A DNA stretch of 64,000 nucleotides from Alphaproteobacteria bacterium (lineage in GTDB: Bacteria > Pseudomonadota > Alphaproteobacteria > SHVV01), in the NCBI GenBank assembly GCA_965261735.1, contig OZ253470.1, forward strand, positions 2,496,001-2,560,000. Reading direction: 5' to 3'. Below, piece by piece: positions 1 through 64,000 of the stretch. The notes under the pieces are model-generated. The model worked only from the letters and a program-made list of their open reading frames with translations, had not been told where the DNA came from and made no database searches. Position numbers and translations under genes: made by a program. Position 1 is the stretch's first letter. Each line of letters begins with the position of its first letter.

Positions 1-1
1 G

Positions 2-1453
2 CGCAGCGACATGGACGGCGGCTGGCGCGCTGGCGCTGACAGTCTTCACCGTGACAATCACGAACGCCGCCGACGGTAGCTGGACATCCGCGATCTCGCT
101 GCCGCTACCTGCCGTGATCAGGATCCTGTCGTCGGCCGGCCAAGGTAGGCTTGCCACGTTGATCGACTGCGGCAGCGCCCGCCACATGCGCGTGTCGGCC
201 TGCGTCGTTGCGGCCGCGGCCATGGTCGTGCCGACCTTCAGCAGCGCGCCGAGCAACGCATTACCCGTTTCATCAGCCGCCTGATGCACAGCAATCTGGG
301 CGACTACCTTCACCACTGCAGACGCGACCGCCTTGGCGATGATCGCATCGTACCCGGCGCGAAACTCCGTCGCCGCGTAGCGGTCGACGTTCAATAGGGG
401 CTCAGTGCGGTAATTTGCGCCGCCGGCCTCCACAATCAGTGAGCCGACCCCGGTAGTCCCGGTTACGAACTCCGGCACAGCGATACCCGCGTAGAGTTGC
501 CCGGTCGGCATGAATACGGGGAGATCGACGCGAAACTCATCAAGACGAGGGCCAATCCCGTCCTCGTGAACGATCCACACTCGGCGGGGTGCCCCGGTAG
601 TGCTGCCGGCTGCCTCCTCGGCCACACGGAAATCTTCCTTCACGTGGCTGTTACGTTCGCCGTTGAGCACGACAGCATTGCGGAACAAGTCAGATGCCCG
701 GTTTGCTTCACCTGTCGCCAGCCGGAACGCACCGTGGAGCCAGTCCGTGAAGGGATTTCTCAAGTCCCTGTATTCACCCAGCGCCCGCACAGCCGCCAAG
801 CGTTTGCCGAGTTCGCCGTCGGGCTTCGTGGCCTCTGCGAGGGTCTGATCGACCTGCTGCGACTGCTCCTCGCTATCCGCCGCCTCCTCCGGATCCTCCT
901 CGGCCAAGGCCCGCACCTTCGAAGCAAGTTGATGGACCGCGTTGGCCTGTCGTTGGTCCGCCCGGTTGAGCTCCACCCGCGCGCGCGCCTCGTCCCCCAT
1001 ATCGAGGGCATTCATCGCCTTATAGGTGTTGATAAGCACGCCATCGTAGATGTTGCCGTGATAGGACGAGATTAAATCGCTTCCGACGATAGTCAGGCCT
1101 TCTTCGAGGAACTCACCAACGTCGGAGATCTCGTCCGCTTTCCACAGGAGCTTCGCCTCGGCCCTGTCGAAGGCAGTCTGCGAGGCGTCGTACGATCCCG
1201 CCGCTCTCAGTGCGGAGCCCACCTGGAGCGAGGTAAGCAGGTTCTCCTCGTCATAGTCGAGCCCGTCTTCGCCGCCGAGCATCGCCGCTGCCCCCGCATA
1301 GTCACCTTGCGAGTAGGGATTCTGGAAGCTGCTGGTTCTTTCGAGATCCGCGGCTCCCGTGCACCCTGCGGCAAGCAGCAGGAGTCCGAGGAGCCCAAAG
1401 CAGGCCGACAGCCGCGCCGACCGAGCTAAAGGAGACAGGAGCACGCGCAACAT
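2..1453 (-). CDS. COG3014-like lipoprotein (3' end runs off the window)
   Basis: Not in the ORF track because it is open to the window edge. Manual translation: MLRVLLSPLARSARLSACFGLLGLLLLAAG-C (lipobox) ... YHGNIYDGVLINTYKAMN ... ARVELNRA ... [18 protein letters not shown] at 1460-1465. Confidence 0.7.
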   Translation of the reverse strand, partial: MLRVLLSPLARSARLSACFGLLGLLLLAAGCTGAADLERTSSFQNPYSQGDYAGAAAMLGGEDGLDYDEENLLTSLQVGSALRAAGSYDASQTAFDRAEAKLLWKADEISDVGEFLEEGLTIVGSDLISSYHGNIYDGVLINTYKAMNALDMGDEARARVELNRADQRQANAVHQLASKVRALAEEDPEEAADSEEQSQQVDQTLAEATKPDGELGKRLAAVRALGEYRDLRNPFTDWLHGAFRLATGEANRASDLFRNAVVLNGERNSHVKEDFRVAEEAAGSTTGAPRRVWIVHEDGIGPRLDEFRVDLPVFMPTGQLYAGIAVPEFVTGTTGVGSLIVEAGGANYRTEPLLNVDRYAATEFRAGYDAIIAKAVASAVVKVVAQIAVHQAADETGNALLGALLKVGTTMAAAATTQADTRMWRALPQSINVASLPWPADDRILITAGSGSEIADVQLPSAAFVIVTVKTVSASAPAAVHVAA

Positions 1454-1477
1454 CTGTAACCTCCCATTTTACCTTAT

Positions 1478-2923
1478 CCGGGATTCCCCGGATTGCTTCT
1501 CCCAACCGCCGACAGTGATAGCAGAATGGGCATCCGACCGCGAATCCGGCCCTGAGCCGTCATGATAGGCTGTAGTCCGCACTTGATCGGGCTGATTTGG
1601 TGATGAGAAGCCCGACCCGGTGACCACTCCGCATTGGGAGGGCGCACTTCGACCTGCGCAGCACACACCTGTCCTGTCGGGCGGCCGGGATTGCCACTGG
1701 ATGGGCCGTTGTCACGGCGGCACAGGGGCCGGCCGCAGCCCATCGATGAGGCGGAGGATTTTTCGGAACAGCTCCCTCGGCACCGCAACCTCCGCCAGTT
1801 GGAAAGTGACGTACCGGCCGTGGCTCACGACCTTGGCACCAATCTTGATCAGCTTCTCCCTGAGCGTGGTCAGAGACCAGTGCTCCACCGCCTTCGGCAA
1901 GGCCAGCGTCCGCATGAAGTTGCCGAGGTTGTAAGCCAGGGCGTGAAGCTGAAGCCGGACCTCGTTGTTGCGGAATTTCTGGCACGACAGGCGCGTCCAC
2001 CGGATGGCATTCTTGCCTTCCTTGATATGCTGTTCCGCTGTGCCCCGCTGGTTGTAAAAGGCCACCACGCGTTCGGCGGGTCGGGTCAGGTTGGTGACGA
2101 TGAAGCCGACCCGGGGAACCAGTTCCCCGGGATGCCATTCAACCCTGGCGACCACCCGGCGCTTCCGGTTCCACGAGGCGGCCTGATAGCTGAAGCTGGC
2201 ATGGAAACGGCGCACATGGTTGGGCGGGCGACCGACGGGACGCGTGAGCAGGTGAGCGATGCTTGCTTGAAGAACCGCGTTGGCCTTGAGACGGATCGCG
2301 TACTTGTAACCCTCGGCTTCCAGGAACTCATAGAGGTCCGGCGAGGCGAAGGCCGCATCGCCTCGGAAGTAGCGCCGCACCTTCCAATCCCGATAACGGG
2401 CAACCACGGGTTCCAGAACGTCGTGCCAGCCATGGGCGCTATGGACGTTGCCGGGGCGCAAGGCGCACCGCTCCAGATCGCCAAACTGGTTGAACACAAA
2501 CAGCGGATGATAGCAGGAACACCCGAAGTGCCCGTTGTAGGCCGTGCCCTCTTGATCGCCGTGGGTTGGGCTCACACTGGAATCCATGTCGAGGATGATC
2601 ACCCTCGGCGGGTGCCGCGCATGCACGCGGTCGATCCATTGGCCTGACAAACCAGCAAGGGCGGTGAGGTTCTCGTCGGTGGCAAGGAACTCGGTCTCGA
2701 AGCGCCCCATCTGACTGGTCGATGCAGCAGCCTTGGCCACGGCGCGACCGCCGACGATCCAGCGCATCGCCGGATCACGACCCAGGCGGTCGGCGTCGTT
2801 CACGTCCTCGTAGCCGCCAAGGCGGCCGAAGACGGACTGCCGGAACAAGCCCTTCATCGCGTGCTGGCCATTCTTGCCCGTGCGCGGATCAACGAGTTCA
2901 TCGCCGACCATTAGGGTCAAGCT
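1478..2923 (-). mobile_element. IS1380-family element, 5'-truncated
   Basis: Transposase ORF plus a probable terminal IR CCGGGATTCCCC at 1478; the other end is replaced by an IS1595 end. Confidence 0.8.
1712..2920 (-). pseudogene. IS1380-family DDE transposase lacking its N-terminus
   Basis: Motifs GYEDVNDAD, ILDMDSS, AYNGHF, FRGDAAF, FYNQRGTAEQHIKEGK. The usual N-terminal TSDAG segment is missing. Confidence 0.85.
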
Positions 2924-3335
2924 TGCCTATCCGGTTAACGCCCATGAACGCTACATGTAGGGTGCCGCCACTCTCCCGAGTAAAGCTCGGCATAGGTTGG
3001 AGCAGAGGTGTCGCCCGCGATGCCGAGCAATGAGCGGAAGGCGTTGAACGGGTAGAACCGCCTGTTGAAGCGGAAGGTGAACTCGTTGAGGTAGGCTTGT
3101 AGGTGCTGGTGGCTAACGCCGTGGTGGATACCGATCAGCCACGTCTTCAGGTTGGCGAAAACCAGATGGATGATCGGCAGGTATTGCTCGGCAACCTCTG
3201 GATCACCACACTCGGCAACAGCGAAGTGCTCATAGCCGCGCTTACCGAGGCCAGCATAGCCGCTCCAATCGTCAGTAACGATCAGCGATCCCGGCGCGAC
3301 GGTGCTCTCGCACGAACCCACAGAGCGACTCGGCA
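2924..3335 (-). mobile_element. IS1595-family transposase C-terminal remnant with right end
   Basis: IVTDDWSGY ... HLVFANLKTWLIGIHHGVSHQHLQAYLNEFTFRFNRR; likely end TGCCTATCCGGTT at 2924; apparent frameshift near 3310; N-terminal part absent. Confidence 0.8.
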
Positions 3336-3376
3336 GGCAAGGAACGAACTGGCCCAACGTTGTGCGTAGCAAGTGT

Positions 3377-4208
3377 TCATGCCTCTTCCCTGTCCTGCTC
3401 TCGCCAGCGTTCCAGCATGGCCTGCCCAGGCGCGACGCTACCTTCCTTTTCTATCCACAGGTCCTTAACCCTCCCGAAGGAGAGGTGCCCGCCTTCTTCC
3501 TTCGGCAATACACGCGCGACGGCATCACAAGGCGTCTCGTCCTCTGATGCATCGTTGCGCGTTGGGTGCCTGCCGGTCAGGTAGGCGAGAGTTGCAACGG
3601 TGTGGATGATGTATCTGTCGCGCAACCAGTTCTGCCCCGGCCTCCCTCCCCCTCGCGGCGGCGGCTCCTGAAACCGGGATGCTGCTGACCACTCGCGGAG
3701 CTCTCGCGGGATAGGCTCGCCGGTCCGATCGAACATCGCCAAGAGAGATCGGAGGATACGCTGCCCCTCCTTCCCCGGATCGCCATCGCACCCGGCGTGT
3801 TCAATGCGCGATGTACAATTCAGGCACAGGCCGTTGCGGTAGTATTCAAATAGAAACTTGACGAAACTTGCTTCCCAAACCTCAGCCTGCGTCAGCGCGT
3901 CGCCAAACACCGGGTGGTTCACATTGTCAAGCGGGCGGCCATCGCTCCTGCCGAACAGGCGAGAGCGCGCCTCCTTCACCATTCCGTCGAAGTCGAGGTC
4001 GTCACTAAGGGAGCCGGCCCGGAAGGGCGGTTTCCCCGTACCCAGGAGTTCCAGGTCGCGCAGGTCGGCGCTTGTGGTGCCCGTCGGGATACTTGTCAGC
4101 AACATTCTTCATCACCGCTTTGCTATCTTCAAACTGGCGGAGGAAGGCGTCGTGCTTCTCTTGCTGAGCCTCCGTGTGCGGCTGACAGGGACATTCCGAG
4201 CTATTCAT
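3377..4208 (-). CDS. Island hypothetical protein downstream of the integrase (probably frameshifted near 4080)
   Basis: 242-aa ORF 3377-4105. An ATG at 4208 overlapping the integrase end reads MNSSEC...DKYPDG and would join this frame if one G were removed. Confidence 0.45.
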
Positions 4209-5391
4209 GCGCCCGGACCATCGGCACGACACGCCCAGTGCCCCCTTCCAGGTAGCCCGCCCACTGGTCCATGAGCCCACGGCGGCGTTCGAACAGATCG
4301 GAGCGCGCATAGGCCGCCTCAACGGCGTTGCCGACGGAGTGGGCAAGGCTCAACTCCATGACGGCGTGCTTCGCATTCGTGCATTCAGCGGCGAAGTCGC
4401 GAAACGAGCTGCGGAAACCGTGGACCGTCGCCCGGTCAGCGACCCCGATCCTGCGCAACAGCGCGGTGAGGGTCATGTCGCTCAGCGGCCGGCCGGGCAG
4501 GGAAGGTGACGGGAACACCAGACCGCTTCCGTCGTCGATGGCGCGTACCTCTTCAAGAATTTCCAGTGCGCACCCGCACAGGGGAACGCGATGTTCGGCG
4601 TTCGCCTTCATGCGGGACGCCGGCACCGTCCAGGTGGCCGCGTCCATGTCGATTTCGCTCCAGGCGGCACCCCGCGCCTCGCCGCTCCGCACGGCCGTCA
4701 AGATCAGAAACTCAAGGCACCACTTGGCCGCCAGGGACGCTTGAGACTGTCGTACCGCCTCGACTAACCCTCCGACTTCCTGATAGGGCAACGCCCGCAG
4801 GTGGTTCTTGACCTTCGGCATCGCCGGCAGCGCGCCGTCGATGACCTCGCCTGCCGCGTTGTGCTCGACGAAGCGGTGAGCCTGGGCCCACTTGAGGATG
4901 GTACGGACACGCTGGCGAACCCGGCGCGCGGTCTCCGGCGTGGTCCCCCAGATCGGCGTCAGGACGCGAAGCACGTCCTCCTGGTTGATGGTGTCCACCG
5001 GCATGTTGCCAAGGACCGGGTAGGCGTGGCGTTCGAGCGACTGGAGCCAAGTCACCGTGTGCTTGCCGTTGCGCCAGCGCGGGCGGTTTGCTTCGAAGAC
5101 CCGTTCGGCCGCCTCGTGAAAGGTCGGAACGGAGGTCCGGCGCTTCTCGGCGAGCGGATCGCCGCCCGATGCGATCAGCGCTCGGTTGCGCGCTGCCGCC
5201 TCACGCGCTTGGGCGAGCCCCACATCGGGGAAACGCCCGAGACCGATATCGCGTCGCCGACCCCCATACTTGATGCGCTGTATCCAGGAGCGCGCGTCAC
5301 CACGTCCGATCTTCAGATAGAGCCCGACGCCATCGCCGTACATTCCGGGCGCCTTTAGCGTCCGCAAGCGCGTCGCCGTCAGCTTTCCCAT
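4201..5391 (-). CDS. P4-like tyrosine integrase with arm-binding domain
   Basis: N-terminal DGVGLYL...RSW...RRRDIGLGRFP; catalytic TAVRSGE, RMK, HGFRSSF, LAH, AAY; adjacent to the tRNA 3' end. Confidence 0.95.
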   Translation of the reverse strand: MGKLTATRLRTLKAPGMYGDGVGLYLKIGRGDARSWIQRIKYGGRRRDIGLGRFPDVGLAQAREAAARNRALIASGGDPLAEKRRTSVPTFHEAAERVFEANRPRWRNGKHTVTWLQSLERHAYPVLGNMPVDTINQEDVLRVLTPIWGTTPETARRVRQRVRTILKWAQAHRFVEHNAAGEVIDGALPAMPKVKNHLRALPYQEVGGLVEAVRQSQASLAAKWCLEFLILTAVRSGEARGAAWSEIDMDAATWTVPASRMKANAEHRVPLCGCALEILEEVRAIDDGSGLVFPSPSLPGRPLSDMTLTALLRRIGVADRATVHGFRSSFRDFAAECTNAKHAVMELSLAHSVGNAVEAAYARSDLFERRRGLMDQWAGYLEGGTGRVVPMVRAHE

Positions 5392-5412
5392 CGCGCCATC
5401 CCCTCACTCCCA

Positions 5413-5469
5413 ACATGTATCCCCACACGGATGCTGAGAAGACATGTATCCCCACACGGATGCTGAGAA
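5413..5469. repeat. Perfect 28-bp tandem direct repeat (period 29)
   Basis: ACATGTATCCCCACACGGATGCTGAGAA at 5413-5440 and 5442-5469. Confidence 0.95.
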
Positions 5470-5533
5470 AATAAGAGAATGTGCCGGAAGGTTCAAGAAC
5501 AAATATCCCTGTAATTCAAAGTCTTAAGTGAAT

Positions 5534-5562
5534 TCCCCGGACACCTGAGGAATGTCCGGGGA
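5534..5562. other. Inverted repeat downstream of the tRNA (att-associated hairpin or terminator)
   Basis: TCCCCGGACA-N9-TGTCCGGGGA. Confidence 0.6.
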
Positions 5563-5569
5563 GGGGGAT

Positions 5570-5645
5570 TGGTGGAGCCGAGGGGAATCGAACCCCTGAC
5601 CTCGACATTGCGAACGTCGCGCTCTCCCAACTGAGCTACGGCCCC
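5570..5645 (-). tRNA. tRNA-Ala(CGC)
   Basis: GGGGCCGTAGCTCAGTTGGGAGAGCG...TT-CGC-AA...GGTTCGATTCCCCTCGGCTCCACCA; 76 nt, encoded CCA, G3:U70 pair. Confidence 0.97.
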
Positions 5646-5684
5646 ATGGGGCGCCGCGGCAAGATCGCGCCGCGGGCGGGGGCG

Positions 5685-5713
5685 ATCATCGTGCCGCGCA
5701 CCAGGGCTGTCAA
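5685..5713 (-). promoter_or_regulatory. Sigma70 promoter for tRNA-Ala
   Basis: TTGACA-N17-GATGAT on the minus strand. Confidence 0.65.
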
Positions 5714-5832
5714 GGCGACCGCGCGCGCGGGTGCGGAGGGCACGCGAGCGCCGCTTTGACCCTGGCCCGTGCGCGGCCCGTGATGTAGGGTACGCGCGCG
5801 AAACCTCCCGTCCTGAGCCGCGGACGCCCGCG

Positions 5833-6108
5833 ATGCACCCTATCTTCGAAGTCCTGTTCATCGTCATCGACCTCTACACCTGGGTTCTCATCCTGGCGGT
5901 GATCTCGAGCTGGCTGATCGCGTTCAGCGTGATCAACCGCAGCAACCAGCTCGTCCACATGATCACCGACCTCCTGTTCCGCATCACCGAGCCGGCGCTG
6001 GCGCCGATTCGCCGCCGCCTGCCCCACCTCGGCGGTATCGACATCTCACCCTTCGTGCTCATCCTCGGGCTCTATTTCCTCAAGCGGCTGATCGTCTACT
6101 ACGCCTGA
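5833..6108 (+). CDS. yggT: YggT family membrane protein
   Basis: SWLIAF..IN, ITEPAL.PIRR, GGIDISP. Confidence 0.92.
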   Translation: MHPIFEVLFIVIDLYTWVLILAVISSWLIAFSVINRSNQLVHMITDLLFRITEPALAPIRRRLPHLGGIDISPFVLILGLYFLKRLIVYYA

Positions 6109-6154
6109 GCCTCGGGCCCCCGAAACCTCGCCCTTTGCCGCCGTCGCCGGTGGC

Positions 6155-6451
6155 GTGCGCATTTGGTTGCGCGTGATCCCGAAGTCGGCGCACGCCGGCG
6201 TGGACGGCATCGTGAGCGATGCGCGCGGCGCGGCCCTCAAGGTGCGCGTCACGTCGGCGCCCGAGAGGGGCCGTGCCAATGCCGCGCTGCTCAAGCTGCT
6301 CGCGCGCGAGTGGGGGCGTGCGGCAAGCCGGCTCGCTGTGGTCGCCGGCGCGGGCGCGCGGCGCAAGACCGTGCTCGCCGCGGGCGATGCGGAGGCGCTG
6401 TTGCGAAGCTTGCGCGCTTGGGCTAAACGGCATCATGGGCAGCGAGGCTGA
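6155..6451 (+). CDS. yggU: DUF167/YggU family protein (start uncertain)
   Basis: [25 protein letters not shown]; located between yggT and folD. Confidence 0.85.
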
Positions 6452-7364
6452 GGGCGGCGCGCGCCTCATCGACGGCAAGGCCATGGCGGCCGAGATGCGC
6501 GCCCGGCTGGCGGCCCGGGTCAGCGAACTCAAGGCGCGCCACGGCCTCACGCCCGGGCTCGCCGTGGTGCTCGTAGGCGATGATCCGGCGAGCGCCATCT
6601 ACGTGCGCAACAAGGGTAAGGCGGCAGCGGGCGCCGGCATGGCGGCGGCGGACACGCGCCTGCCGGCGGACGCCAGCGAAGAGGCCGTACTCGCCGAGGT
6701 CGCACGCCTCAGCGCGGATACACATGTGCATGGTATCCTCGTGCAGCTGCCCCTGCCGGCGCACATCGACGCCGCCCGCGTCGTCGCCGCCATCGACCCC
6801 GACAAGGACGTCGACGGCCTGCACGTCGTCAGTGCCGGCCGCCTCGCCACCGGCCAGCCGGGCTTGGTGCCGTGCACGCCGACGGGCTGCCTGCTCATGA
6901 TCCGCGCCCATGCCGGGCCGCTTCCGGGCCGGCGGGCACTGGTCGTCGGGCGCTCGAACCTGGTCGGCAAGCCGCTGGCGGCGCTGCTGCTCGGCGAGCA
7001 CTGCACCGTCACCATCGCCCATTCGCGGACCCGTGAGCTCGCCGCCGAGTGCCGCCGCGCCGACATCCTGGTCGCCGCCATCGGGCGGCCCGAGCTCGTG
7101 CGCGGCGATTGGATCAAGCCCGGGGCCGTGGTCATCGACGTTGGCATCAACCGGGTGGCCGCGAGCGCGGCGGGCCGCCTCGTGGGCGACGTCGCCTTCG
7201 CCGAGGCGCGCGCCGTGGCCGCAGCCATCACCCCGGTGCCGGGGGGCGTGGGCCCGATGACCATCGCCTGCCTGCTGGAGAACACGTTCACCGCCGCCTG
7301 CGCGCAGAACCGCATCGAGCCGCCGGCCGCACCTACCGCACCTGCCGCACCCCCGCAGTCGTAG
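6435..7364 (+). CDS. folD: Methylenetetrahydrofolate dehydrogenase/cyclohydrolase
   Basis: [38 protein letters not shown]. Confidence 0.97.
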
Positions 7365-7395
7365 GCTCGCTGCCGCCCTTGCGCCGTGGTGAGAA

Positions 7396-7407
7396 ATGTA
7401 TATACAT
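7396..7407. promoter_or_regulatory. AT-rich palindrome, candidate MarR operator
   Basis: ATGTATATACAT perfect palindrome upstream of the MarR gene in a GC-rich background. Confidence 0.5.
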
Positions 7408-7519
7408 GTATTGTGGCGCCGGGCACTTCGACAGGGGTGGCGGTGGGCAAGAAATGGGAGGCCGCGAGGCGGCCACCGGTCGGGGCGTGCGCGCCCGTGA
7501 AGAGGAGGTTGGCAACGAT

Positions 7520-8020
7520 ATGAGGCGAAAACGGGACGGCGAGCCGAGCGCCACCGGGCCGGGTCGCGCCGCGGCGCCGCTATCGTCGCAGGTCGCCGAG
7601 GTGAAACGGATTTGCGTGTGCGCGCACCTGCGCGGCACCGCGCGCGCGGTCACCCAGGTGTTCGATGCCGCGCTGCAGCCGACCGGCCTGCGGGCGACTC
7701 AGCTCACGGTTCTGATCGCCGTCGCGGCCGCCCCCGGCGCGCCCATGAGCAGCCTCGCCGAGGCGCTAGTGATGGACCGCACCACGCTCACGCGCAACCT
7801 TCGGCCACTCGAGAGGCAGGGCCTGATCCGCATCGCCCCGGGCCGCGACCGGCGCAGCCGCGAGGTCACGCTGACCCGGAACGGCGGCGCTCTTCTGCGC
7901 CGGGCGCTGCCGTTGTGGGAGCGGGCGCAGGCGCGCATCGTGGGCGGCCTTGGAGATGAGCGCTGGCGCGGCATGCTCACTGACCTGTCAGCGACCGTGG
8001 CGCTCACGGGCGAGGCCTAG
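7520..8020 (+). CDS. MarR family regulator
   Basis: CVCAHLR...TQLTVL...LAEALVMDRTTLTRNL...DRRSR; GAGGAGG upstream. Confidence 0.9.
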   Translation: MRRKRDGEPSATGPGRAAAPLSSQVAEVKRICVCAHLRGTARAVTQVFDAALQPTGLRATQLTVLIAVAAAPGAPMSSLAEALVMDRTTLTRNLRPLERQGLIRIAPGRDRRSREVTLTRNGGALLRRALPLWERAQARIVGGLGDERWRGMLTDLSATVALTGEA

Positions 8021-8254
8021 GGGCATTCGACCGTGAGCGCCGCCACGCGACATCGAATGAGCGCAAAGCAACGGTTGGACCCAACTCGCATTTGCACTTC
8101 GTCGGCCCCCCCGTCCGCCCTAGAATAGCCCCACACGATCGCGCCTCGAGGAAACCGAGGGCCGACCCGGTTCGCCCCTCGACCGCGTGGCGCGATCCTC
8201 CGCGCGGTCCCGTCTTCGGGCGGCGCTAAGGCGGAGACTGTAGGGGGACCCGAT

Positions 8255-8668
8255 ATGTCGACCGAACTGCTTTATCTCTTTCTGACGTCGATCTTGCTCG
8301 CGATGATGTGGATTCCGCACATCACCCTGCAGGTACGCCATTACGGACTGCTGCAGCCGGAGGACTACGTCACGCTGCGCGATGGCGCGGCGGCGCCCAA
8401 CTGGGTCAAGCGCGCCGACCGCGCGCACGTCAATCTGGTTGAGCAGTTCGGCGCCTTTGCGGGCCTCGTCGTGGTCGGGCAGCTCGTGCAAGTGTCGACG
8501 GCGCTGACGGCCGGCGCGGCGGCGGTCTTTTTCTGGGCCCGCATCGTCCATGCCGTCGTGATCATCAGTGGCTTCAAGCATTTCATGGCGCGGACGATGA
8601 TCTTCACGGTCGCCTGGATCGCGCTGCTGGTGTACGCATGGGAGATTGCAGCAGCGAAGCTCTTTTGA
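8255..8668 (+). CDS. MAPEG family membrane protein
   Basis: RADRAHVNLVE, FFWARIVH, four hydrophobic helices. Confidence 0.85.
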   Translation: MSTELLYLFLTSILLAMMWIPHITLQVRHYGLLQPEDYVTLRDGAAAPNWVKRADRAHVNLVEQFGAFAGLVVVGQLVQVSTALTAGAAAVFFWARIVHAVVIISGFKHFMARTMIFTVAWIALLVYAWEIAAAKLF

Positions 8669-8765
8669 AGCCGCGCTCCCGAAGCTCCTCACGGCCCCGG
8701 CCCAGGGTCGGGCCTCACGAGCCGAGAGCCCGGACGCCGTTGGCCCTCGTTTCGGCGTACGTGTC

Positions 8766-9992
8766 CTAGAGCGGGGCGCCGCTCAGCAGGCGCGGTAGCT
8801 TGCCGGTGTTGCCGCCGGCGTGGCGCATGAAGAAGCGTTTCACCGGGGCGAGGCGATCGACCGCCGCGAGGCCGGCGCCGCGGGCTACCTTGAGCGGCGC
8901 GATGTCGTTGGAGAACAGGCGGTTGAGGCCGTCGGTCACGGCCAACAGCACGACGTTGTCGAAGCGGCGCCAGCGCTGGTAGCGCTCGAGCACGTCGAGC
9001 GCGCCGATGTCGAGGCCGAGGCGCGCCGCCTCGATCACCACCTCGGCGAGCGCGGCGGCATCGCGCAAGCCCATGTTGAGGCCCTGCCCGGCGATCGGGT
9101 GGAGCCCGTGCGCGGCATCGCCGATGAGGGCTAGTCTTGGTGCGATATAGCTCTCGGCGTGGTGCAGCGCCAGTGGATAGCTCCAGCGCGGCCCGACGAC
9201 GCGCATGAGCCCGAGGAAGTCGCCGAAGCGGCGCGCGACCTCGGCGCGGAAGGCGGGCGCATCGAGCGCCATGAGGTCCGGGACCAGCGCCTTGTCCTCC
9301 GTCCACACCAGCGACGAGCGTTGACCGGTGAGCGGGAGAATGGCGAACGGGCCGGCCGTGAAGAAGCGCTCGTGCGCGATACCGCGGTGCGGCTCCGCGT
9401 GCGATACGGTGCACACGATCCCCGCCTGGCCGTAGGTCCAGCCGAGCGCCGCAATGCCGGCCGCGGCGCGGGTCGGCGAGTTCCTGCCATCGGCGCCCAC
9501 GGCCAGCCGAGCGCGCACAACGGCGCCGCCCTTGAGCCGGGCCGTGACCGCGCCGGGTCCGCGCTCGAGCGCCGAGACGGCGGCGGGCGCGCGCAGTGTG
9601 AGCCCCGGGACCCCGCGCACAGCGCGATAGAGCGCGCGGCGGATGTGGCGGTTCTCGACCATGAAGCCGATGGGCGAGTCGCCGATTTCGCGGTGATCGT
9701 AGTGCAGGAACACGGGTCGGTCGCCCTCCGACACCCGGATGTCGAGAATGGACTCCGCCTCGGCCGCCATGCCCGGCCACACGCCGATCGCCTCGAGCGC
9801 CCGTTTGGAGCTCTCGGCGAGGGCCGAGGCGCGCCCGTCGAAGGGGAGCGCGCTTGCGACCTCGGGCGCCTCGCGGTCGACGACCGTCACGCCAAACCCG
9901 GTACGCGCGGCGGCGATGGCGAAGACGAGGCCAACCATGCCGCCGCCGACGACCAGGATGTCAGCATAGGGGATTCGCGGGCGCGCGGTCAT
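8766..9992 (-). CDS. UbiH/UbiL-type FAD-dependent ubiquinone hydroxylase
   Basis: GGGMVG, DGRASA, GADG, GDAAH.LHPIAGQGLNMGLRD, DNVVL..TDGLNRLFSN. Confidence 0.92.
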   Translation of the reverse strand: MTARPRIPYADILVVGGGMVGLVFAIAAARTGFGVTVVDREAPEVASALPFDGRASALAESSKRALEAIGVWPGMAAEAESILDIRVSEGDRPVFLHYDHREIGDSPIGFMVENRHIRRALYRAVRGVPGLTLRAPAAVSALERGPGAVTARLKGGAVVRARLAVGADGRNSPTRAAAGIAALGWTYGQAGIVCTVSHAEPHRGIAHERFFTAGPFAILPLTGQRSSLVWTEDKALVPDLMALDAPAFRAEVARRFGDFLGLMRVVGPRWSYPLALHHAESYIAPRLALIGDAAHGLHPIAGQGLNMGLRDAAALAEVVIEAARLGLDIGALDVLERYQRWRRFDNVVLLAVTDGLNRLFSNDIAPLKVARGAGLAAVDRLAPVKRFFMRHAGGNTGKLPRLLSGAPL

Positions 9993-9998
9993 CGCGCC

Positions 9999-10049
9999 AC
10001 CATGTCGGCCGGCCGCGGCGTTGTCCAGCCTCACCGGTTTGACTAGAGT
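9999..10049. promoter_or_regulatory. Overlapping divergent sigma70 promoters
   Basis: Plus strand: TTGTCC-N17-TAGAGT-N6-ATG(10056). Minus strand: TGGACA-N17-CATGGT-N6-ATG(9992). Confidence 0.55.
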
Positions 10050-10055
10050 GCGCCG

Positions 10056-11450
10056 ATGGACAAGCCCTGGCACGAGATGACCGCGCTCGAGCTCGGCGCC
10101 GCGGTTGCGGTTGGCACGATCGATGCGCTGGCGCTTACCGAGCACTTCCTCGACCGCATCGCGCGCATGGACGAGGACCACGCGATCTACATCCGCGCCA
10201 CCGCCGAGCGCGCCCTCGCCGAAGCCGGCGCCGCCGGCGAAAGAGCGCGCCAGGGCCTTTCGCGCGGGCCGCTCGACGGCGTGCCGATCTCGTGGAAGGA
10301 CCTCTTCGATGCCGCCGGCACGGTGACGACCAACGGCTCGCCCCTGTTCGCCGACAGCGTCGCGGCGCTCGATGCCAAGGTGCTGGTGCGGGCAACCCAC
10401 GCCGGCATGGTCTGCCTCGGCAAGACCACGATGTCCGAATTCGCCTATTCCGGCCTCGGCATCAACCCGACGATGGGGATGCCGGTCAACTGTTTCGACA
10501 ACGAGACCAGGCGGTCCCCGGGAGGTTCGTCATCGGGCGCCGCGGCCTCGGTCGCGAACGGCCTTGCGGCGGCCGCGATCGGCAGCGACACCGGCGGCTC
10601 GGTGCGCATCCCTGCGGCTTGGCACGGTCTCGTCGGGCTCAAGACGACCTACGGTGCCCTACCGCTCGAGGGGATGGTGCCGCTATGGCCGAGCGTCGAT
10701 ACGGTGGGGCCGCTCACCCGTGACGTCGCCGACGCGGCCGCCCTGTTCGCCGTGCTCGCCGCGAGACCCGCGCTGGACCTGAATGGCGCGAGCCTCGCGG
10801 GCGTGCCTCTCCTGGTACCGACGAACATGGTGTGGGACGAGGCCGAGGCGGGCGTGGTCGAGGCCATCGAGGACGCGATCGGGCGGCTCGAGGGGGCGGG
10901 CGCCGTCGTGACACGCGCAGAAATTCCGGAGTTTCACGCCGTCGGCGAAGCGAGCGCGGCGATCGGCAAGCTGATGAGCGGCGAGGTCTACGGCTTGTGG
11001 AGGGAGGCGCTCGAGGCCCACCCCGATCGCGTCTTCCCGCCGACCCTCGCGCGTTTCCGGGGCGGGCGCGACCAGGCGGCGCCCGACAGCTCCGCCATGC
11101 GCCAGCGCCTCGCCGGCCTCGCCCGCGACTACCTGGCGCGCACGGCCCCCTATGCGGTCGTGCTCGCGCCGACCTCGGTCATCACGCCGCCCGCCATCGC
11201 CGATGTCGAGGACGGTGGCGAGACCTACGCGGCCACCAACATCCGGACCCTGAAGAACACGCGCATCGGCAACCTCTTCGGCCTGTGCGCCCTCACCCTG
11301 CCGTGCGGCTCCGCGGACGGTCTGCCGGTCGGCCTGATGCTCTACGGCGCACCCGGGTGCGATGCGGAGCTGCTCCGCCTTGCGGCCGCGGCGGAGACGG
11401 CGCTAGCCGCCGCGGCACCCGAGCCCGCATTTCCGCACCCCGCCACATGA
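10056..11450 (+). CDS. Amidase signature family protein
   Basis: SWKD, GGSSSG, GSDTGGSVRIP. Confidence 0.93.
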   Translation: MDKPWHEMTALELGAAVAVGTIDALALTEHFLDRIARMDEDHAIYIRATAERALAEAGAAGERARQGLSRGPLDGVPISWKDLFDAAGTVTTNGSPLFADSVAALDAKVLVRATHAGMVCLGKTTMSEFAYSGLGINPTMGMPVNCFDNETRRSPGGSSSGAAASVANGLAAAAIGSDTGGSVRIPAAWHGLVGLKTTYGALPLEGMVPLWPSVDTVGPLTRDVADAAALFAVLAARPALDLNGASLAGVPLLVPTNMVWDEAEAGVVEAIEDAIGRLEGAGAVVTRAEIPEFHAVGEASAAIGKLMSGEVYGLWREALEAHPDRVFPPTLARFRGGRDQAAPDSSAMRQRLAGLARDYLARTAPYAVVLAPTSVITPPAIADVEDGGETYAATNIRTLKNTRIGNLFGLCALTLPCGSADGLPVGLMLYGAPGCDAELLRLAAAAETALAAAAPEPAFPHPAT

Positions 11451-11572
11451 TGTAGTTGATAGGTACACAAGGGCTACCCCTTGTATCGGCGGGCGCGCGC
11501 GGATAGATTTGTTTGTGTTTTGTACGCGCTTTCTCTCTCAAAGCCCGGTGCGCGGCGAGGCTCGAGGGCCCT

Positions 11573-12778
11573 ATGTACAACCAGCGCCTCGACGTTCTCG
11601 GCGAGGGCCCGTTCAGGCGTCTGGCGGCGCTGCTCGACGGCATCACACCCGTGAGCGAAGGGCAGCCGGTGCTGATGTCGCTCGGCGAGCCGCGCCATCC
11701 CTTCCCCGACTTCGTGGGTGAGGTGCTGAACGCGAACCGCTATCTCTACGACCGCTATCCGCCAGCCAACGGCACCGCCGCGTTTCGCGCCGCCGTCGCG
11801 GCATGGCTCGGCGAGCGCTACGGCTTGCCCGAGGGCATGATCGACCCCGAGCGCCATGTCGTCGCGCTGGCCGGGACGCGCGAGGGGCTGTTCATGCTGG
11901 CGCCGCTCGTGGTGCCGGAAGCGAAGTCGAACCGCCGGCCGCTCGTGTTAATGCCGAATCCCTTCTATCACTGCTACGCTGGAGCCGCCGTGGCCGCGGG
12001 CGCGGAGCCCATATATCTGCCGGCGACCCGGGAGACCGGGTTCCTGCCCGATTTCACCCAGTTGAGTGAGGAGGCCCTGGCGGCGACGGCGCTCGTCTAT
12101 TTGTGCTCGCCGGCCAACCCGCGGGGTGCGGTCGCCAGCCTCGACTACTTAGCCGATCTCTTCGCCCGTGCCCGAGCCTACGATTTCGTCGTCGCCGTCG
12201 ACGAGTGCTACGCCGAAATCTACGACCGCGAGCCGCCCCCCGGAGCGCTGGAAGCGTGCGCGCGCGACGGCGATGTGGCCAACGTTGTCGCCTTCCACTC
12301 CCTGTCGAAGCGCTCGAGCGTGCCCGGCCTGCGCTCCGGCTTCGCGGCCGGCGATCCCGACCTCATGGCGCGCTTTCGTGAGCTCCGCGCCTATGGCTCG
12401 GCGACCACGCCGCGGCCCGTCTACGAGGCCGCCACCGCATTGTGGCGCGACTCCGCCCATGTCGAGGCCAATCGCGCCCTCTACCGCGAGAAGTTCGACA
12501 TCGCCGAGCGTATTCTCGACGGCCGCTTCGATTTCTATCGGCCACCGGGCGGATTCTTCCTGTGGCTCGACGTCGGCGACGACACGGCCGCGGCGCGCAC
12601 GCTGTGGCGCGAGGCGGCGATCCGCGTCCTGCCCGGCAGCTACCTTGCGCGCGAGGTCGCGGGCGGCACCAATCCCGGTGCGGGCTATGTCCGTATCGCG
12701 CTGGTCGCCGACAACGAGGAAATCGCCACCGCCCTCACCGAGGTCGGGCGCGTCCTCGACGGTCGTAACCGGACATGA
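11573..12778 (+). CDS. Class I/II aminotransferase (DapC-like)
   Basis: GTREGLF, CSPANP.G, DECYAE, SLSKRSS.PGLRSG. Confidence 0.88.
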
Positions 12779-15156
12779 ACCAGCCCTCGAGCACGACTCG
12801 GCCGACCTTTCTGCCGCGCTCGCTCGTCTACTTCATGCGTCGCCGGGTCACCGAGCTCGCCGCGCTCGCGCTCTTCCTGGTGGCGGTGCTGCTCGCCCTC
12901 GCGCTCGCCAGCTACGCCCCTGGCGACCCCAGCTTCAACAACGCCGCCGGCGGTCCGGCCGCCAACCTGATCGGCCGCCCGGGGGCCTTCGCCGCCGACT
13001 TCCTATTGCAGACACTTGGCCTCGCAGGGGCCCTACCTTCGCTGGTGCTGGCAGGCTGGGCGTGGCGCATCGGCAGCCATCGGGGCCTGCGCCGCGTGTG
13101 GCTGCTGGTCGCGCTCATGCCGCTGGTCTTGATCGCGGGCGCCACTTTCGCGGCCAGCCTGGATGCGTTCGAGGCATGGCCGCTGGCGACCGGCAGCGGC
13201 GGCTGGCTCGGCCACTTCCTGCTGCTCCAGTTGGTGCAGCTCGGCCACGCGGCCGGCGTCGTGCTTGCGCCATCGCTGCTGACCCTCGCGCTCGCGCTCA
13301 TCAATGTGCCGCTGCTCGTCTACGGCTTGGGCCTCGGCCGTGCCGACTGGCGCGGCCTGGCGCGCGGCGGCCTATGGCTCAGCCGAGGGCTCTGGCGCGG
13401 TGTCGCCGGCGCGACGGGAGCGCTGGTCCGGCGCCGCCGTCACAGCACACCTCGGCGCGGCACCGGCGGCGGCGCCCGGCGCGACCCGGACGTAGTCGCC
13501 CGACGCGCGTCCGACCCCGACGCAGACGGGCTTCGCGCCGTCGCCGAGGATGCCCTCGTCGAGCGCCGCGAGGGCGCCCAGCCGCGGGTCGAAAAGCGCG
13601 CGGCGCGGCCCAAGGCGGGCAAGCGCGCCGTGGCCGAGACGCAGCCGACGCTCGATCTCGTGCCCGGCGAGTACCGGCTGCCACCGCTCAGCCTGCTCGC
13701 GCTGCCGGGGAGCCGCATGCGCCAAGCCACGCTCCATGAGGACGCGTTGGCGCAGAACGCCCGACTGCTCGAAGCGGTGCTCGAGGATTTCGGTGTCACC
13801 GGCGAGGTCACGCGGGTGCGGCCGGGACCGGTGGTGACGCTCTATGAGCTCGAGCCCGCGCGCGGTACCAAGACCTCGCGCGTGATCGGCCTCGCCGACG
13901 ACATCGCCCGCTCGATGATCGCCATCTCGGTGCGTGCCGCCGTCGTGCCGGGCAAGAACGCCATCGGAATCGAGCTCCCCAACGCCACGCGCGAGAAGGT
14001 CTACCTGCGCGAGCTGCTGGCCAGCACCGACTACGAGAATTCCACGGCCAAGCTCACGCTGGCGCTCGGCAAGGACATCGCCGGCGCACCGGTGATCGCC
14101 GATCTCGCACGCATGCCCCACCTCCTGATCGCCGGCACCACCGGTTCGGGCAAGTCGGTCGCGGTCAACACGATGATCCTATCGCTGCTCTATCGGCTGC
14201 CGCCGAACGAGTGCAAGCTGGTGCTGATCGACCCCAAGATGCTCGAGCTGTCGGCCTATGACGGTATCCCGCACCTGCTCACGCCGGTGGTGGTGGATCC
14301 GGGTAAAGCGGTGGTGGCGCTGAAATGGACGGTGCGTGAGATGGAGGAGCGCTACCGCGCCATGTCCCGGCTCGGCGTGCGCAATATCACCAGCTTCAAT
14401 CAGCGGCTGGCCGATGCCCGGGCCCGCGGCGAAGACCTCAAGAGGACGGTGCAGACCGGATTCGATGCCGAGACCGACGCCCCCGTGTTCGAGGACGAGC
14501 AGCTCGACCTCGAGCCGATGCCCTACATCATCGTCGTCGTCGACGAGATGGCCGATCTCATGATGCTCGCCGGCAAGGAGATCGAGGGCACGATCCAACG
14601 CCTGTCGCAGATGGCACGCGCTTCCGGAATCCACATTATCATGGCGACCCAGCGGCCCTCGGTCGATGTCATCACCGGCACCATCAAGGCCAACTTCCCG
14701 ACGCGTGTGAGTTTTCAGGTGACCTCGAAGGTGGACAGCCGCACCATCCTCGGCGAACAGGGGGCCGAGCAACTCTTGGGGTCGGGCGACATGCTCTATA
14801 TGCAGACGGGCGGGCGCATCACGCGGGTCCACGGTCCCTACGTCTCCGAGGAGGAGGTCGAAGCCGTGGTGGCATCTCTCAAGCGCCAGGGCGAGCCGAC
14901 CTATCTCGAGGCCGTGACGCAGGCGCCCGAGGACCTCGATCCGCTCGATACCGGGCCGGCGGACGAGCTCTACGACCGGGCCGTGGCCCTGGTGTGCCGC
15001 GAGCGCAAGGCGTCGACGAGCTTTATTCAGCGCCATCTACAGATCGGCTACAACCGGGCCGCGCGGATCGTCGAGCGCATGGAGCAGGAAAACGTCGTGA
15101 CGCCGGCCAATCATGCCGGCAAGCGCGAGGTCCTGGCGCACGACACGTTCGAGTAG
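12775..15156 (+). CDS. ftsK: DNA translocase FtsK
   Basis: N-terminal TM helices, [27 protein letters not shown] gamma domain. Confidence 0.98.
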
Positions 15157-15161
15157 CCGCC

Positions 15162-15800
15162 GTGGCGAGGGGACCCGAGTTCACGCGCAACTGCGCCATC
15201 GCCGTGGTTGCCGGCGTGCTGGTGTGGGCGTCGCCTCCCGCGGCGGCCCTGACACCGGAGGACGATGCCGACCTCGGGCGGGTCGAGAGCTACCTCAACT
15301 CCATCGAAACGCTGCAGGGGCGCTTCCTGCAGGTCGCCGAGGACGGCGCGCAGGCGCACGGCCGCTTCTTCCTCAAGCGCCCCCGGCGCCTGCGCTTCGA
15401 GTATGCGCCGCCAACCCCGGTCCTGATCGTAGGCGATGGGATTTGGCTCGTGTTCCACGACAAGGAGATCGGCCAGGTGAACCGCCTTCCGCTGTCGTCG
15501 ACGCCGGTGGGCCTGCTCGTCGAGGACGTGATCTCCTTTACCGGGCGCGTCGCAGTCACGGCCGTGGAGCGCCGGCCGGGCCAGCTGCGGGTGACGATAC
15601 GCGACCGCGACAATCCGGGCCAGGGCGAGTTGCGCCTCGTCTTCAGCGACCCGCCGCTCGAGCTGCGGCAGTGGCACGTCATCGACGCACAGGGCCTGAC
15701 CACGCGCGTGTCCCTGTTCGAGGTGCTGGCCAATGCGCCGCTGGAAGCGGGTTTGTTCGTGTTCCGCGACCCCCCGACCCCGGACCAGCGGGCCGACTGA
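15162..15800 (+). CDS. lolA: Outer membrane lipoprotein carrier LolA
   Basis: G.F.LKRP..LRFEY, TP..LL, LRQW.V.DAQG; follows ftsK. Confidence 0.9.
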   Translation: MARGPEFTRNCAIAVVAGVLVWASPPAAALTPEDDADLGRVESYLNSIETLQGRFLQVAEDGAQAHGRFFLKRPRRLRFEYAPPTPVLIVGDGIWLVFHDKEIGQVNRLPLSSTPVGLLVEDVISFTGRVAVTAVERRPGQLRVTIRDRDNPGQGELRLVFSDPPLELRQWHVIDAQGLTTRVSLFEVLANAPLEAGLFVFRDPPTPDQRAD

Positions 15801-15803
15801 GGC

Positions 15804-16841
15804 ATGCGACATCGAATCACGATCCGCCAGGCGGGCGCGGCGATCGAGGTGGCGGGCGACGAGTTCGTCCTCGAGCGCGCGTTAGCCGAGGGGCTCGCCT
15901 TCCCTCATCTGTGCCGCACCGGGCTGTGCGGCACCTGTAAGGCGATGGTGCTGGCCGGGGCCTTCGACCTGGCCGACCACGATCGCGCCGCGCTCACCGA
16001 CGAGGAAGAATCGCTGGGCCGCATCCTGGCCTGCCGGGCGCGGCCGCGCGGCGACGGCGAGATCGCCTACGTGCTGCGCGACGGCGTGCCGGCGCACGCG
16101 GTCGGCACGCTCGCCGGGCGCATCGTCGACCTCGAGCCCGCGACCCACGACATCACCATCATGCGGCTCGAAGTCGAGGCGGGCGGGCCGATGGCGTTCG
16201 CGCCCGGCCAGTATGCGAGCCTGGCATTCCCCGGCGCCCCGGCGCGCGACTTCTCCATGGCCAACCGGCCCGGCGAGCCGGCGCTCGAGTTCCATCTCCG
16301 GCGCGTCCCCGGCGGGGCGCTCGGGGACTACCTCGCGCGCCATCTCCGGCTCGGCGACCGGATCGGCCTGGAGGGGCCGTTCGGCACCGCATTCCTGCGC
16401 GAGAATCACTGCGGCCCGATTGTGGCGGCGGCCGGGAGCACCGGCCTCGCGCCCATCAAGTCCATCGTCGACACGGCGCTCTGCCTGGGCCGCGAACGTG
16501 ACATCCACATCTATCTCGGAGTTCGCGACGAGCCCGACGTCTACCTTGAGCCGCATTTCGCCGAGCTGGCGCGGCGCCACGACGGCGTGACCTTCGACAT
16601 CGTTCTGTCCGAGCCGGCGCGGCCGACGCGGCGCCGCACGGGACTGGTCGCCGACGCAGTGTCCGAGGACCTCGATCGCCCGCATGGGTGGAGCGCCTAT
16701 GTGGCCGGGCCGCCGGTCATGGTGGCGGCGACGGTCGCGGCGCTCGAGCGATGCGGCATCGCCCCCGGCCACTGCTACGCGGATCCCTTCTACTCGGAGG
16801 CGGAAAAGGCGGGCGCCGTCAACGTGGCGCCGTACGCATGA
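15804..16841 (+). CDS. 2Fe-2S ferredoxin:FAD/NAD(P)H oxidoreductase
   Basis: CRTGLCGTC...LAC, GQY, RDFSMA, EGPFG, GSTGLAP, AGPPVM. Confidence 0.9.
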   Translation: MRHRITIRQAGAAIEVAGDEFVLERALAEGLAFPHLCRTGLCGTCKAMVLAGAFDLADHDRAALTDEEESLGRILACRARPRGDGEIAYVLRDGVPAHAVGTLAGRIVDLEPATHDITIMRLEVEAGGPMAFAPGQYASLAFPGAPARDFSMANRPGEPALEFHLRRVPGGALGDYLARHLRLGDRIGLEGPFGTAFLRENHCGPIVAAAGSTGLAPIKSIVDTALCLGRERDIHIYLGVRDEPDVYLEPHFAELARRHDGVTFDIVLSEPARPTRRRTGLVADAVSEDLDRPHGWSAYVAGPPVMVAATVAALERCGIAPGHCYADPFYSEAEKAGAVNVAPYA

Positions 16842-17425
16842 GCGACGACGACCCCGATGAGATGCCCGACCTCGATGATTTCGCCAACCTCATCGCCGTC
16901 GCCCGCTTCGCGCGTCGAATCGAGCACGTTCCCTGGTTCGAGGCCGTTGGCCAACCGCACGACGATTCGATTCGTGCCGAGGCCGAGGCCTACCTTGGGG
17001 CGCTCGGATTTCCCGACACCTTCATCGCCGACGTCGCCGGATGGGGCGAGGCCGAGATCGTCGCCGAAAACCCGAACTGGAACCCCCAGTGGTGGGAGGC
17101 CGAGGAGCAGCTCCGCGCCGCGCTCACGACCGATGCGTTGACCCTGGTGGCGGAATCGGAGCTCGCCGCTGCGATGACGCACGTCGCCGCCGTTGCCGCC
17201 GAGGTCGTGCCCGCGGGCGCCGAGGCCGCGGCGGCGCGCGCCGGAATGGCCGACGAGGAACTGATCCGGGCTGCCACGGGCGCCGCCACGCAGGCGTGCC
17301 ACCACGCGGCTCTGGTGTTGGCCGCGGCGGCCGAGCCCGACCACCCGCTGGCGCTGAAGTTCCACCTGTTCGAGGTCGGCCGCTGGCCCCTCGGCATTAC
17401 CGGCACGACATTTCACCTGTTCTAG
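16838..17425 (+). CDS. Hypothetical protein
   Basis: ATGA overlap with the upstream gene, host-like codon use, ends KFHLFEVGRWPLGITGTTFHLF. Confidence 0.75.
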   Translation: MSDDDPDEMPDLDDFANLIAVARFARRIEHVPWFEAVGQPHDDSIRAEAEAYLGALGFPDTFIADVAGWGEAEIVAENPNWNPQWWEAEEQLRAALTTDALTLVAESELAAAMTHVAAVAAEVVPAGAEAAAARAGMADEELIRAATGAATQACHHAALVLAAAAEPDHPLALKFHLFEVGRWPLGITGTTFHLF

Positions 17426-17438
17426 CGGCGCCAAACGC

Positions 17439-18248
17439 ATGCCAGCCGCCACGGACAAGCTACGAATCGCGACCTGGAACATCAACTCGATCCGTCTGCG
17501 GCTGGCCGGCCTGCGCCGCGTCACCAAGGCCTTCGCGCCGGACGTGATCTGCCTCCAGGAGATCAAGGTGGCGAACGAGCTTTTCCCGCACGCGGCGGTG
17601 CGCGCCATGGGATACGCCCATGTCGCGGTCCACGGCCAGAAGAGCTATCACGGTGTGGCCATTCTCTCGCGCCTGCCGCTCACCGATATCGCGACACGCC
17701 AGTGGTGCGGGGTCGAAGATTGCCGCCACGTCCAGGCGCGCTTGCCCCACGGCATCGTGGTGCACAACTTTTATGTCCCCTCCGGCGGCGACGTCCCGGA
17801 CCCGCAGCACAACCCGAAGTTCGCCCCCAAGCTGAGGTTCCTGAGCAAGACGGCGGCGTGGTTCGAGGCCGAGCCGGTCGGCGACAAGTCGATCCTTGTC
17901 GGCGATCTCAACATCGCGCCGCTCGAGACCGACGTGTGGTCGCACAAGCAGCTCACGGGGGTCGTCTCGCATACGCCGATGGAAGTCGCGCACCTGGCGC
18001 GCCTGCAGTCGGCCTCGGCATGGATCGATGCGGTCCGCCACTTCGTACCGGCGAGCGAGCGCCTCTATACCTGGTGGAGCTATCGTGCCCGCGACTGGGC
18101 CGCCTCGGATCGCGGCCGCCGGCTCGATCATGTGTGGGCGACTCCGACGCTGGGGCCGGCGCTACGCGGCGCGCAGGTGATCCGCGAGGCGCGCGGCTGG
18201 CCCAAGGCCTCGGACCACGTCCCCGTCGTCGTCGACCTTGGCGTCTAG
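17439..18248 (+). CDS. xth: Exodeoxyribonuclease III
   Basis: TWNINS, CLQE.K, GDLN, YTWWSYR, RLDH, SDH.P. Confidence 0.95.
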   Translation: MPAATDKLRIATWNINSIRLRLAGLRRVTKAFAPDVICLQEIKVANELFPHAAVRAMGYAHVAVHGQKSYHGVAILSRLPLTDIATRQWCGVEDCRHVQARLPHGIVVHNFYVPSGGDVPDPQHNPKFAPKLRFLSKTAAWFEAEPVGDKSILVGDLNIAPLETDVWSHKQLTGVVSHTPMEVAHLARLQSASAWIDAVRHFVPASERLYTWWSYRARDWAASDRGRRLDHVWATPTLGPALRGAQVIREARGWPKASDHVPVVVDLGV

Positions 18249-18781
18249 GGCGCGATGGTGTCGGCGCGGTACATGAAGTAGCGCTCGGGGGCGACGCCCT
18301 CGGGCAACGCCACCTCGCTCAGCGCAGATGCCGACAGCGGCTGGTCGGCGACGATGACGCCGCCACTGGCCATCAGGGGCGCAAGCACCGGGCCGAGCCA
18401 GGCGGCAAGCTCGCCGGTCGCCTCACGATCGCCGCTGCCGATGTCGCAGTGCGCGAGCGCGGCGGGCGCGCCGGTCCGCGCCAGCGCGGCCGGTAGGGTT
18501 TCAGAGAAATCGCCGAGGATGAAATGGCTGGAATCGGGCGTGCTGTCGGGATGGGCGGCGCGGTGGCGGTCGAAGACGAAGATCGCCCGATCGGGGCACA
18601 GGGCGCGCAGATGATCGTAGGTGCGGCCGTTGCCGAGCCCTAGTTCGAGCACCGGTCCCGGCAGCTCGCGGACGAGCGCGGCCGCCGCGTCGAGGCAGAC
18701 GCGCTGGGCCCGCAAACGTGCGATGAAGCTGTCGAGGCGGCTGCGCCGCCGTGGCGCGCGATGGCCCGCGGAAACCGTCAC
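18245..18781 (-). CDS. Small class I SAM-dependent methyltransferase (Methyltransf_17-like)
   Basis: SRLDSFI.RL.AQR, LELGLGNGRTYDHLR, HCDIGSG; GTG start inferred. Confidence 0.82.
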   Translation of the reverse strand: MTVSAGHRAPRRRSRLDSFIARLRAQRVCLDAAAALVRELPGPVLELGLGNGRTYDHLRALCPDRAIFVFDRHRAAHPDSTPDSSHFILGDFSETLPAALARTGAPAALAHCDIGSGDREATGELAAWLGPVLAPLMASGGVIVADQPLSASALSEVALPEGVAPERYFMYRADTIAP

Positions 18782-18786
18782 CAGCG

Positions 18787-19236
18787 CTAGTTGTTGGCCG
18801 CCGATTTCATCAACTGCGAGGTCATCTTCTCCAGGCGCAGCGCCAGCACACGCATGATCTCGACCGCCATCTGCGGAAACTCGCCGACCAGCCGGAAGAA
18901 CAGATCCTTGGAGATCTTGAGCGCGGTCAGTTCGCCCTGCGCCTTGACCGTGGCCGTGCGCGGCACGTCGCATAGGATCGCGATCTCGCCGACGAAATCG
19001 TTCTTGCCGGCGTTGGCCACGGTCAGCGGCCCGTTGGGCGTGTTGACGATAACATCGGCATTGCCGTCAATGATGATGTAGGCGGCGTCGCCGATGTCGC
19101 CCTGGACCATCAGGTCCTGGCCGGGATGAAATGTCAGCCGCTCGCTCGTGAACGCCAGCAGCTTCAGCTTGGAGGGCTCGATCCGCGCAAACAGCGGGAT
19201 GTTTCGCAGTAGTTCGACTTCCTCGGTGAGGCTCAA
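18787..19236 (-). CDS. Stand-alone cyclic nucleotide-binding protein
   Basis: QGD.GD..YII..G, FVGEIA...PRTATV phosphate-binding cassette; no HTH. Confidence 0.92.
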   Translation of the reverse strand: MSLTEEVELLRNIPLFARIEPSKLKLLAFTSERLTFHPGQDLMVQGDIGDAAYIIIDGNADVIVNTPNGPLTVANAGKNDFVGEIAILCDVPRTATVKAQGELTALKISKDLFFRLVGEFPQMAVEIMRVLALRLEKMTSQLMKSAANN

Positions 19237-19255
19237 GGCAGTTCTCCCGGCAGCC

Positions 19256-21886
19256 CTATTCGGCCGCCAACATCTCGTTCAGATGCGTGCCGTCATGGTT
19301 GAGCTCGGCAAAGGTCCCCTGTTCGATGACCTTGCCTCCCCTCATGACGAGCACCTTGTCAAAGTCTTGGGCGAGATCGGCACGGTGAAGCGACCACACG
19401 AGGCCTCGGCCCGCGAATTCCTGGCGCAGGTTCGTCATTATCTTACCCTGGGACGCGCTATCCAGGGCCGCGGTCGCCTCGGACACGATGAGAATGTCGG
19501 GCCGCTTGAGCACGGCCCGAGCGATCGACAGCTTTTGCCGCTGCGCCCCGGACAGGCGCGAACCGGCGATGCCGACGTTATAGCCGAGTCCGACTTCGAT
19601 CACCGTGTCACGCAATCCCTGCTCCCGCACCACCTCGGAGACGAACTCGCCGACGCGCTCGCTCGAATGCGCCTGACCATAGGCGATCTTACCGAACAAG
19701 ATGTTATCTTGGATGTTGGCGACGCTGTTGTACTCCTCGGGATCGAACACCTCGACCGCGTCCTTGAGGTCTTCGGGCAGGTCGCGGTGGAAGGCCTCGC
19801 GTGCCTCCAGGAGCTTGGGCCGGATGTTCTCGTCGATAAGGCCCAGGCGGTGGCGCGCAGGAATGAGCATGAAGGGGAGGGAGAGCAGCTTGGTCCGGTC
19901 CTCCGGGCCCAACGTGTCGAGGTGATCGCGGTCGACGCGCGTCATCATCGCCTGCACGTCCGGCAGATCGTCGGAACTGATAAAGCTGAACTGCTGGAAG
20001 AGCTCGTGGTCCGGCGGCAGGTCGGCAAACAGCTCGACCATCGTCGCCGCCACCTGATAGCCGATGGACAGCAAGTCGGCGGTGAGCCCGACCTTGTCGA
20101 GGACGGACAGCACGTAGGCGTTCTCGGCCAACCGCTCGACGTTGAACACGTCCTTCACGGGGTGGCCGAACAGTAGGTTCTCGCCGACGGTCGCGTTGGT
20201 GTTGTACTGGGTGCGGTCGAAGGGCTCGATAAGCGCGGCGATCAAGGGTTCCTTGATGCGCTCGCGCAACGCCACTCGTGCGCGCAGGACCGCCGCGGCG
20301 AGTTCGGACTGGCTCTTGGGATCCACCGTGCCGCGCAGGCCCAGGCGGTAGACGTCCTCGTCGAGCCCGACGAGCTTGAGCACCTTGAGGCCGTAGGCCC
20401 GGAGCTCCTCCGGGCCTGCGGCACCGACCGAGCCATAGTCGATCCAGTCGGCCTCGATGTCGGCGGTCGAGTTGCCGGACCGCTCGGCCTCGTCGGCGAA
20501 GTCGCTGCCTGAGTCATTGTCGGCGCCGTCGGGTGGGCGGTGCTTGAGGCCGTAGAAGAGGTTGTCGCCGAGGGAGGCGGCGAAAACGAAGCCGTCCTGG
20601 CCGACGTAGGAAATGCGCCGCCCGGTGACGGCTTCGGGAAGTTCGCCTAGATCCGTGCCGTTGACGGTGATGCGGCCCTTGCTCGGCTCCAGGAGCCGCG
20701 CCATCAGTAAAGCAAGGTCCTCTTTGCCGCTGCCGCTGGAGCCGACCAGGGCGATGTGCTCGTCGAGCTTGAGCTTGACCGAGACGGCGTCGAGAACGTT
20801 CATGTCCTGATCGTCGGTGAGCGTCAGATTGGCGGTGGCAAGCTCCCCGGTAAGCCGCTCGACATCCGCCTCACCGGGCGCCTGGTACGATTCGTCCCGC
20901 ATGCCCGGCGGCGCGAACTGGCTCACTACCTGGTCGTACTTGATGCGCGCGTCCTCCATCATCTGGTAGTAGCGAAGCAGCTCCTTCCAGGGCGCCGCCA
21001 GATCCTTATGGGCGGCGATCGCGGCCATCAGCGTACCGATCTCGAGCTGACCGTCGATGACCAGGTAGCCACCGATCGAATAGAAGAAGAACGGCCCGAG
21101 TTGTTGGATGAAGTTGTTGAGAAACTTGATAACGAACTTTTGCCGATAGATCTCGTAGCGGACGTCGAAGATATTGCCGAGTCGGTGCGAGAACTCGGCG
21201 CGCGCCAGGTTCGACGTGTCGTGGGCATGGATCTCCTGCACCCCCTGGACCGTCTCGCCGATACGGTCCGACAAACGCCGCACCAGCTGCACGCGCTGTT
21301 TGCCGAGCTGGTTCACGCGCATCTGCAACTTGGGAATGATGTAGAGCTGCAGCGGATAGAGCGCCACGGCGGCGGCCGCCATCACCGGGTTCTGGACGAA
21401 AAGAAAAGCGAGAATGATCATCAATTGCCCGCCCTGGAAGGCGGGCAGCGAGTAGGCGTCGCCGACGAACCCGCCGAGCGGTTCGACCTCCTGGGTGATC
21501 ATCGGAATGATCTCACCCTGCGACATCTTGCGGAACGTCGGCAGCGGGAAGCGCAGCACCCGGCTGTAGAGGTCGTAGCGCAGCCGTCTGAGCATGCGCT
21601 CGCCGGTCAACCCCTTGTAAACATTGATGATGTACTTGAAAGCCTGGTTGATCACCACCAGCGCGAGGAATAGCCCGCACATGACGAAAAGGTAGGTCGT
21701 CTGGCTGAGGTCGTTACCGAAGAGGGAATAGGGCTCGGCGCGCCCCAGGATGGCGCCGTTGACGATGGCCTTGGGCACTTCATAGAAGGCGTAAAGGAAG
21801 GGAAACGAGACCGCGGCGAAGATCGTCAAAGTGACCTGCTGGCGCAGGCTGTAGCGCAAGATGTACTTAAATATACCCGGTTCCAT
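19256..21886 (-). CDS. Fused ABC exporter (TMD plus degenerate, expanded NBD)
   Basis: Six-TM domain with GERMLRRLRY; GSSGSGKE; LSGAQRQK; ILIVSEAT. Confidence 0.88.
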   Translation of the reverse strand: MEPGIFKYILRYSLRQQVTLTIFAAVSFPFLYAFYEVPKAIVNGAILGRAEPYSLFGNDLSQTTYLFVMCGLFLALVVINQAFKYIINVYKGLTGERMLRRLRYDLYSRVLRFPLPTFRKMSQGEIIPMITQEVEPLGGFVGDAYSLPAFQGGQLMIILAFLFVQNPVMAAAAVALYPLQLYIIPKLQMRVNQLGKQRVQLVRRLSDRIGETVQGVQEIHAHDTSNLARAEFSHRLGNIFDVRYEIYRQKFVIKFLNNFIQQLGPFFFYSIGGYLVIDGQLEIGTLMAAIAAHKDLAAPWKELLRYYQMMEDARIKYDQVVSQFAPPGMRDESYQAPGEADVERLTGELATANLTLTDDQDMNVLDAVSVKLKLDEHIALVGSSGSGKEDLALLMARLLEPSKGRITVNGTDLGELPEAVTGRRISYVGQDGFVFAASLGDNLFYGLKHRPPDGADNDSGSDFADEAERSGNSTADIEADWIDYGSVGAAGPEELRAYGLKVLKLVGLDEDVYRLGLRGTVDPKSQSELAAAVLRARVALRERIKEPLIAALIEPFDRTQYNTNATVGENLLFGHPVKDVFNVERLAENAYVLSVLDKVGLTADLLSIGYQVAATMVELFADLPPDHELFQQFSFISSDDLPDVQAMMTRVDRDHLDTLGPEDRTKLLSLPFMLIPARHRLGLIDENIRPKLLEAREAFHRDLPEDLKDAVEVFDPEEYNSVANIQDNILFGKIAYGQAHSSERVGEFVSEVVREQGLRDTVIEVGLGYNVGIAGSRLSGAQRQKLSIARAVLKRPDILIVSEATAALDSASQGKIMTNLRQEFAGRGLVWSLHRADLAQDFDKVLVMRGGKVIEQGTFAELNHDGTHLNEMLAAE

Positions 21887-22041
21887 GCGTTCGCCCTGTA
21901 CTGGCCACCGGCGCCCCCAAAAAGCCGTGATCTCGGGGCCGGCCGGCGCAACTGTAGACCAGCCGGCGAGGTCGGTAAACGCCGCGGTAGCGCCACAAAA
22001 ACCTATTTCGCGGCCCTGGGCCCTGTGCGATAGTGGCGCCC

Positions 22042-23298
22042 ATGTCCGACGACGGGGGAAAACGGCGCGCGGCGCGCGGCGCCGAGGGTGCGCGTGTTCT
22101 CATTTACAGCCACGACACGTTCGGTCTCGGCCATCTGAGCCGCTGTCGCACCATCGCCCACTCCCTGGTCGAGAACAACAAGCACCTCTCGGTGCTCATC
22201 CTCTCCGGCTCGCCCATCATCGGCAGCTTCCCGTTTCGCGCCCGCGTCGATTTCGTGCGCATCCCGGGGGTGATCAAGCTGCGCGACGGCGAATATACGG
22301 CGCTCGGGCTGCACATCGACATCGGCAACACGCTCGAGATGCGCTCCTCGATCATCCAGCGCACGGCCGAGACCTTCGGGCCCGACGTGTTCATCGTCGA
22401 CAAGGAGCCGTTGGGCCTGCGCGGCGAGGTCCACGAGACGCTGCGCGAGCTCAAGGAACGCGGCCGCACCCACATCGTCCTGGGGCTGCGCGACGTGCTC
22501 GACGAACCCACGCTCCTGGTCCCCGAGTGGCAGCGCAAGAATGCGGTTCCGGCACTCAGCGACTACTACGACGAAATCTGGATCTATGGTCTGCCGCAGA
22601 TCTGGGAGCCGCTCGCCTACTTCGATTTACCCAAGGACGTGCTACGCAAGATCGCCTATACCGGTTATCTGCGGCGCTCGGCCTCGGGCACGCCGCCGAC
22701 GACGCCCGTTTCGGAGATCACGCGCGGGCCCTATCTGCTGGTGACGACGGGCGGCGGCGGCGACGGCGAGGGGCTGATCGAGTGGGTGCTGCGCGCTTAC
22801 GAAACCGACCCCATGCTGCCGTACCCGGCGCTGCTGATGCTGGGGCCCTTCATGGTTCCCGAGCTGCAGGAGGGTTTCAAGGAGCGCGCCGCCCGCCTCA
22901 GCCGGGTCGAGGCGATCACGTTCGACCCGAACATGGAGAACCTGGAGCGCGATGCCGCCGGCATCGTCTCGATGGGTGGCTACAACACCTTTTGCGAAAT
23001 CCTGTCGCACGACCAGAGGGCGGTCATCGTTCCGCGCACGGTGCCGCGGCGCGAGCAGTATATCCGGGCCTCGCGGGCGCACGAACTCGGCCTCGCCCGC
23101 ATGCTCGAAGACGACGGAAACTACCAGCCCGAGGTCATGGCCGAGGCGCTCAGGGCTCTGCCCCGCCAGCGCCGGCCGAGCGAGGTCGTGGTCTCCGGGC
23201 TGTTGGAGGGCCTCGTCAACGTCAACCGGCTGGTCGAGCCCTGGATCACGCGGCGGGCGGAAAGCGACGACACCACGGTCATTCCGCACCGCGCCTGA
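22042..23298 (+). CDS. Predicted GT-B glycosyltransferase (COG4671-like)
   Basis: YSHDTFGLGHL.R, DKEP.G, TTGGGGDG, SMGGYNT.CE, EQ.IRA. Confidence 0.88.
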   Translation: MSDDGGKRRAARGAEGARVLIYSHDTFGLGHLSRCRTIAHSLVENNKHLSVLILSGSPIIGSFPFRARVDFVRIPGVIKLRDGEYTALGLHIDIGNTLEMRSSIIQRTAETFGPDVFIVDKEPLGLRGEVHETLRELKERGRTHIVLGLRDVLDEPTLLVPEWQRKNAVPALSDYYDEIWIYGLPQIWEPLAYFDLPKDVLRKIAYTGYLRRSASGTPPTTPVSEITRGPYLLVTTGGGGDGEGLIEWVLRAYETDPMLPYPALLMLGPFMVPELQEGFKERAARLSRVEAITFDPNMENLERDAAGIVSMGGYNTFCEILSHDQRAVIVPRTVPRREQYIRASRAHELGLARMLEDDGNYQPEVMAEALRALPRQRRPSEVVVSGLLEGLVNVNRLVEPWITRRAESDDTTVIPHRA

Positions 23299-23308
23299 GG
23301 GCCATTCC

Positions 23309-24535
23309 TTGACCGCGACGGTCGCCTTCGTGCTCAAGGGCTATCCGCGCCTGTCGGAGACGTTCATCTCGCAGGAAATCCTTGCCCTCGAGCGGCGCGG
23401 GCTCGATATCGCCATCGTCTCGCTGCGCCGGCCCACGGACCGCAAGGTCCATCCGCTCCACGGCCACATCAAGGCGAGCGTGCTGTACCTGCCGGAATAC
23501 CTGCACCAGGAGCCGCTTCGCGTGTGGCGGGCGTGGCGCCAGGCGCGGCGGCGGCGCGGCTATCGCGCGGCGCGCGCGGCGTGGTGGCGCGACCTTGCGC
23601 GAGATCCGACGCCGAACCGCGTGCGCCGCTTCGGTCAGGCGCTGGTTCTGAGCCACGAGCTTCCCGCCAAGGTCGACCGGCTGCACGCCCATTTCATCCA
23701 CACGCCGGCCTCGGTCGCACGCTATTGCAGCCTTCTCACCGGGTTGGCGTGGTCATGCTCGGCCCACGCCAAGGACATCTGGACGCTGGCCGACTGGGAG
23801 AAGACCGAAAAGCTCGAGGCCTGCGCCTGGGCGGTCACCTGCAGCGCCGCCAACCACAGCCACCTGACGCGCCTCGCACCGCCGGGGCAGGTCGAGCTCG
23901 TCTATCACGGGCTCGACGAAGCGCGCTTCCCGGCCCGCAACGAGCCGCTGTCCGCGCGCGACGGCGGCCGGGCCGAGGAGCCCGTCATGCTGCTTTCGGT
24001 CGGGCGCGCCGTTGAGAAAAAGGGTTATGACACTCTGCTTGCGGCGCTGGCGCTGGTGCCGGCCGAGCTGTGCTGGCGGCTCGTCCATGTCGGCGGCGGC
24101 CCGCTGTCGCGCCGCCTCCGGCGCACGGCCGAGGCGGCGCGGCTCAGCGCGCGCATCACCTGGCTTGGGCCTCAGGGCCACGACGAGGTGCTCCGCCAAT
24201 ACCGCGCCGCCGATCTGTTCATCCACCCGAGCCGGATCGCTCGCGACGGCGACCGCGACGGACTGCCCAACGTGTTGCTAGAGGCGGCCTCGCAGTCGCT
24301 CGCATGCATTGCCTCGCGGGTCTCGGGGATACCGGAGCTCGTCGATGACGGCGTTACGGGGCGCCTCGTCGCGCCCGACGATCCGGCGGTCCTCGCGGCT
24401 GCGATCGCGGAGCTGATCCGCGATCCGGCGCGGCGCCGGGCGCTCGGCGAAGCCGGCTATGCGCGCGTGCGCGAGGGCTTTACCCTGACCGCCGGCATCG
24501 ATCGCCTGGCATTGAAATTCGGCCTCGGCACCTGA
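23309..24535 (+). CDS. GT4 glycosyltransferase
   Basis: KGYPRLSETFI, HAHFIH, GRAVEKKG, DGLPNVLLEA; TTG start inferred. Confidence 0.92.
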   Translation: MTATVAFVLKGYPRLSETFISQEILALERRGLDIAIVSLRRPTDRKVHPLHGHIKASVLYLPEYLHQEPLRVWRAWRQARRRRGYRAARAAWWRDLARDPTPNRVRRFGQALVLSHELPAKVDRLHAHFIHTPASVARYCSLLTGLAWSCSAHAKDIWTLADWEKTEKLEACAWAVTCSAANHSHLTRLAPPGQVELVYHGLDEARFPARNEPLSARDGGRAEEPVMLLSVGRAVEKKGYDTLLAALALVPAELCWRLVHVGGGPLSRRLRRTAEAARLSARITWLGPQGHDEVLRQYRAADLFIHPSRIARDGDRDGLPNVLLEAASQSLACIASRVSGIPELVDDGVTGRLVAPDDPAVLAAAIAELIRDPARRRALGEAGYARVREGFTLTAGIDRLALKFGLGT

Positions 24536-24541
24536 GGTTTC

Positions 24542-25708
24542 ATGCGGATCGCCTTCTATGCGCCCCTCAAGCCGCCCTCGCACGAGGTGCCCTCGGGCGA
24601 TCGTCGCATGGCGCGGCTCTTGATGACCGCGCTGCGCGGTGCCGGCCACGAGGTCGCCGTCGCCTCGGGCTTTCGTAGCTTCCAGCGCGAGGCTGATCCC
24701 GACCATCAGGACAAACTCGTGGCGGCCGGCGAATCCGAGGCCGAACGCCTCATCGCCCGCTACGCGGCCCTCGACGAGGATCGACGCCCGCACGCGTGGT
24801 TCACCTACCACTTGTACTACAAGGCGCCGGACTGGCTCGGCCCGAGGGTCGCCGATGCCCTCGCCATCCCTTACATCGTCGCCGAGCCCTCCAATGCGCC
24901 CAAACGCGCGCGCGGACCGTGGCGCATCGGACATCGCGCCGCGGCCCAGGCGATCTCGCGCGCCGACGCGGTGATCTGCCTCACCTACCACGACATGGAG
25001 TGCGTGGCACCGATTGTGGAGCCGGCGGACAAGCTGTCCTATCTGCCGCCCTTCCTCGATGCCGGCCCGTTCGCCGCGGCCGCGCTCCATCGCGAGGCGT
25101 CGCGCCGGGAGCTGGCGGCCGAACTCGAACTCGATGCCGCGGCGCCGTGGCTGCTCGCGGTGGCGATGATGCGCCCCGGCGACAAGCTCGCCTCCTATGT
25201 CGAGTTGGCCGCGGCCCTGGCCGAGCTTGGTAGCCGCGAGTGGCGCCTGCTGGTCATCGGTGAGGGCGAGGCGCGCGAGGCGGTCGAAGCGGCGTTTGCC
25301 GGGCTCGGCGAGGCACGGGTCAGGTTCGCCGGCGCCCGCCCCGCCGCCTCGCTACCGCCCATCTACGCGGCCTCCGACCTCTTCGTCTGGCCGGCGGTCG
25401 GCGAGGCTTATGGCATGGCCCTGCTCGAGGCGCAGGCGGCCGGCGTGCCCGTCGTCGCAGGAAGGGAGCGCGGCGTGCCGGACGTCGTTACCGAAGGAAC
25501 CACCGGACTCCTCGCGCCGCCCCACGATCCCGCGGCGCTGGCGGCGCTGATCGCGCGCGTGCTCGACGATGCCGCGTTGCGCGGGCGCCTCGGCGAGGCG
25601 GCGGCCGCCATCGTCGCGCGCGAGCGCAGCGTCGAGCGCGCGGGCGCGCTCCTCGAGCAAGCGCTGACCCGGGCCGGCGAGGGCCTTGCCGCCCGCACCA
25701 GCTCGTGA
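24542..25708 (+). CDS. GT4 glycosyltransferase
   Basis: PSGDRRMARL, YH.YYKAPD, EAYGMALLEAQAAG. Confidence 0.92.
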   Translation: MRIAFYAPLKPPSHEVPSGDRRMARLLMTALRGAGHEVAVASGFRSFQREADPDHQDKLVAAGESEAERLIARYAALDEDRRPHAWFTYHLYYKAPDWLGPRVADALAIPYIVAEPSNAPKRARGPWRIGHRAAAQAISRADAVICLTYHDMECVAPIVEPADKLSYLPPFLDAGPFAAAALHREASRRELAAELELDAAAPWLLAVAMMRPGDKLASYVELAAALAELGSREWRLLVIGEGEAREAVEAAFAGLGEARVRFAGARPAASLPPIYAASDLFVWPAVGEAYGMALLEAQAAGVPVVAGRERGVPDVVTEGTTGLLAPPHDPAALAALIARVLDDAALRGRLGEAAAAIVARERSVERAGALLEQALTRAGEGLAARTSS

Positions 25709-26310
25709 CGCGCCTCAGCCTCATTCGCCACGGCGATACGGCGTGGAACGAGGCGCGGCGCCTTCAAGGCTGCACCGACATTCCGCTCAGCCCGAGAGGT
25801 CGGGCGCGGCTGGCCGGGTGCGCGGTCACGACCGAGCTTCGGAGTGCGCGTTGGATTTCCAGCCCGCTGCGGCGCGCCGTCGAGACAGCGCGGCTCCTCG
25901 CGGGCACGAACGCAGCTATCGAGCCTCGCCTGATCGAAATGGACTGGGGCGAGTGGGAGGGGCGAACGCTGGCCGAGCTACGCACCGACCTCGGCGCCGA
26001 GATGGCGGCCAACGAGGCCCGTGGACTCGATTTCACCCCGACGGGCGGCGAAAGCCCGAGGCAGGTGCAGGCGCGGCTGCGGCCTTGGCTCGCCGATGTG
26101 GCCGCGCATGGCGAGGCCACCGTGGCGGTCACGCACAAGGGCGTGATTCGCGCGATCCTCGCCCTGGCGGCGAACTGGGACATGATGGGTAAGCCGCCCG
26201 TCAAGTTCGACTGGCGGGCCGCGCACGCCTTCTCGCTCGACGGCGACGGCAACCCGGCCATCGAGCGCGTCAACCTCGCCCTCGGCGCGGCCCGCGAGGG
26301 CCGGGAATGA
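25705..26310 (+). CDS. Histidine phosphatase family protein
   Basis: RHG.T.WN, SSPLRRA, L.EM.WG.WEG, GGES, VTH.G. Confidence 0.92.
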   Translation: MTRLSLIRHGDTAWNEARRLQGCTDIPLSPRGRARLAGCAVTTELRSARWISSPLRRAVETARLLAGTNAAIEPRLIEMDWGEWEGRTLAELRTDLGAEMAANEARGLDFTPTGGESPRQVQARLRPWLADVAAHGEATVAVTHKGVIRAILALAANWDMMGKPPVKFDWRAAHAFSLDGDGNPAIERVNLALGAAREGRE

Positions 26311-27467
26311 GCCGCCGGCGTGCCCTCTTCTATGTCCAGCATCTACTCGGCATCGGCCATCTCAAGCGCGCGGCGATACTCGCGCGCGCGTTCGTCGCCG
26401 CGGGGCTCGACGTCACGGTGGTGTCGGGCGGCTACGAGGTGCCGGGCCTTGACCTCGGCGGCGCGGACCTCGTGCAGCTGCCGCCGGTGCGCGCCACCGA
26501 CCTCCGTTTCAACGAGCTCGTGGACGAGGGCGGCGCGCCGATCGACGACGCCTGGCGCGACAGGCGGCGCGCCCTGCTGCTCGCGGCCTGGCAAGAGGTG
26601 CAGCCGCACGTGCTGCTGCTCGAGCTTTTCCCGTTCGGACGTCGGCAGATGCGCTTCGAGCTGATGCCGCTGCTGGATGCGGCGACCGCGGCGGCCCGAC
26701 GGCCGGTTATTGTGTCGTCCGTCCGCGATATCCTGGTCGCCCGCACCAAACCAGGCCGGAACGAGGAGATGCGCGACCTCGTGGAGACCCATTTCGATCA
26801 CGTGTTGGTTCATGGCGATCCGCGCTTCGTCCCGTTCGCGGAGACCTTCGGCTATGCCGATCGGATCGCTACCAAGTGCCACTACACGGGCTATGTCGTC
26901 GATCGGAGCGAGGTACAGCAAGGGCCCGGAAGCCCCGGCTTCGGCGAGGTCGTCGTCTCGGCGGGTGGCGGCGCGGTGGGCGAGGCGCTGCTGAGAGCGG
27001 CCATGGCCGCGCGGGCGCGCACGCGCCTCAAGGACGCGGTGTGGCGGGTGCTGGTCGGAACCAAGGTGCCCGAGCCGACGTTTCGATCGCTTCGCGCGGC
27101 GGCTGCGGCCGGCATTGTCGTCGAGCGCGCGCGCCCGGATTTCACCACGCTGCTCGCCAACGCCGTCCTCTCGATCAGCCAAGGCGGCTACAATACGGTT
27201 TTGGAGGTGCTGCACGCAGGTGTGCGCGCCGTCGTCGTCCCCTATTCGGGCGGCATCGAGACCGAGCAGCCGCTGCGGGCGGCGCGCCTTGCTCGGCGCG
27301 GGGGAATCACCCTCGTCGCCGAGGCTGAACTCGGGCCCGAAGCCCTCGCCGGGGCCGTGGAGCGGGCGATGGACTCAGCACCCGGCAGCCTCGCCGGGAT
27401 CGATACCGACGGCGCCGCGCAAAGCGCTCGCCTGGTCAGCACGTGGGCGGCAGCGGTCGGGTGGTAG
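26307..27467 (+). CDS. Predicted GT-B glycosyltransferase (COG4671/GT28-C-like)
   Basis: YVQHLLGIGHL.R, E.FPFGR, SAGGG, SQGGYNT, EQ..RA; paralog-like to 22042. Confidence 0.88.
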   Translation: MSRRRALFYVQHLLGIGHLKRAAILARAFVAAGLDVTVVSGGYEVPGLDLGGADLVQLPPVRATDLRFNELVDEGGAPIDDAWRDRRRALLLAAWQEVQPHVLLLELFPFGRRQMRFELMPLLDAATAAARRPVIVSSVRDILVARTKPGRNEEMRDLVETHFDHVLVHGDPRFVPFAETFGYADRIATKCHYTGYVVDRSEVQQGPGSPGFGEVVVSAGGGAVGEALLRAAMAARARTRLKDAVWRVLVGTKVPEPTFRSLRAAAAAGIVVERARPDFTTLLANAVLSISQGGYNTVLEVLHAGVRAVVVPYSGGIETEQPLRAARLARRGGITLVAEAELGPEALAGAVERAMDSAPGSLAGIDTDGAAQSARLVSTWAAAVGW

Positions 27468-28225
27468 GTTGGCGCGCCTTGAGCGGCGAGCTCGACGCCT
27501 GGGCCGCGGCGGGGCGCACGGCCACCCTGTGGTGGCGCGACGACGACGCGGTGGCGCCGACGCGCGCGCTCGATACGCTGATCGCGCATGGTGAGCGCCA
27601 TGGTGTGCCGCTATGCCTGGCCGTGATCCCGGCTCGGGCCGAGCCCGCCTTGGCGACACGCATCGCCGAATCCGCTCAAGTCGCCGTCGCCGTTCACGGC
27701 TACGACCACTTCAATCGCGCGGCGCCGGGCGAGCGCAAGTGCGAGTTGTGCCCGAGTCGCGATCCTGAGGAGGCCGCGGCCGAGCTCAGCGCGGGCCGCG
27801 CGCGGCTCACCGAGCTGTTTGGCGAGCAAGCGATAGCGCTGCTCGTGCCACCGTGGAACCGCATCGCCGCCGCGGTCGTGCCGCACTTGCCGGCGGTTGG
27901 TTTTGCCGGCCTGTCGGCGCTAGGCCCGCGCGCCAGCGCGCTGCCGGCGCCGGGCCTGGTCGCGGTCAACACTCACGCCGACATCATCGATTGGAAGGTG
28001 CGCCGATTTATCGGCACGGCGACGGCGAGCGAGCGCCTCGTGCGTCATCTCCAATCCCGGCGCCTCGGCACGGCGGACGCCGACGAGCCCACGGGCCTCC
28101 TGACCCACCACTTGGTTCACGATGGCGCCGCGTGGGCCTTTCTCGAGCACCTGTTTGCGCTCACCCGCGAGCACGGCGCAACACGCTGGATATCGGCCGC
28201 ACAAATCTTTAACGTTCCATCGTGA
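27461..28225 (+). CDS. Polysaccharide deacetylase-like protein
   Basis: WWRDDD, LAVIP, HGYDH, VPPWNRI, G.LTHH. Confidence 0.82.
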   Translation: MVGWRALSGELDAWAAAGRTATLWWRDDDAVAPTRALDTLIAHGERHGVPLCLAVIPARAEPALATRIAESAQVAVAVHGYDHFNRAAPGERKCELCPSRDPEEAAAELSAGRARLTELFGEQAIALLVPPWNRIAAAVVPHLPAVGFAGLSALGPRASALPAPGLVAVNTHADIIDWKVRRFIGTATASERLVRHLQSRRLGTADADEPTGLLTHHLVHDGAAWAFLEHLFALTREHGATRWISAAQIFNVPS

Positions 28226-28728
28226 CCGATTTGCGCTACCCCTTGGCCGCTCTCCGGGCCGATTACGGGCGCGCCGCGGTCGGCTTCGCGCTGACCGCGG
28301 GGCCACTCGCGTTCGCTTTTCCTTCACCGGCGGTGCGTTATGTTCTGATCGTGCTCGCGGGGCTGTTCGGGCTTTTCGCGCTGCGCACCGTGAGACGCCA
28401 GCTGACCCGTTTCGAGCTTTCCGAGGCAGGTCTTCGCGCGATCGGACCGCTCGGGTCGTCGCTGCACTGGGAAGACCTTCGCAGCGTCGAGCTGCGCTAC
28501 TTTTCGACGCGTCGCGACCGATCGGGAGGGTGGATGCAACTGCGAGTTAGAGGACGGGGACGCGCCTTGGCCCTCGATTCCGCGCTCGCCGGGTTCGATA
28601 CGATCGTGCGCTACGCCTTGGCCGAGGCGCAGGCGCGCGACGTCGTGGTGAGCCAAACGACCCACACCAATCTCTCGGCCTTGCCGAACCTGGAGCACGA
28701 TACCCCGGCACGGCTCGGAGGGCGGTGA
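28222..28728 (+). CDS. Hypothetical two-TM membrane protein
   Basis: Overlaps its neighbours in the operon; two TM helices, then LRYFSTRRDR..GWMQL. Confidence 0.72.
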   Translation: MTDLRYPLAALRADYGRAAVGFALTAGPLAFAFPSPAVRYVLIVLAGLFGLFALRTVRRQLTRFELSEAGLRAIGPLGSSLHWEDLRSVELRYFSTRRDRSGGWMQLRVRGRGRALALDSALAGFDTIVRYALAEAQARDVVVSQTTHTNLSALPNLEHDTPARLGGR

Positions 28729-28729
28729 A

Positions 28730-30619
28730 ATGGGCAACGTGCTGGTGGTTCGCGACCTCAAGGTCTGCTTCGAGCTCGCTGGCGGCCCGCTCACCGCGGT
28801 CGACGGTGTCTCGTTCCGCATCCCCGAAGGCCGGACCGTCGCTCTCGTTGGCGAATCGGGCTCGGGCAAGTCCGTCGTCGCGCAGTCGATCATGGGCATT
28901 CTACCGACCGCCGCATCCATCGCCGGCGGCGAGATTCTGTTCATGGACCCCGAAGGGGAGGGGCGCAAGCAGAACATCGCCGAGCTCGAGCGCGGCAGCA
29001 GGGCACTACGCAGCCTTCAGGGCGGGCGCATCTCTATTATTTTCCAGGAACCGATGACGTCGCTATCCCCGCTGCATACCATCGGCAATCAGATCGGCGA
29101 GGCCTTTCATCTGCACACGCAGGCGAGCAAGAGCGCGGGCACCGACGCGACCCGGGACATGCTGCGACTGGTCGGCTTCCCCGATCCGGACACGGCGCTC
29201 AGGACCTACCCGTTCGAGCTGTCGGGCGGCCTGCGCCAGCGCGCGATGATCGCCATGGCACTCGTGTGCCGGCCGGCAATCCTGATCGCGGATGAGCCGA
29301 CCACCGCGCTCGACGTCACGATCCAGGCCCAAATCCTCAAGCTGATGCAGGATCTGCAAACCGAGCTCGGCATGGCGATCCTGATGATCACGCACGACCT
29401 CGGCGTCGTTGCCAACATGGCCGAGGAAATCGTCGTCATGTACCACGGCAAGGTGGTGGAGCATGGTCGCCGGGACGACATCTTTCGCCGCTCGCGCCAT
29501 CCCTACCTGAGCGCGCTGCTCCATGCGGTGCCGCGCTTCAACATGAAGCGCGGCGAGCGGCTGGTGCCGATTCGCGAGATCAAGTCCGAAGGGGGACGCC
29601 TGCTCGCGGCCAAGGAACCGTGGCCCGACGGGAGCGACAACGGCACCCCGCTGCTGCAGGTCAAGAACCTGTGCAAGGCGTTTACCATCCGTAAGAAGGA
29701 GTGGTTTGGCGGCCGCGCCGGGGCTACGGCGACCGCCGTCAACGACGTATCCTTCGAAATCCATCGTGGCGAGTGCATGGCTCTCGTCGGCGAATCGGGC
29801 TGCGGCAAGACGACCACAAGTAAGATGTTGATGCGCGCGATTGGCGCCGACTCCGGGGAGATCGTCTTTAACGACCGCGGCCGCCCCATCGACGTGCTAG
29901 GCCTCAACGAAACTGAACTCAAGGACTACCGCCGCAGGGTCCAGTACATCTTCCAGGACCCCTTCGGCTCGCTCAACCCGCGCATGACCGTGCTCGACAT
30001 CGTGAACGAGCCCTTCGTCATCCACGGCATTGGCGACGAGGCGGAGCGCATCGAGCGCGTGCGTGAGCTCATGACACTGGTCGGGCTCGACCTGCGCCAC
30101 CTGCGGCGCTATCCCCACAGCTTCTCGGGCGGCCAGCGACAGCGCATCGGCATTGCGCGGGCGCTCGCTCTCCAGCCGGAGCTCCTCATTTGCGACGAGC
30201 CGGTGTCCGCGCTCGACGTTTCGATACAGGCCCAAATTCTTAATCTTCTCAAAGACTTGCAGTCCAAACTCGGTCTCACTTATCTGTTCATTTCGCATAA
30301 CCTGGCGGTGGTCGACTATATCTGCGACCGCATTGCCGTCATGTGTGCGGGCCGCGTCGTCGAGCTGGCGCCACGCGCGGCCTTCTTTACCAAGCCCATA
30401 CACCCCTACTCGAAGGCGCTGCTCGCCGCGGTGCCCGAGCCCAATCCTGAGGCGCGACTCGATTTGAGCGCGCTCATGGCGGGGCGCGCCTCGGACCCGG
30501 CGGCGTGGCCCGCGCCCTTCACGGTCGATGGCGGGCGGGAACCGGGTCTGGTCCATGTCGGCGACGGTCACTACGTGCGGGCCGCCGAAAACAGCTCGTT
30601 GAGGGAACTCGCATCATGA
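28730..30619 (+). CDS. Peptide/nickel-type ABC ATPase (two fused NBDs)
   Basis: GESGSGKS / LSGG / DEPTTALD and GESGCGKT / FSGGQ / DEPVSALD. Confidence 0.95.
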
Positions 30620-32538
30620 GCCGCACGCTTGCCATTGCTTTACCGAAGGCCCTCGCTGTCGCGGCGATCCTCGCCGGGCTGGCACTACCCTTGCCGTTAG
30701 CCGCTGCACCGTTTGTCGAAACGCCGATGCTGAAAGAGGCGATCGCGGCGGGGACGTTGCCGCCAATAGCCGAGCGCCTGCCCAACTCGCCGCGCGTCGT
30801 GGCGCTGACGAAGGGCAAGACGGTCGGCAAACACGGCGGCGAGCTTCGCACCCTTGTGGGCCGCGCCAAGGACGTCCGCCTTCTGGTGGTTTACGGCTAC
30901 GCCCGCCTCGTCGCCTACAGCGATCAGTTCGAGCTCGAGCCCGACATCCTCGAGTCCTTCGAGGTCGAGCACGGCCGAATCTTCACCTTCCGGCTCCGGC
31001 CCGGCCACAAATGGTCGGACGGGCACCCGTTGACCACCGAGGATTTCCGCTACTTCTGGGAGGACGTGGCCGGCAACGAGGAGCTCTCACCAGGCGGTCC
31101 CCCGCACGTCATGCTGGTCGACGGCGAGCGCCCGGTGTTCGAGGTCATCGACGAGACCACGGTCCGTTACACCTGGAGCCAGCCCAACCCCTACTTCCTT
31201 TCGGCGCTCGCCGGTGCCACTCCGCTCTTCGTCTATCGCCCGGCGCATTACCTCAAGCAGTTCCACATGCGCTACGCCGGGGAGCAGAAGATCGCCGACA
31301 TGGTCGAGGCCGAGGGCCAGCGCGACTGGGTGGCGCTGCACTTTCGCAAGGACCAGCTCTACAAGTTCGCCAATGTCGACATGCCGACGTTGCAGCCGTG
31401 GCGCAACACGACACGGCCGCCGGCGAATCGCTTCATCGGCGAGCGCAACCCCTTCTTCCACCGCGTCGACGAGCGCGGGCAGCAGCTCCCCTACATCGAC
31501 CGGGTGATCCTCGTCCAGGCCAACTCGAAGCTGATCCCCGCCAAGGCCGGCTCGGGCGAGGTCGATCTTCAAGCGCGCCACGTGTTCTTCAGCAACTACA
31601 CCTTCCTCAAGTCGAATGAGGAGCGCAACGACTTCACCACCCGTCTGTGGAGCGAGGCCAAAGGGTCGCACTTCACGCTCTACCCCAATCTCAACATCAG
31701 CGATCCGGAGTGGCGCCGCGTTTTTCGCGATGTGCGTTTCAGGCGAGCGATATCGCTGGCCATAGACCGTACGCTCATCAACGAGGTGCTGTTCTTCGGC
31801 CTGGCGCTGGAAAGCAACAATACGGTCCTGCCGCAGAGCCCGCTGTTCCGCGAGGAGTACCGGGTTACCTGGACCGAGTTCGACATCGACAAGGCGAACG
31901 CGATTCTCGACGAGATGGGCCTCGAACGCGGGAGCGACGGGATCCGCCAGCTGCCGGATGGACGTCCGCTCAACATCATCGTCGAAACCGCGGGTGAGAA
32001 CACCGAGGAAACCGACATCCTCGAGCTCATCCACGATACCTGGGGGGAGATCGGCATACGCCTGTTCACGCGGCCCTCGCAGCGCGAGGTGTTCCGCAAC
32101 CGAATCTTCGCGGGACAAACCATGATGTCGGTGTGGACCGGCTTCGAAAACGGCGTCCCCTCGGCCGACATGAGCCCGGCCGAACTCGCCCCGACCACGC
32201 AGCAGAACCTGCAGTGGCCGAAATGGGGCCAGTACTACGAAACCAGCGGCGGCGCCGGCGAGCCGCCAGACTTGGAGCCCGCGGCCGAGCTCCTGCGCCT
32301 CAACAACGTCTGGCGCAACGCGACGACGCGCACCGAGCGCGAAGAGATCTGGTCGCGCATGCTCAAGATCCACATGGAGCAGATGTTCACCATCGGTGTC
32401 ATCAGCGGCGTTCGCCAGCCGATCATCGTACACAACAGCCTGCGCAACGTTCCCGAGGAGGCCGTCTACGGCTGGGACCCGGGCGCGCAGTTCGGGGTCT
32501 ACCGGCCAGACACCTTCTGGTTCGCCACCGACGATTAG
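30616..32538 (+). CDS. ABC substrate-binding protein, family 5
   Basis: Signal peptide, GTLPPIAERLP, LR.GHKWSDG.P.T.ED, RFRRAISLAIDR. Confidence 0.93.
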   Translation: MSRTLAIALPKALAVAAILAGLALPLPLAAAPFVETPMLKEAIAAGTLPPIAERLPNSPRVVALTKGKTVGKHGGELRTLVGRAKDVRLLVVYGYARLVAYSDQFELEPDILESFEVEHGRIFTFRLRPGHKWSDGHPLTTEDFRYFWEDVAGNEELSPGGPPHVMLVDGERPVFEVIDETTVRYTWSQPNPYFLSALAGATPLFVYRPAHYLKQFHMRYAGEQKIADMVEAEGQRDWVALHFRKDQLYKFANVDMPTLQPWRNTTRPPANRFIGERNPFFHRVDERGQQLPYIDRVILVQANSKLIPAKAGSGEVDLQARHVFFSNYTFLKSNEERNDFTTRLWSEAKGSHFTLYPNLNISDPEWRRVFRDVRFRRAISLAIDRTLINEVLFFGLALESNNTVLPQSPLFREEYRVTWTEFDIDKANAILDEMGLERGSDGIRQLPDGRPLNIIVETAGENTEETDILELIHDTWGEIGIRLFTRPSQREVFRNRIFAGQTMMSVWTGFENGVPSADMSPAELAPTTQQNLQWPKWGQYYETSGGAGEPPDLEPAAELLRLNNVWRNATTRTEREEIWSRMLKIHMEQMFTIGVISGVRQPIIVHNSLRNVPEEAVYGWDPGAQFGVYRPDTFWFATDD

Positions 32539-32566
32539 GCCGTGGCGCGCGCGCCGGGACCTCCGC

Positions 32567-33592
32567 ATGCTTACTTACACCGTTCACCGCATCCTCATCA
32601 TGATCCCCACGCTGTTCGCGGTCAGCGTGCTCACGTTCATCATCATCCAGCTGCCTCCCGGCGACTACCTATCCAACCAGATCGCCGAAATGCAGGCACA
32701 GGGCGAGTCGGCGAACACCGAGAAGATCGAATTCCTGCGCCGCCAGTACGGGCTCGACCGGCCGCTCGTCATGCAATACGCGATTTGGGCCGGCGTGTGG
32801 CCGGGCGAGAACGGCTTCTCGGGCCTGCTGCAGGGCGACCTCGGCTACTCCTTCGAGTTCGACCTGCCCGTCGTCGACGTCGTCGGCGACCGGGTGTGGC
32901 TGTCGTTCCTGGTCTCGTTCTCGACCATCGTCTTCACCTGGGTCGTTTCGTTCCCGATCGGCGTCTACTCGGCGACACACCAATATAGCTGGGGAGACCA
33001 TTCGCTCACGTTCATCGGGTTCCTCGGCCTGGCGACGCCCAACTTCCTGCTCGCCCTGGTGCTGCTGTACTTCGCCAACGTGACCTTCGGGACCGCGATC
33101 GGCGGGCTCATGGACCCGCAGTATCTCGACCAACCCTGGACGTGGGCCAAGGCGCGCTCGGTCCTCGCGCACCTCTGGGTGCCGGTCGTGGTCATCGGCA
33201 CGTCGGGCACCGCCGGCATGATCCGGCGCCTGCGCGCCAATCTCCTGGACGAGCTGCAAAAGCAATACGTGACCACCGGCCGCGCCAAGGGCCTGCCGCC
33301 CTTTCGGCTGCTGCTGAAATACCCGCTGCGCATGGCGCTGAACCCCTTTATCGCCGACATCGGCAGCCTCCTGCCGCAGGTCATTTCCGGGGCGGCGATC
33401 GTATCGGTGGTGCTGTCCCTGCCGACGACCGGACCCATGCTCCTGCAGGCCCTGCAATCTCAGGATCAGTACCTCGCCGGCTCCTTCCTCATGGCGCTCG
33501 CGATGCTCACCGTCGTCGGCATGTTCCTCTCGGACCTGGCGCTGGCGGCGCTGGATCCGCGGATCCGGCTCGGCGGGGGAACGATGCGATGA
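32567..33592 (+). CDS. ABC permease (OppB/DppB-like)
   Basis: YGLDRP, GDLGYS, YVTTGRAKGL, LDPRIR. Confidence 0.93.
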   Translation: MLTYTVHRILIMIPTLFAVSVLTFIIIQLPPGDYLSNQIAEMQAQGESANTEKIEFLRRQYGLDRPLVMQYAIWAGVWPGENGFSGLLQGDLGYSFEFDLPVVDVVGDRVWLSFLVSFSTIVFTWVVSFPIGVYSATHQYSWGDHSLTFIGFLGLATPNFLLALVLLYFANVTFGTAIGGLMDPQYLDQPWTWAKARSVLAHLWVPVVVIGTSGTAGMIRRLRANLLDELQKQYVTTGRAKGLPPFRLLLKYPLRMALNPFIADIGSLLPQVISGAAIVSVVLSLPTTGPMLLQALQSQDQYLAGSFLMALAMLTVVGMFLSDLALAALDPRIRLGGGTMR

Positions 33593-34767
33593 GCACCACC
33601 GCGTGGGAGCGCGAGAGCGGGCCGCTCGACCACTACGTCTCGGCCGAGCCCTTCGATCCCTACTCCGTCGAGGCCATGACGCCGGCGCAGGAGCGCTTCT
33701 ATATGGCGTCGCAGTGGAAGATGATGTGGTGGAAGCTCAGGCGCCACCGCATCGCCGTGATCGCCGGTGTGATTCTTCTCGTCGCGTATCTATCGATCTT
33801 CATCTCCGAGTTCATCGCCCCCTACGACCTGCACACGCGCGATGCGCGCCACATCTATGCGCCGCCCCAGGGGATACACCTGTTTCATGAGGGGGCGTTC
33901 GTTGGGCCGTTCGTGTACGGCTACAAGCGAAGCCTGAACATGACGACCCTGCAGCGCGAGTACACGCCCGACCCCGCCAAGGTGCAGCGCGTGCGCTTTT
34001 TCTGCCGCGGCGACGACTACCGCTTCTGGGGCCAGATCGAGGGTCGCTTCCACTTCTTCTGCCCGGCCGAGCGCGGCACGCTCCATCTTCTCGGCACCGA
34101 CCGCCTGGGCCGCGACATGTTCTCGCGCATCGTTTACGGGACGCGCATCTCGCTCTCGGTGGGATTGCTCGGCATCACCGTGAGTTTCCTGCTCGGCCTC
34201 TTTTTCGGCGGCCTGTCGGGCTATTACGGGGGTTGGGTCGACACCGCGGTGCAGCGGCTGATCGAGATCATGCGCTCGTTCCCCGAGCTGCCGCTGTGGA
34301 TGGCGCTGTCGGCGGCGCTGCCGGTGACCTGGAGCCCGATCTTCATCTATTTCGGGATCACCATCATTCTCGGGCTCCTGGACTGGACGGGCCTCGCCCG
34401 GGCGGTCCGATCCAAGCTTCTGGCGCTGCGCGAGGAGGACTTCTGCACGGCCGCGATCCTGCTCGGGGCGCCGCCGTCGCGCGTGATCGTGCGCCACCTG
34501 CTGCCCAGTTTCATGAGCCACCTGATCGCTTCGGCGACCCTGTCGGTGCCGTCGATGATTCTCGGCGAGACCGCGCTCTCGTTCCTCGGTCTCGGCTTGC
34601 GCCCGCCGATCACGAGCTGGGGCGTGCTGCTGAACGAGGCCCAGAACATCAACGTCGTCGCCCTCTACCCGTGGCTCATGCTGCCGGTGGTCCCGGTGAT
34701 CATCGTGGTCCTCGCGCTCAACTTCTTTGGCGACGGGCTGCGCGACGCCGCCGACCCCTACAAATAG
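33589..34767 (+). CDS. ABC permease (OppC/DppC-like)
   Basis: LGTDRLGRD, RHLLP, ETALSFLGLG, GDGLRDA.DP. Confidence 0.93.
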   Translation: MSTTAWERESGPLDHYVSAEPFDPYSVEAMTPAQERFYMASQWKMMWWKLRRHRIAVIAGVILLVAYLSIFISEFIAPYDLHTRDARHIYAPPQGIHLFHEGAFVGPFVYGYKRSLNMTTLQREYTPDPAKVQRVRFFCRGDDYRFWGQIEGRFHFFCPAERGTLHLLGTDRLGRDMFSRIVYGTRISLSVGLLGITVSFLLGLFFGGLSGYYGGWVDTAVQRLIEIMRSFPELPLWMALSAALPVTWSPIFIYFGITIILGLLDWTGLARAVRSKLLALREEDFCTAAILLGAPPSRVIVRHLLPSFMSHLIASATLSVPSMILGETALSFLGLGLRPPITSWGVLLNEAQNINVVALYPWLMLPVVPVIIVVLALNFFGDGLRDAADPYK

Positions 34768-34773
34768 GCGCGC

Positions 34774-35625
34774 CTAGGGTTCGCGTTTGCGCAGCCACAG
34801 GCTCGATTCGTAGGCCCCTGGGGGGAGCGGCAGCTCGGCTATGACCGACGCCGAGACGCGATCGGCCATGGCCTGCGTAGCGTAGTGGCTGGCGAACAGG
34901 GGCTGCCAGCCACCGCCCTGAAGGAGCGCCGCCACCGCCTGCTGCTCGTTGTAGCCGCGCCACGCCCACTCCGGGGGATAGGGGTCGGGCAGGAAGATGT
35001 CGTGCAGGTGCACGAGCACGCCCGGCGCGAGGCCGGGCAGGACGTGGTTGAGCAGTACATCGACATCACTGCCCGGCATCAGCACGTGGCTCGAATCAAC
35101 GATCAGCATGTCGCCCGCGGCCAGCGCCGCGAAGGCCGCGCGGCCGGCGCCGCCCGCGCCCTGGACGGTGGAGCGAATGAGCGTGATGGGGAGACCCGCG
35201 AGCGCCGCCCGCGGGGCCGGGTCGATGGCGGTGATGTCGCGCGCGATACCGGCGTCGCGCGCGGCGCGCGCGACGAAGCGCGTCGAATGGCCCGACCCCA
35301 CCTCGACGATGCGCTCGGGCCGATGATGGCGAACCATGGCATAGAGCGCAGCCCCATCGAGGCGCGGAAACCAGTCCTGCGCCCAGCGTGGCGCGGGCGC
35401 CGCCTCGCCGCCGATGGCGCGCAACTCTGCGGCATAACGATCGATGAGCGACAGCATCTCGGCAAACGCCCCGGCGCGCGCGGCAAAGAGCGCGGCCGTC
35501 GACTCATAGCGCCGGCGAACGTCGCTCGGCGTGAGCGCCGCGGCATAACGGTAGGGGATGAAAAAGCCCCGGCGCGCGAGCCCGAGGACCGTTGCCAGGC
35601 CCATCACGAGGCGGCGCGGCGTCAC
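34774..35625 (-). CDS. Class I SAM-dependent methyltransferase (Methyltransf_24-like)
   Basis: VEVGSGHST, IVDSSH, HLHDIFLP..YP, YNEQ. Confidence 0.85.
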   Translation of the reverse strand: MTPRRLVMGLATVLGLARRGFFIPYRYAAALTPSDVRRRYESTAALFAARAGAFAEMLSLIDRYAAELRAIGGEAAPAPRWAQDWFPRLDGAALYAMVRHHRPERIVEVGSGHSTRFVARAARDAGIARDITAIDPAPRAALAGLPITLIRSTVQGAGGAGRAAFAALAAGDMLIVDSSHVLMPGSDVDVLLNHVLPGLAPGVLVHLHDIFLPDPYPPEWAWRGYNEQQAVAALLQGGGWQPLFASHYATQAMADRVSASVIAELPLPPGAYESSLWLRKREP

Positions 35626-35651
35626 CGCTGCCCCCGCTCAGGCCACCGCAA

Positions 35652-36485
35652 TCACGGCCTCAGCACCATACCCTCACGGGCCACCACCGAGCCCGGCCGG
35701 CGCTGTTCGACCAGGGCTGCGATCTCGTCCATGAACGCGTCGTCGTGGTCGGGGTCATGGTGAAACACGACGAACTGCTTGACCCCCGCGGCGTCGCACA
35801 ACCTAACCCCTTCCTCCCATGTCGAGTGGCCGAAGCCGCGGCGCCGGGGAAGCTCCTCCTCGGTGAACATCGAATCGTAGATGGCTATGTCGGCGCCCTC
35901 GATAAGGTTGAGGATGTTCTGGTTGGGTTCGCCGTCGACGTGCTCGGTGTCGGTCAGGTAACAGATCGACTTGCCGGCGAATTCGACGCGATAGCCCGTG
36001 GCCCCGTTGGGGTGCCTGAGGGGCGCGGTGCGCAGCGTCACGCCGGGCTTGGGGTTGAGCGTTTCGCCCATGCGAAAATCACGAAACGAGATCTCTGCGG
36101 CGAAGATCTCGAGCGGCACCGGGAACAAAGGCGCCATCATCATCTCCGACAACACGATGCGCAGATTGAGCTCGGGCATCAAATGGCCGGCCCACATGCG
36201 AAAGGTATTGTCGGGGTTGAACGCGGGCTTGAAGAAGGGCAGGCCGACGACGTGGTCGAAGTGGGTGTGAGTGAGAAACAGATCGGCATCGAGTGGCGCT
36301 TCGGCGAGTAGCGAATCACCGAGCTTGCGAAAGCCGGTCCCGGCGTCGAACATGAGCAGATGCTCGCCGCAGCGGATTTCGAGGCTCGAGGTGTTGCCGC
36401 CATAGCGGACCGTTTCGGGGCCCGCGCAGGCGACGCTGCCGCGCACGCCCCAAAAACGGACGAGAAAATCCTCCTTGGCGGCCAC
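35652..36485 (-). CDS. MBL-fold metallohydrolase (phosphodiesterase/RNase Z-like)
   Basis: FWGVRGS, YGGNT, DAGTG, THTHFDH, GHST, FHHDP; GGAGGTGA SD before a GTG. Confidence 0.9.
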   Translation of the reverse strand: MAAKEDFLVRFWGVRGSVACAGPETVRYGGNTSSLEIRCGEHLLMFDAGTGFRKLGDSLLAEAPLDADLFLTHTHFDHVVGLPFFKPAFNPDNTFRMWAGHLMPELNLRIVLSEMMMAPLFPVPLEIFAAEISFRDFRMGETLNPKPGVTLRTAPLRHPNGATGYRVEFAGKSICYLTDTEHVDGEPNQNILNLIEGADIAIYDSMFTEEELPRRRGFGHSTWEEGVRLCDAAGVKQFVVFHHDPDHDDAFMDEIAALVEQRRPGSVVAREGMVLRP

Positions 36486-36675
36486 ATCACCTCCCGCGCG
36501 TGGACGATGCAGGGTTAATCGACACGGTAATGTAGTCATATAGGAGAATCGGCGCCGAATTCAGCCAATATTCTGTCGCGATGTGTGACCGATGAGGGGG
36601 TTGGGCCAGGTTAGAGGCCGTCATGCAGCGTTTGAAGGGACAAAAAGCGGTGTATCCTGCCGCGAATAGTGATCG

Positions 36676-37440
36676 ATGGCGCCGATGAAGGAGTTCGTAT
36701 CGCTTGAGGTGACCGGCGACAGGGCGACCATTACGCTCGACCGCCCCGACCGTCACAACGTCATCGAGCCCGCGGATCTGCCGGGCCTCGATCGCGTCCT
36801 CGACGAGGCGGCCGCCGCGCCCGCGGTGCGCGTGCTGGTCCTTACCGCCAGCGGCGCCACCTTCAGCGCCGGTTTCGACATCGCCGGCATCGCCGCCACC
36901 GACTGGCGCGCGAACCCGTTCGAGAAGATCGCCGATCGCATCGCGGGCTTGAGCGTGCCCACCCTGTGCGCGCTCAACGGCAGCGCCTATGGTGGTGCCG
37001 TCGACCTGGCGCTGGCCTGCGACTTTCGCGTCGGCGTCCACGGCATGCGCCTGGCGGTCCCCGCGGCGCGAATTGGGGTCGCCTACTATGTCGGCGGAGT
37101 GCGTCGCCTGGTCGAGCGCTTCGGCCCCGGCCTCGCGCGCCGCCTGCTTCTTGCCGGCGAGGAGTTGGGCGCTGAAACCCTGGCGGAGATCGGCTTCCTC
37201 GACCGGCTCGTCGTCGCCGACGAGCTCGCCGAGACCACGCGCTCGATGGCGGCGCGCTTGAGCGCCGGGGCGCCGCTCGCGCTGGCGACGATGAAGCGCC
37301 TCATCAACGGCATATCGCAAGGCGCGCTCGATGAGAACCAGGCGCGCGAGGCGGTGGTCAGGGTCTTCGGCTCGGCCGACGCCGCCGAGGGCCAAGCCGC
37401 CTTCGGCGCCAAACGCGAGCCCAGGTTTCAGGGACGCTGA
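36676..37440 (+). CDS. Enoyl-CoA hydratase/isomerase family protein
   Basis: ITLDRP..N, FSAGFDI, ALNG.AYGG..DLALACD, KREPRF.G. Confidence 0.9.
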   Translation: MAPMKEFVSLEVTGDRATITLDRPDRHNVIEPADLPGLDRVLDEAAAAPAVRVLVLTASGATFSAGFDIAGIAATDWRANPFEKIADRIAGLSVPTLCALNGSAYGGAVDLALACDFRVGVHGMRLAVPAARIGVAYYVGGVRRLVERFGPGLARRLLLAGEELGAETLAEIGFLDRLVVADELAETTRSMAARLSAGAPLALATMKRLINGISQGALDENQAREAVVRVFGSADAAEGQAAFGAKREPRFQGR

Positions 37441-37465
37441 GAGGCGTGCGGGCCTCGGGCCCGGC

Positions 37466-38155
37466 CTACGGAACCAGCCGATAGCCGCCGGGCTCGGTCA
37501 CCAGGAGCACGGCGTTGGCGGGATCGCGTTCGATCTTCTGACGCAGCCGGTAGATGTGGGTCTCCAGCGTGTGCGTGGTGACGCCGGCATTGTAGCCCCA
37601 CACTTCGCTTAACAGCACGTCGCGGTGCACCACCTTGTTGCCGACCCGATAGAGGTATTTGAGGATCGAGGTCTCCTTCTCGGTGAGCCGGACCTTCTGC
37701 TCCTTCTCGTTGTCGACCAGAAGCTTGGCGCTCGGCCGGAAGGTGTAGTGACCGATGTTGAAGACGGCATCCTCGCTCTGGTCGTGCTGGCGCAGCTGGG
37801 AGCGGATGCGGGCCAGCAGCACGCCGAGGCGGAATGGCTTGACGATGTAGTCGTTGGCCCCGGAATCGAGGCCGAGAATGGCGTCCGAGTCCGTATCCGC
37901 GCCGGTCAGCATGAGGATCGGCGCACTGACGCCGGCCCGGCGCATCATGCGGCACACCTCGCGCCCATCGAGATCGGGGAGGCCGATGTCGAGCAGCACG
38001 AGGTCGAAGTGCTCGGCCTTGACGCGCTCAAGCGCCTGCGCGCCTTTTTCGACCTGAACCGTGGAGAACTCCTCGTGCATCTCGAGCTGCTCGGCGAGCG
38101 AGGCCCGAAGCGACAGGTCGTCGTCGACGAGAAGTACCTTTTTGGTCGCGCTCAT
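37466..38155 (-). CDS. cenR: OmpR-family response regulator, CenR-like
   Basis: LVDDD, LLD..LPD.DG, GANDY..KPF, LTEKETSILKYLYR, THTLETHIYRLRQKIE; near the L,D-transpeptidase gene and yggS. Confidence 0.8.
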   Translation of the reverse strand: MSATKKVLLVDDDLSLRASLAEQLEMHEEFSTVQVEKGAQALERVKAEHFDLVLLDIGLPDLDGREVCRMMRRAGVSAPILMLTGADTDSDAILGLDSGANDYIVKPFRLGVLLARIRSQLRQHDQSEDAVFNIGHYTFRPSAKLLVDNEKEQKVRLTEKETSILKYLYRVGNKVVHRDVLLSEVWGYNAGVTTHTLETHIYRLRQKIERDPANAVLLVTEPGGYRLVP

Positions 38156-38299
38156 GCTGGTTTCCGTGCCGCCTAATACATCCAAATGGCATCGAGGACA
38201 ACGCCAAACAAGGCGAGCGCCAAATATTGGGCGCGCGAGGACCGCTCGCCGCCGGGTTGAGCTGTGTGATCGATGTACCCAACCGTAACGGTCGCGGAA

Positions 38300-39167
38300 C
38301 TACTCCAGCGACATCTGACGCAGCATGGCGCGCGTCAATTCGTGGTCCGCGCGCCCGAGTCCATCGACGATGGTGTAGTGGTTGTCGCCCGCCGGTGTCA
38401 TCGTTTGCACGGGATGGCCGAGGCTCCGCAGGCGCGCGGCATAGGCTTCGGACTGGCGCCGGAACTCATCGGTCTCGTCGCCGCCGACGGCGACAATGAG
38501 CGGTGCAGCGTGCTTGGGCGACACATGTATCGGTCTGTTGTGGCGAGCTTGCGCCTCGTCGAGCCCGAGCTTGTCGTTCACGTAGCATAGGCGCATCGGC
38601 TCGAGATCGAAGAGGCTGCTAATCGCGCACGCGCCCGCGATCAGATCGGGCGGCAGGTCGGGCTCGATGGCGGGCCAGTCCGTCGCCAGCATCATGCCTA
38701 CCAGGTGGCCGCCCGCCGAGTGGCCGGACACGAACAGGCGATCCGCGTCGGCACCGAATTCGCCCGCGTGGCGCCACAGCCACGCCACTGCGGCCCGGTT
38801 CTGGCGGACGATCTCGTCGATGTCGGCGGCGGGCGCGAGCGTGTAGTCGATCACTGCCAGCGCCGCACCGGCATCGACGATGCCATCCGCGACGTAGCTG
38901 AAGTCGTCCTTGCTCATCGCCTGCCAGTAGCCGCCGTGGATGAATACCTGAAGCGGCGCCGGCGACTCGCCGTTGGCCGGGAAGACGTCGACCCGCTCGT
39001 CGGCGCCGGCCCCTGTAGGCAAGGTCGAGGTGAGCCGCGCGCTGGTGCCGCGCGTCGCGGCTCGATTCGCCCCATTTCTTGAAGAAATCGGCCCATTCCG
39101 GGATGAGCCCGCGCATGTAGTACTGGGCATCGAGACCGGCTCGATCGTAGTCCCGGTAGTGCGTCAC
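38300..39167 (-). pseudogene. Alpha/beta hydrolase (arylformamidase-like) with one extra base near 39014
   Basis: N-terminus LDAQY...LDLAY is in one frame; HGGYW and GHSAGG are in another. May be an assembly error. Confidence 0.8.
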
Positions 39168-39276
39168 CCCGGCGCGCACCGGCCGGAAACGGCAGCATTT
39201 GCCGCGCCGCCTTCCGCGCGTATCGGCGGCGTTGTCTTAACCATTTGAGATGTCGCCACTTTTTCGCCCCGCGGAC

Positions 39277-39292
39277 TGGCGCGCGGTTTGCT
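39277..39292 (+). promoter_or_regulatory. Sigma54 -24/-12 promoter
   Basis: TGGCGCG-CGGT-TTGCT (GG-N10-GC). Confidence 0.6.
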
Positions 39293-39317
39293 ACACGCGA
39301 ATGAGGAGCACCGTACC

Positions 39318-40226
39318 ATGAGCATTGGCCCGGTCGATAGCGAGACCGGAAGCGACCACGCCGACTCGATCCGCCGCGACGGCCTCATGTTTGGCGCCAG
39401 CGAGCCGGGCCGGTCCCGTGCCGCCGGCACCGCCAGTACTGGCGATGCCGCCAGCGGGACTGACGCGCCCGCGGCCGCGGAGGCCGACGGGTTTTGGGGC
39501 GACGACGGCTTCACCTTCGCCGATGTCCTCGACATCATCAATCCGTTGCAGCACATCCCGGTCGTTTCGACCCTGTACCGCTCGCTTACCGGCGACACCA
39601 TAGCGCCCTCGGCTCGCCTGATGGGGGGAGCGCTGTTCGGCGGCCCCATCGGTTTCGCCAGCGCCATGATCAACTCGGTGATCGAGGGGGCCACGGGCGC
39701 CGACGCGGGTGAGCACCTCCTGGTGCTGTTGGGCCACGGCACGCCAGCGGCCGAAGGCACGCGCGTGGCTGCCGCTGCGACGCCCGCCGCCGCCAACACG
39801 CCCGTACGAACCGCGGCGCGAACGCCGCTCGTGCTCTCCGTCACGCCCCTCCCCGCATCGCCCCCGCAAGTCGCCGTGCCCACCCCGGCCGCCCCGGCCG
39901 CCCGCGCCGCGACCCCGGTACCGGCCGTACTGATCCTCGCACATGCACAAGCCGCGGCCGAGGGCGCAGTAGCCGGCTCAAAGGGCGGCGTTCCCACGAT
40001 TTCCGCGGCACAGGCCGGCGGCATCGCCGTGTGGCAGCCAATGTTGAAGGCGCCGTTGTCGCTGCCGGTGAGTGCGGTCAAGGATACGGCGTCGGAGGTC
40101 GAGGCTCACGCCGAGACGGGCCGCAAGCGTCGGGCGGAGGAGTTCACCGCCCAGGAACTCGCCCAGCGCCTTAGGCTCTACGCCTCACGCCGCGAATCCA
40201 TAGGTCCGAGCGCAAAGCTATACTGA
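39318..40226 (+). CDS. Hypothetical protein with a conserved-looking core and Ala/Pro-rich tail
   Basis: GFTFADVLDIINPLQHIPVVSTLYR.LTGD.I...GGALFGGP; GAGGAG SD. Confidence 0.75.
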   Translation: MSIGPVDSETGSDHADSIRRDGLMFGASEPGRSRAAGTASTGDAASGTDAPAAAEADGFWGDDGFTFADVLDIINPLQHIPVVSTLYRSLTGDTIAPSARLMGGALFGGPIGFASAMINSVIEGATGADAGEHLLVLLGHGTPAAEGTRVAAAATPAAANTPVRTAARTPLVLSVTPLPASPPQVAVPTPAAPAARAATPVPAVLILAHAQAAAEGAVAGSKGGVPTISAAQAGGIAVWQPMLKAPLSLPVSAVKDTASEVEAHAETGRKRRAEEFTAQELAQRLRLYASRRESIGPSAKLY

Positions 40227-40249
40227 CTGGGTCTTGACCGGAGCGGGGC

Positions 40250-40750
40250 ATGGCGCTCATCACGGTGGCAGCCGATGGCCGGCTGGATTGGCGGGGCCGC
40301 GCGTACCGATGCGCCATTGGCGCCGCCGGCATCACGGACAACAAACGCGAAGGGGACGGCGCGACGCCAACGGGCTATCACCGTTTGCGCCGGGTCCTTT
40401 TTCGTCCGGACCGCAGGGCGCGCCCGGCCACTCGGCTCGAAGCGGCTGCGCTCGCGCCTGACGATGCGTGGTGCGACGACCCCCGTGACGCAGCCTACAA
40501 CCGGCCGGTCAAGTTGCCCCATTCGGGACATAGCGAAGCGCTGTGGCGCCCGGACAGCCTATACGACTTGGTCGCCGTCCTCGGCTACAACGACGACCCC
40601 GTGGCGCCCGGGCGGGGAAGCGCCATCTTCCTCCACGTCGCCGCGCCGGATTTCGCGGGCACGCGCGGCTGTATTGCCGTTGCGCGCGAGGATCTTCTAA
40701 CGATTCTCGCGCAGTCCAGCGCGGCCGATAGCCTGTTCGTGCGGGCCTAG
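40250..40750 (+). CDS. L,D-transpeptidase (YkuD) family protein
   Basis: KREGDGATP.G, WCDDP, GSAIFLH...TRGC. Confidence 0.88.
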   Translation: MALITVAADGRLDWRGRAYRCAIGAAGITDNKREGDGATPTGYHRLRRVLFRPDRRARPATRLEAAALAPDDAWCDDPRDAAYNRPVKLPHSGHSEALWRPDSLYDLVAVLGYNDDPVAPGRGSAIFLHVAAPDFAGTRGCIAVAREDLLTILAQSSAADSLFVRA

Positions 40751-40781
40751 CCTAGTTACCTTTTTGCGCGGGTCCGCGCGT

Positions 40782-40875
40782 CACCCCCTCCCAACCCTCC
40801 CCCATCGAGGGAGAGGGCTAAGAGTTTGACATCGCACCATAATTTCCCCTCCCCTCGTGGGAGGGGGAAGGGGGA
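40782..40875. repeat. Intergenic C/G-run palindromic repeat, copy 1
   Basis: CCCCCTCCCAACCCTCCCCCATCGAGGGAGAGGG ... CCCTCCCCTCGTGGGAGGGGGAAGGGG. Confidence 0.7.
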
Positions 40876-40954
40876 CGAATCGAACAGGGGAAGGGGCCAA
40901 TAATGAGCCGCCTTCCTGTGGGACCAGGTTACCAGACGGTCGTGACGTCGCGCG

Positions 40955-41656
40955 CTAGGCGCCGCGGGGGCCGAAGATGGCGGTGCCGACGCGCACGTGG
41001 ATCGCGCCGAACGCGATCGCCACCTCGAAATCGGCGCTCATGCCCATGCTGAGCTTGGTCAGGCCATTGCGGCGTGCGATCTCGCGAAGCAACGCAAAGT
41101 GGAGCGACGGCTCCTCCTCGAGCGGCGGGATACACATCAGTCCACCGACCGCAAGGCCGTAGTCGTCGCGGCAGGCGGCGATGAAGGCATCGGCGGCTTC
41201 CGGCCACACGCCCGCCTTTTGCTCCTCCTCGCCGGTGTTGACCTCGACGAAGCACTCGGGTCGACGGCCGCTGCGATCCATCTCGCGGGCCAGCGCGCCC
41301 GCTAGCTTGGGCCGGTCGAGGGTCTCGACGACATCGAACAGCGCCACCGCCTGGGCCACCTTGTTGGTCTGGAGCGGGCCGATGAGATGGAGGGCGATGT
41401 CGGGATGGGCCGCCTTGAGGGCGGGCCACTTGGCGTCGGCCTCCTGCACCCGGTTCTCGCCGAAACGGCGCTGCCCCGCGGCCAGTGCCGGCAGAATGCG
41501 CTCCGACGCGTGGGTCTTGGTGACGGCCACGAGCTCTACGCTGCCGGGGTCGCGGCCGCATCCCCGAGCGGCCGCCGTGATACGCTCACGCACAGCCGTC
41601 AATCCGGCGGCAACATCATGAGTGGGGGCGGAGGTTTGCAGGCCGGCCTCGGCCAT
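40955..41656 (-). CDS. yggS: PLP homeostasis protein
   Basis: LVAVTK, FGENRVQE, HLIGPLQTNK, LSMGMS.DF, RVGTAIFG.R. Confidence 0.95.
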   Translation of the reverse strand: MAEAGLQTSAPTHDVAAGLTAVRERITAAARGCGRDPGSVELVAVTKTHASERILPALAAGQRRFGENRVQEADAKWPALKAAHPDIALHLIGPLQTNKVAQAVALFDVVETLDRPKLAGALAREMDRSGRRPECFVEVNTGEEEQKAGVWPEAADAFIAACRDDYGLAVGGLMCIPPLEEEPSLHFALLREIARRNGLTKLSMGMSADFEVAIAFGAIHVRVGTAIFGPRGA

Positions 41657-42326
41657 GGCAGTGTCGGCGGCTCAGATCATGAGGCTAGCAGCGATCGCCC
41701 GTCAACTCAACGCGCCCCGCGGCGCGGCGCGGCGGTTGCCGTCGCTGGTCCTCGTCACCGATGCCGAGCGCCTCGTCGACCCCGTCCCGGCGGCCGGGCG
41801 CCTGCCGCGCGGGAGCGCGGTCATCTTGCGTCACTACGGTGCCGCCGGGCGCGCCGCGCTCGCGCGCCGGCTGGCTCGGCTGTGCCGCGCGCGCGGTCTC
41901 GTGCTACTCGTCGCCGGTGACGCCAGGCTCGCCGCCGCTGTCGGCGCCGGCGGCATCCACCTGCGCGAGCGAGAGATCAGGCGCGCGAGTGATTGGCGCC
42001 GGCGGCGGCCGACCTGGTTGATCACCGTGGCCGCCCACTCGCGGGCTTCACTGGTTGCCGCGCACCGCGCCGGTGCCGACGCCGCCCTGCTCGCCCCCGT
42101 TTTCACGACGGCGAGCCATCCCGGGGCCCCCACCCTGGGTCCCGTCCGGTTCGCGGCCCTGGCGTGCGCCAGCCCCTTGCCGGTTATCGCCTTGGGTGGG
42201 ATCGATGCCCGGACCGCGCCGCGCCTCAAGGCGAGCGGCGCCGCGGGTCTTGCGGCGATAAGCGGCCTTGCGGGCGGCGCGGCGCTCAGTTCGTGCGCAA
42301 CGCGAAATGCGCGAGGACGTAGCTGA
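41655..42326 (+). CDS. Thiamine phosphate synthase/TenI family protein (start 41655 or 41679)
   Basis: VILRHY, GIHL, AAHS, PVF.T.SHPG, IALGGI. Confidence 0.82.
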
Positions 42327-43926
42327 CGATCTGTTCGACGCACTCGGTCTCGTTGAATTGCGCGGTGTCGACGACGAGTTCGGCGCGCTCGGGCGCCTCG
42401 TAGGGCGCCGAGATGCCGGTGAAGTCGGCGATCTCGCCGGCCCGCGCCTTCTTGTAGAGACCCTTGGGGTCACGGGTCTCGCAGGTTTCCAGGCTGCACT
42501 TGACGTAGATCTCGTGGAACCCCGCGGGCAGCGCCGCGCGCGCTCGGTCACGGTCCGAGCGGTAGGGCGAGATGAAGGCGGTAACCGTAATCATGCCGGC
42601 TTGGGCGAACAGCGCCGCAGCCTCGCCGATCCGGCGAATGTTTTCCGCGCGATCCTCCGGGGAAAACCCGAGATTGGCGTTGAGGCCATGGCGCACGTTG
42701 TCGCCGTCGAGGATATGAATATGGTAGCCGCGGCTGAACAGCTCCTTCTCCAGCGCTATGGCCAACGTCGACTTGCCGGATCCCGACAGTCCTGTGAGCC
42801 ACAGGACGCCACCTCGGTGGCCGTTGCGGGCGGCCCGCATGTCGTCGCTCACCCGATGCTCGACCCGCGCGACGTTGGTGGCGCGCACCGTAATCAGATC
42901 GCGCTGGTCGGCATAGCCGCGCATGCTGACGCGTCCGCCGCCGACCAGGACGCCGTCGTCGTAGAGCAGGAACCGGCCGGTGGCGGCGCACGCCTCGAAG
43001 GGATCGAGGGCGATCATCTCGGAGACGCGGAGCACGGCCTCGAGGTTTCCGGCGGGCTCGCTTTCGGAGACCGACTGCACGCTGACGGGCAGTTCGCGTC
43101 CGTGGAGGCGCAGCGTGTAGCTGGCGCCGGCCGCGGGCGGCGTCGCGCCGAGCCAGCACAACTGCCCGAGGAAGACGTCGGTCTCTACCGGTAGCGTGAC
43201 CATGTGGCTCGCGAGGTCGCCGGGGCGCGGCACTACGTGCTGATCGATGTCGAGATCGGCGAGCTCGCCTCTGTCGGCCTCGCCCGCCGGCCGACCGGCA
43301 ACGTGCAGCCGCACGACCTCGGCCTCGCGATTCGACGGCGACAGTACCAATCGATCGCCCACGCCGACGCGGCCGCTGACGACGCGAGCGGTCAAGGCGG
43401 CGCCCGATTCGGTCTCGCTCGCGGCCTCGATGACGGCGCGCAAGGGTGCCTCTCTACGCGCCGCGGAAACGAGCTCGCCGAGCGCCGCCTTAAGGGATGC
43501 GGCGTCGCTATCAAGTGGCAGAACGAACAGGGGCGCGATGCCGTGCACCTCGAACAAGGAGGCGACTGGGCGCTCGCCAGCCGCGACGACGCCGAGCGGG
43601 GAGACGCCGAACTGGCCGAGAATGGCCGCCAGCCCACGAATCGCGTCTTCGGTCGTGTCGTCGAGTACGCAGATCGCGGCATCGACGACGCCGTTCGCGG
43701 CAACGGCCGTGAGAATGCCGGGATGATCGTTAGCCTCAATGAGGCGGTAGCGGCCGTACTCAAGCCTGACTATGGGCGTAGCCCCAGGCCGTCGGGTGGC
43801 GAGCGCGGCGTCGAGCGCGGCGGCAGCGCCTTCGCGACCAACGACGAGAACCGCGCGCGCCGCGTGAGCGGCTTCAACGGGCGCCCGCAGACGATGCTCC
43901 TTCTTCTTGGCGACGGGCTCTTTCAC
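42286..43926 (-). CDS. cysC: Adenylyl-sulfate kinase fused to degenerate CysN domains (start uncertain)
   Basis: Intact kinase motifs [31 protein letters not shown]; EF-Tu-like domains II/III; G-domain motifs lost. Confidence 0.85.
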
Positions 43927-44108
43927 GCCGGCCGCACCCCCTCTGCGCCATCGCTTGGTTAAAGAATGGTCCGGCAACCGCCGACCGGCGCAAGAAAGAC
44001 GACGACGGCCCTTTAAGTCAAGCGACCGACTGCCGTCGCGGCCCGCTTCCTTGCGCGCCGCGAAGGCCCCGGACTAGACTGGCGCACTCCGCTTGGGTCG
44101 GCAAAGCA

Positions 44109-44684
44109 ATGCGTCTCAACCTCGGCTGCGGCTTCGACAAGAGGGAGGGCTACGTCAACGTCGACAGGAATCCGGCCTGCGAGCCCGATCAGCTGCTGGA
44201 CTTCGATGCCATGCCGTGGCCGTGGCCCGACAGCTCCGCGGACGAACTGCTGCTGAAGCACGTTCTCGAGCACCTGGGCGCCGATCCCGGCGCCTATCTC
44301 GGCACCATCAAGGAGATGTGGCGCATCCTCAAGCCCGGGGGCACGGCCACGGTCACCGTGCCGCACCCGCGCCACGACCATTTCATCAACGATCCGACCC
44401 ACGTTCGCGCCATCACCCCGGCCGGGCTCGAGCTGTTCTCGCAGGCCAAGAACCGCGAGTGGATCGATAAGGGACTGGGCAACTCGCCGCTCGGCCTCGA
44501 GACCGGTATCGATTTCGAGATCGATTCAGTGAGCTTCGTGCCCGATGAGCCGTGGCGCGGCCGCTTCCAGCGCGGCGAGATCGAGACGGCGGAACTCACG
44601 AAGGCCGCCCGCATGTACAACAATGTCATCGTCGAGACGACCATCGTCCTGCGCGCCGTGAAGCCGGCCTCGGGCCCGACGTGA
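44109..44684 (+). CDS. SAM-dependent methyltransferase domain protein
   Basis: LNLGCG, HVLEH, EMWRILKPGG, DPTHVR. Confidence 0.85.
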   Translation: MRLNLGCGFDKREGYVNVDRNPACEPDQLLDFDAMPWPWPDSSADELLLKHVLEHLGADPGAYLGTIKEMWRILKPGGTATVTVPHPRHDHFINDPTHVRAITPAGLELFSQAKNREWIDKGLGNSPLGLETGIDFEIDSVSFVPDEPWRGRFQRGEIETAELTKAARMYNNVIVETTIVLRAVKPASGPT

Positions 44685-45952
44685 CGCAGGGGCGTGCCCC
44701 CTCGCATGGCGGGACGGCGGCGCGGTCGGTGACCTCGACGCCGCTGCTCGAGTTCGCGGCGACCGCCGATTTCCACTTTCGCCAACCCAACGCCTCGGCC
44801 GAGGCAGCCCAGCACGGCCGCGGCGGTGAGCGCTTTTTCACGACCTCGGAACAGTTCGCCAATCGCGCGCTCGCCGCCAACCCGGGACAGTTCCGAATCC
44901 TCAGCACGCGGCGCCAGGTTCGGGCGCTGGCCCGCGAGCGCTGGGCCCACACCTACTATGCCGGCAAGCGGGTGCTGTTCCTCCTGCCCTCCCAGGCGCT
45001 CGGCAGCAACGTGGCGACGCTCTTGTTCCTGCAGGCCTTCATCGAGCGCCATGCGCCGGGCGAGATTGGGGTCTTTTGCGCGCGCGCCGCGGTCGACATC
45101 TTTCGCACCAGCGACGCCGTTACCGTCTATCCCCTGTGGATCGAGCGGCGCGAGCTGGCGAGCTGGAACGTGGTCATCGATCTCGGCCAGCTCGAGAGCC
45201 GGCGCGACATCGAAGTTTGCCCGGTCGACATGGAGGCGGACCTGCTCGAGGCTTTCGAGCTCGAGCCCGCCCGCCGTTACGGCCCCGATGCGCGCCCGTT
45301 CGTGCAGGGCGATGGCGCTCGGATCGGGATATTGCCGCTGGCGTCGTCACCGCTGCGCACGCTTCCGCCGGCGGTCACCGAGGCGTTGTGCGCGGCGCTG
45401 GCGCCGCGCGGCGCCGTGACCCTGTGCCTCAACCGCAACCAGCATCAGGGCGTGCTTTACCGCCAGGTGCTCGCGGGCAGGCTCGCGGACCACGTCGAAA
45501 TCATCGACGCGTTCGATTCGATCGCCGAGCTGCTCGCGGCGATCGAGTCGTTCGACTACGCGGTGTTGGCCGACAGTGGCCCGGCCCACATGACCAAGCT
45601 GTTCGTAACGCCAGGGGTCGCCGTGTTTACCTCAGCACCGGGCGAGGTATTGCAGGGCCGCTTTACCAACCTCGCGCGCTGGACGGTACCCTTCGCGGGG
45701 CCCCATTGCCGCGCTCCCTGCGGGCTCGCCAAGCTGCGCCAGACTGTGGACGGTAGGGTTGGCTGCATGGGCTCGCTCGGCGTGGCGCTCGATGTGTTGC
45801 CGGAAGTGCCGAGGCGGCGCGACGATGCCTTGACCGAGCGGCTGCTGCTCGCCGAGCCGGTACCTTGTGTCGGCGCGCTTGCCGCCGATCCGACGCCGCT
45901 CGTTGACTTCGTGATCGCCGACATAGACCGTCGCGCCGGTCAGGGCAGGTAG
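44681..45952 (+). CDS. GT9 (heptosyltransferase-like) protein
   Basis: ASSPLR, ADSGPAHM, Cys-rich C-terminus; GTGA overlap with the upstream gene. Confidence 0.65.
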   Translation: MTQGRAPSHGGTAARSVTSTPLLEFAATADFHFRQPNASAEAAQHGRGGERFFTTSEQFANRALAANPGQFRILSTRRQVRALARERWAHTYYAGKRVLFLLPSQALGSNVATLLFLQAFIERHAPGEIGVFCARAAVDIFRTSDAVTVYPLWIERRELASWNVVIDLGQLESRRDIEVCPVDMEADLLEAFELEPARRYGPDARPFVQGDGARIGILPLASSPLRTLPPAVTEALCAALAPRGAVTLCLNRNQHQGVLYRQVLAGRLADHVEIIDAFDSIAELLAAIESFDYAVLADSGPAHMTKLFVTPGVAVFTSAPGEVLQGRFTNLARWTVPFAGPHCRAPCGLAKLRQTVDGRVGCMGSLGVALDVLPEVPRRRDDALTERLLLAEPVPCVGALAADPTPLVDFVIADIDRRAGQGR

Positions 45953-46767
45953 CCGAAGCGCTCCATCTGCTCGGCGTTGGCGGCAACCACGGCGTCGAGC
46001 TGCGCGGGGCTGAGTGCCTGGCGCCATTGGCCCGATCTGCCGACACGAAAGAAGTGCTCGGCGTGGGGGCTGCGCTCACCGAAGCCGTGACGATCCTCCT
46101 GCTGGCGCAGTGCCTTGAACGAGGAGAACTTGATCGCCCGCTTGAGCCGCTCGCGCGGCGGCGACAGCCCTAGGAACCGGGCTGTCGCGGAAAACGTCTT
46201 TTGCGCCGTCGCTTGCATGTCCTCGTAGCGGACAACGTGGAGCCCCCCATGAGGTTGCTGGGTCCAGCTCTTCACATGGTTCGACCACGAGGTGACGCCG
46301 ATCACCACGTGCTGATTGTGCGAGACCGAGGCAAAGTCGCGGTCGTTCAGCGCCTCGATCGCCCGATCGAGGGTGAGGCCGAAGTGCGGGGCCATCGAGA
46401 CCACCACGTCGAGCGGGTTACGCACGACGTAGATGGCGCCCACGGTGTGGTCCATGGTGATGAGCGGGACACCCTGGTCCTCGCCAAGATAGTTGTGGGT
46501 CTTGACGAACACGGAGTCGGCCGAGGTCCGCGCCATGCGCGCATGCACGCGCAAGCGCAGCGCCGCCATCTCGGCCCGGCTCAAGCCCTTGGCGGGACGG
46601 CCGGCCTCGGCCTCGTACCAGGAGTCGGCCGCATCGTCCAGGGTGAAGCGGCCGAGGTCGTTGACGTCCGCCGGGGCTAGCGTGTCGAGAAATAGGTTGT
46701 GCAGGAAGGCGCGCAGCCAGGTGTTACCCGATTTGGGGTAGGAGGCGAGCCAAATGATGCCGCCCAT
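45940..46767 (-). CDS. PAPS-dependent sulfotransferase
   Basis: WLASYPKSGNTW, KTH, VRNPLDV..S, RYED, FFR.G..GQW. Confidence 0.93.
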   Translation of the reverse strand: MGGIIWLASYPKSGNTWLRAFLHNLFLDTLAPADVNDLGRFTLDDAADSWYEAEAGRPAKGLSRAEMAALRLRVHARMARTSADSVFVKTHNYLGEDQGVPLITMDHTVGAIYVVRNPLDVVVSMAPHFGLTLDRAIEALNDRDFASVSHNQHVVIGVTSWSNHVKSWTQQPHGGLHVVRYEDMQATAQKTFSATARFLGLSPPRERLKRAIKFSSFKALRQQEDRHGFGERSPHAEHFFRVGRSGQWRQALSPAQLDAVVAANAEQMERFGYLP

Positions 46768-46866
46768 GGCCAATCGATACGCTGTTTTGGTTTCGCCCGC
46801 CCGGTTCGCGCCGGGCACTCTAGGCGTTCGCGGCCCCGGCAGCCAGCTTTTCCGGGGTTGGGCGAG

Positions 46867-47006
46867 ACCCCCCTCCCTAACCCTCCCCCACCAAAAGGGG
46901 GGAGGGGACAACGCCGAGTCGGCAGGAGGCGATTTGCGCCACCGGAGGAGATGATTTCACCCCATGATCCCCCCTCCCCTTGTGGGAGGGGGTAGGGGAA
47001 AGGGGG
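46867..47006. repeat. Intergenic C/G-run palindromic repeat, copy 2
   Basis: CCCCCTCCCTAACCCTCCCCCACCAAAAGGGGGGAGGGG ... CCCCTCCCCTTGTGGGAGGGGGTAGGGGAAAGGGGG. Confidence 0.7.
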
Positions 47007-47071
47007 CCGATGCGTTAAGTAGGATCGGGCGCCCCGCGCAATGTCCGAGGACCGCGTGCGTAAGACGTGAG

Positions 47072-47100
47072 GTAGGGGCGGTTTTGACACCCGCCCCTAC
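47072..47100. repeat. GTAG-type REP palindrome
   Basis: GTAGGGGCGG-N9-CCGCCCCTAC. Confidence 0.65.
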
Positions 47101-47151
47101 CCGTTACCCCCCACCATGCCTTTGAACGCTGTGCTTGACGGATGTGCGCAC

Positions 47152-47182
47152 AAAAAGAAGGGCGGACCGAAGTCCGCCCTTC
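47152..47182 (-). terminator. Rho-independent terminator of the porin gene
   Basis: GAAGGGCGGAC-TTCG-GTCCGCCCTTC followed by TTTTT on the minus strand. Confidence 0.88.
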
Positions 47183-47208
47183 CCCATCTCTGAAGATGTT
47201 GGCGTAAG

Positions 47209-48306
47209 CTAGAAGCTCAGGCGCGTGCCGACAGTGACCGTGGTCGCCGTCTGTTCCGCCGTGGCGGTACCGGCGTTGTCGTGCCAGTCGTAGTTCTTCA
47301 CGCCGGCCCTGAGCGTCATCCCCGGACCATAGGCGTAGTTGACGCCGATGCCGAGAACCGAGAGTCCGTCCTCGCCCGCCTCCTGGTTGGCGTAGCCGAT
47401 CCCGAAAGTCATTGCGCCCATTCGGTAACTGCCGGAGGCCGCCCAGGCTTCGATGTTGGTATCACCCGTTTTGCCCTGGTCGTCCTCGCGGTAGCCTGCG
47501 CCAATGGTGAAAGCGCCAAAGCCGAGGTTGGCGTGGACGGACCAATCGTTCCGGTCCTCCAGCGTCGCCTCCGCATTTTGCGCCTCGAGATTGCCGGACG
47601 AGGCACCAGCCGAGATCGAGAGGTTCACATCGCCGAACTTCTGCCGGAAGTTGCCGCCGATTTCAATGATCTCCGACTGCTGTGCGGCCTCATTGTCCGC
47701 CGGTAGCCGTGTATTTTTGCAGTTCTTCTTCCCCGCCTGGCAGAACTCCGGCATGTAGGAGATGCCGACCTGCAAGCCGCCGATCCTCGGCGTGAAGTAG
47801 TTCACCTTCTCGCGGTCGCCCGACACGAAGTAACCGCCGTAGGTAACCACACTGCCCACTTGGTTGTCGACCGGCGTGTTGGGCCAGATGACGGTCGCGA
47901 AGTCGGGTCCGCCGCCGCCGAAGGCAGACGGGTTGAAGACGTGCGTACGGGCATGGGCACCGTCGATGGCGCCGAACTCGAGGCGTCCGAACGCACCATC
48001 GAAGTAAATATAACTTTCGTCGATCTGATCGGCGCAGACCTCGGCCTCGAGCTGGACGTTGACGCCGACGGTGATGCCGTTGTCGAGCTCCGTCTCGCCG
48101 CGGAAGTAGATTTCCGCCTCACGGTAGAAGCCATGATTGCGCCGGTTTTCGCCGGCCTCGCCGGCACCGTCGTCCTTGTTGGCGTAGCCCCAGTAGGCCT
48201 GGAAATAGCCCCCCAGGGAGAGCTTGATCGGGTCGGCGGCCTGTGCCGGTGCGCCGATCGCGCCTGCGGCCACGAGCGCCGTCGTTCCTAAGAGCAGTCT
48301 CTTCAT
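47209..48306 (-). CDS. Outer membrane porin
   Basis: MKRLLLGTTAL signal, GETELDNG, IDE.YIY..G.FG, YFTPR, C-terminal Phe. Confidence 0.92.
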   Translation of the reverse strand: MKRLLLGTTALVAAGAIGAPAQAADPIKLSLGGYFQAYWGYANKDDGAGEAGENRRNHGFYREAEIYFRGETELDNGITVGVNVQLEAEVCADQIDESYIYFDGAFGRLEFGAIDGAHARTHVFNPSAFGGGGPDFATVIWPNTPVDNQVGSVVTYGGYFVSGDREKVNYFTPRIGGLQVGISYMPEFCQAGKKNCKNTRLPADNEAAQQSEIIEIGGNFRQKFGDVNLSISAGASSGNLEAQNAEATLEDRNDWSVHANLGFGAFTIGAGYREDDQGKTGDTNIEAWAASGSYRMGAMTFGIGYANQEAGEDGLSVLGIGVNYAYGPGMTLRAGVKNYDWHDNAGTATAEQTATTVTVGTRLSF

Positions 48307-48498
48307 TGTTACCCCTCTCCCATGAAACGGCAACGCACCCCCCAAGGCGCGCGGCCTGTCATCAACTGGCAGCATAGAGCCTGTTCGCTGCCTTTGCGTC
48401 AAGTGCCGCGGGCGCGGCTTATGCCAGTTTTCGCGCAGTGTTGCGATTTGGCAACTATCGGGCACGCCCTCTGGCGCGCCCTTTTGCGCCTCATGGGA

Positions 48499-50388
48499 TC
48501 AGCCGTCACCGCCCAGCGCGGCCAGCAGCGGCTCGAGATACCGGCTGTAGTGGCGCCAGCGTTCCAGCGAGGCCGTGTAGATCGGGCGGCGCACATGGTC
48601 GTAGCTTGCCGTGCCCACGAATCTCGGGTTGTCGAAGAATCGCAGGCACGCCTCATCCCATGGGAGTCCGCAAAAGTCGACGATCTCCCTACTCACCCGC
48701 TCCGGCTCGCGCACCAGGTCCTCATAGGCGACGCCGAGGATTGGAACGTCCAGCGTCTCGCGCCAGTGGGCCATGATACGGCGGTAGTCGTTGTGGAAGG
48801 TCCCAAGATGGGCGAGATGCCGGCTGTACCCGTGGCGTTCGCCAAAATTCTGGAAATAGCACGACAGGCAGGTGTCCCGGGGATCACGCGTCGTGTGAAT
48901 CACGCCCGCACCTGGAAACAGCAGCGCGATCAGCCCGAGGTGGGAGAAGTTGAGCGGCGTCTTGTCGGTGACGCGCGTTGCGCCGCCTCCGATGGCCGCG
49001 AGACGGCCGAGACAGCGGCGCGCGCACTCATCGACAACGGCCTGGGTCAGACCGGAGATACAATCGGGGTAGTCCTCTTCGGTGCCGAGTCGGCCCGGCA
49101 AGGAGTTGGCGATATCGCTGATGTCGGTCAGCTCGCCGCCGCCTGTCACCTCGGGATGGCTGGCCAGGATCTGTTCGACGAGAGTGGTGCCGGAGCGCGG
49201 CATGCCGACGATGAAGACCGGAAGCGTGCTGGCGACTCCCGCGCGCGGCAGCGCGGCCATGGTGTCGCGCGCGAACGCCGCTATCAGGCCCGCGAATGCG
49301 CGGGACTGGTCCCACGGATCGTAGCTCGTCTCGAAGAGGTCGTTGGCCGTCTGAAAATGGGCGAACGCCATATCCCAGGCCTCGCCGTCGTCGTAGAGCT
49401 TGCCGAGGGCGAAATGGAGGAGCTGCTGTTGCTGGGCGAGCAGCCCGCCCTCTTTGAGGATGCGCTCGATGAGGGCCACGGCCTGTTCGCGCTCGCCGAA
49501 GCGCTCGGCCAGACGGCCGTAGGCGAGGGCGATCGCCGGGCTTGCGTTCCCGGCCTCGACAAGCGGAACCAGGAGCGCGCGCGCGGCGGCGAAGTCGCGC
49601 TTGCGCTCGTGGATGTCGGCCTGGCCGGCGAGCGCCTGATTGAGGCCTGGGCGCATCGCCAGCGCGGTTTCGTAGGCGGCCATCGCCTCGTCGAGCGCGC
49701 CCGAATCGCGCAAGGCATTGGCGAGGTTGACCCAAGTCTCGGCCACCATGGGATGCATGGGCTCGAGGCGCAGCGCCTCGCGGTAGGCGGCGACGGCCTG
49801 GTCGAGCCGGCCCCGGCGGTGCAGCACGAAGCCGTGCCCCGCGTGAAGCTCGGCGCTCACCGGATCGAGTCTTATCGCCTCGCCGTACGCCTCGATGGCC
49901 TCGTCGAAGCGGCCCGCCGAGCGGCATGCGAGCGCCAGGTTGGTGCGCGCCGGGGCGTTGTCGGGGGCATGCTCGACCGCTAGGCGCAAGCTCGCGACCG
50001 CGCCGTTGAAATTCCCCAGCGTCGCCAAGGTGTTTCCTAGGTGGAAATGGGCGATCGCGTCGTCGTGCTTGAGCTCGACCGCTTCGCGCAGGCTCGCCTC
50101 GGCGTCCCTCGCGCGCCCGGCCGCGAGCAGGACAATGCCGCGATTACCGTGATAGGTGGACGCGAGCGGGCGGATGGCGATGGCTTGGTCGATGAGCTCG
50201 AGCGCGCCTTCGTTGTCGCCCGCCTGATGCGCGATCATGCCGAGCAGGTGCAGGGCGTCCGGATGGCCCGGCGAGGCCGCCAGGACTTGGCGGTAGCCGC
50301 GCTCGGCGCCAGCCAGGTCGCCGGCCTGGTGGCGGCTGATCGCCTGATCGAGGAGCTGCGAAAGGTGGGGCGCCGCACTGTCGCTCAT
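48499..50388 (-). CDS. TPR-repeat sulfotransferase
   Basis: Multiple TPRs, then FIVGMPRSGTTLVEQIL.SHP, DK.P.N, RDPRD..LS, YEDLV, TAS. Confidence 0.92.
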   Translation of the reverse strand: MSDSAAPHLSQLLDQAISRHQAGDLAGAERGYRQVLAASPGHPDALHLLGMIAHQAGDNEGALELIDQAIAIRPLASTYHGNRGIVLLAAGRARDAEASLREAVELKHDDAIAHFHLGNTLATLGNFNGAVASLRLAVEHAPDNAPARTNLALACRSAGRFDEAIEAYGEAIRLDPVSAELHAGHGFVLHRRGRLDQAVAAYREALRLEPMHPMVAETWVNLANALRDSGALDEAMAAYETALAMRPGLNQALAGQADIHERKRDFAAARALLVPLVEAGNASPAIALAYGRLAERFGEREQAVALIERILKEGGLLAQQQQLLHFALGKLYDDGEAWDMAFAHFQTANDLFETSYDPWDQSRAFAGLIAAFARDTMAALPRAGVASTLPVFIVGMPRSGTTLVEQILASHPEVTGGGELTDISDIANSLPGRLGTEEDYPDCISGLTQAVVDECARRCLGRLAAIGGGATRVTDKTPLNFSHLGLIALLFPGAGVIHTTRDPRDTCLSCYFQNFGERHGYSRHLAHLGTFHNDYRRIMAHWRETLDVPILGVAYEDLVREPERVSREIVDFCGLPWDEACLRFFDNPRFVGTASYDHVRRPIYTASLERWRHYSRYLEPLLAALGGDG

Positions 50389-50618
50389 CGCCGTCTCGGA
50401 CCGGCCGCTACCGTGATGCGCGCGCATCTTATCGAGATTACATCAAGCGCGCACCCCCGGCGCGCTTGCGGCGCGCATTTGGCGCGGGCGGCGCCCGCCG
50501 CAGACCATCACGGCGTTGTGAAAACACCCGCGTTCAGGGTAAGATGGGCCGACAAACAAGCCGGGCGGCACGAGGGGCGTCGCAGAAGGGCCGCGCAGGG
50601 CGTCGGGGATACACTGGC

Positions 50619-51161
50619 ATGAGCATCCGCAGAGAGAGCTTTGGGCTCGCCGCGCGCGCCATCGCGGGCTTCCTGCTCGTGGCGCTCGTCGGCTGCGACC
50701 TGCCGCGCGAATACTCCTACCCGATTTCGGACGGAAAGCGCTCCACCATCTACACCGGCGAGGTGCGCGAGTCGGTGTTCGGCCCCGGCGGAATCACCTT
50801 CGGCGGCCCCGACCGGCCCGAGACGCAGGGCGGCGGCGGAATCGGGGTCAACAGCTTCCTGTGGCGGGCGTCGCTCGATACGCTGTCCTTCATGCCCTTG
50901 GCCTCGGCCGACCCTTTCGGTGGCGTGATCATCACCGACTGGTACAGCCCGCCGGAGTTCCCCGACGAGCGATTCAAGATCACGGTCTACATCCTCGACC
51001 GCCAGCTCAGGGCGGACGGCCTCAAGGTCGCCGCGTTCCGCCAGCAGCGCAAGGGCGCCGCGTCGTGGCGCGATGCGGCCGTCGCCAAGGAAACGGCGAC
51101 CGACCTGGAAAACGCCATCCTGACCCGCGCGCGCCAGCTGCGCATCGCCACCGCACCCTAG
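50619..51161 (+). CDS. DUF3576 family lipoprotein
   Basis: LVGC lipobox, VNSFLWRASLDTLSFMPL.SADPFGG.I.TDWY; upstream of leuS. Confidence 0.88.
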   Translation: MSIRRESFGLAARAIAGFLLVALVGCDLPREYSYPISDGKRSTIYTGEVRESVFGPGGITFGGPDRPETQGGGGIGVNSFLWRASLDTLSFMPLASADPFGGVIITDWYSPPEFPDERFKITVYILDRQLRADGLKVAAFRQQRKGAASWRDAAVAKETATDLENAILTRARQLRIATAP

Positions 51162-51273
51162 GCGCAAACAGGAACGCGTCGGCCTCTGCCGCAAGCGCGA
51201 AGGCGCTTGCACGGCAGCGCGGTCGCGAACATGATCGTGCGCCCGGCTCGGAGCGCCACAAAGACGGCACGGC

Positions 51274-53824
<2,551 letters not shown>

Positions 53825-53838
<14 letters not shown>

Positions 53839-54334
53839 GCGTCTGACCGCGGGCGCTCTCCTGCTTGGCCTTGCCGCGTGCGGTTTCCAGCCGCTGTACG
53901 GCAAATACGCCGACGGCAATGTTCCCTCCCGGTTCGCCGGCATCGAGGTGGTGCCGATACCCGATCGTGTCGGCCAGCTCCTGCGCAACCACCTGCTCGA
54001 CGCGCTCACGCCGGCGGGCCCGCCCGCCACGCCGCGCTACCGCCTCCAGGTGAGCATCCGCACCTCACAGGAGGCGGTTGTGCTACAGAAGGACGATTCG
54101 GCGACGCGGCGCAACCTCACTCTGCGGGCCGAGTATGTCCTCGCCGATCTCTCCAGCGGCGCGACAATGGCACAGGGCGTGACCCATGCGGTCGCCTCCT
54201 ACAACGTCGTGCGCTCGGATTTCGCCACCTTGACGGCGGAGCAGGACGCGGCGCGCCGCGCGGTGCGCACGGTCAGCACCGACATCGTGACGCGGCTCGC
54301 GGTCGCACTCGCGGTGCCCGGTCGGGGCGCGTAG
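53825..54334 (+). CDS. lptE: LPS assembly lipoprotein LptE
   Basis: [10 protein letters not shown] lipobox; between leuS and holA. Confidence 0.88.
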
Positions 54335-54343
54335 GCACGAGCC

Positions 54344-55390
54344 ATGAAGCTTAGCGGTCGGCGCGCCGAGGCGTTCGTCGAGCGGCCCGATCCGGCGGTG
54401 CGCGCGGCGCTCCTCTATGGCGCCGATGCCGGGCTCATCGCGGAGCGGGCGCGCGCGCTCACCCTCGCCGTGGTCGAGAATGCGAGCGATCCGTTTCGCA
54501 TTACCGAGCTTGCGGGGGCCGCGATCGAACGCGAGCCTGCGCGCCTCTCCGACGAGGCCGCGGCCTTGGCGTTCCTCGGCGGGCGTAGGGTCGTTCGCGT
54601 ACGCGATGGGGGTGATGGCCTGGCGCCGCTGTTCGCGCGCTGGTTCGCCGACTCGGTGGGCGAGGCGTTGGTCATCGTCGAGGCCGGAGAGTTGCGCCCG
54701 CGCTCGGCACTGCGCCGCCTTTTCGAGGAGACGCCTGATGCCGCCGCCCTCCCCTGCTACCCCGACGAGGGCGGCGCGCTCGATCGCCTGATCGACGACG
54801 CGTTGAGGAACTTCGGCCTCGCGATCGACGCCGACGCCCGCGCCTATCTCGGCCAGCGCCTCGGCGGCGACCGCGGCGTCAGTCGCCGCGAGCTCGACAA
54901 GCTGGCGCTCTACGTGGCCGCCGGCGGCAACGGTGAGCGGAGTGTCGCGATAACCCTGGACGATGTGCGCGCGTGCGTTGGCGACAGTACGACGATCGGA
55001 CTCGAGGATCTGGCGATGGCGGTCGCCGACGGTGACCCACGGGCCCTCGATAGGCTGATGGCGCGGTCGGCGCTCGAGGCCGCGGCGCCGGTGGCGCTAC
55101 TGCGCGCGACCGCCCGCCACTTCCAGCGCCTGCACCGCGCGTCGGGAGCGCGCGATACGGGCGCGTCCGAGAAGAGGGCAGTTTCGGACTTGAAACCACC
55201 GCTGTTTTTCAGGCACGTGGAGGCCGTCATCGATCAGCTCAGGCGGTGGCAAACGCCTGCGATTAATGACGCTCTCGAAATCATTTCGGAAACAGAATTA
55301 CTATGCAAATCCACCGGCGTCCCGGCGCGCGCCGCGTGCGGACAGGCACTACTGAGGGTCGCCGCGCTAGCGCCCCACGGCACCCGCTAG
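54344..55390 (+). CDS. holA: DNA polymerase III delta subunit
   Basis: LLYGAD.G, ELDKLALY, PPLFF; synteny with leuS-lptE. Confidence 0.92.
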   Translation: MKLSGRRAEAFVERPDPAVRAALLYGADAGLIAERARALTLAVVENASDPFRITELAGAAIEREPARLSDEAAALAFLGGRRVVRVRDGGDGLAPLFARWFADSVGEALVIVEAGELRPRSALRRLFEETPDAAALPCYPDEGGALDRLIDDALRNFGLAIDADARAYLGQRLGGDRGVSRRELDKLALYVAAGGNGERSVAITLDDVRACVGDSTTIGLEDLAMAVADGDPRALDRLMARSALEAAAPVALLRATARHFQRLHRASGARDTGASEKRAVSDLKPPLFFRHVEAVIDQLRRWQTPAINDALEIISETELLCKSTGVPARAACGQALLRVAALAPHGTR

Positions 55391-55439
55391 GTGGCCTGGC
55401 CGCGCCGGCCATCGCCGTCGCGGGCTACCGAATCTTACT

Positions 55440-56315
55440 CTACTCAGGGTTGTGGCAGAGGCGCTGGCACACCAGATCGAGCTGGTCGAGGGTGCGAAAG
55501 CCGATGTTCATCTCGCCCCCCCTGTCCGGGCGATGGCGGATGGTGACCTTGAGCCCGAGGGCCTGAGACAGGTCGCGCTCGAGCGATACCGTGTCAGCAT
55601 CCTTCGCCGCTTTCCGGCGGCCACGCGGCGTGGGCGCCCGCGTCTGGGCGAGGCGTTCGGCTTCGCGCACCGAGAGCCCGCGGCGCACGATCTCGTGGGC
55701 GAGCTTCTCGGGATCGTCGGTACCGAGCAGGGTCCGAGCATGGCCCGCCGTCAGCCGGCCATCCTCGATCATCGCCTTGACCGTGTCCGGCAGGCCGAGC
55801 AGGCGGAGCACGTTGGCGACGTGGCTTCGGCTCTTGCCGATGGTCTGCGCGAGCTGCTCCTGGGTGTGCGCGAACTCGTCGATCAGGCGGCGATAGGCCT
55901 GAGCTTCTTCGATGGCGGTCAGGTCCTCGCGCTGGAGGTTTTCCACCAGCGCGATTTCCAACACCTCGGCATCGGCGAGTTCTTTAACGATGACCGGGAT
56001 CTGGTGGAGCTGGGCGACCTGGGCGGCGCGCCACCGTCGCTCGCCGGCGACGATCTCGTAGGTGTCGGCGTCGTCCCCACTGCGCCGCACGACGATGGGC
56101 TGGAGAATGCCGTGCGCCCTGATCGAGGCAACGAGGGCTTGGCCCGCCTCGTCGTCGAATCGGCTGCGCGGCTGCAGCGGGTTTGGCCTGAGGAACTCGA
56201 CCGGGACCTCCTTGGTCGTACGAAGGCGGTCGAGCGACGCATAGTCGTCCGTGTCCTCACCGAGAAGCGCCGACAGTCCGCGACCCAAGCCCAGGTGCTT
56301 GCCCTCCTCGCTCAT
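55440..56315 (-). CDS. parB: Chromosome partitioning protein ParB
   Basis: GLGRGLSAL, AGERRWRAA, ENLQREDL, KSRSHVAN.LRLL. Confidence 0.96.
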   Translation of the reverse strand: MSEEGKHLGLGRGLSALLGEDTDDYASLDRLRTTKEVPVEFLRPNPLQPRSRFDDEAGQALVASIRAHGILQPIVVRRSGDDADTYEIVAGERRWRAAQVAQLHQIPVIVKELADAEVLEIALVENLQREDLTAIEEAQAYRRLIDEFAHTQEQLAQTIGKSRSHVANVLRLLGLPDTVKAMIEDGRLTAGHARTLLGTDDPEKLAHEIVRRGLSVREAERLAQTRAPTPRGRRKAAKDADTVSLERDLSQALGLKVTIRHRPDRGGEMNIGFRTLDQLDLVCQRLCHNPE

Positions 56316-57130
56316 GCGACCGCCGCCGCCGCTTCTGCCTCAGCCTCGCGGTTCAGCAGTTCCCTCGCCAGGCGAATGTAGGCGTCGCTCCCGGCACAGC
56401 GATGGTCGTAGAGCAGCGCTGGCTTGCCGAACGACGGCGCCTCGGAGACGCGCACGTTGCGGGGGATGACCGTGTCATAAACCTTGGCGCCGAGGAAGCC
56501 GCGCACGTCGGCCGCGACCTGTTCGGAGAGGTTATTGCGCTTGTCGAACATCGTCAGCACCACACCATCGATGTCGAGCTCGGGATTGAAGTTGGCACGC
56601 ACGCGCTCCACCGTCCGCATCAATCGGCTCAGTCCCTCGAGCGCAAAGAACTCGCACTGCAGGGGCACCAGTACCGAGGTCGCGGCAACGAGCGCGTTCA
56701 GCGTCAGCAGGCCGAGCGCCGGCGGACAGTCGATGAGAACATAGTGGTATTTTCCTGAGCACTGGTTAAGCGCCATGCGCAGTCGGTGGCTGCGCTGGGG
56801 GAGGTCGATGAGCTCGAGCTCGGCGGCCGTGAGATCGGCGCTCGAGGGCACCACGTCGAGCCCGGGCACGTCGCTCATCGTCGTCGCCTGGCCCACGGTG
56901 GCCGAACCCAACAGCACTTCGTAGCTCGACACGGCGCGGGCGGCGTGCTTGATTCCGAGGCCGGTACTAGCGTTGCCCTGAGGGTCGAGATCGAAGAGCA
57001 GGACGCGGCGCTCGATAGCCGCCAACGCCGTCGCCAAGTTGATTGCCGTCGTCGTCTTGCCGACCCCGCCCTTCTGATTGGCGATCGCCAGGACGCGGGT
57101 GCGGCGTGGCACGGTAGCGACGTCAAGCAC
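56312..57130 (-). CDS. parA: Chromosome partitioning ATPase ParA
   Basis: NQKGGVGKTTT, DLDPQGNA, DCPP, PRNVR.SEAPS. Confidence 0.96.
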   Translation of the reverse strand: MLDVATVPRRTRVLAIANQKGGVGKTTTAINLATALAAIERRVLLFDLDPQGNASTGLGIKHAARAVSSYEVLLGSATVGQATTMSDVPGLDVVPSSADLTAAELELIDLPQRSHRLRMALNQCSGKYHYVLIDCPPALGLLTLNALVAATSVLVPLQCEFFALEGLSRLMRTVERVRANFNPELDIDGVVLTMFDKRNNLSEQVAADVRGFLGAKVYDTVIPRNVRVSEAPSFGKPALLYDHRCAGSDAYIRLARELLNREAEAEAAAAVA

Positions 57131-57791
57131 GCTTAAGTCCTCTGAGCCGCAATACGGATCCGTCCGGATCGGACAGGCTCGGCAGTTGCTCGACGGTCAT
57201 CTTCCAATATTTACCGGCGTCGGTCAATTCCCGCGCGACCGATCGCCCCTTGGGAAACAGGCACACGGTGGCGCGGCCGACGAACGGATGCGCAAGCCCG
57301 CACAGCCGCGCGAGCGGCGCCACGGCGCGCGCGGTGACGACATCGACGGGCCACGGGGTGAGGGCCTCGATACGCGCACGGTGGATAACGACCGGTGCTG
57401 CCGTGACCCGCGCGGCCACCGCCAGAAACGCGCATTTCCGCGCGTTGCTTTCGACGAGATGGACTTCGGGTGCGCCCATGATGGCCAGCACCAGGCCGGG
57501 GAAACCGGCGCCGCTACCGATGTCGATCCAGGTTCGCGCGGACGCCGGCGCGAGCGCCAGTAGCTGCACCGAGTCGAGAATGTGGCGGCGCCAGACATCG
57601 CCGAAGCTCGCCGGGCTGACGAGGTGGGTGGCACTCTGCCATTTGGCGATCAACGCGACGAGCTCGGCCAGGCGGTCTAGTGTTTCACGTGAAACGCCGG
57701 CGGCTGAGCGAAACTCCGAAGCCGTCAGCGGCGGCAGCTCCAACGATGGTGTTCGACTAGGGGTAGGCACTGGCGCCGCCGCGCCGGACAT
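57123..57791 (-). CDS. rsmG: 16S rRNA m7G527 methyltransferase
   Basis: [28 protein letters not shown]. Confidence 0.95.
57681..57696. promoter_or_regulatory. parS site
   Basis: TGTTTCACGTGAAACG inside rsmG. Confidence 0.9.
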
Positions 57792-59640
57792 GGGCGAGGA
57801 GCGCGGTCAGCGACGCCGGGGTCACGCCCGAGATGCGCGCGGCCGCGCCCAGCGTGGGCGGGCGGGCTGCCTGCAGTTTTCCCCGCACCTCCGTCGACAG
57901 GGCGCCGACCGCCGCGTAGTCCAGGTCGTCCGGCAGCAGAAGGCTTTCGTCGCGCCGAAACGCCTTGATGTCCGCCGCCTGGCGCCCGAGGTATCCGGCA
58001 TAACGGGCGTCGATTTCGAGCTGCTCGGCGACCTCCGCACGGACCCCGGCGAGCTCGGGCCAGATCATCGCCAACTGTTTGACGTCGACACCGGGTAGAG
58101 CCAACAGATCTGCCGCGGAGCGCCACTCGCCATCGCGATTGACGTTGAGGCCGCGACGACACGCGGCATCCGGCGTCAGCCCGAGCTCGGCGACGATCGC
58201 GCGCGCCGCGCCCAGCGCTTCAGCCTTGTGAGCAAAATCGTGGCGCCGTTCGGCGCCGACACACCCGGCGGTTATCCCCTTCGGCGTCAGGCGTTGGTCC
58301 GCGTTATCGGCGCGCAAGCTGAGGCGATACTCCGCGCGCGAGGTAAACATTCGATAGGGCTCGGAAGTCCCCTTCGTCACGAGGTCGTCGATCAAGACGC
58401 CGATATAGGCGTCCGCCCTATCGAGCACGACGGGACCCTCCTTGCCGGCCGCTCGGGCCGCGTTGAGGCCGGCCACGATACCCTGCGCGGCCGCTTCCTC
58501 GTAACCTGTGGTCCCGTTGATCTGCCCGGCGAAGTAGAGGCCGGCTATACGGCGCGTCTCCAAGCTCGGCCGCAACTCGCGCGGATCGACGAAATCGTAC
58601 TCGATGGCGTAACCGGGCCGCGTCATCCGGGCCTGTTCGAGGCCGGGAATGGATTCGATGAGCTCTTGCTGCACCTCGCGCGGCAGCGAGGTCGATATAC
58701 CGTTGGGATAGATCGTCGAATCCTCGAGTCCCTCGGGCTCAAGGAAGATTTGATGCCGGGCGCGGTCGGCAAAGCGAACGACCTTGTCCTCGATCGAGGG
58801 ACAGTAACGCGGCCCCGCGCTTTCGATCTGCCCGGAATACATGGGTGAGCGATGCAAGTTCGCGCGTATCAGGGCGTGCGATCTCGGCGTCGTGGCGGTG
58901 ATGTGGCAGGGGATCTGCGGCGTCGTGATCGCGCCCGTGAGAAACGAGAAGGGTACCGGCGGATCGTCGCCGAGCTGTACCTCGAGTTTCTCCCAGTCGA
59001 TCGTATTACCATCGAGGCGGGGCGGCGTCCCGGTCTTAAGGCGGCCGAGAGCGAAACCGGCCCGTTCGAGGGTGAGCGCGAGCCCGCGCGCCGGTGCCTC
59101 GCCGACGCGGCCCGCCGGCGTCCGCTCCTCCCCGATGTGAATCAGCCCACGCAGGAACGTGCCCGTGGTCACGACCACGCGCGCGGCCGAGATCGCGCGC
59201 CCATCGCCTGTGACGATGCCGGTAACCGTGCGCCCGCTGAGGAGCAGATCCTCAACCGCCGCACCATGAACATCGAGGCCCGGCGTGGCGTAAAGCGCGC
59301 CCTGCATGGCCCGGCGATAGAGCGCGCGGTCGGCCTGCGCCCGGGGCCCGCGCACCGCCGGCCCCTTGCGCCGGTTGAGCACGCGGAACTGAATGCCGGC
59401 CCGGTCCGCAACCCGCCCCATCAAGCCATCGAGGGCATCGATCTCGCGCACGAGGTGGCCCTTGGCGACGCCCCCAATCGCCGGGTTGCAGGACATCTCG
59501 CCGATGGTCGCGGGGTTGTGGGTGATCAACAATGTGGCGGCGCCGAACCGGGCGGCGGCCGCTGCCGCCTCGCAGCCCGCGTGGCCGCCCCCTACGACGA
59601 TGACATCGTAACAGGACTTCGGATCGACCTTCCCCGTCAT
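57757..59640 (-). CDS. mnmG: tRNA modification enzyme MnmG
   Basis: [41 protein letters not shown]. Confidence 0.98.
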
Positions 59641-59647
59641 GGCGCTC

Positions 59648-59676
59648 AAACTAGTGCCGCCAACCGGGCCTGTCAA
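59648..59676 (-). promoter_or_regulatory. Sigma70 promoter for mnmG (leaderless candidate)
   Basis: TTGACA-N17-TAGTTT-N7-ATG. Confidence 0.6.
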
Positions 59677-59715
59677 AGCTCCCGCACCATAGAGGCGAGG
59701 GCCTTCACCGACACA

Positions 59716-61061
59716 TCATTTTCCGATGCAGAAGTCTCGGAACACTATATCTAGTATGTCCTCGACGTCGACACGACCGGTGATGCGCCCCAGCGCACGG
59801 GCCGCGAGGCGCACGTCCTCGGCCATCAGGTCGACGTCACCGCGGGCCTCCGCCGCGGCGAGCGCACGCTCGATCGACCCCGCGCAGTCCTCCAAGGCCC
59901 GGCGGTGGCGCAACCTGGTCAGGCTGGGCCCACCGCTTAGGCGCTCCGACACCGCGTCCACCAAGGTGGCGAGCAGCTCCGGTACGCCCAGCCCCGAATG
60001 CGCCGATATGGCCAAGGCGGGGCGGCCTCCGGACGCGTGCGGGGTTGGCGGCGCGCGCAGGTCGGATTTGTTGATCACGACCACCGTATCGCCATCGACG
60101 AGGCCCGCAGTCGCCTCGTCGAGTGCTGGCCAGTGGCAGGCGTCGAAGAGCGCGAGCTTGAGATCGGCAACCGCTGCCCGCGCCATCGCGCGGCGTACGC
60201 CCTCGCTCTCGACAGCATCGGTACTGTCGCGCAATCCCGCGGTGTCCGCCACGGTCACCGGGTAGCCCCCGAGCTCGAGGCGGACCTCGATCACGTCGCG
60301 GGTGGTGCCGGTGGTCGCGGCGACGATGGCCGCGTCGCGCCGCGCGAGCAGGTTTAGCAGGCTTGATTTGCCAACATTGGGAGCGCCGACAATGGCCACG
60401 TACAGCCCCTCCCGGAGGCGCTCGCCGCGGCGGTTGTCGTCGAGGTGGCCGACGATTTCGGTGCGAAGGACGGCGATCTCGCCGATCGCCGCGGCCGCGA
60501 CCGACGGCGGTAAGTCCTCATCGACGAAGTCGATCTCGCTCTCGATATGCGCGAGCCCGCGCAATAGGCGGGCTCGCCAGTCCTCGTAGAGAGCGCCGAG
60601 AGCGCCGTCGAGCTGGCGCAGGGCCTGGCGCCGCTGGGCCGCAGTTTCGGCGTTGACGAGATCGGCCAGGCCCTCGGCCTGCGTGAGATCGAGCTTGCCA
60701 TTCTCGAAGGCGCGGCGGCTGAACTCGCCGGGCTCGGCGGGCCGCAAGCCGGGCAGGGCGCCAAGGGCCTCGACCAGGGCGCTACGACCGCCGTTCCGCC
60801 GTGGACGTGAAACTCGGCCACGTCCTCGCCGGTGAAGCTCGCCGGCTCGGGAAACCACAGCACGAGACCGCGATCGATGGTGTCACCGTCACCGCCGCGC
60901 AGGCGCGCCCGCCGCGCCGCGCGGGGCGGCCCCGGCGCCCGCCCGGTGAGCGCCCGTAGCGCCGCGTCCGCCGCAGGGCCCGAAACCCGGACCACGGCCA
61001 CGCCGGCGCGGCCGGCGCCCGATGATAGGGCGAAAATCGTGTCGGAGGTCGCTGGGTCTAT
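59716..61061 (-). CDS. mnmE: tRNA modification GTPase MnmE, frameshifted near 60780
   Basis: DTIFALSS...SFTGED..E.H.HGG in one frame; [33 protein letters not shown] in the next. Confidence 0.93.
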
Positions 61062-61438
61062 TCCCGAGCCTCGGTCTCGTCGACGCCCAGCATCAGGCGC
61101 TCGACGCGATCGTCCTTGACCAGGTGCGTCTCGATGATCTCGTCGATATCGGACTCGTTGACGAAGGTGTACCACGTGCCTTCGGGGTAGATCACCATGT
61201 TGGGGCCGAGTTCGCAGCGATCCAGGCAGAGAGCCTGGTTCACGCGCACGCCCTCGACCTTGAGCTCGCTCACGCGCTGCTTCATGTAGCCGCGCATCTC
61301 GACCGAGCCCTTCTCCTTGCAACAGCCGCGCGGGTGCCCGGGCGCACGCTCGTTCAGGCACACGAAGACGTGCTTGCGATAGAACAGGGGCTCGTCCTTG
61401 GCCGCCCCGGGCGCTTCGTCGCGCACCGTGTCATTCAT
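61058..61438 (-). CDS. Thioredoxin-like [2Fe-2S] ferredoxin
   Basis: HVFVC.N...GCC...CLDRC..GP..VIYPEG.WY. Confidence 0.9.
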
Positions 61439-61624
61439 GCACCCCGTCTCCTCTGCTGCACGCGGCGCTCGTCCGCCGTTGCGGCGAGCGCTCAACCACC
61501 TAGCGCCATTCCTACTGCATCGACGGCGCCGCGGGCAAATCCTAATATCGCCTTGCCGGCACCAACCATCGATCAATATCGCTAGCGGGCGCCGCCGGCC
61601 CAGAGCCTTCCGCGATCCTCGGAG

Positions 61625-63676
<2,052 letters not shown>

Positions 63677-63890
63677 CAACCCTAGATCAAGGCGCTAGAG
63701 TGTGCGCACGACAGGGTGAACGGAGAGCGCCAGGGGGGCGGGGGCCCACGACAAGTAAATCCGGCCGGCACCGGCCGTAGGGGCGTAGAGCCCTCCGCCG
63801 GCGCCGCGTTCGCGCCCCTAACAGCCCAGCGGACGTCCGCATCGGTCCGGTCCCACCAGGCATCGATTCACGAACCACAAGAGAGAGCCC

Positions 63891-64000
63891 ATGCCGAAAG
63901 CTATCCGATTCTACAAAAACGGTGGTCCGGACGTTTTCCGGTGGGAAGACGTGACGCTCGGTGACCCTGGCCCCGGCGAGGCGCGCATCACGCACAAGGC
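63891..64000 (+). CDS. Quinone oxidoreductase family protein (5' fragment)
   Basis: MPKAIRFYKNGGPDVFRWEDV....PGPGE, open to the window edge. Confidence 0.75.
   Translation, partial: MPKAIRFYKNGGPDVFRWEDVTLGDPGPGEARITHK

Follow-up and report, generated by a model that had tools for sequence, protein, structure and literature searches.

What could a cluster that brings together four glycosyltransferases, an ABC-exporter-like protein, a stand-alone cyclic nucleotide (cNMP)-binding protein and an Opp-type importer make, and how would its parts work together? We addressed this question for a locus at 18245–36539 of a 64-kb window, the whole stretch of DNA analyzed, to which all coordinates refer. 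We found no characterized pathway matching the cluster. Our best reading, tentative and at somewhat less than an even chance, is that a small glycoside carrying a de-N-acetylated amino sugar is made, released and taken back up under cNMP gating; the nature and size of this product, as well as the direction of flux, are what we infer from the parts described below.

The cluster is intact and recurs across proteobacterial classes

Combining an open reading frame list with Pfam and NCBIfam searches, we found 17 intact genes in 18245–36539, and every gene named in a first-pass annotation was present and uninterrupted. The genes on the plus strand meet in 4-bp overlaps or gaps of at most 28 bp, so the operon is tightly coupled, as had been proposed. 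A divergent intergenic region (21887–22032), which on our reading of the sequence presumably holds the promoters of both operons, precedes it; no Rfam family was matched in 17000–38500. Convergent on the plus-strand operon are a class I methyltransferase of the Methyltransf_24 family (MT24; 34774–35625, minus strand; PF13578, 44.8 bits) and an MBL-fold hydrolase. This pair had been recognized earlier but in the wrong order: MT24, an accessory gene, lies nearer the operon and the MBL gene beyond it.

For comparative work the marker was PDA, a deacetylase gene, and co-occurrence was counted in the 45 related loci whose 10-kb flanks were complete; a wider set comprised 80 related loci. Cluster genes were found in 31–43 of the 45, as against 2–9 for genes flanking the cluster in the window (response regulator 9/45, xth 6/45, enoyl-CoA hydratase 2/45). 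Simple hitch-hiking of neighboring unrelated genes is ruled out, since the flanking genes do not co-occur with the cluster. The glycosyltransferases were found in 43 (GT4a and GT28b), 41 (GT4b) and 40 (GT28a) of these relatives, and the importer genes in 39 (permease 2), 38 (permease 1), 36 (ATPase) and 35 (substrate-binding protein, SBP). A histidine phosphatase, present in 35/45, came after GT4b wherever it occurred, and a 168-aa membrane protein was encoded in 31/45, alpha-type loci in every case. Accessory genes were found in 22 (MBL), 21 (a second methyltransferase, MT17) and 16 (MT24, confined to alpha loci) of the 45. At least three of the four glycosyltransferases occurred together in 43/45; among those 43, both permeases were found in 37, the cNMP-binding (CNB) gene in 34, the exporter-like gene (ABCexp) in 32 and all three in 28.

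The genes are kept together in at least three orders, an alpha type, an Azospirillum type and a gamma/beta type, and the cluster has stayed intact as a group despite rearrangement in the Alpha-, Beta- and Gammaproteobacteria. Co-occurrence through several rearranged orders in three classes supports the functional linkage first suggested for these genes, and similar neighborhoods do occur in rhizobia and roseobacters, as first stated. We conclude that the grouping of the cluster genes is more than chance, confirming the original observation. GT4b and PDA form a pair retained in all variants examined in detail (window-type loci and three plasmid variants), even in reduced rhizobial ones; on S. 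meliloti pSymB, PDA is adjoined by a GT4 gene whose product is 43% identical to GT4b over its full length, and also by an MBL gene. GT28b lies directly upstream of PDA in mapped loci, and MT17 adjoins an ABC exporter gene on R. leguminosarum and A. lipoferum plasmids.

The biosynthetic genes suggest a small glycoside

All NCBIfam matches in the cluster fall far below cut-off, and we infer enzyme specificities from distant similarity. Two of the four glycosyltransferases, the GT-B enzymes GT28a (22033–23298, plus strand, with an alternative ATG at 22042; GT1/GT28 type) and GT28b (26307–27467, plus strand), have weak Pfam matches limited to Glyco_tran_28_C (28.9 and 42.1 bits). GT28a had no significant match among PDB sequences, profile search included. 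The GT28b profile matched MurG (7d1i, 41.7 bits) and YjiC (6kqw, 38.7 bits), with scores for the small-molecule GT1 enzymes YjiC, CalG and OleD about equal to MurG. The other two belong to family 4. GT4a (23309–24535, plus strand, TTG start; retaining; Glycos_transf_1, 117.7 bits) has the lipid-acceptor enzyme PimB' (3oka, 63.5 bits) as its top PDB match. GT4b (24542–25708, plus strand, assigned by Pfam) best matched 3c4q/3c48 (82.7 bits), which we take to be C. glutamicum MshA, then BshA, PimA/B and a sucrose-phosphate-synthase-like protein; it scored 70 bits against the NCBIfam model for MshA (cut-off 462.5) and 71.5 bits against that for BshA (cut-off 273.7). The gene for a branch 1 histidine phosphatase (25705–26310, plus strand; His_Phos_1, 145.6 bits; below all NCBIfam equivalog cut-offs) overlaps the GT4b stop codon by 4 bp.

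PDA (27443–28225, plus strand) has a weak DUF2334 match and an AlphaFold model with a CE4 (NodB-type) fold (pLDDT 94.6), for which the top Foldseek matches were a CE4 acetylxylan esterase, peptidoglycan GlcNAc deacetylases, chitin deacetylases and ArnD. Residues D33-D35, H85, H89, H222 and H223 are invariant, and the protein has no signal peptide and so is presumably cytoplasmic. The 168-aa membrane protein (28222–28728, plus strand), with two N-terminal hydrophobic helices read by eye, matched nothing in Pfam or NCBIfam; an Atlas lead to bPH_6 (score 0.94, 159 shared features) hints at a bacterial PH-like domain, as a lead only. MT17, a SAM-dependent methyltransferase (Methyltransf_17, PF12692, 194.5 bits; 18245–18784, minus strand, start anywhere in 18775–18784), is the end gene of the minus-strand operon.

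A glycoside route through a phosphorylated intermediate had been suggested, and GT4b, the phosphatase and the CE4 deacetylase in series fit it. The MshA-like GT4b would attach a sugar (probably GlcNAc) to an acceptor bearing a phosphate, which the translationally coupled phosphatase would then remove. GT28b, GT28a and GT4a would extend the product by further sugars, the cytoplasmic CE4 enzyme would de-N-acetylate (or de-O-acetylate) one residue and both methyltransferases may decorate the product, which would be a small oligoglycoside with a free amino sugar and, as first suggested, may serve as an osmolyte or a signal.

With a GT4 enzyme, a phosphatase and a deacetylase in succession, the cluster resembles the early steps of mycothiol and bacillithiol synthesis (MshA, phosphatase, MshB; BshA, BshB) and two-step glycoside osmolyte pathways (SPS/SPP, GpgS/GpgP). 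Unlike the mycothiol and bacillithiol enzymes, the cluster deacetylase has a CE4 fold rather than being of the LmbE/PIG-L type; the cluster also lacks a Cys ligase and has three more glycosyltransferases, two methyltransferases and two transport systems. The Nod-factor route (NodC, NodB, NodS, NodIJ) resembles the proposed pathway in its sequence of steps, from cytoplasmic oligosaccharide assembly through CE4 de-N-acetylation and SAM-dependent methylation to an ABC-type exit, whereas the cluster has no GT2 chitin-oligosaccharide synthase, acyltransferase or ABC-2 NodIJ, its glycosyltransferases being GT4 and GT1/28-like.

The same enzymes could instead make an envelope glycolipid or glycoconjugate, the four glycosyltransferases assembling a short glycan on a lipid in the membrane, the MsbA-like ABCexp moving it to the outer leaflet and the importer recycling shed fragments. 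GPI and PIM synthesis, with a GT4 step followed by de-N-acetylation, provides a model. The lipid acceptor of PimB', the MurG match of GT28b, the presence among the PDA matches of ArnD, a CE4 enzyme with a lipid-linked sugar as its substrate, the co-transcribed small membrane protein and the top NCBIfam models of the ABCexp membrane domain (MsbA, 226.6 bits; HepA, 220.9 bits) all point this way. However, GT28b is about as close to small-molecule GT1 enzymes as to MurG, a dedicated high-affinity importer would be unusual for an envelope lipid and the degenerate ATP sites described below make energized flipping unlikely. Pfam and NCBIfam searches also upheld the reported absence of Wzx/Wzy, nucleotide-sugar and capsule-export domains from 18–36.5 kb, and found neither an initiating phosphoglycosyltransferase nor an ABC-2 exporter among the cluster proteins. 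We regard a glycolipid as unlikely, but as an alternative to be taken seriously.

ABCexp has an exporter fold but degenerate ATP sites

ABCexp (876 aa; 19256–21886, minus strand) matches ABC_membrane and, in split form, ABC_tran in Pfam and NCBIfam searches. It combines a six-helix type IV exporter membrane domain with a nucleotide-binding domain whose catalytic motifs are degenerate, and a conserved insert of ~280 residues (456–735) lies between Q-loop and signature motif. Its AlphaFold model (pLDDT 84.3) resembles ABCB-type exporters, an internal repeat was detected and Pfam found no peptidase domain. Across 41 sequences, the Walker A Ser/Thr is retained in 3 (Asp/Glu in 35), the Walker A Lys in 18 (Arg in 14), the Walker B Asp in 2, the Q-loop Gln in 15 and the H-loop His in 21; the signature motif and D-loop are retained in 33–40. 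ATP-driven export is therefore doubtful, a change from the original proposal, in which the product was exported, and ABCexp is probably, judging by these motifs, a gated conduit or regulator rather than an ATP-driven pump. Such degeneracy also sits poorly with "export" in the usual sense, which counts against our best reading. In that reading, the product would leave through a membrane path supplied by ABCexp as gated conduit or regulator, a step partly shown in silico.

CFTR and SUR are ABC proteins that serve as gated channel or regulator. By analogy, ABCexp may resemble them in having an exporter fold whose ATP sites are non-canonical, together with an additional regulatory region and cyclic nucleotide control. 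Homology does not extend past the ABC fold, however; both sites of the presumed ABCexp homodimer are degenerate, the modeled regulator is a CNB protein that docks directly, not an R domain that is phosphorylated, and a channel role is putative.

A SUR-like ABCexp might provide no conduit at all, acting as a cNMP-responsive membrane regulator that switches the glycosyltransferase machinery or the importer. Conservation is highest in its membrane domain (0.69 vs 0.54–0.61 elsewhere) while the catalytic motifs are degenerate, the CNB protein is predicted to dock on it, and one locus without ABCexp (L067) keeps the glycosyltransferases and importer. Nevertheless, a substrate path is the simplest explanation of a fully conserved six-helix exporter fold, and the R. 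leguminosarum variant encodes a canonical ABC exporter alongside MT17, suggesting that something is exported. On balance we find a purely regulatory ABCexp improbable.

The CNB protein is predicted to dock on the ABCexp insert

The CNB protein (149 aa; 18787–19236, minus strand) matches cNMP_binding (PF00027, 62 bits) and, weakly, TIGR03896, a "bacteriocin-type transport-associated" CNB family (35.4 bits). In an alignment with 40 orthologs (41 sequences in all), two residues of its phosphate-binding cassette, G83 and R93, never vary, while E84, A95 and T96 are at least 90% conserved. Of 41 loci encoding both proteins, 34 have the CNB gene next to ABCexp in the same orientation. In A. lipoferum 4B, an ABCexp paralog (37% identity over 863 residues, insert included) carries a natural C-terminal CNB fusion that matches the window's CNB protein (E=2e-11); ABCexp-CNB fusions were found in 17 cluster representatives.

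A model of the CNB-ABCexp complex scored 0.65, against 0.00 for the best control. Of 157 solved complexes in a benchmark, 116 reached 0.65, as did 2 of 215 mismatched pairs; these counts are rough because our own alignments were used. At least 95% of contacts agreed between runs, and the partner pLDDT was at least 81. The modeled contacts join ABCexp insert residues 618–633 and 679–682 to CNB residues 22–42, with ABCexp E618, F620 and H679-L681 and CNB K25, L26 and F29 invariant or nearly so. The complex model thus supports docking of the CNB protein on the ABCexp insert, although the fused Azospirillum paralog lacks the docking motifs in our alignment, which counts against this reading. In three alpha loci (L054, L067 and L072) ABCexp is missing while the CNB gene is still there, and its product may therefore act on something else as well.

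HetC of Nostoc PCC 7120 also combines a type IV ABC exporter fold with a CNB domain. According to the published study (PMC10986499), HetC is a PCAT-type exporter whose N-terminal CNB domain is needed for function and binds ppGpp in vitro; that CNB domains can bind ligands besides cyclic nucleotides counts against our reading. HetC also has a C39 peptidase domain and an essential ATPase catalytic residue, whereas ABCexp has no peptidase and degenerate ATPase motifs. The cluster CNB is moreover a separate protein (a C-terminal fusion in Azospirillum), modeled on the nucleotide-binding domain insert, and where the HetC domain bound ppGpp, relatives of the cluster encode cyclases.

Cluster-encoded cyclases in relatives point to possible cNMP control

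Of the 80 loci, 28 carry a membrane class III cyclase of the adenylate/guanylate type (PF00211) within the cluster, as do 18 of the 45 full-flank relatives, at positions that differ between the alpha, beta and gamma versions. The check for a co-occurring cyclase, proposed at the outset, thus gave a positive result. Counting against our reading, 27 of the 45 have none within 10 kb, and no cyclase of the cluster type is present in the window. The MBL hydrolase (Lactamase_B_2, 78.6 bits in Pfam; 35652–36539, minus strand, taking the ATG at 36539 as its start) is of the RNase Z/ElaC-like phosphodiesterase type. Its NCBIfam matches are weak (RNase Z, 64.6 bits; a cyclic-nucleotide-degrading phosphodiesterase, 34.9 bits, cut-off 400), and its profile picked up ElaC1 and RNase Z among PDB entries with ~40 bits, making it, by similarity, a candidate cNMP or sugar-phosphodiester hydrolase. 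Comparative and modeling evidence suggests that the CNB protein, on the insert, would couple ABCexp to a cyclic nucleotide, made in relatives by the cluster-encoded cyclase and possibly degraded by the MBL enzyme.

A CNB protein with a cyclase also invites comparison with Pycsar-like anti-phage defense: in PADLOC the CNB protein matches CNB domains of Pycsar effectors (52.6 bits), and the cluster cyclases match PycC models (62–85 bits). These matches reflect generic domain similarity, as the cyclases score 40–100 bits against the general Pfam cyclase model, and none of 10 other proteins tested matched PADLOC, save generic ABC matches for ABCexp. The cluster also sits in origin-proximal core chromosome beside ftsK, lolA and xth, and is syntenic across classes. 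We consider very improbable both this function and, given the flanking-gene counts above, a set of merely adjacent unrelated genes.

The importer SBP is related to oligosaccharide binders

The Opp-type importer is complete, as first described, but its gene order needed correction to ATPase-SBP-permease-permease. A fused OppD/OppF-type double ATPase (28730–30619, plus strand; ABC_tran in two stretches plus oligo_HPY) is GsiA-like (607 bits, below the NCBIfam cut-off). It is followed on the same strand by a family 5 periplasmic SBP of 640 aa with a signal peptide (30616–32538; SBP_bac_5, 185.8 bits), permease 1 (OppB/DppB type; 32567–33592; BPD_transp_1 and BPD_transp_1_N; 61–83% identical in relatives) and permease 2 (OppC/DppC type; 33589–34767; OppC_N and BPD_transp_1). 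The top PDB match of the SBP, 5ipw (302 bits), is annotated merely as a putative oligopeptide binder. Among structures with a named ligand class, its nearest relatives are the pectin binder SPH1118 (223 bits) and an alpha-galactoside binder (6epy, 94 bits), with peptide binders lower (at most 56 bits). This ranking supports the earlier suggestion that the SBP may bind oligosaccharides. SPH1118 of Sphingomonas sp. A1 is reported to bind pectin and to serve chemotaxis and assimilation (PMC9314435, PMC7055323); it and MelB-type alpha-galactoside binders resemble the cluster protein in being large family 5 SBPs (about 620–680 aa).

Such kinship would also suit a system that takes up an environmental oligosaccharide, for example a plant or algal polysaccharide fragment, for the cytoplasmic glycosyltransferases, phosphatase and deacetylase to remodel or store, with cNMP reporting availability. 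On pSymB the orthologous importer (SBP 53% identical) adjoins a PF14099 polysaccharide lyase and a cyclase, not glycosyltransferases, an arrangement that fits uptake of foreign polysaccharide fragments. Window-type clusters, however, encode no glycoside hydrolase, lyase or catabolic enzyme; four glycosyltransferases and two methyltransferases suggest synthesis, and the exporter-like protein would be left without a role. We judge uptake and remodeling to have only a slim chance. In the synthesis-and-release reading that we prefer, the importer would bring the compound, or a fragment of it, back in.

Discussion

The overall interpretation first offered for this locus stands in part. Gene linkage, a cyclase in relatives, the kinship of the SBP and the glycosyltransferase-phosphatase logic favor it; the doubt over ATP-driven export and the lack of a cluster-type cyclase in the window do not. 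New here are the degenerate ATPase motifs, the conserved insert, the CNB fusion in Azospirillum and the modeled docking of the CNB protein on the insert. Taken as a whole, and still a little short of an even chance, the locus may be one conserved functional unit of four modules, in which synthesis, exit, cNMP control and retrieval would serve a single small glycoside.

Two divergent operons and a convergent gene pair

The locus begins with a minus-strand operon of three genes. They encode an 876-residue ABC-exporter-like protein (ABCexp; 19256–21886), with an ABC_membrane domain and, in two separate parts, an ABC_tran domain; a stand-alone cyclic-nucleotide-binding protein of 149 residues (CNB; 18787–19236), which begins 19 bp past the end of the ABCexp gene; and a Methyltransf_17 enzyme (MT17; 18245 to about 18784). 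By the ORF listing, the divergent operon on the plus strand spans 22033 (or an ATG at 22042) to 34767. It encodes, in order, a GT1/GT28-like glycosyltransferase (GT28a), two family 4 glycosyltransferases (GT4a, with a TTG start codon at 23309 on the plus strand, and GT4b), a histidine phosphatase, a second GT1/GT28-like enzyme (GT28b), a deacetylase-like protein (PDA), a 168-residue membrane protein with a weak PH-domain lead from an Atlas search, a fused double ATPase, a family 5 solute-binding protein (SBP) and two permeases. Within this operon, neighboring genes either overlap by 4 bp or lie no more than 28 bp apart. Convergent on it are a Methyltransf_24 enzyme (MT24; 34774–35625) and, beyond that, an MBL-fold hydrolase (MBL; 35652–36539). 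The ORF listing and the Pfam and NCBIfam scans thereby recovered every gene named in the first-pass annotation, with the two convergent genes in the reverse of the order it had implied.

Among 17 proteins scanned with Pfam and NCBIfam, none matched Wzx/Wzy, Wzm/Wzt/KpsMT, an ABC-2 exporter, an initiating phosphoglycosyltransferase or nucleotide-sugar enzymes. The previously claimed absence of Wzx/Wzy and nucleotide-sugar genes therefore holds, and an ABC-transporter-dependent or Wzy-dependent polysaccharide locus is rejected because none of its hallmark domains was found among these proteins. An Rfam scan of 17000–38500 matched no family, and hence no riboswitch. The surroundings are origin-proximal core chromosome, with ftsK, lolA and xth upstream and leuS, parAB, mnmG and mnmE downstream.

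Two other stretches of the window stand out. Near its start, a DDE transposase gene (1712–2920, minus strand) and a tyrosine integrase gene (4201–5391, minus strand) adjoin tRNA-Ala(cgc) at 5570–5645; GC content across 1712–5645 is 0.62–0.65, versus about 0.70 elsewhere, and the stretch looks like an integrated mobile element. Sulfation-related genes occupy 42286–50427, encoding a 563-residue protein with a C-terminal APS kinase domain, a Sulfotransfer_1 protein, a porin and a protein with TPR and Sulfotransfer_3 domains. On S. meliloti pSymB, too, a sulfotransferase is encoded close to the related cluster.

The gene grouping is conserved across Proteobacteria

Using PDA as a marker, we scored candidate proteins and found 4749 relatives at E ≤ 0.001. 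One genome per species was scanned with an alignment of the window PDA and 20 relatives (A1), yielding at least 599 matching stretches and at least 532 confirmed ones; the marker is present in at least 532 species-representative genomes. It is also found on 259 plasmid or chromid records, Rhizobium and Sinorhizobium among them. The best 80 of the at least 532 confirmed loci were fetched with up to 10 kb on either side (labelled L plus a number below) and compared with 19 window proteins by tblastn. Judged by record titles, these 80 are mostly from Rhodospirillales and other Alphaproteobacteria, with about 12 from Gammaproteobacteria (Marinobacterium included) and 4 from Betaproteobacteria or Casimicrobiaceae.

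Across all 80 loci, homologs were detected for GT28b in 71, GT28a in 68, GT4a and GT4b in 62 each and the phosphatase in 54; for the importer ATPase in 54, the permeases in 53 and 52 and SBP in 49; and for the 168-residue protein in 49, CNB in 47, ABCexp in 43, MT17 in 30, MBL in 27 and MT24 in 21. Because many contigs are short, we recounted on the 45 loci with full flanks. Here GT4a and GT28b were each found in 43, GT4b in 41, GT28a in 40 and the phosphatase in 35; the permeases in 39 and 38, the ATPase in 36 and SBP in 35; and CNB in 34, ABCexp in 32, the 168-residue protein in 31, MBL in 22, MT17 in 21 and MT24 in 16. The genes flanking the cluster in the window served as controls and were far rarer (response regulator 9/45, xth 6/45, enoyl-CoA hydratase 2/45). 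The neighborhood co-occurrence that the first-pass annotation had proposed to check is thus positive, with glycosyltransferases in 40–43 of 45 loci versus 2–9 of 45 for the controls. Only L038 and L039, two of the 45, have PDA without the glycosyltransferases.

Alpha-type loci share the window's gene order. Azospirillum-type loci have the GT28a-GT4a-GT4b-phosphatase block in inverted orientation and ABCexp-CNB attached to GT28b-PDA. Gamma/beta-type loci are divided into separate blocks, namely GT28a-GT28b-PDA, GT4a-GT4b-phosphatase, ABCexp and the importer. That the genes stay together despite these different orders argues for a functional unit.

Some loci carry additional genes. Three loci of sponge or marine association (L013 11878–12816, L018 9157–10026 and L068 11933–12829) have a PanB (ketopantoate hydroxymethyltransferase) gene inserted between GT4b and GT4a, which in L013 is followed by a 2OG-Fe(II) oxygenase gene. 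At the same position, Azospirillum-type loci have an ORF of about 406 residues that lacks a Pfam match (L024 1620–2840; also L030, L031, L033, L047 and L066), in a high-GC region where ORF calls are ambiguous. Two Rhodospirillales MAGs encode a HAD-hydrolase-domain protein of about 610–630 residues between ABCexp and GT28a (L041 2553–4382, L069 1971–3875).

The enzymes suggest a pathway through a phosphorylated acceptor

By sequence, PDA gave only a weak DUF2334 match; the Pfam CE4 model did not match, and a sequence search of the PDB returned nothing useful. Its predicted structure (pLDDT 94.6), in contrast to these sequence searches, matched mostly CE4 enzymes among the top 50 Foldseek hits, including acetylxylan esterase, peptidoglycan GlcNAc deacetylases, chitin deacetylases and ArnD (E down to 1.2e-8; query TM 0.53–0.63). 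Invariant in the A1 alignment are D33-D35, H85, H89, H222 and H223, positions that we take to coincide with the catalytic and metal motifs of CE4. PDA is thus predicted to have the CE4 (NodB-homology) fold with both the Asp-Asp motif and the His-x-x-x-His metal motif and, lacking a signal peptide, is presumably cytoplasmic, like NodB.

For the glycosyltransferases, the best solved relative of GT4b is 3c4q/3c48 (82.7 bits), labelled 'predicted glycosyltransferases' in the match table and which we take to be C. glutamicum MshA. The closest structures to GT4a are PimB', then 6kih (presumably sucrose-phosphate synthase) and BshA-type enzymes. Profile searches with GT28b gave distant matches to MurG and to the small-molecule GT1 enzymes YjiC, CalG and OleD. 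GT28a had no useful match to solved structures in PDB sequence and profile searches, and an Atlas search returned nothing beyond 'glycosyltransferase'. NCBIfam scores for all the biosynthetic enzymes fall far below family cut-offs; GT4b was rejected as an equivalog of either MshA (70.2 bits against a cut-off of 462.5) or BshA (71.5 against 273.7).

GT4a-GT4b-phosphatase and GT28b-PDA form conserved sub-blocks, and GT4b and PDA are paired in every variant we examined. From this arrangement we infer a pathway in which a phosphorylated acceptor would be glycosylated, its phosphate then removed and an amino sugar de-acetylated, with the further glycosyltransferases extending the product and the methyltransferases perhaps decorating it. 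The early steps of mycothiol, bacillithiol and GPI synthesis follow this logic.

A complete importer and a phosphodiesterase-like hydrolase

An Opp/Dpp-type importer comprises an SBP_bac_5 protein, two BPD_transp_1 permeases of OppB and OppC type and one or more OppD/F ATPases with oligo_HPY, and all of these components are present. Pfam detected SBP_bac_5 (185.8 bits), BPD_transp_1 in both permeases (97.4 and 94.8 bits, with BPD_transp_1_N and OppC_N) and, in the ATPase, ABC_tran in two stretches plus oligo_HPY; no NCBIfam equivalog cut-off was reached. The 640-residue SBP matched 5ipw (302 bits), SPH1118 (223), the alpha-galactoside binder 6epy (94) and peptide binders (at most 56) in the PDB. 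5ipw has no named ligand, and the neighbors with known ligands, SPH1118 and 6epy, are sugar binders. SPH1118 is a pectin-binding protein (PMC9314435, PMC7055323).

MBL falls on the RNase Z/ElaC-like phosphodiesterase side of its fold, with RNase Z and ElaC1 at about 40 bits in profile searches and a weaker match to yeast PDE1 (4ojv, E=0.038). As a class II (MBL-fold) cyclic-nucleotide phosphodiesterase it matches the family model NF041851 weakly, at 34.9 bits where the cut-off is 400, so a role in cyclic-nucleotide turnover is a suggestion only.

ABCexp combines an exporter fold with degenerate ATPase motifs

ABCexp is the most unusual part of the locus. Its membrane domain scores 79 bits against ABC_membrane in Pfam, and its model (pLDDT 84.3) has the type IV (ABCB-like) exporter fold with the six long helices of canonical exporters of the MsbA/HlyB/PglK type, matching P-glycoprotein/ABCB1, TmrAB, PCAT1 and the cyclic-glucan transporter Cgt. 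A competent nucleotide-binding domain (NBD) would carry Walker A GxxGxGK[ST], Walker B hhhhDE, a Q-loop Gln and an H-loop His; ABCexp does not, its window motifs reading GSSGSGKE and ILIVSE. We counted residues in the window protein and 40 orthologs from the loci. Walker A Ser/Thr is retained in 3 of these 41 sequences, with Asp/Glu in its place in 35; Walker A Lys in 18, with Arg in 14; and Walker B Asp in 2, with Asn in 25 and Ser in 9. The catalytic Glu (26/41), Q-loop Gln (15/41) and H-loop His (21/41) are also incompletely kept. The signature motif is retained (Leu 39/41, Ser 33/41, Gln 39/41), as is the D-loop Asp (40/41). A canonical R. leguminosarum exporter aligned to ABCexp has normal GSGKT and LDEAT motifs. 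Judged from these motifs, ATP hydrolysis of the usual kind by ABCexp is improbable.

At residues 388–389 and 802–803, an acidic residue follows the Walker A Lys/Arg in 35/41 sequences and the Walker B Asp is replaced by Asn or Ser in 34/41. This pattern could reflect a swap of Mg-ligand positions and not plain decay.

Mean conservation is highest in the membrane domain (0.69), followed by an insert at residues 456–735 (0.61), which is as conserved as the NBD core (0.54–0.59). The insert contains a repeat of the segment preceding the signature motif. Copies 2 and 3 align with a score of 72 (z=9.3), reached by 0 of 300 shuffles; copies 1 and 2 (z=3.4, 2/300 shuffles) and copies 1 and 3 (z=2.6, 9/300) resemble each other less.

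CNB is predicted to dock on the ABCexp insert

CNB has the phosphate-binding cassette of PF00027 (Gly-Glu ... Arg-Thr/Ser-Ala), in which G83 and R93 never vary across 41 sequences and conservation of E84, A95 and T96 is 90% or more; by these residues the cassette is of the working type. In 34 of the 41 loci with both genes, the two share a strand and CNB comes immediately after ABCexp. Plasmid AZO_p4 of A. lipoferum 4B carries a paralogous cluster (MT17, exporter, importer, membrane protein, GT4, GT4, phosphatase, GT, PDA) in which an ABCexp-type exporter and a CNB domain form a single 1048-residue protein, with the CNB domain at the C-terminus. Identity of 37% extends over 863 residues of the exporter portion, including the insert, and the CNB portion gives a match at E=2e-11. 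Such fusions account for 17 cluster representatives among 50 database matches, from Azospirillum and one Rhodospirillum MAG.

We then modeled ABCexp residues 331–876 together with CNB, with a separate alignment for each. The complex scored 0.65, versus 0.00 for the best control. Among solved complexes 116 of 157 reach this mark, as do 2 of 215 mismatched pairs; these counts hold only roughly here because we used our own alignments. Runs shared at least 95% of contacts, with partner pLDDT of at least 81. Predicted contacts involve residues 548, 618–633, 679–682 and 736–740 of ABCexp (insert) and 1–6, 22–42 and 111–119 of CNB, and overlap invariant or nearly invariant residues of both families. 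The model supports binding of CNB to the insert, and gene adjacency, the Azospirillum fusions and the predicted complex together support a CNB domain physically joined to the exporter. Against this simple picture, however, three alpha loci hold CNB without ABCexp, and the docking motifs are not kept in the fused AZO_p4 paralog. The ligand, too, may differ from a cyclic nucleotide: the CNB domain of HetC binds ppGpp (PMC10986499), so such domains can take other ligands.

Some related clusters encode a nucleotidyl cyclase

Inspection of recurrent gaps inside the related clusters revealed a class III nucleotidyl cyclase (PF00211 at 40–100 bits) with a conserved multi-helix N-terminal membrane domain. 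Homologs occur in 29 of the 80 loci, 28 of them strong and in or beside the cluster and one weak (L073). In alpha loci the last permease and MT24 flank the gene, in gamma loci it adjoins CNB and GT28a, and the beta loci L019 and L048 carry it too. The first-pass annotation had proposed cyclic-nucleotide control and asked whether a cyclase co-occurs; in relatives it does (18 of 45 full-flank loci), but the window has no homolog of the cluster-type cyclase at E ≤ 1e-3. If the window organism has such an enzyme, it is encoded elsewhere. Seven gamma/beta clusters also have, between CNB and the cyclase, a protein of about 210–240 residues without a Pfam match (L007 1053–1778, L025 5566–6195, L062 5365–6018, L020 6258–6938; also L019, L034 and L048), which may be a further member of the signaling module, absent from the window.

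Reduced variants on rhizobial replicons repeat the cyclase theme. On R. leguminosarum pRle248d, the genes for a cyclase and an FkbM methyltransferase diverge from GT4-PDA, and close by are MBL, a second cyclase, a DUF3095 gene and MT17 together with a canonical ABC exporter. That exporter was rejected as an ABCexp ortholog because only its nucleotide-binding domain aligns. S. meliloti pSymB carries a GT4, an MscS-type channel, GT4-PDA, MBL, DUF3095, a nucleotide-sugar dehydrogenase, a cyclase, a PF14099 polysaccharide lyase and the orthologous importer, whose SBP is 53% identical to that of the window. The GT4 beside PDA there is the GT4b ortholog (43% identity, full length, versus only 34% over 156 residues with GT4a). 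This variant lacks ABCexp; the 706-residue MscS-family channel between the other GT4 gene and the GT4b-PDA pair (L082 8691–10811) has no CNB domain by Pfam and may be an alternative exit route.

Comparison with known systems

Family models and solved structures matched no characterized pathway, and our searches of the open full-text literature found no description of the cluster. The identity with an already characterized pathway that would have undone the earlier interpretation was thus not found in any of the three.

The closest known device is HetC, a peptidase ABC exporter that carries a CNB domain. HetC needs its own ATPase and has a C39 domain (PMC10986499), and ABCexp lacks both features. 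Pfam detected no Peptidase_C39 domain in the locus, which excludes a HetC/PCAT-type peptidase-containing exporter. A Pycsar anti-phage system pairs a cyclase with a CNB-domain effector bearing a TIR or transmembrane killing domain; we rejected this identity, as the 149-residue CNB protein has no effector domain and the window no cyclase. PADLOC likewise does not support a defense system, returning matches to generic CNB and cyclase domains only, with CNB matched over its CNB domain alone.

We regard the locus as combining three familiar types of system, namely a pathway to a glycoside, an ABC protein under CNB control and an Opp-type importer. The first-pass annotation had read it as a cyclic-nucleotide-controlled cluster that makes, exports and re-imports a small oligoglycoside. 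Gene linkage and the cyclase of relatives favor that reading, whereas the degenerate ATPase motifs speak against ATP-driven export and the window itself has no cyclase. A dead-ATPase, insert-bearing ABC partner appears to be undescribed. A bolder reading, which we think doubtful, is that ABCexp is a new bacterial membrane device: an ABC-fold homodimer with dead ATP sites, its helical subdomain duplicated into a docking platform, opened and closed by a separate cyclic-nucleotide receptor. Such a device would be a functional counterpart of CFTR/SUR; when cued by a second messenger, it would let an amino-glycoside signal or solute out of the cytoplasm, and the dedicated importer would retrieve the compound.

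To our knowledge, Alphaproteobacteria have many cyclases in cyclic AMP/GMP signaling, with mostly unknown outputs. The cluster is a concrete, widespread candidate for an output module of this signaling, comprising a cyclase, a minimal receptor, a membrane partner and a biosynthetic pathway. If ABCexp does work without ATP hydrolysis under CNB control, it would widen the known repertoire of bacterial ABC folds. The predicted glycoside product may be a previously undescribed signal, solute or surface molecule made by plant-associated and marine bacteria.
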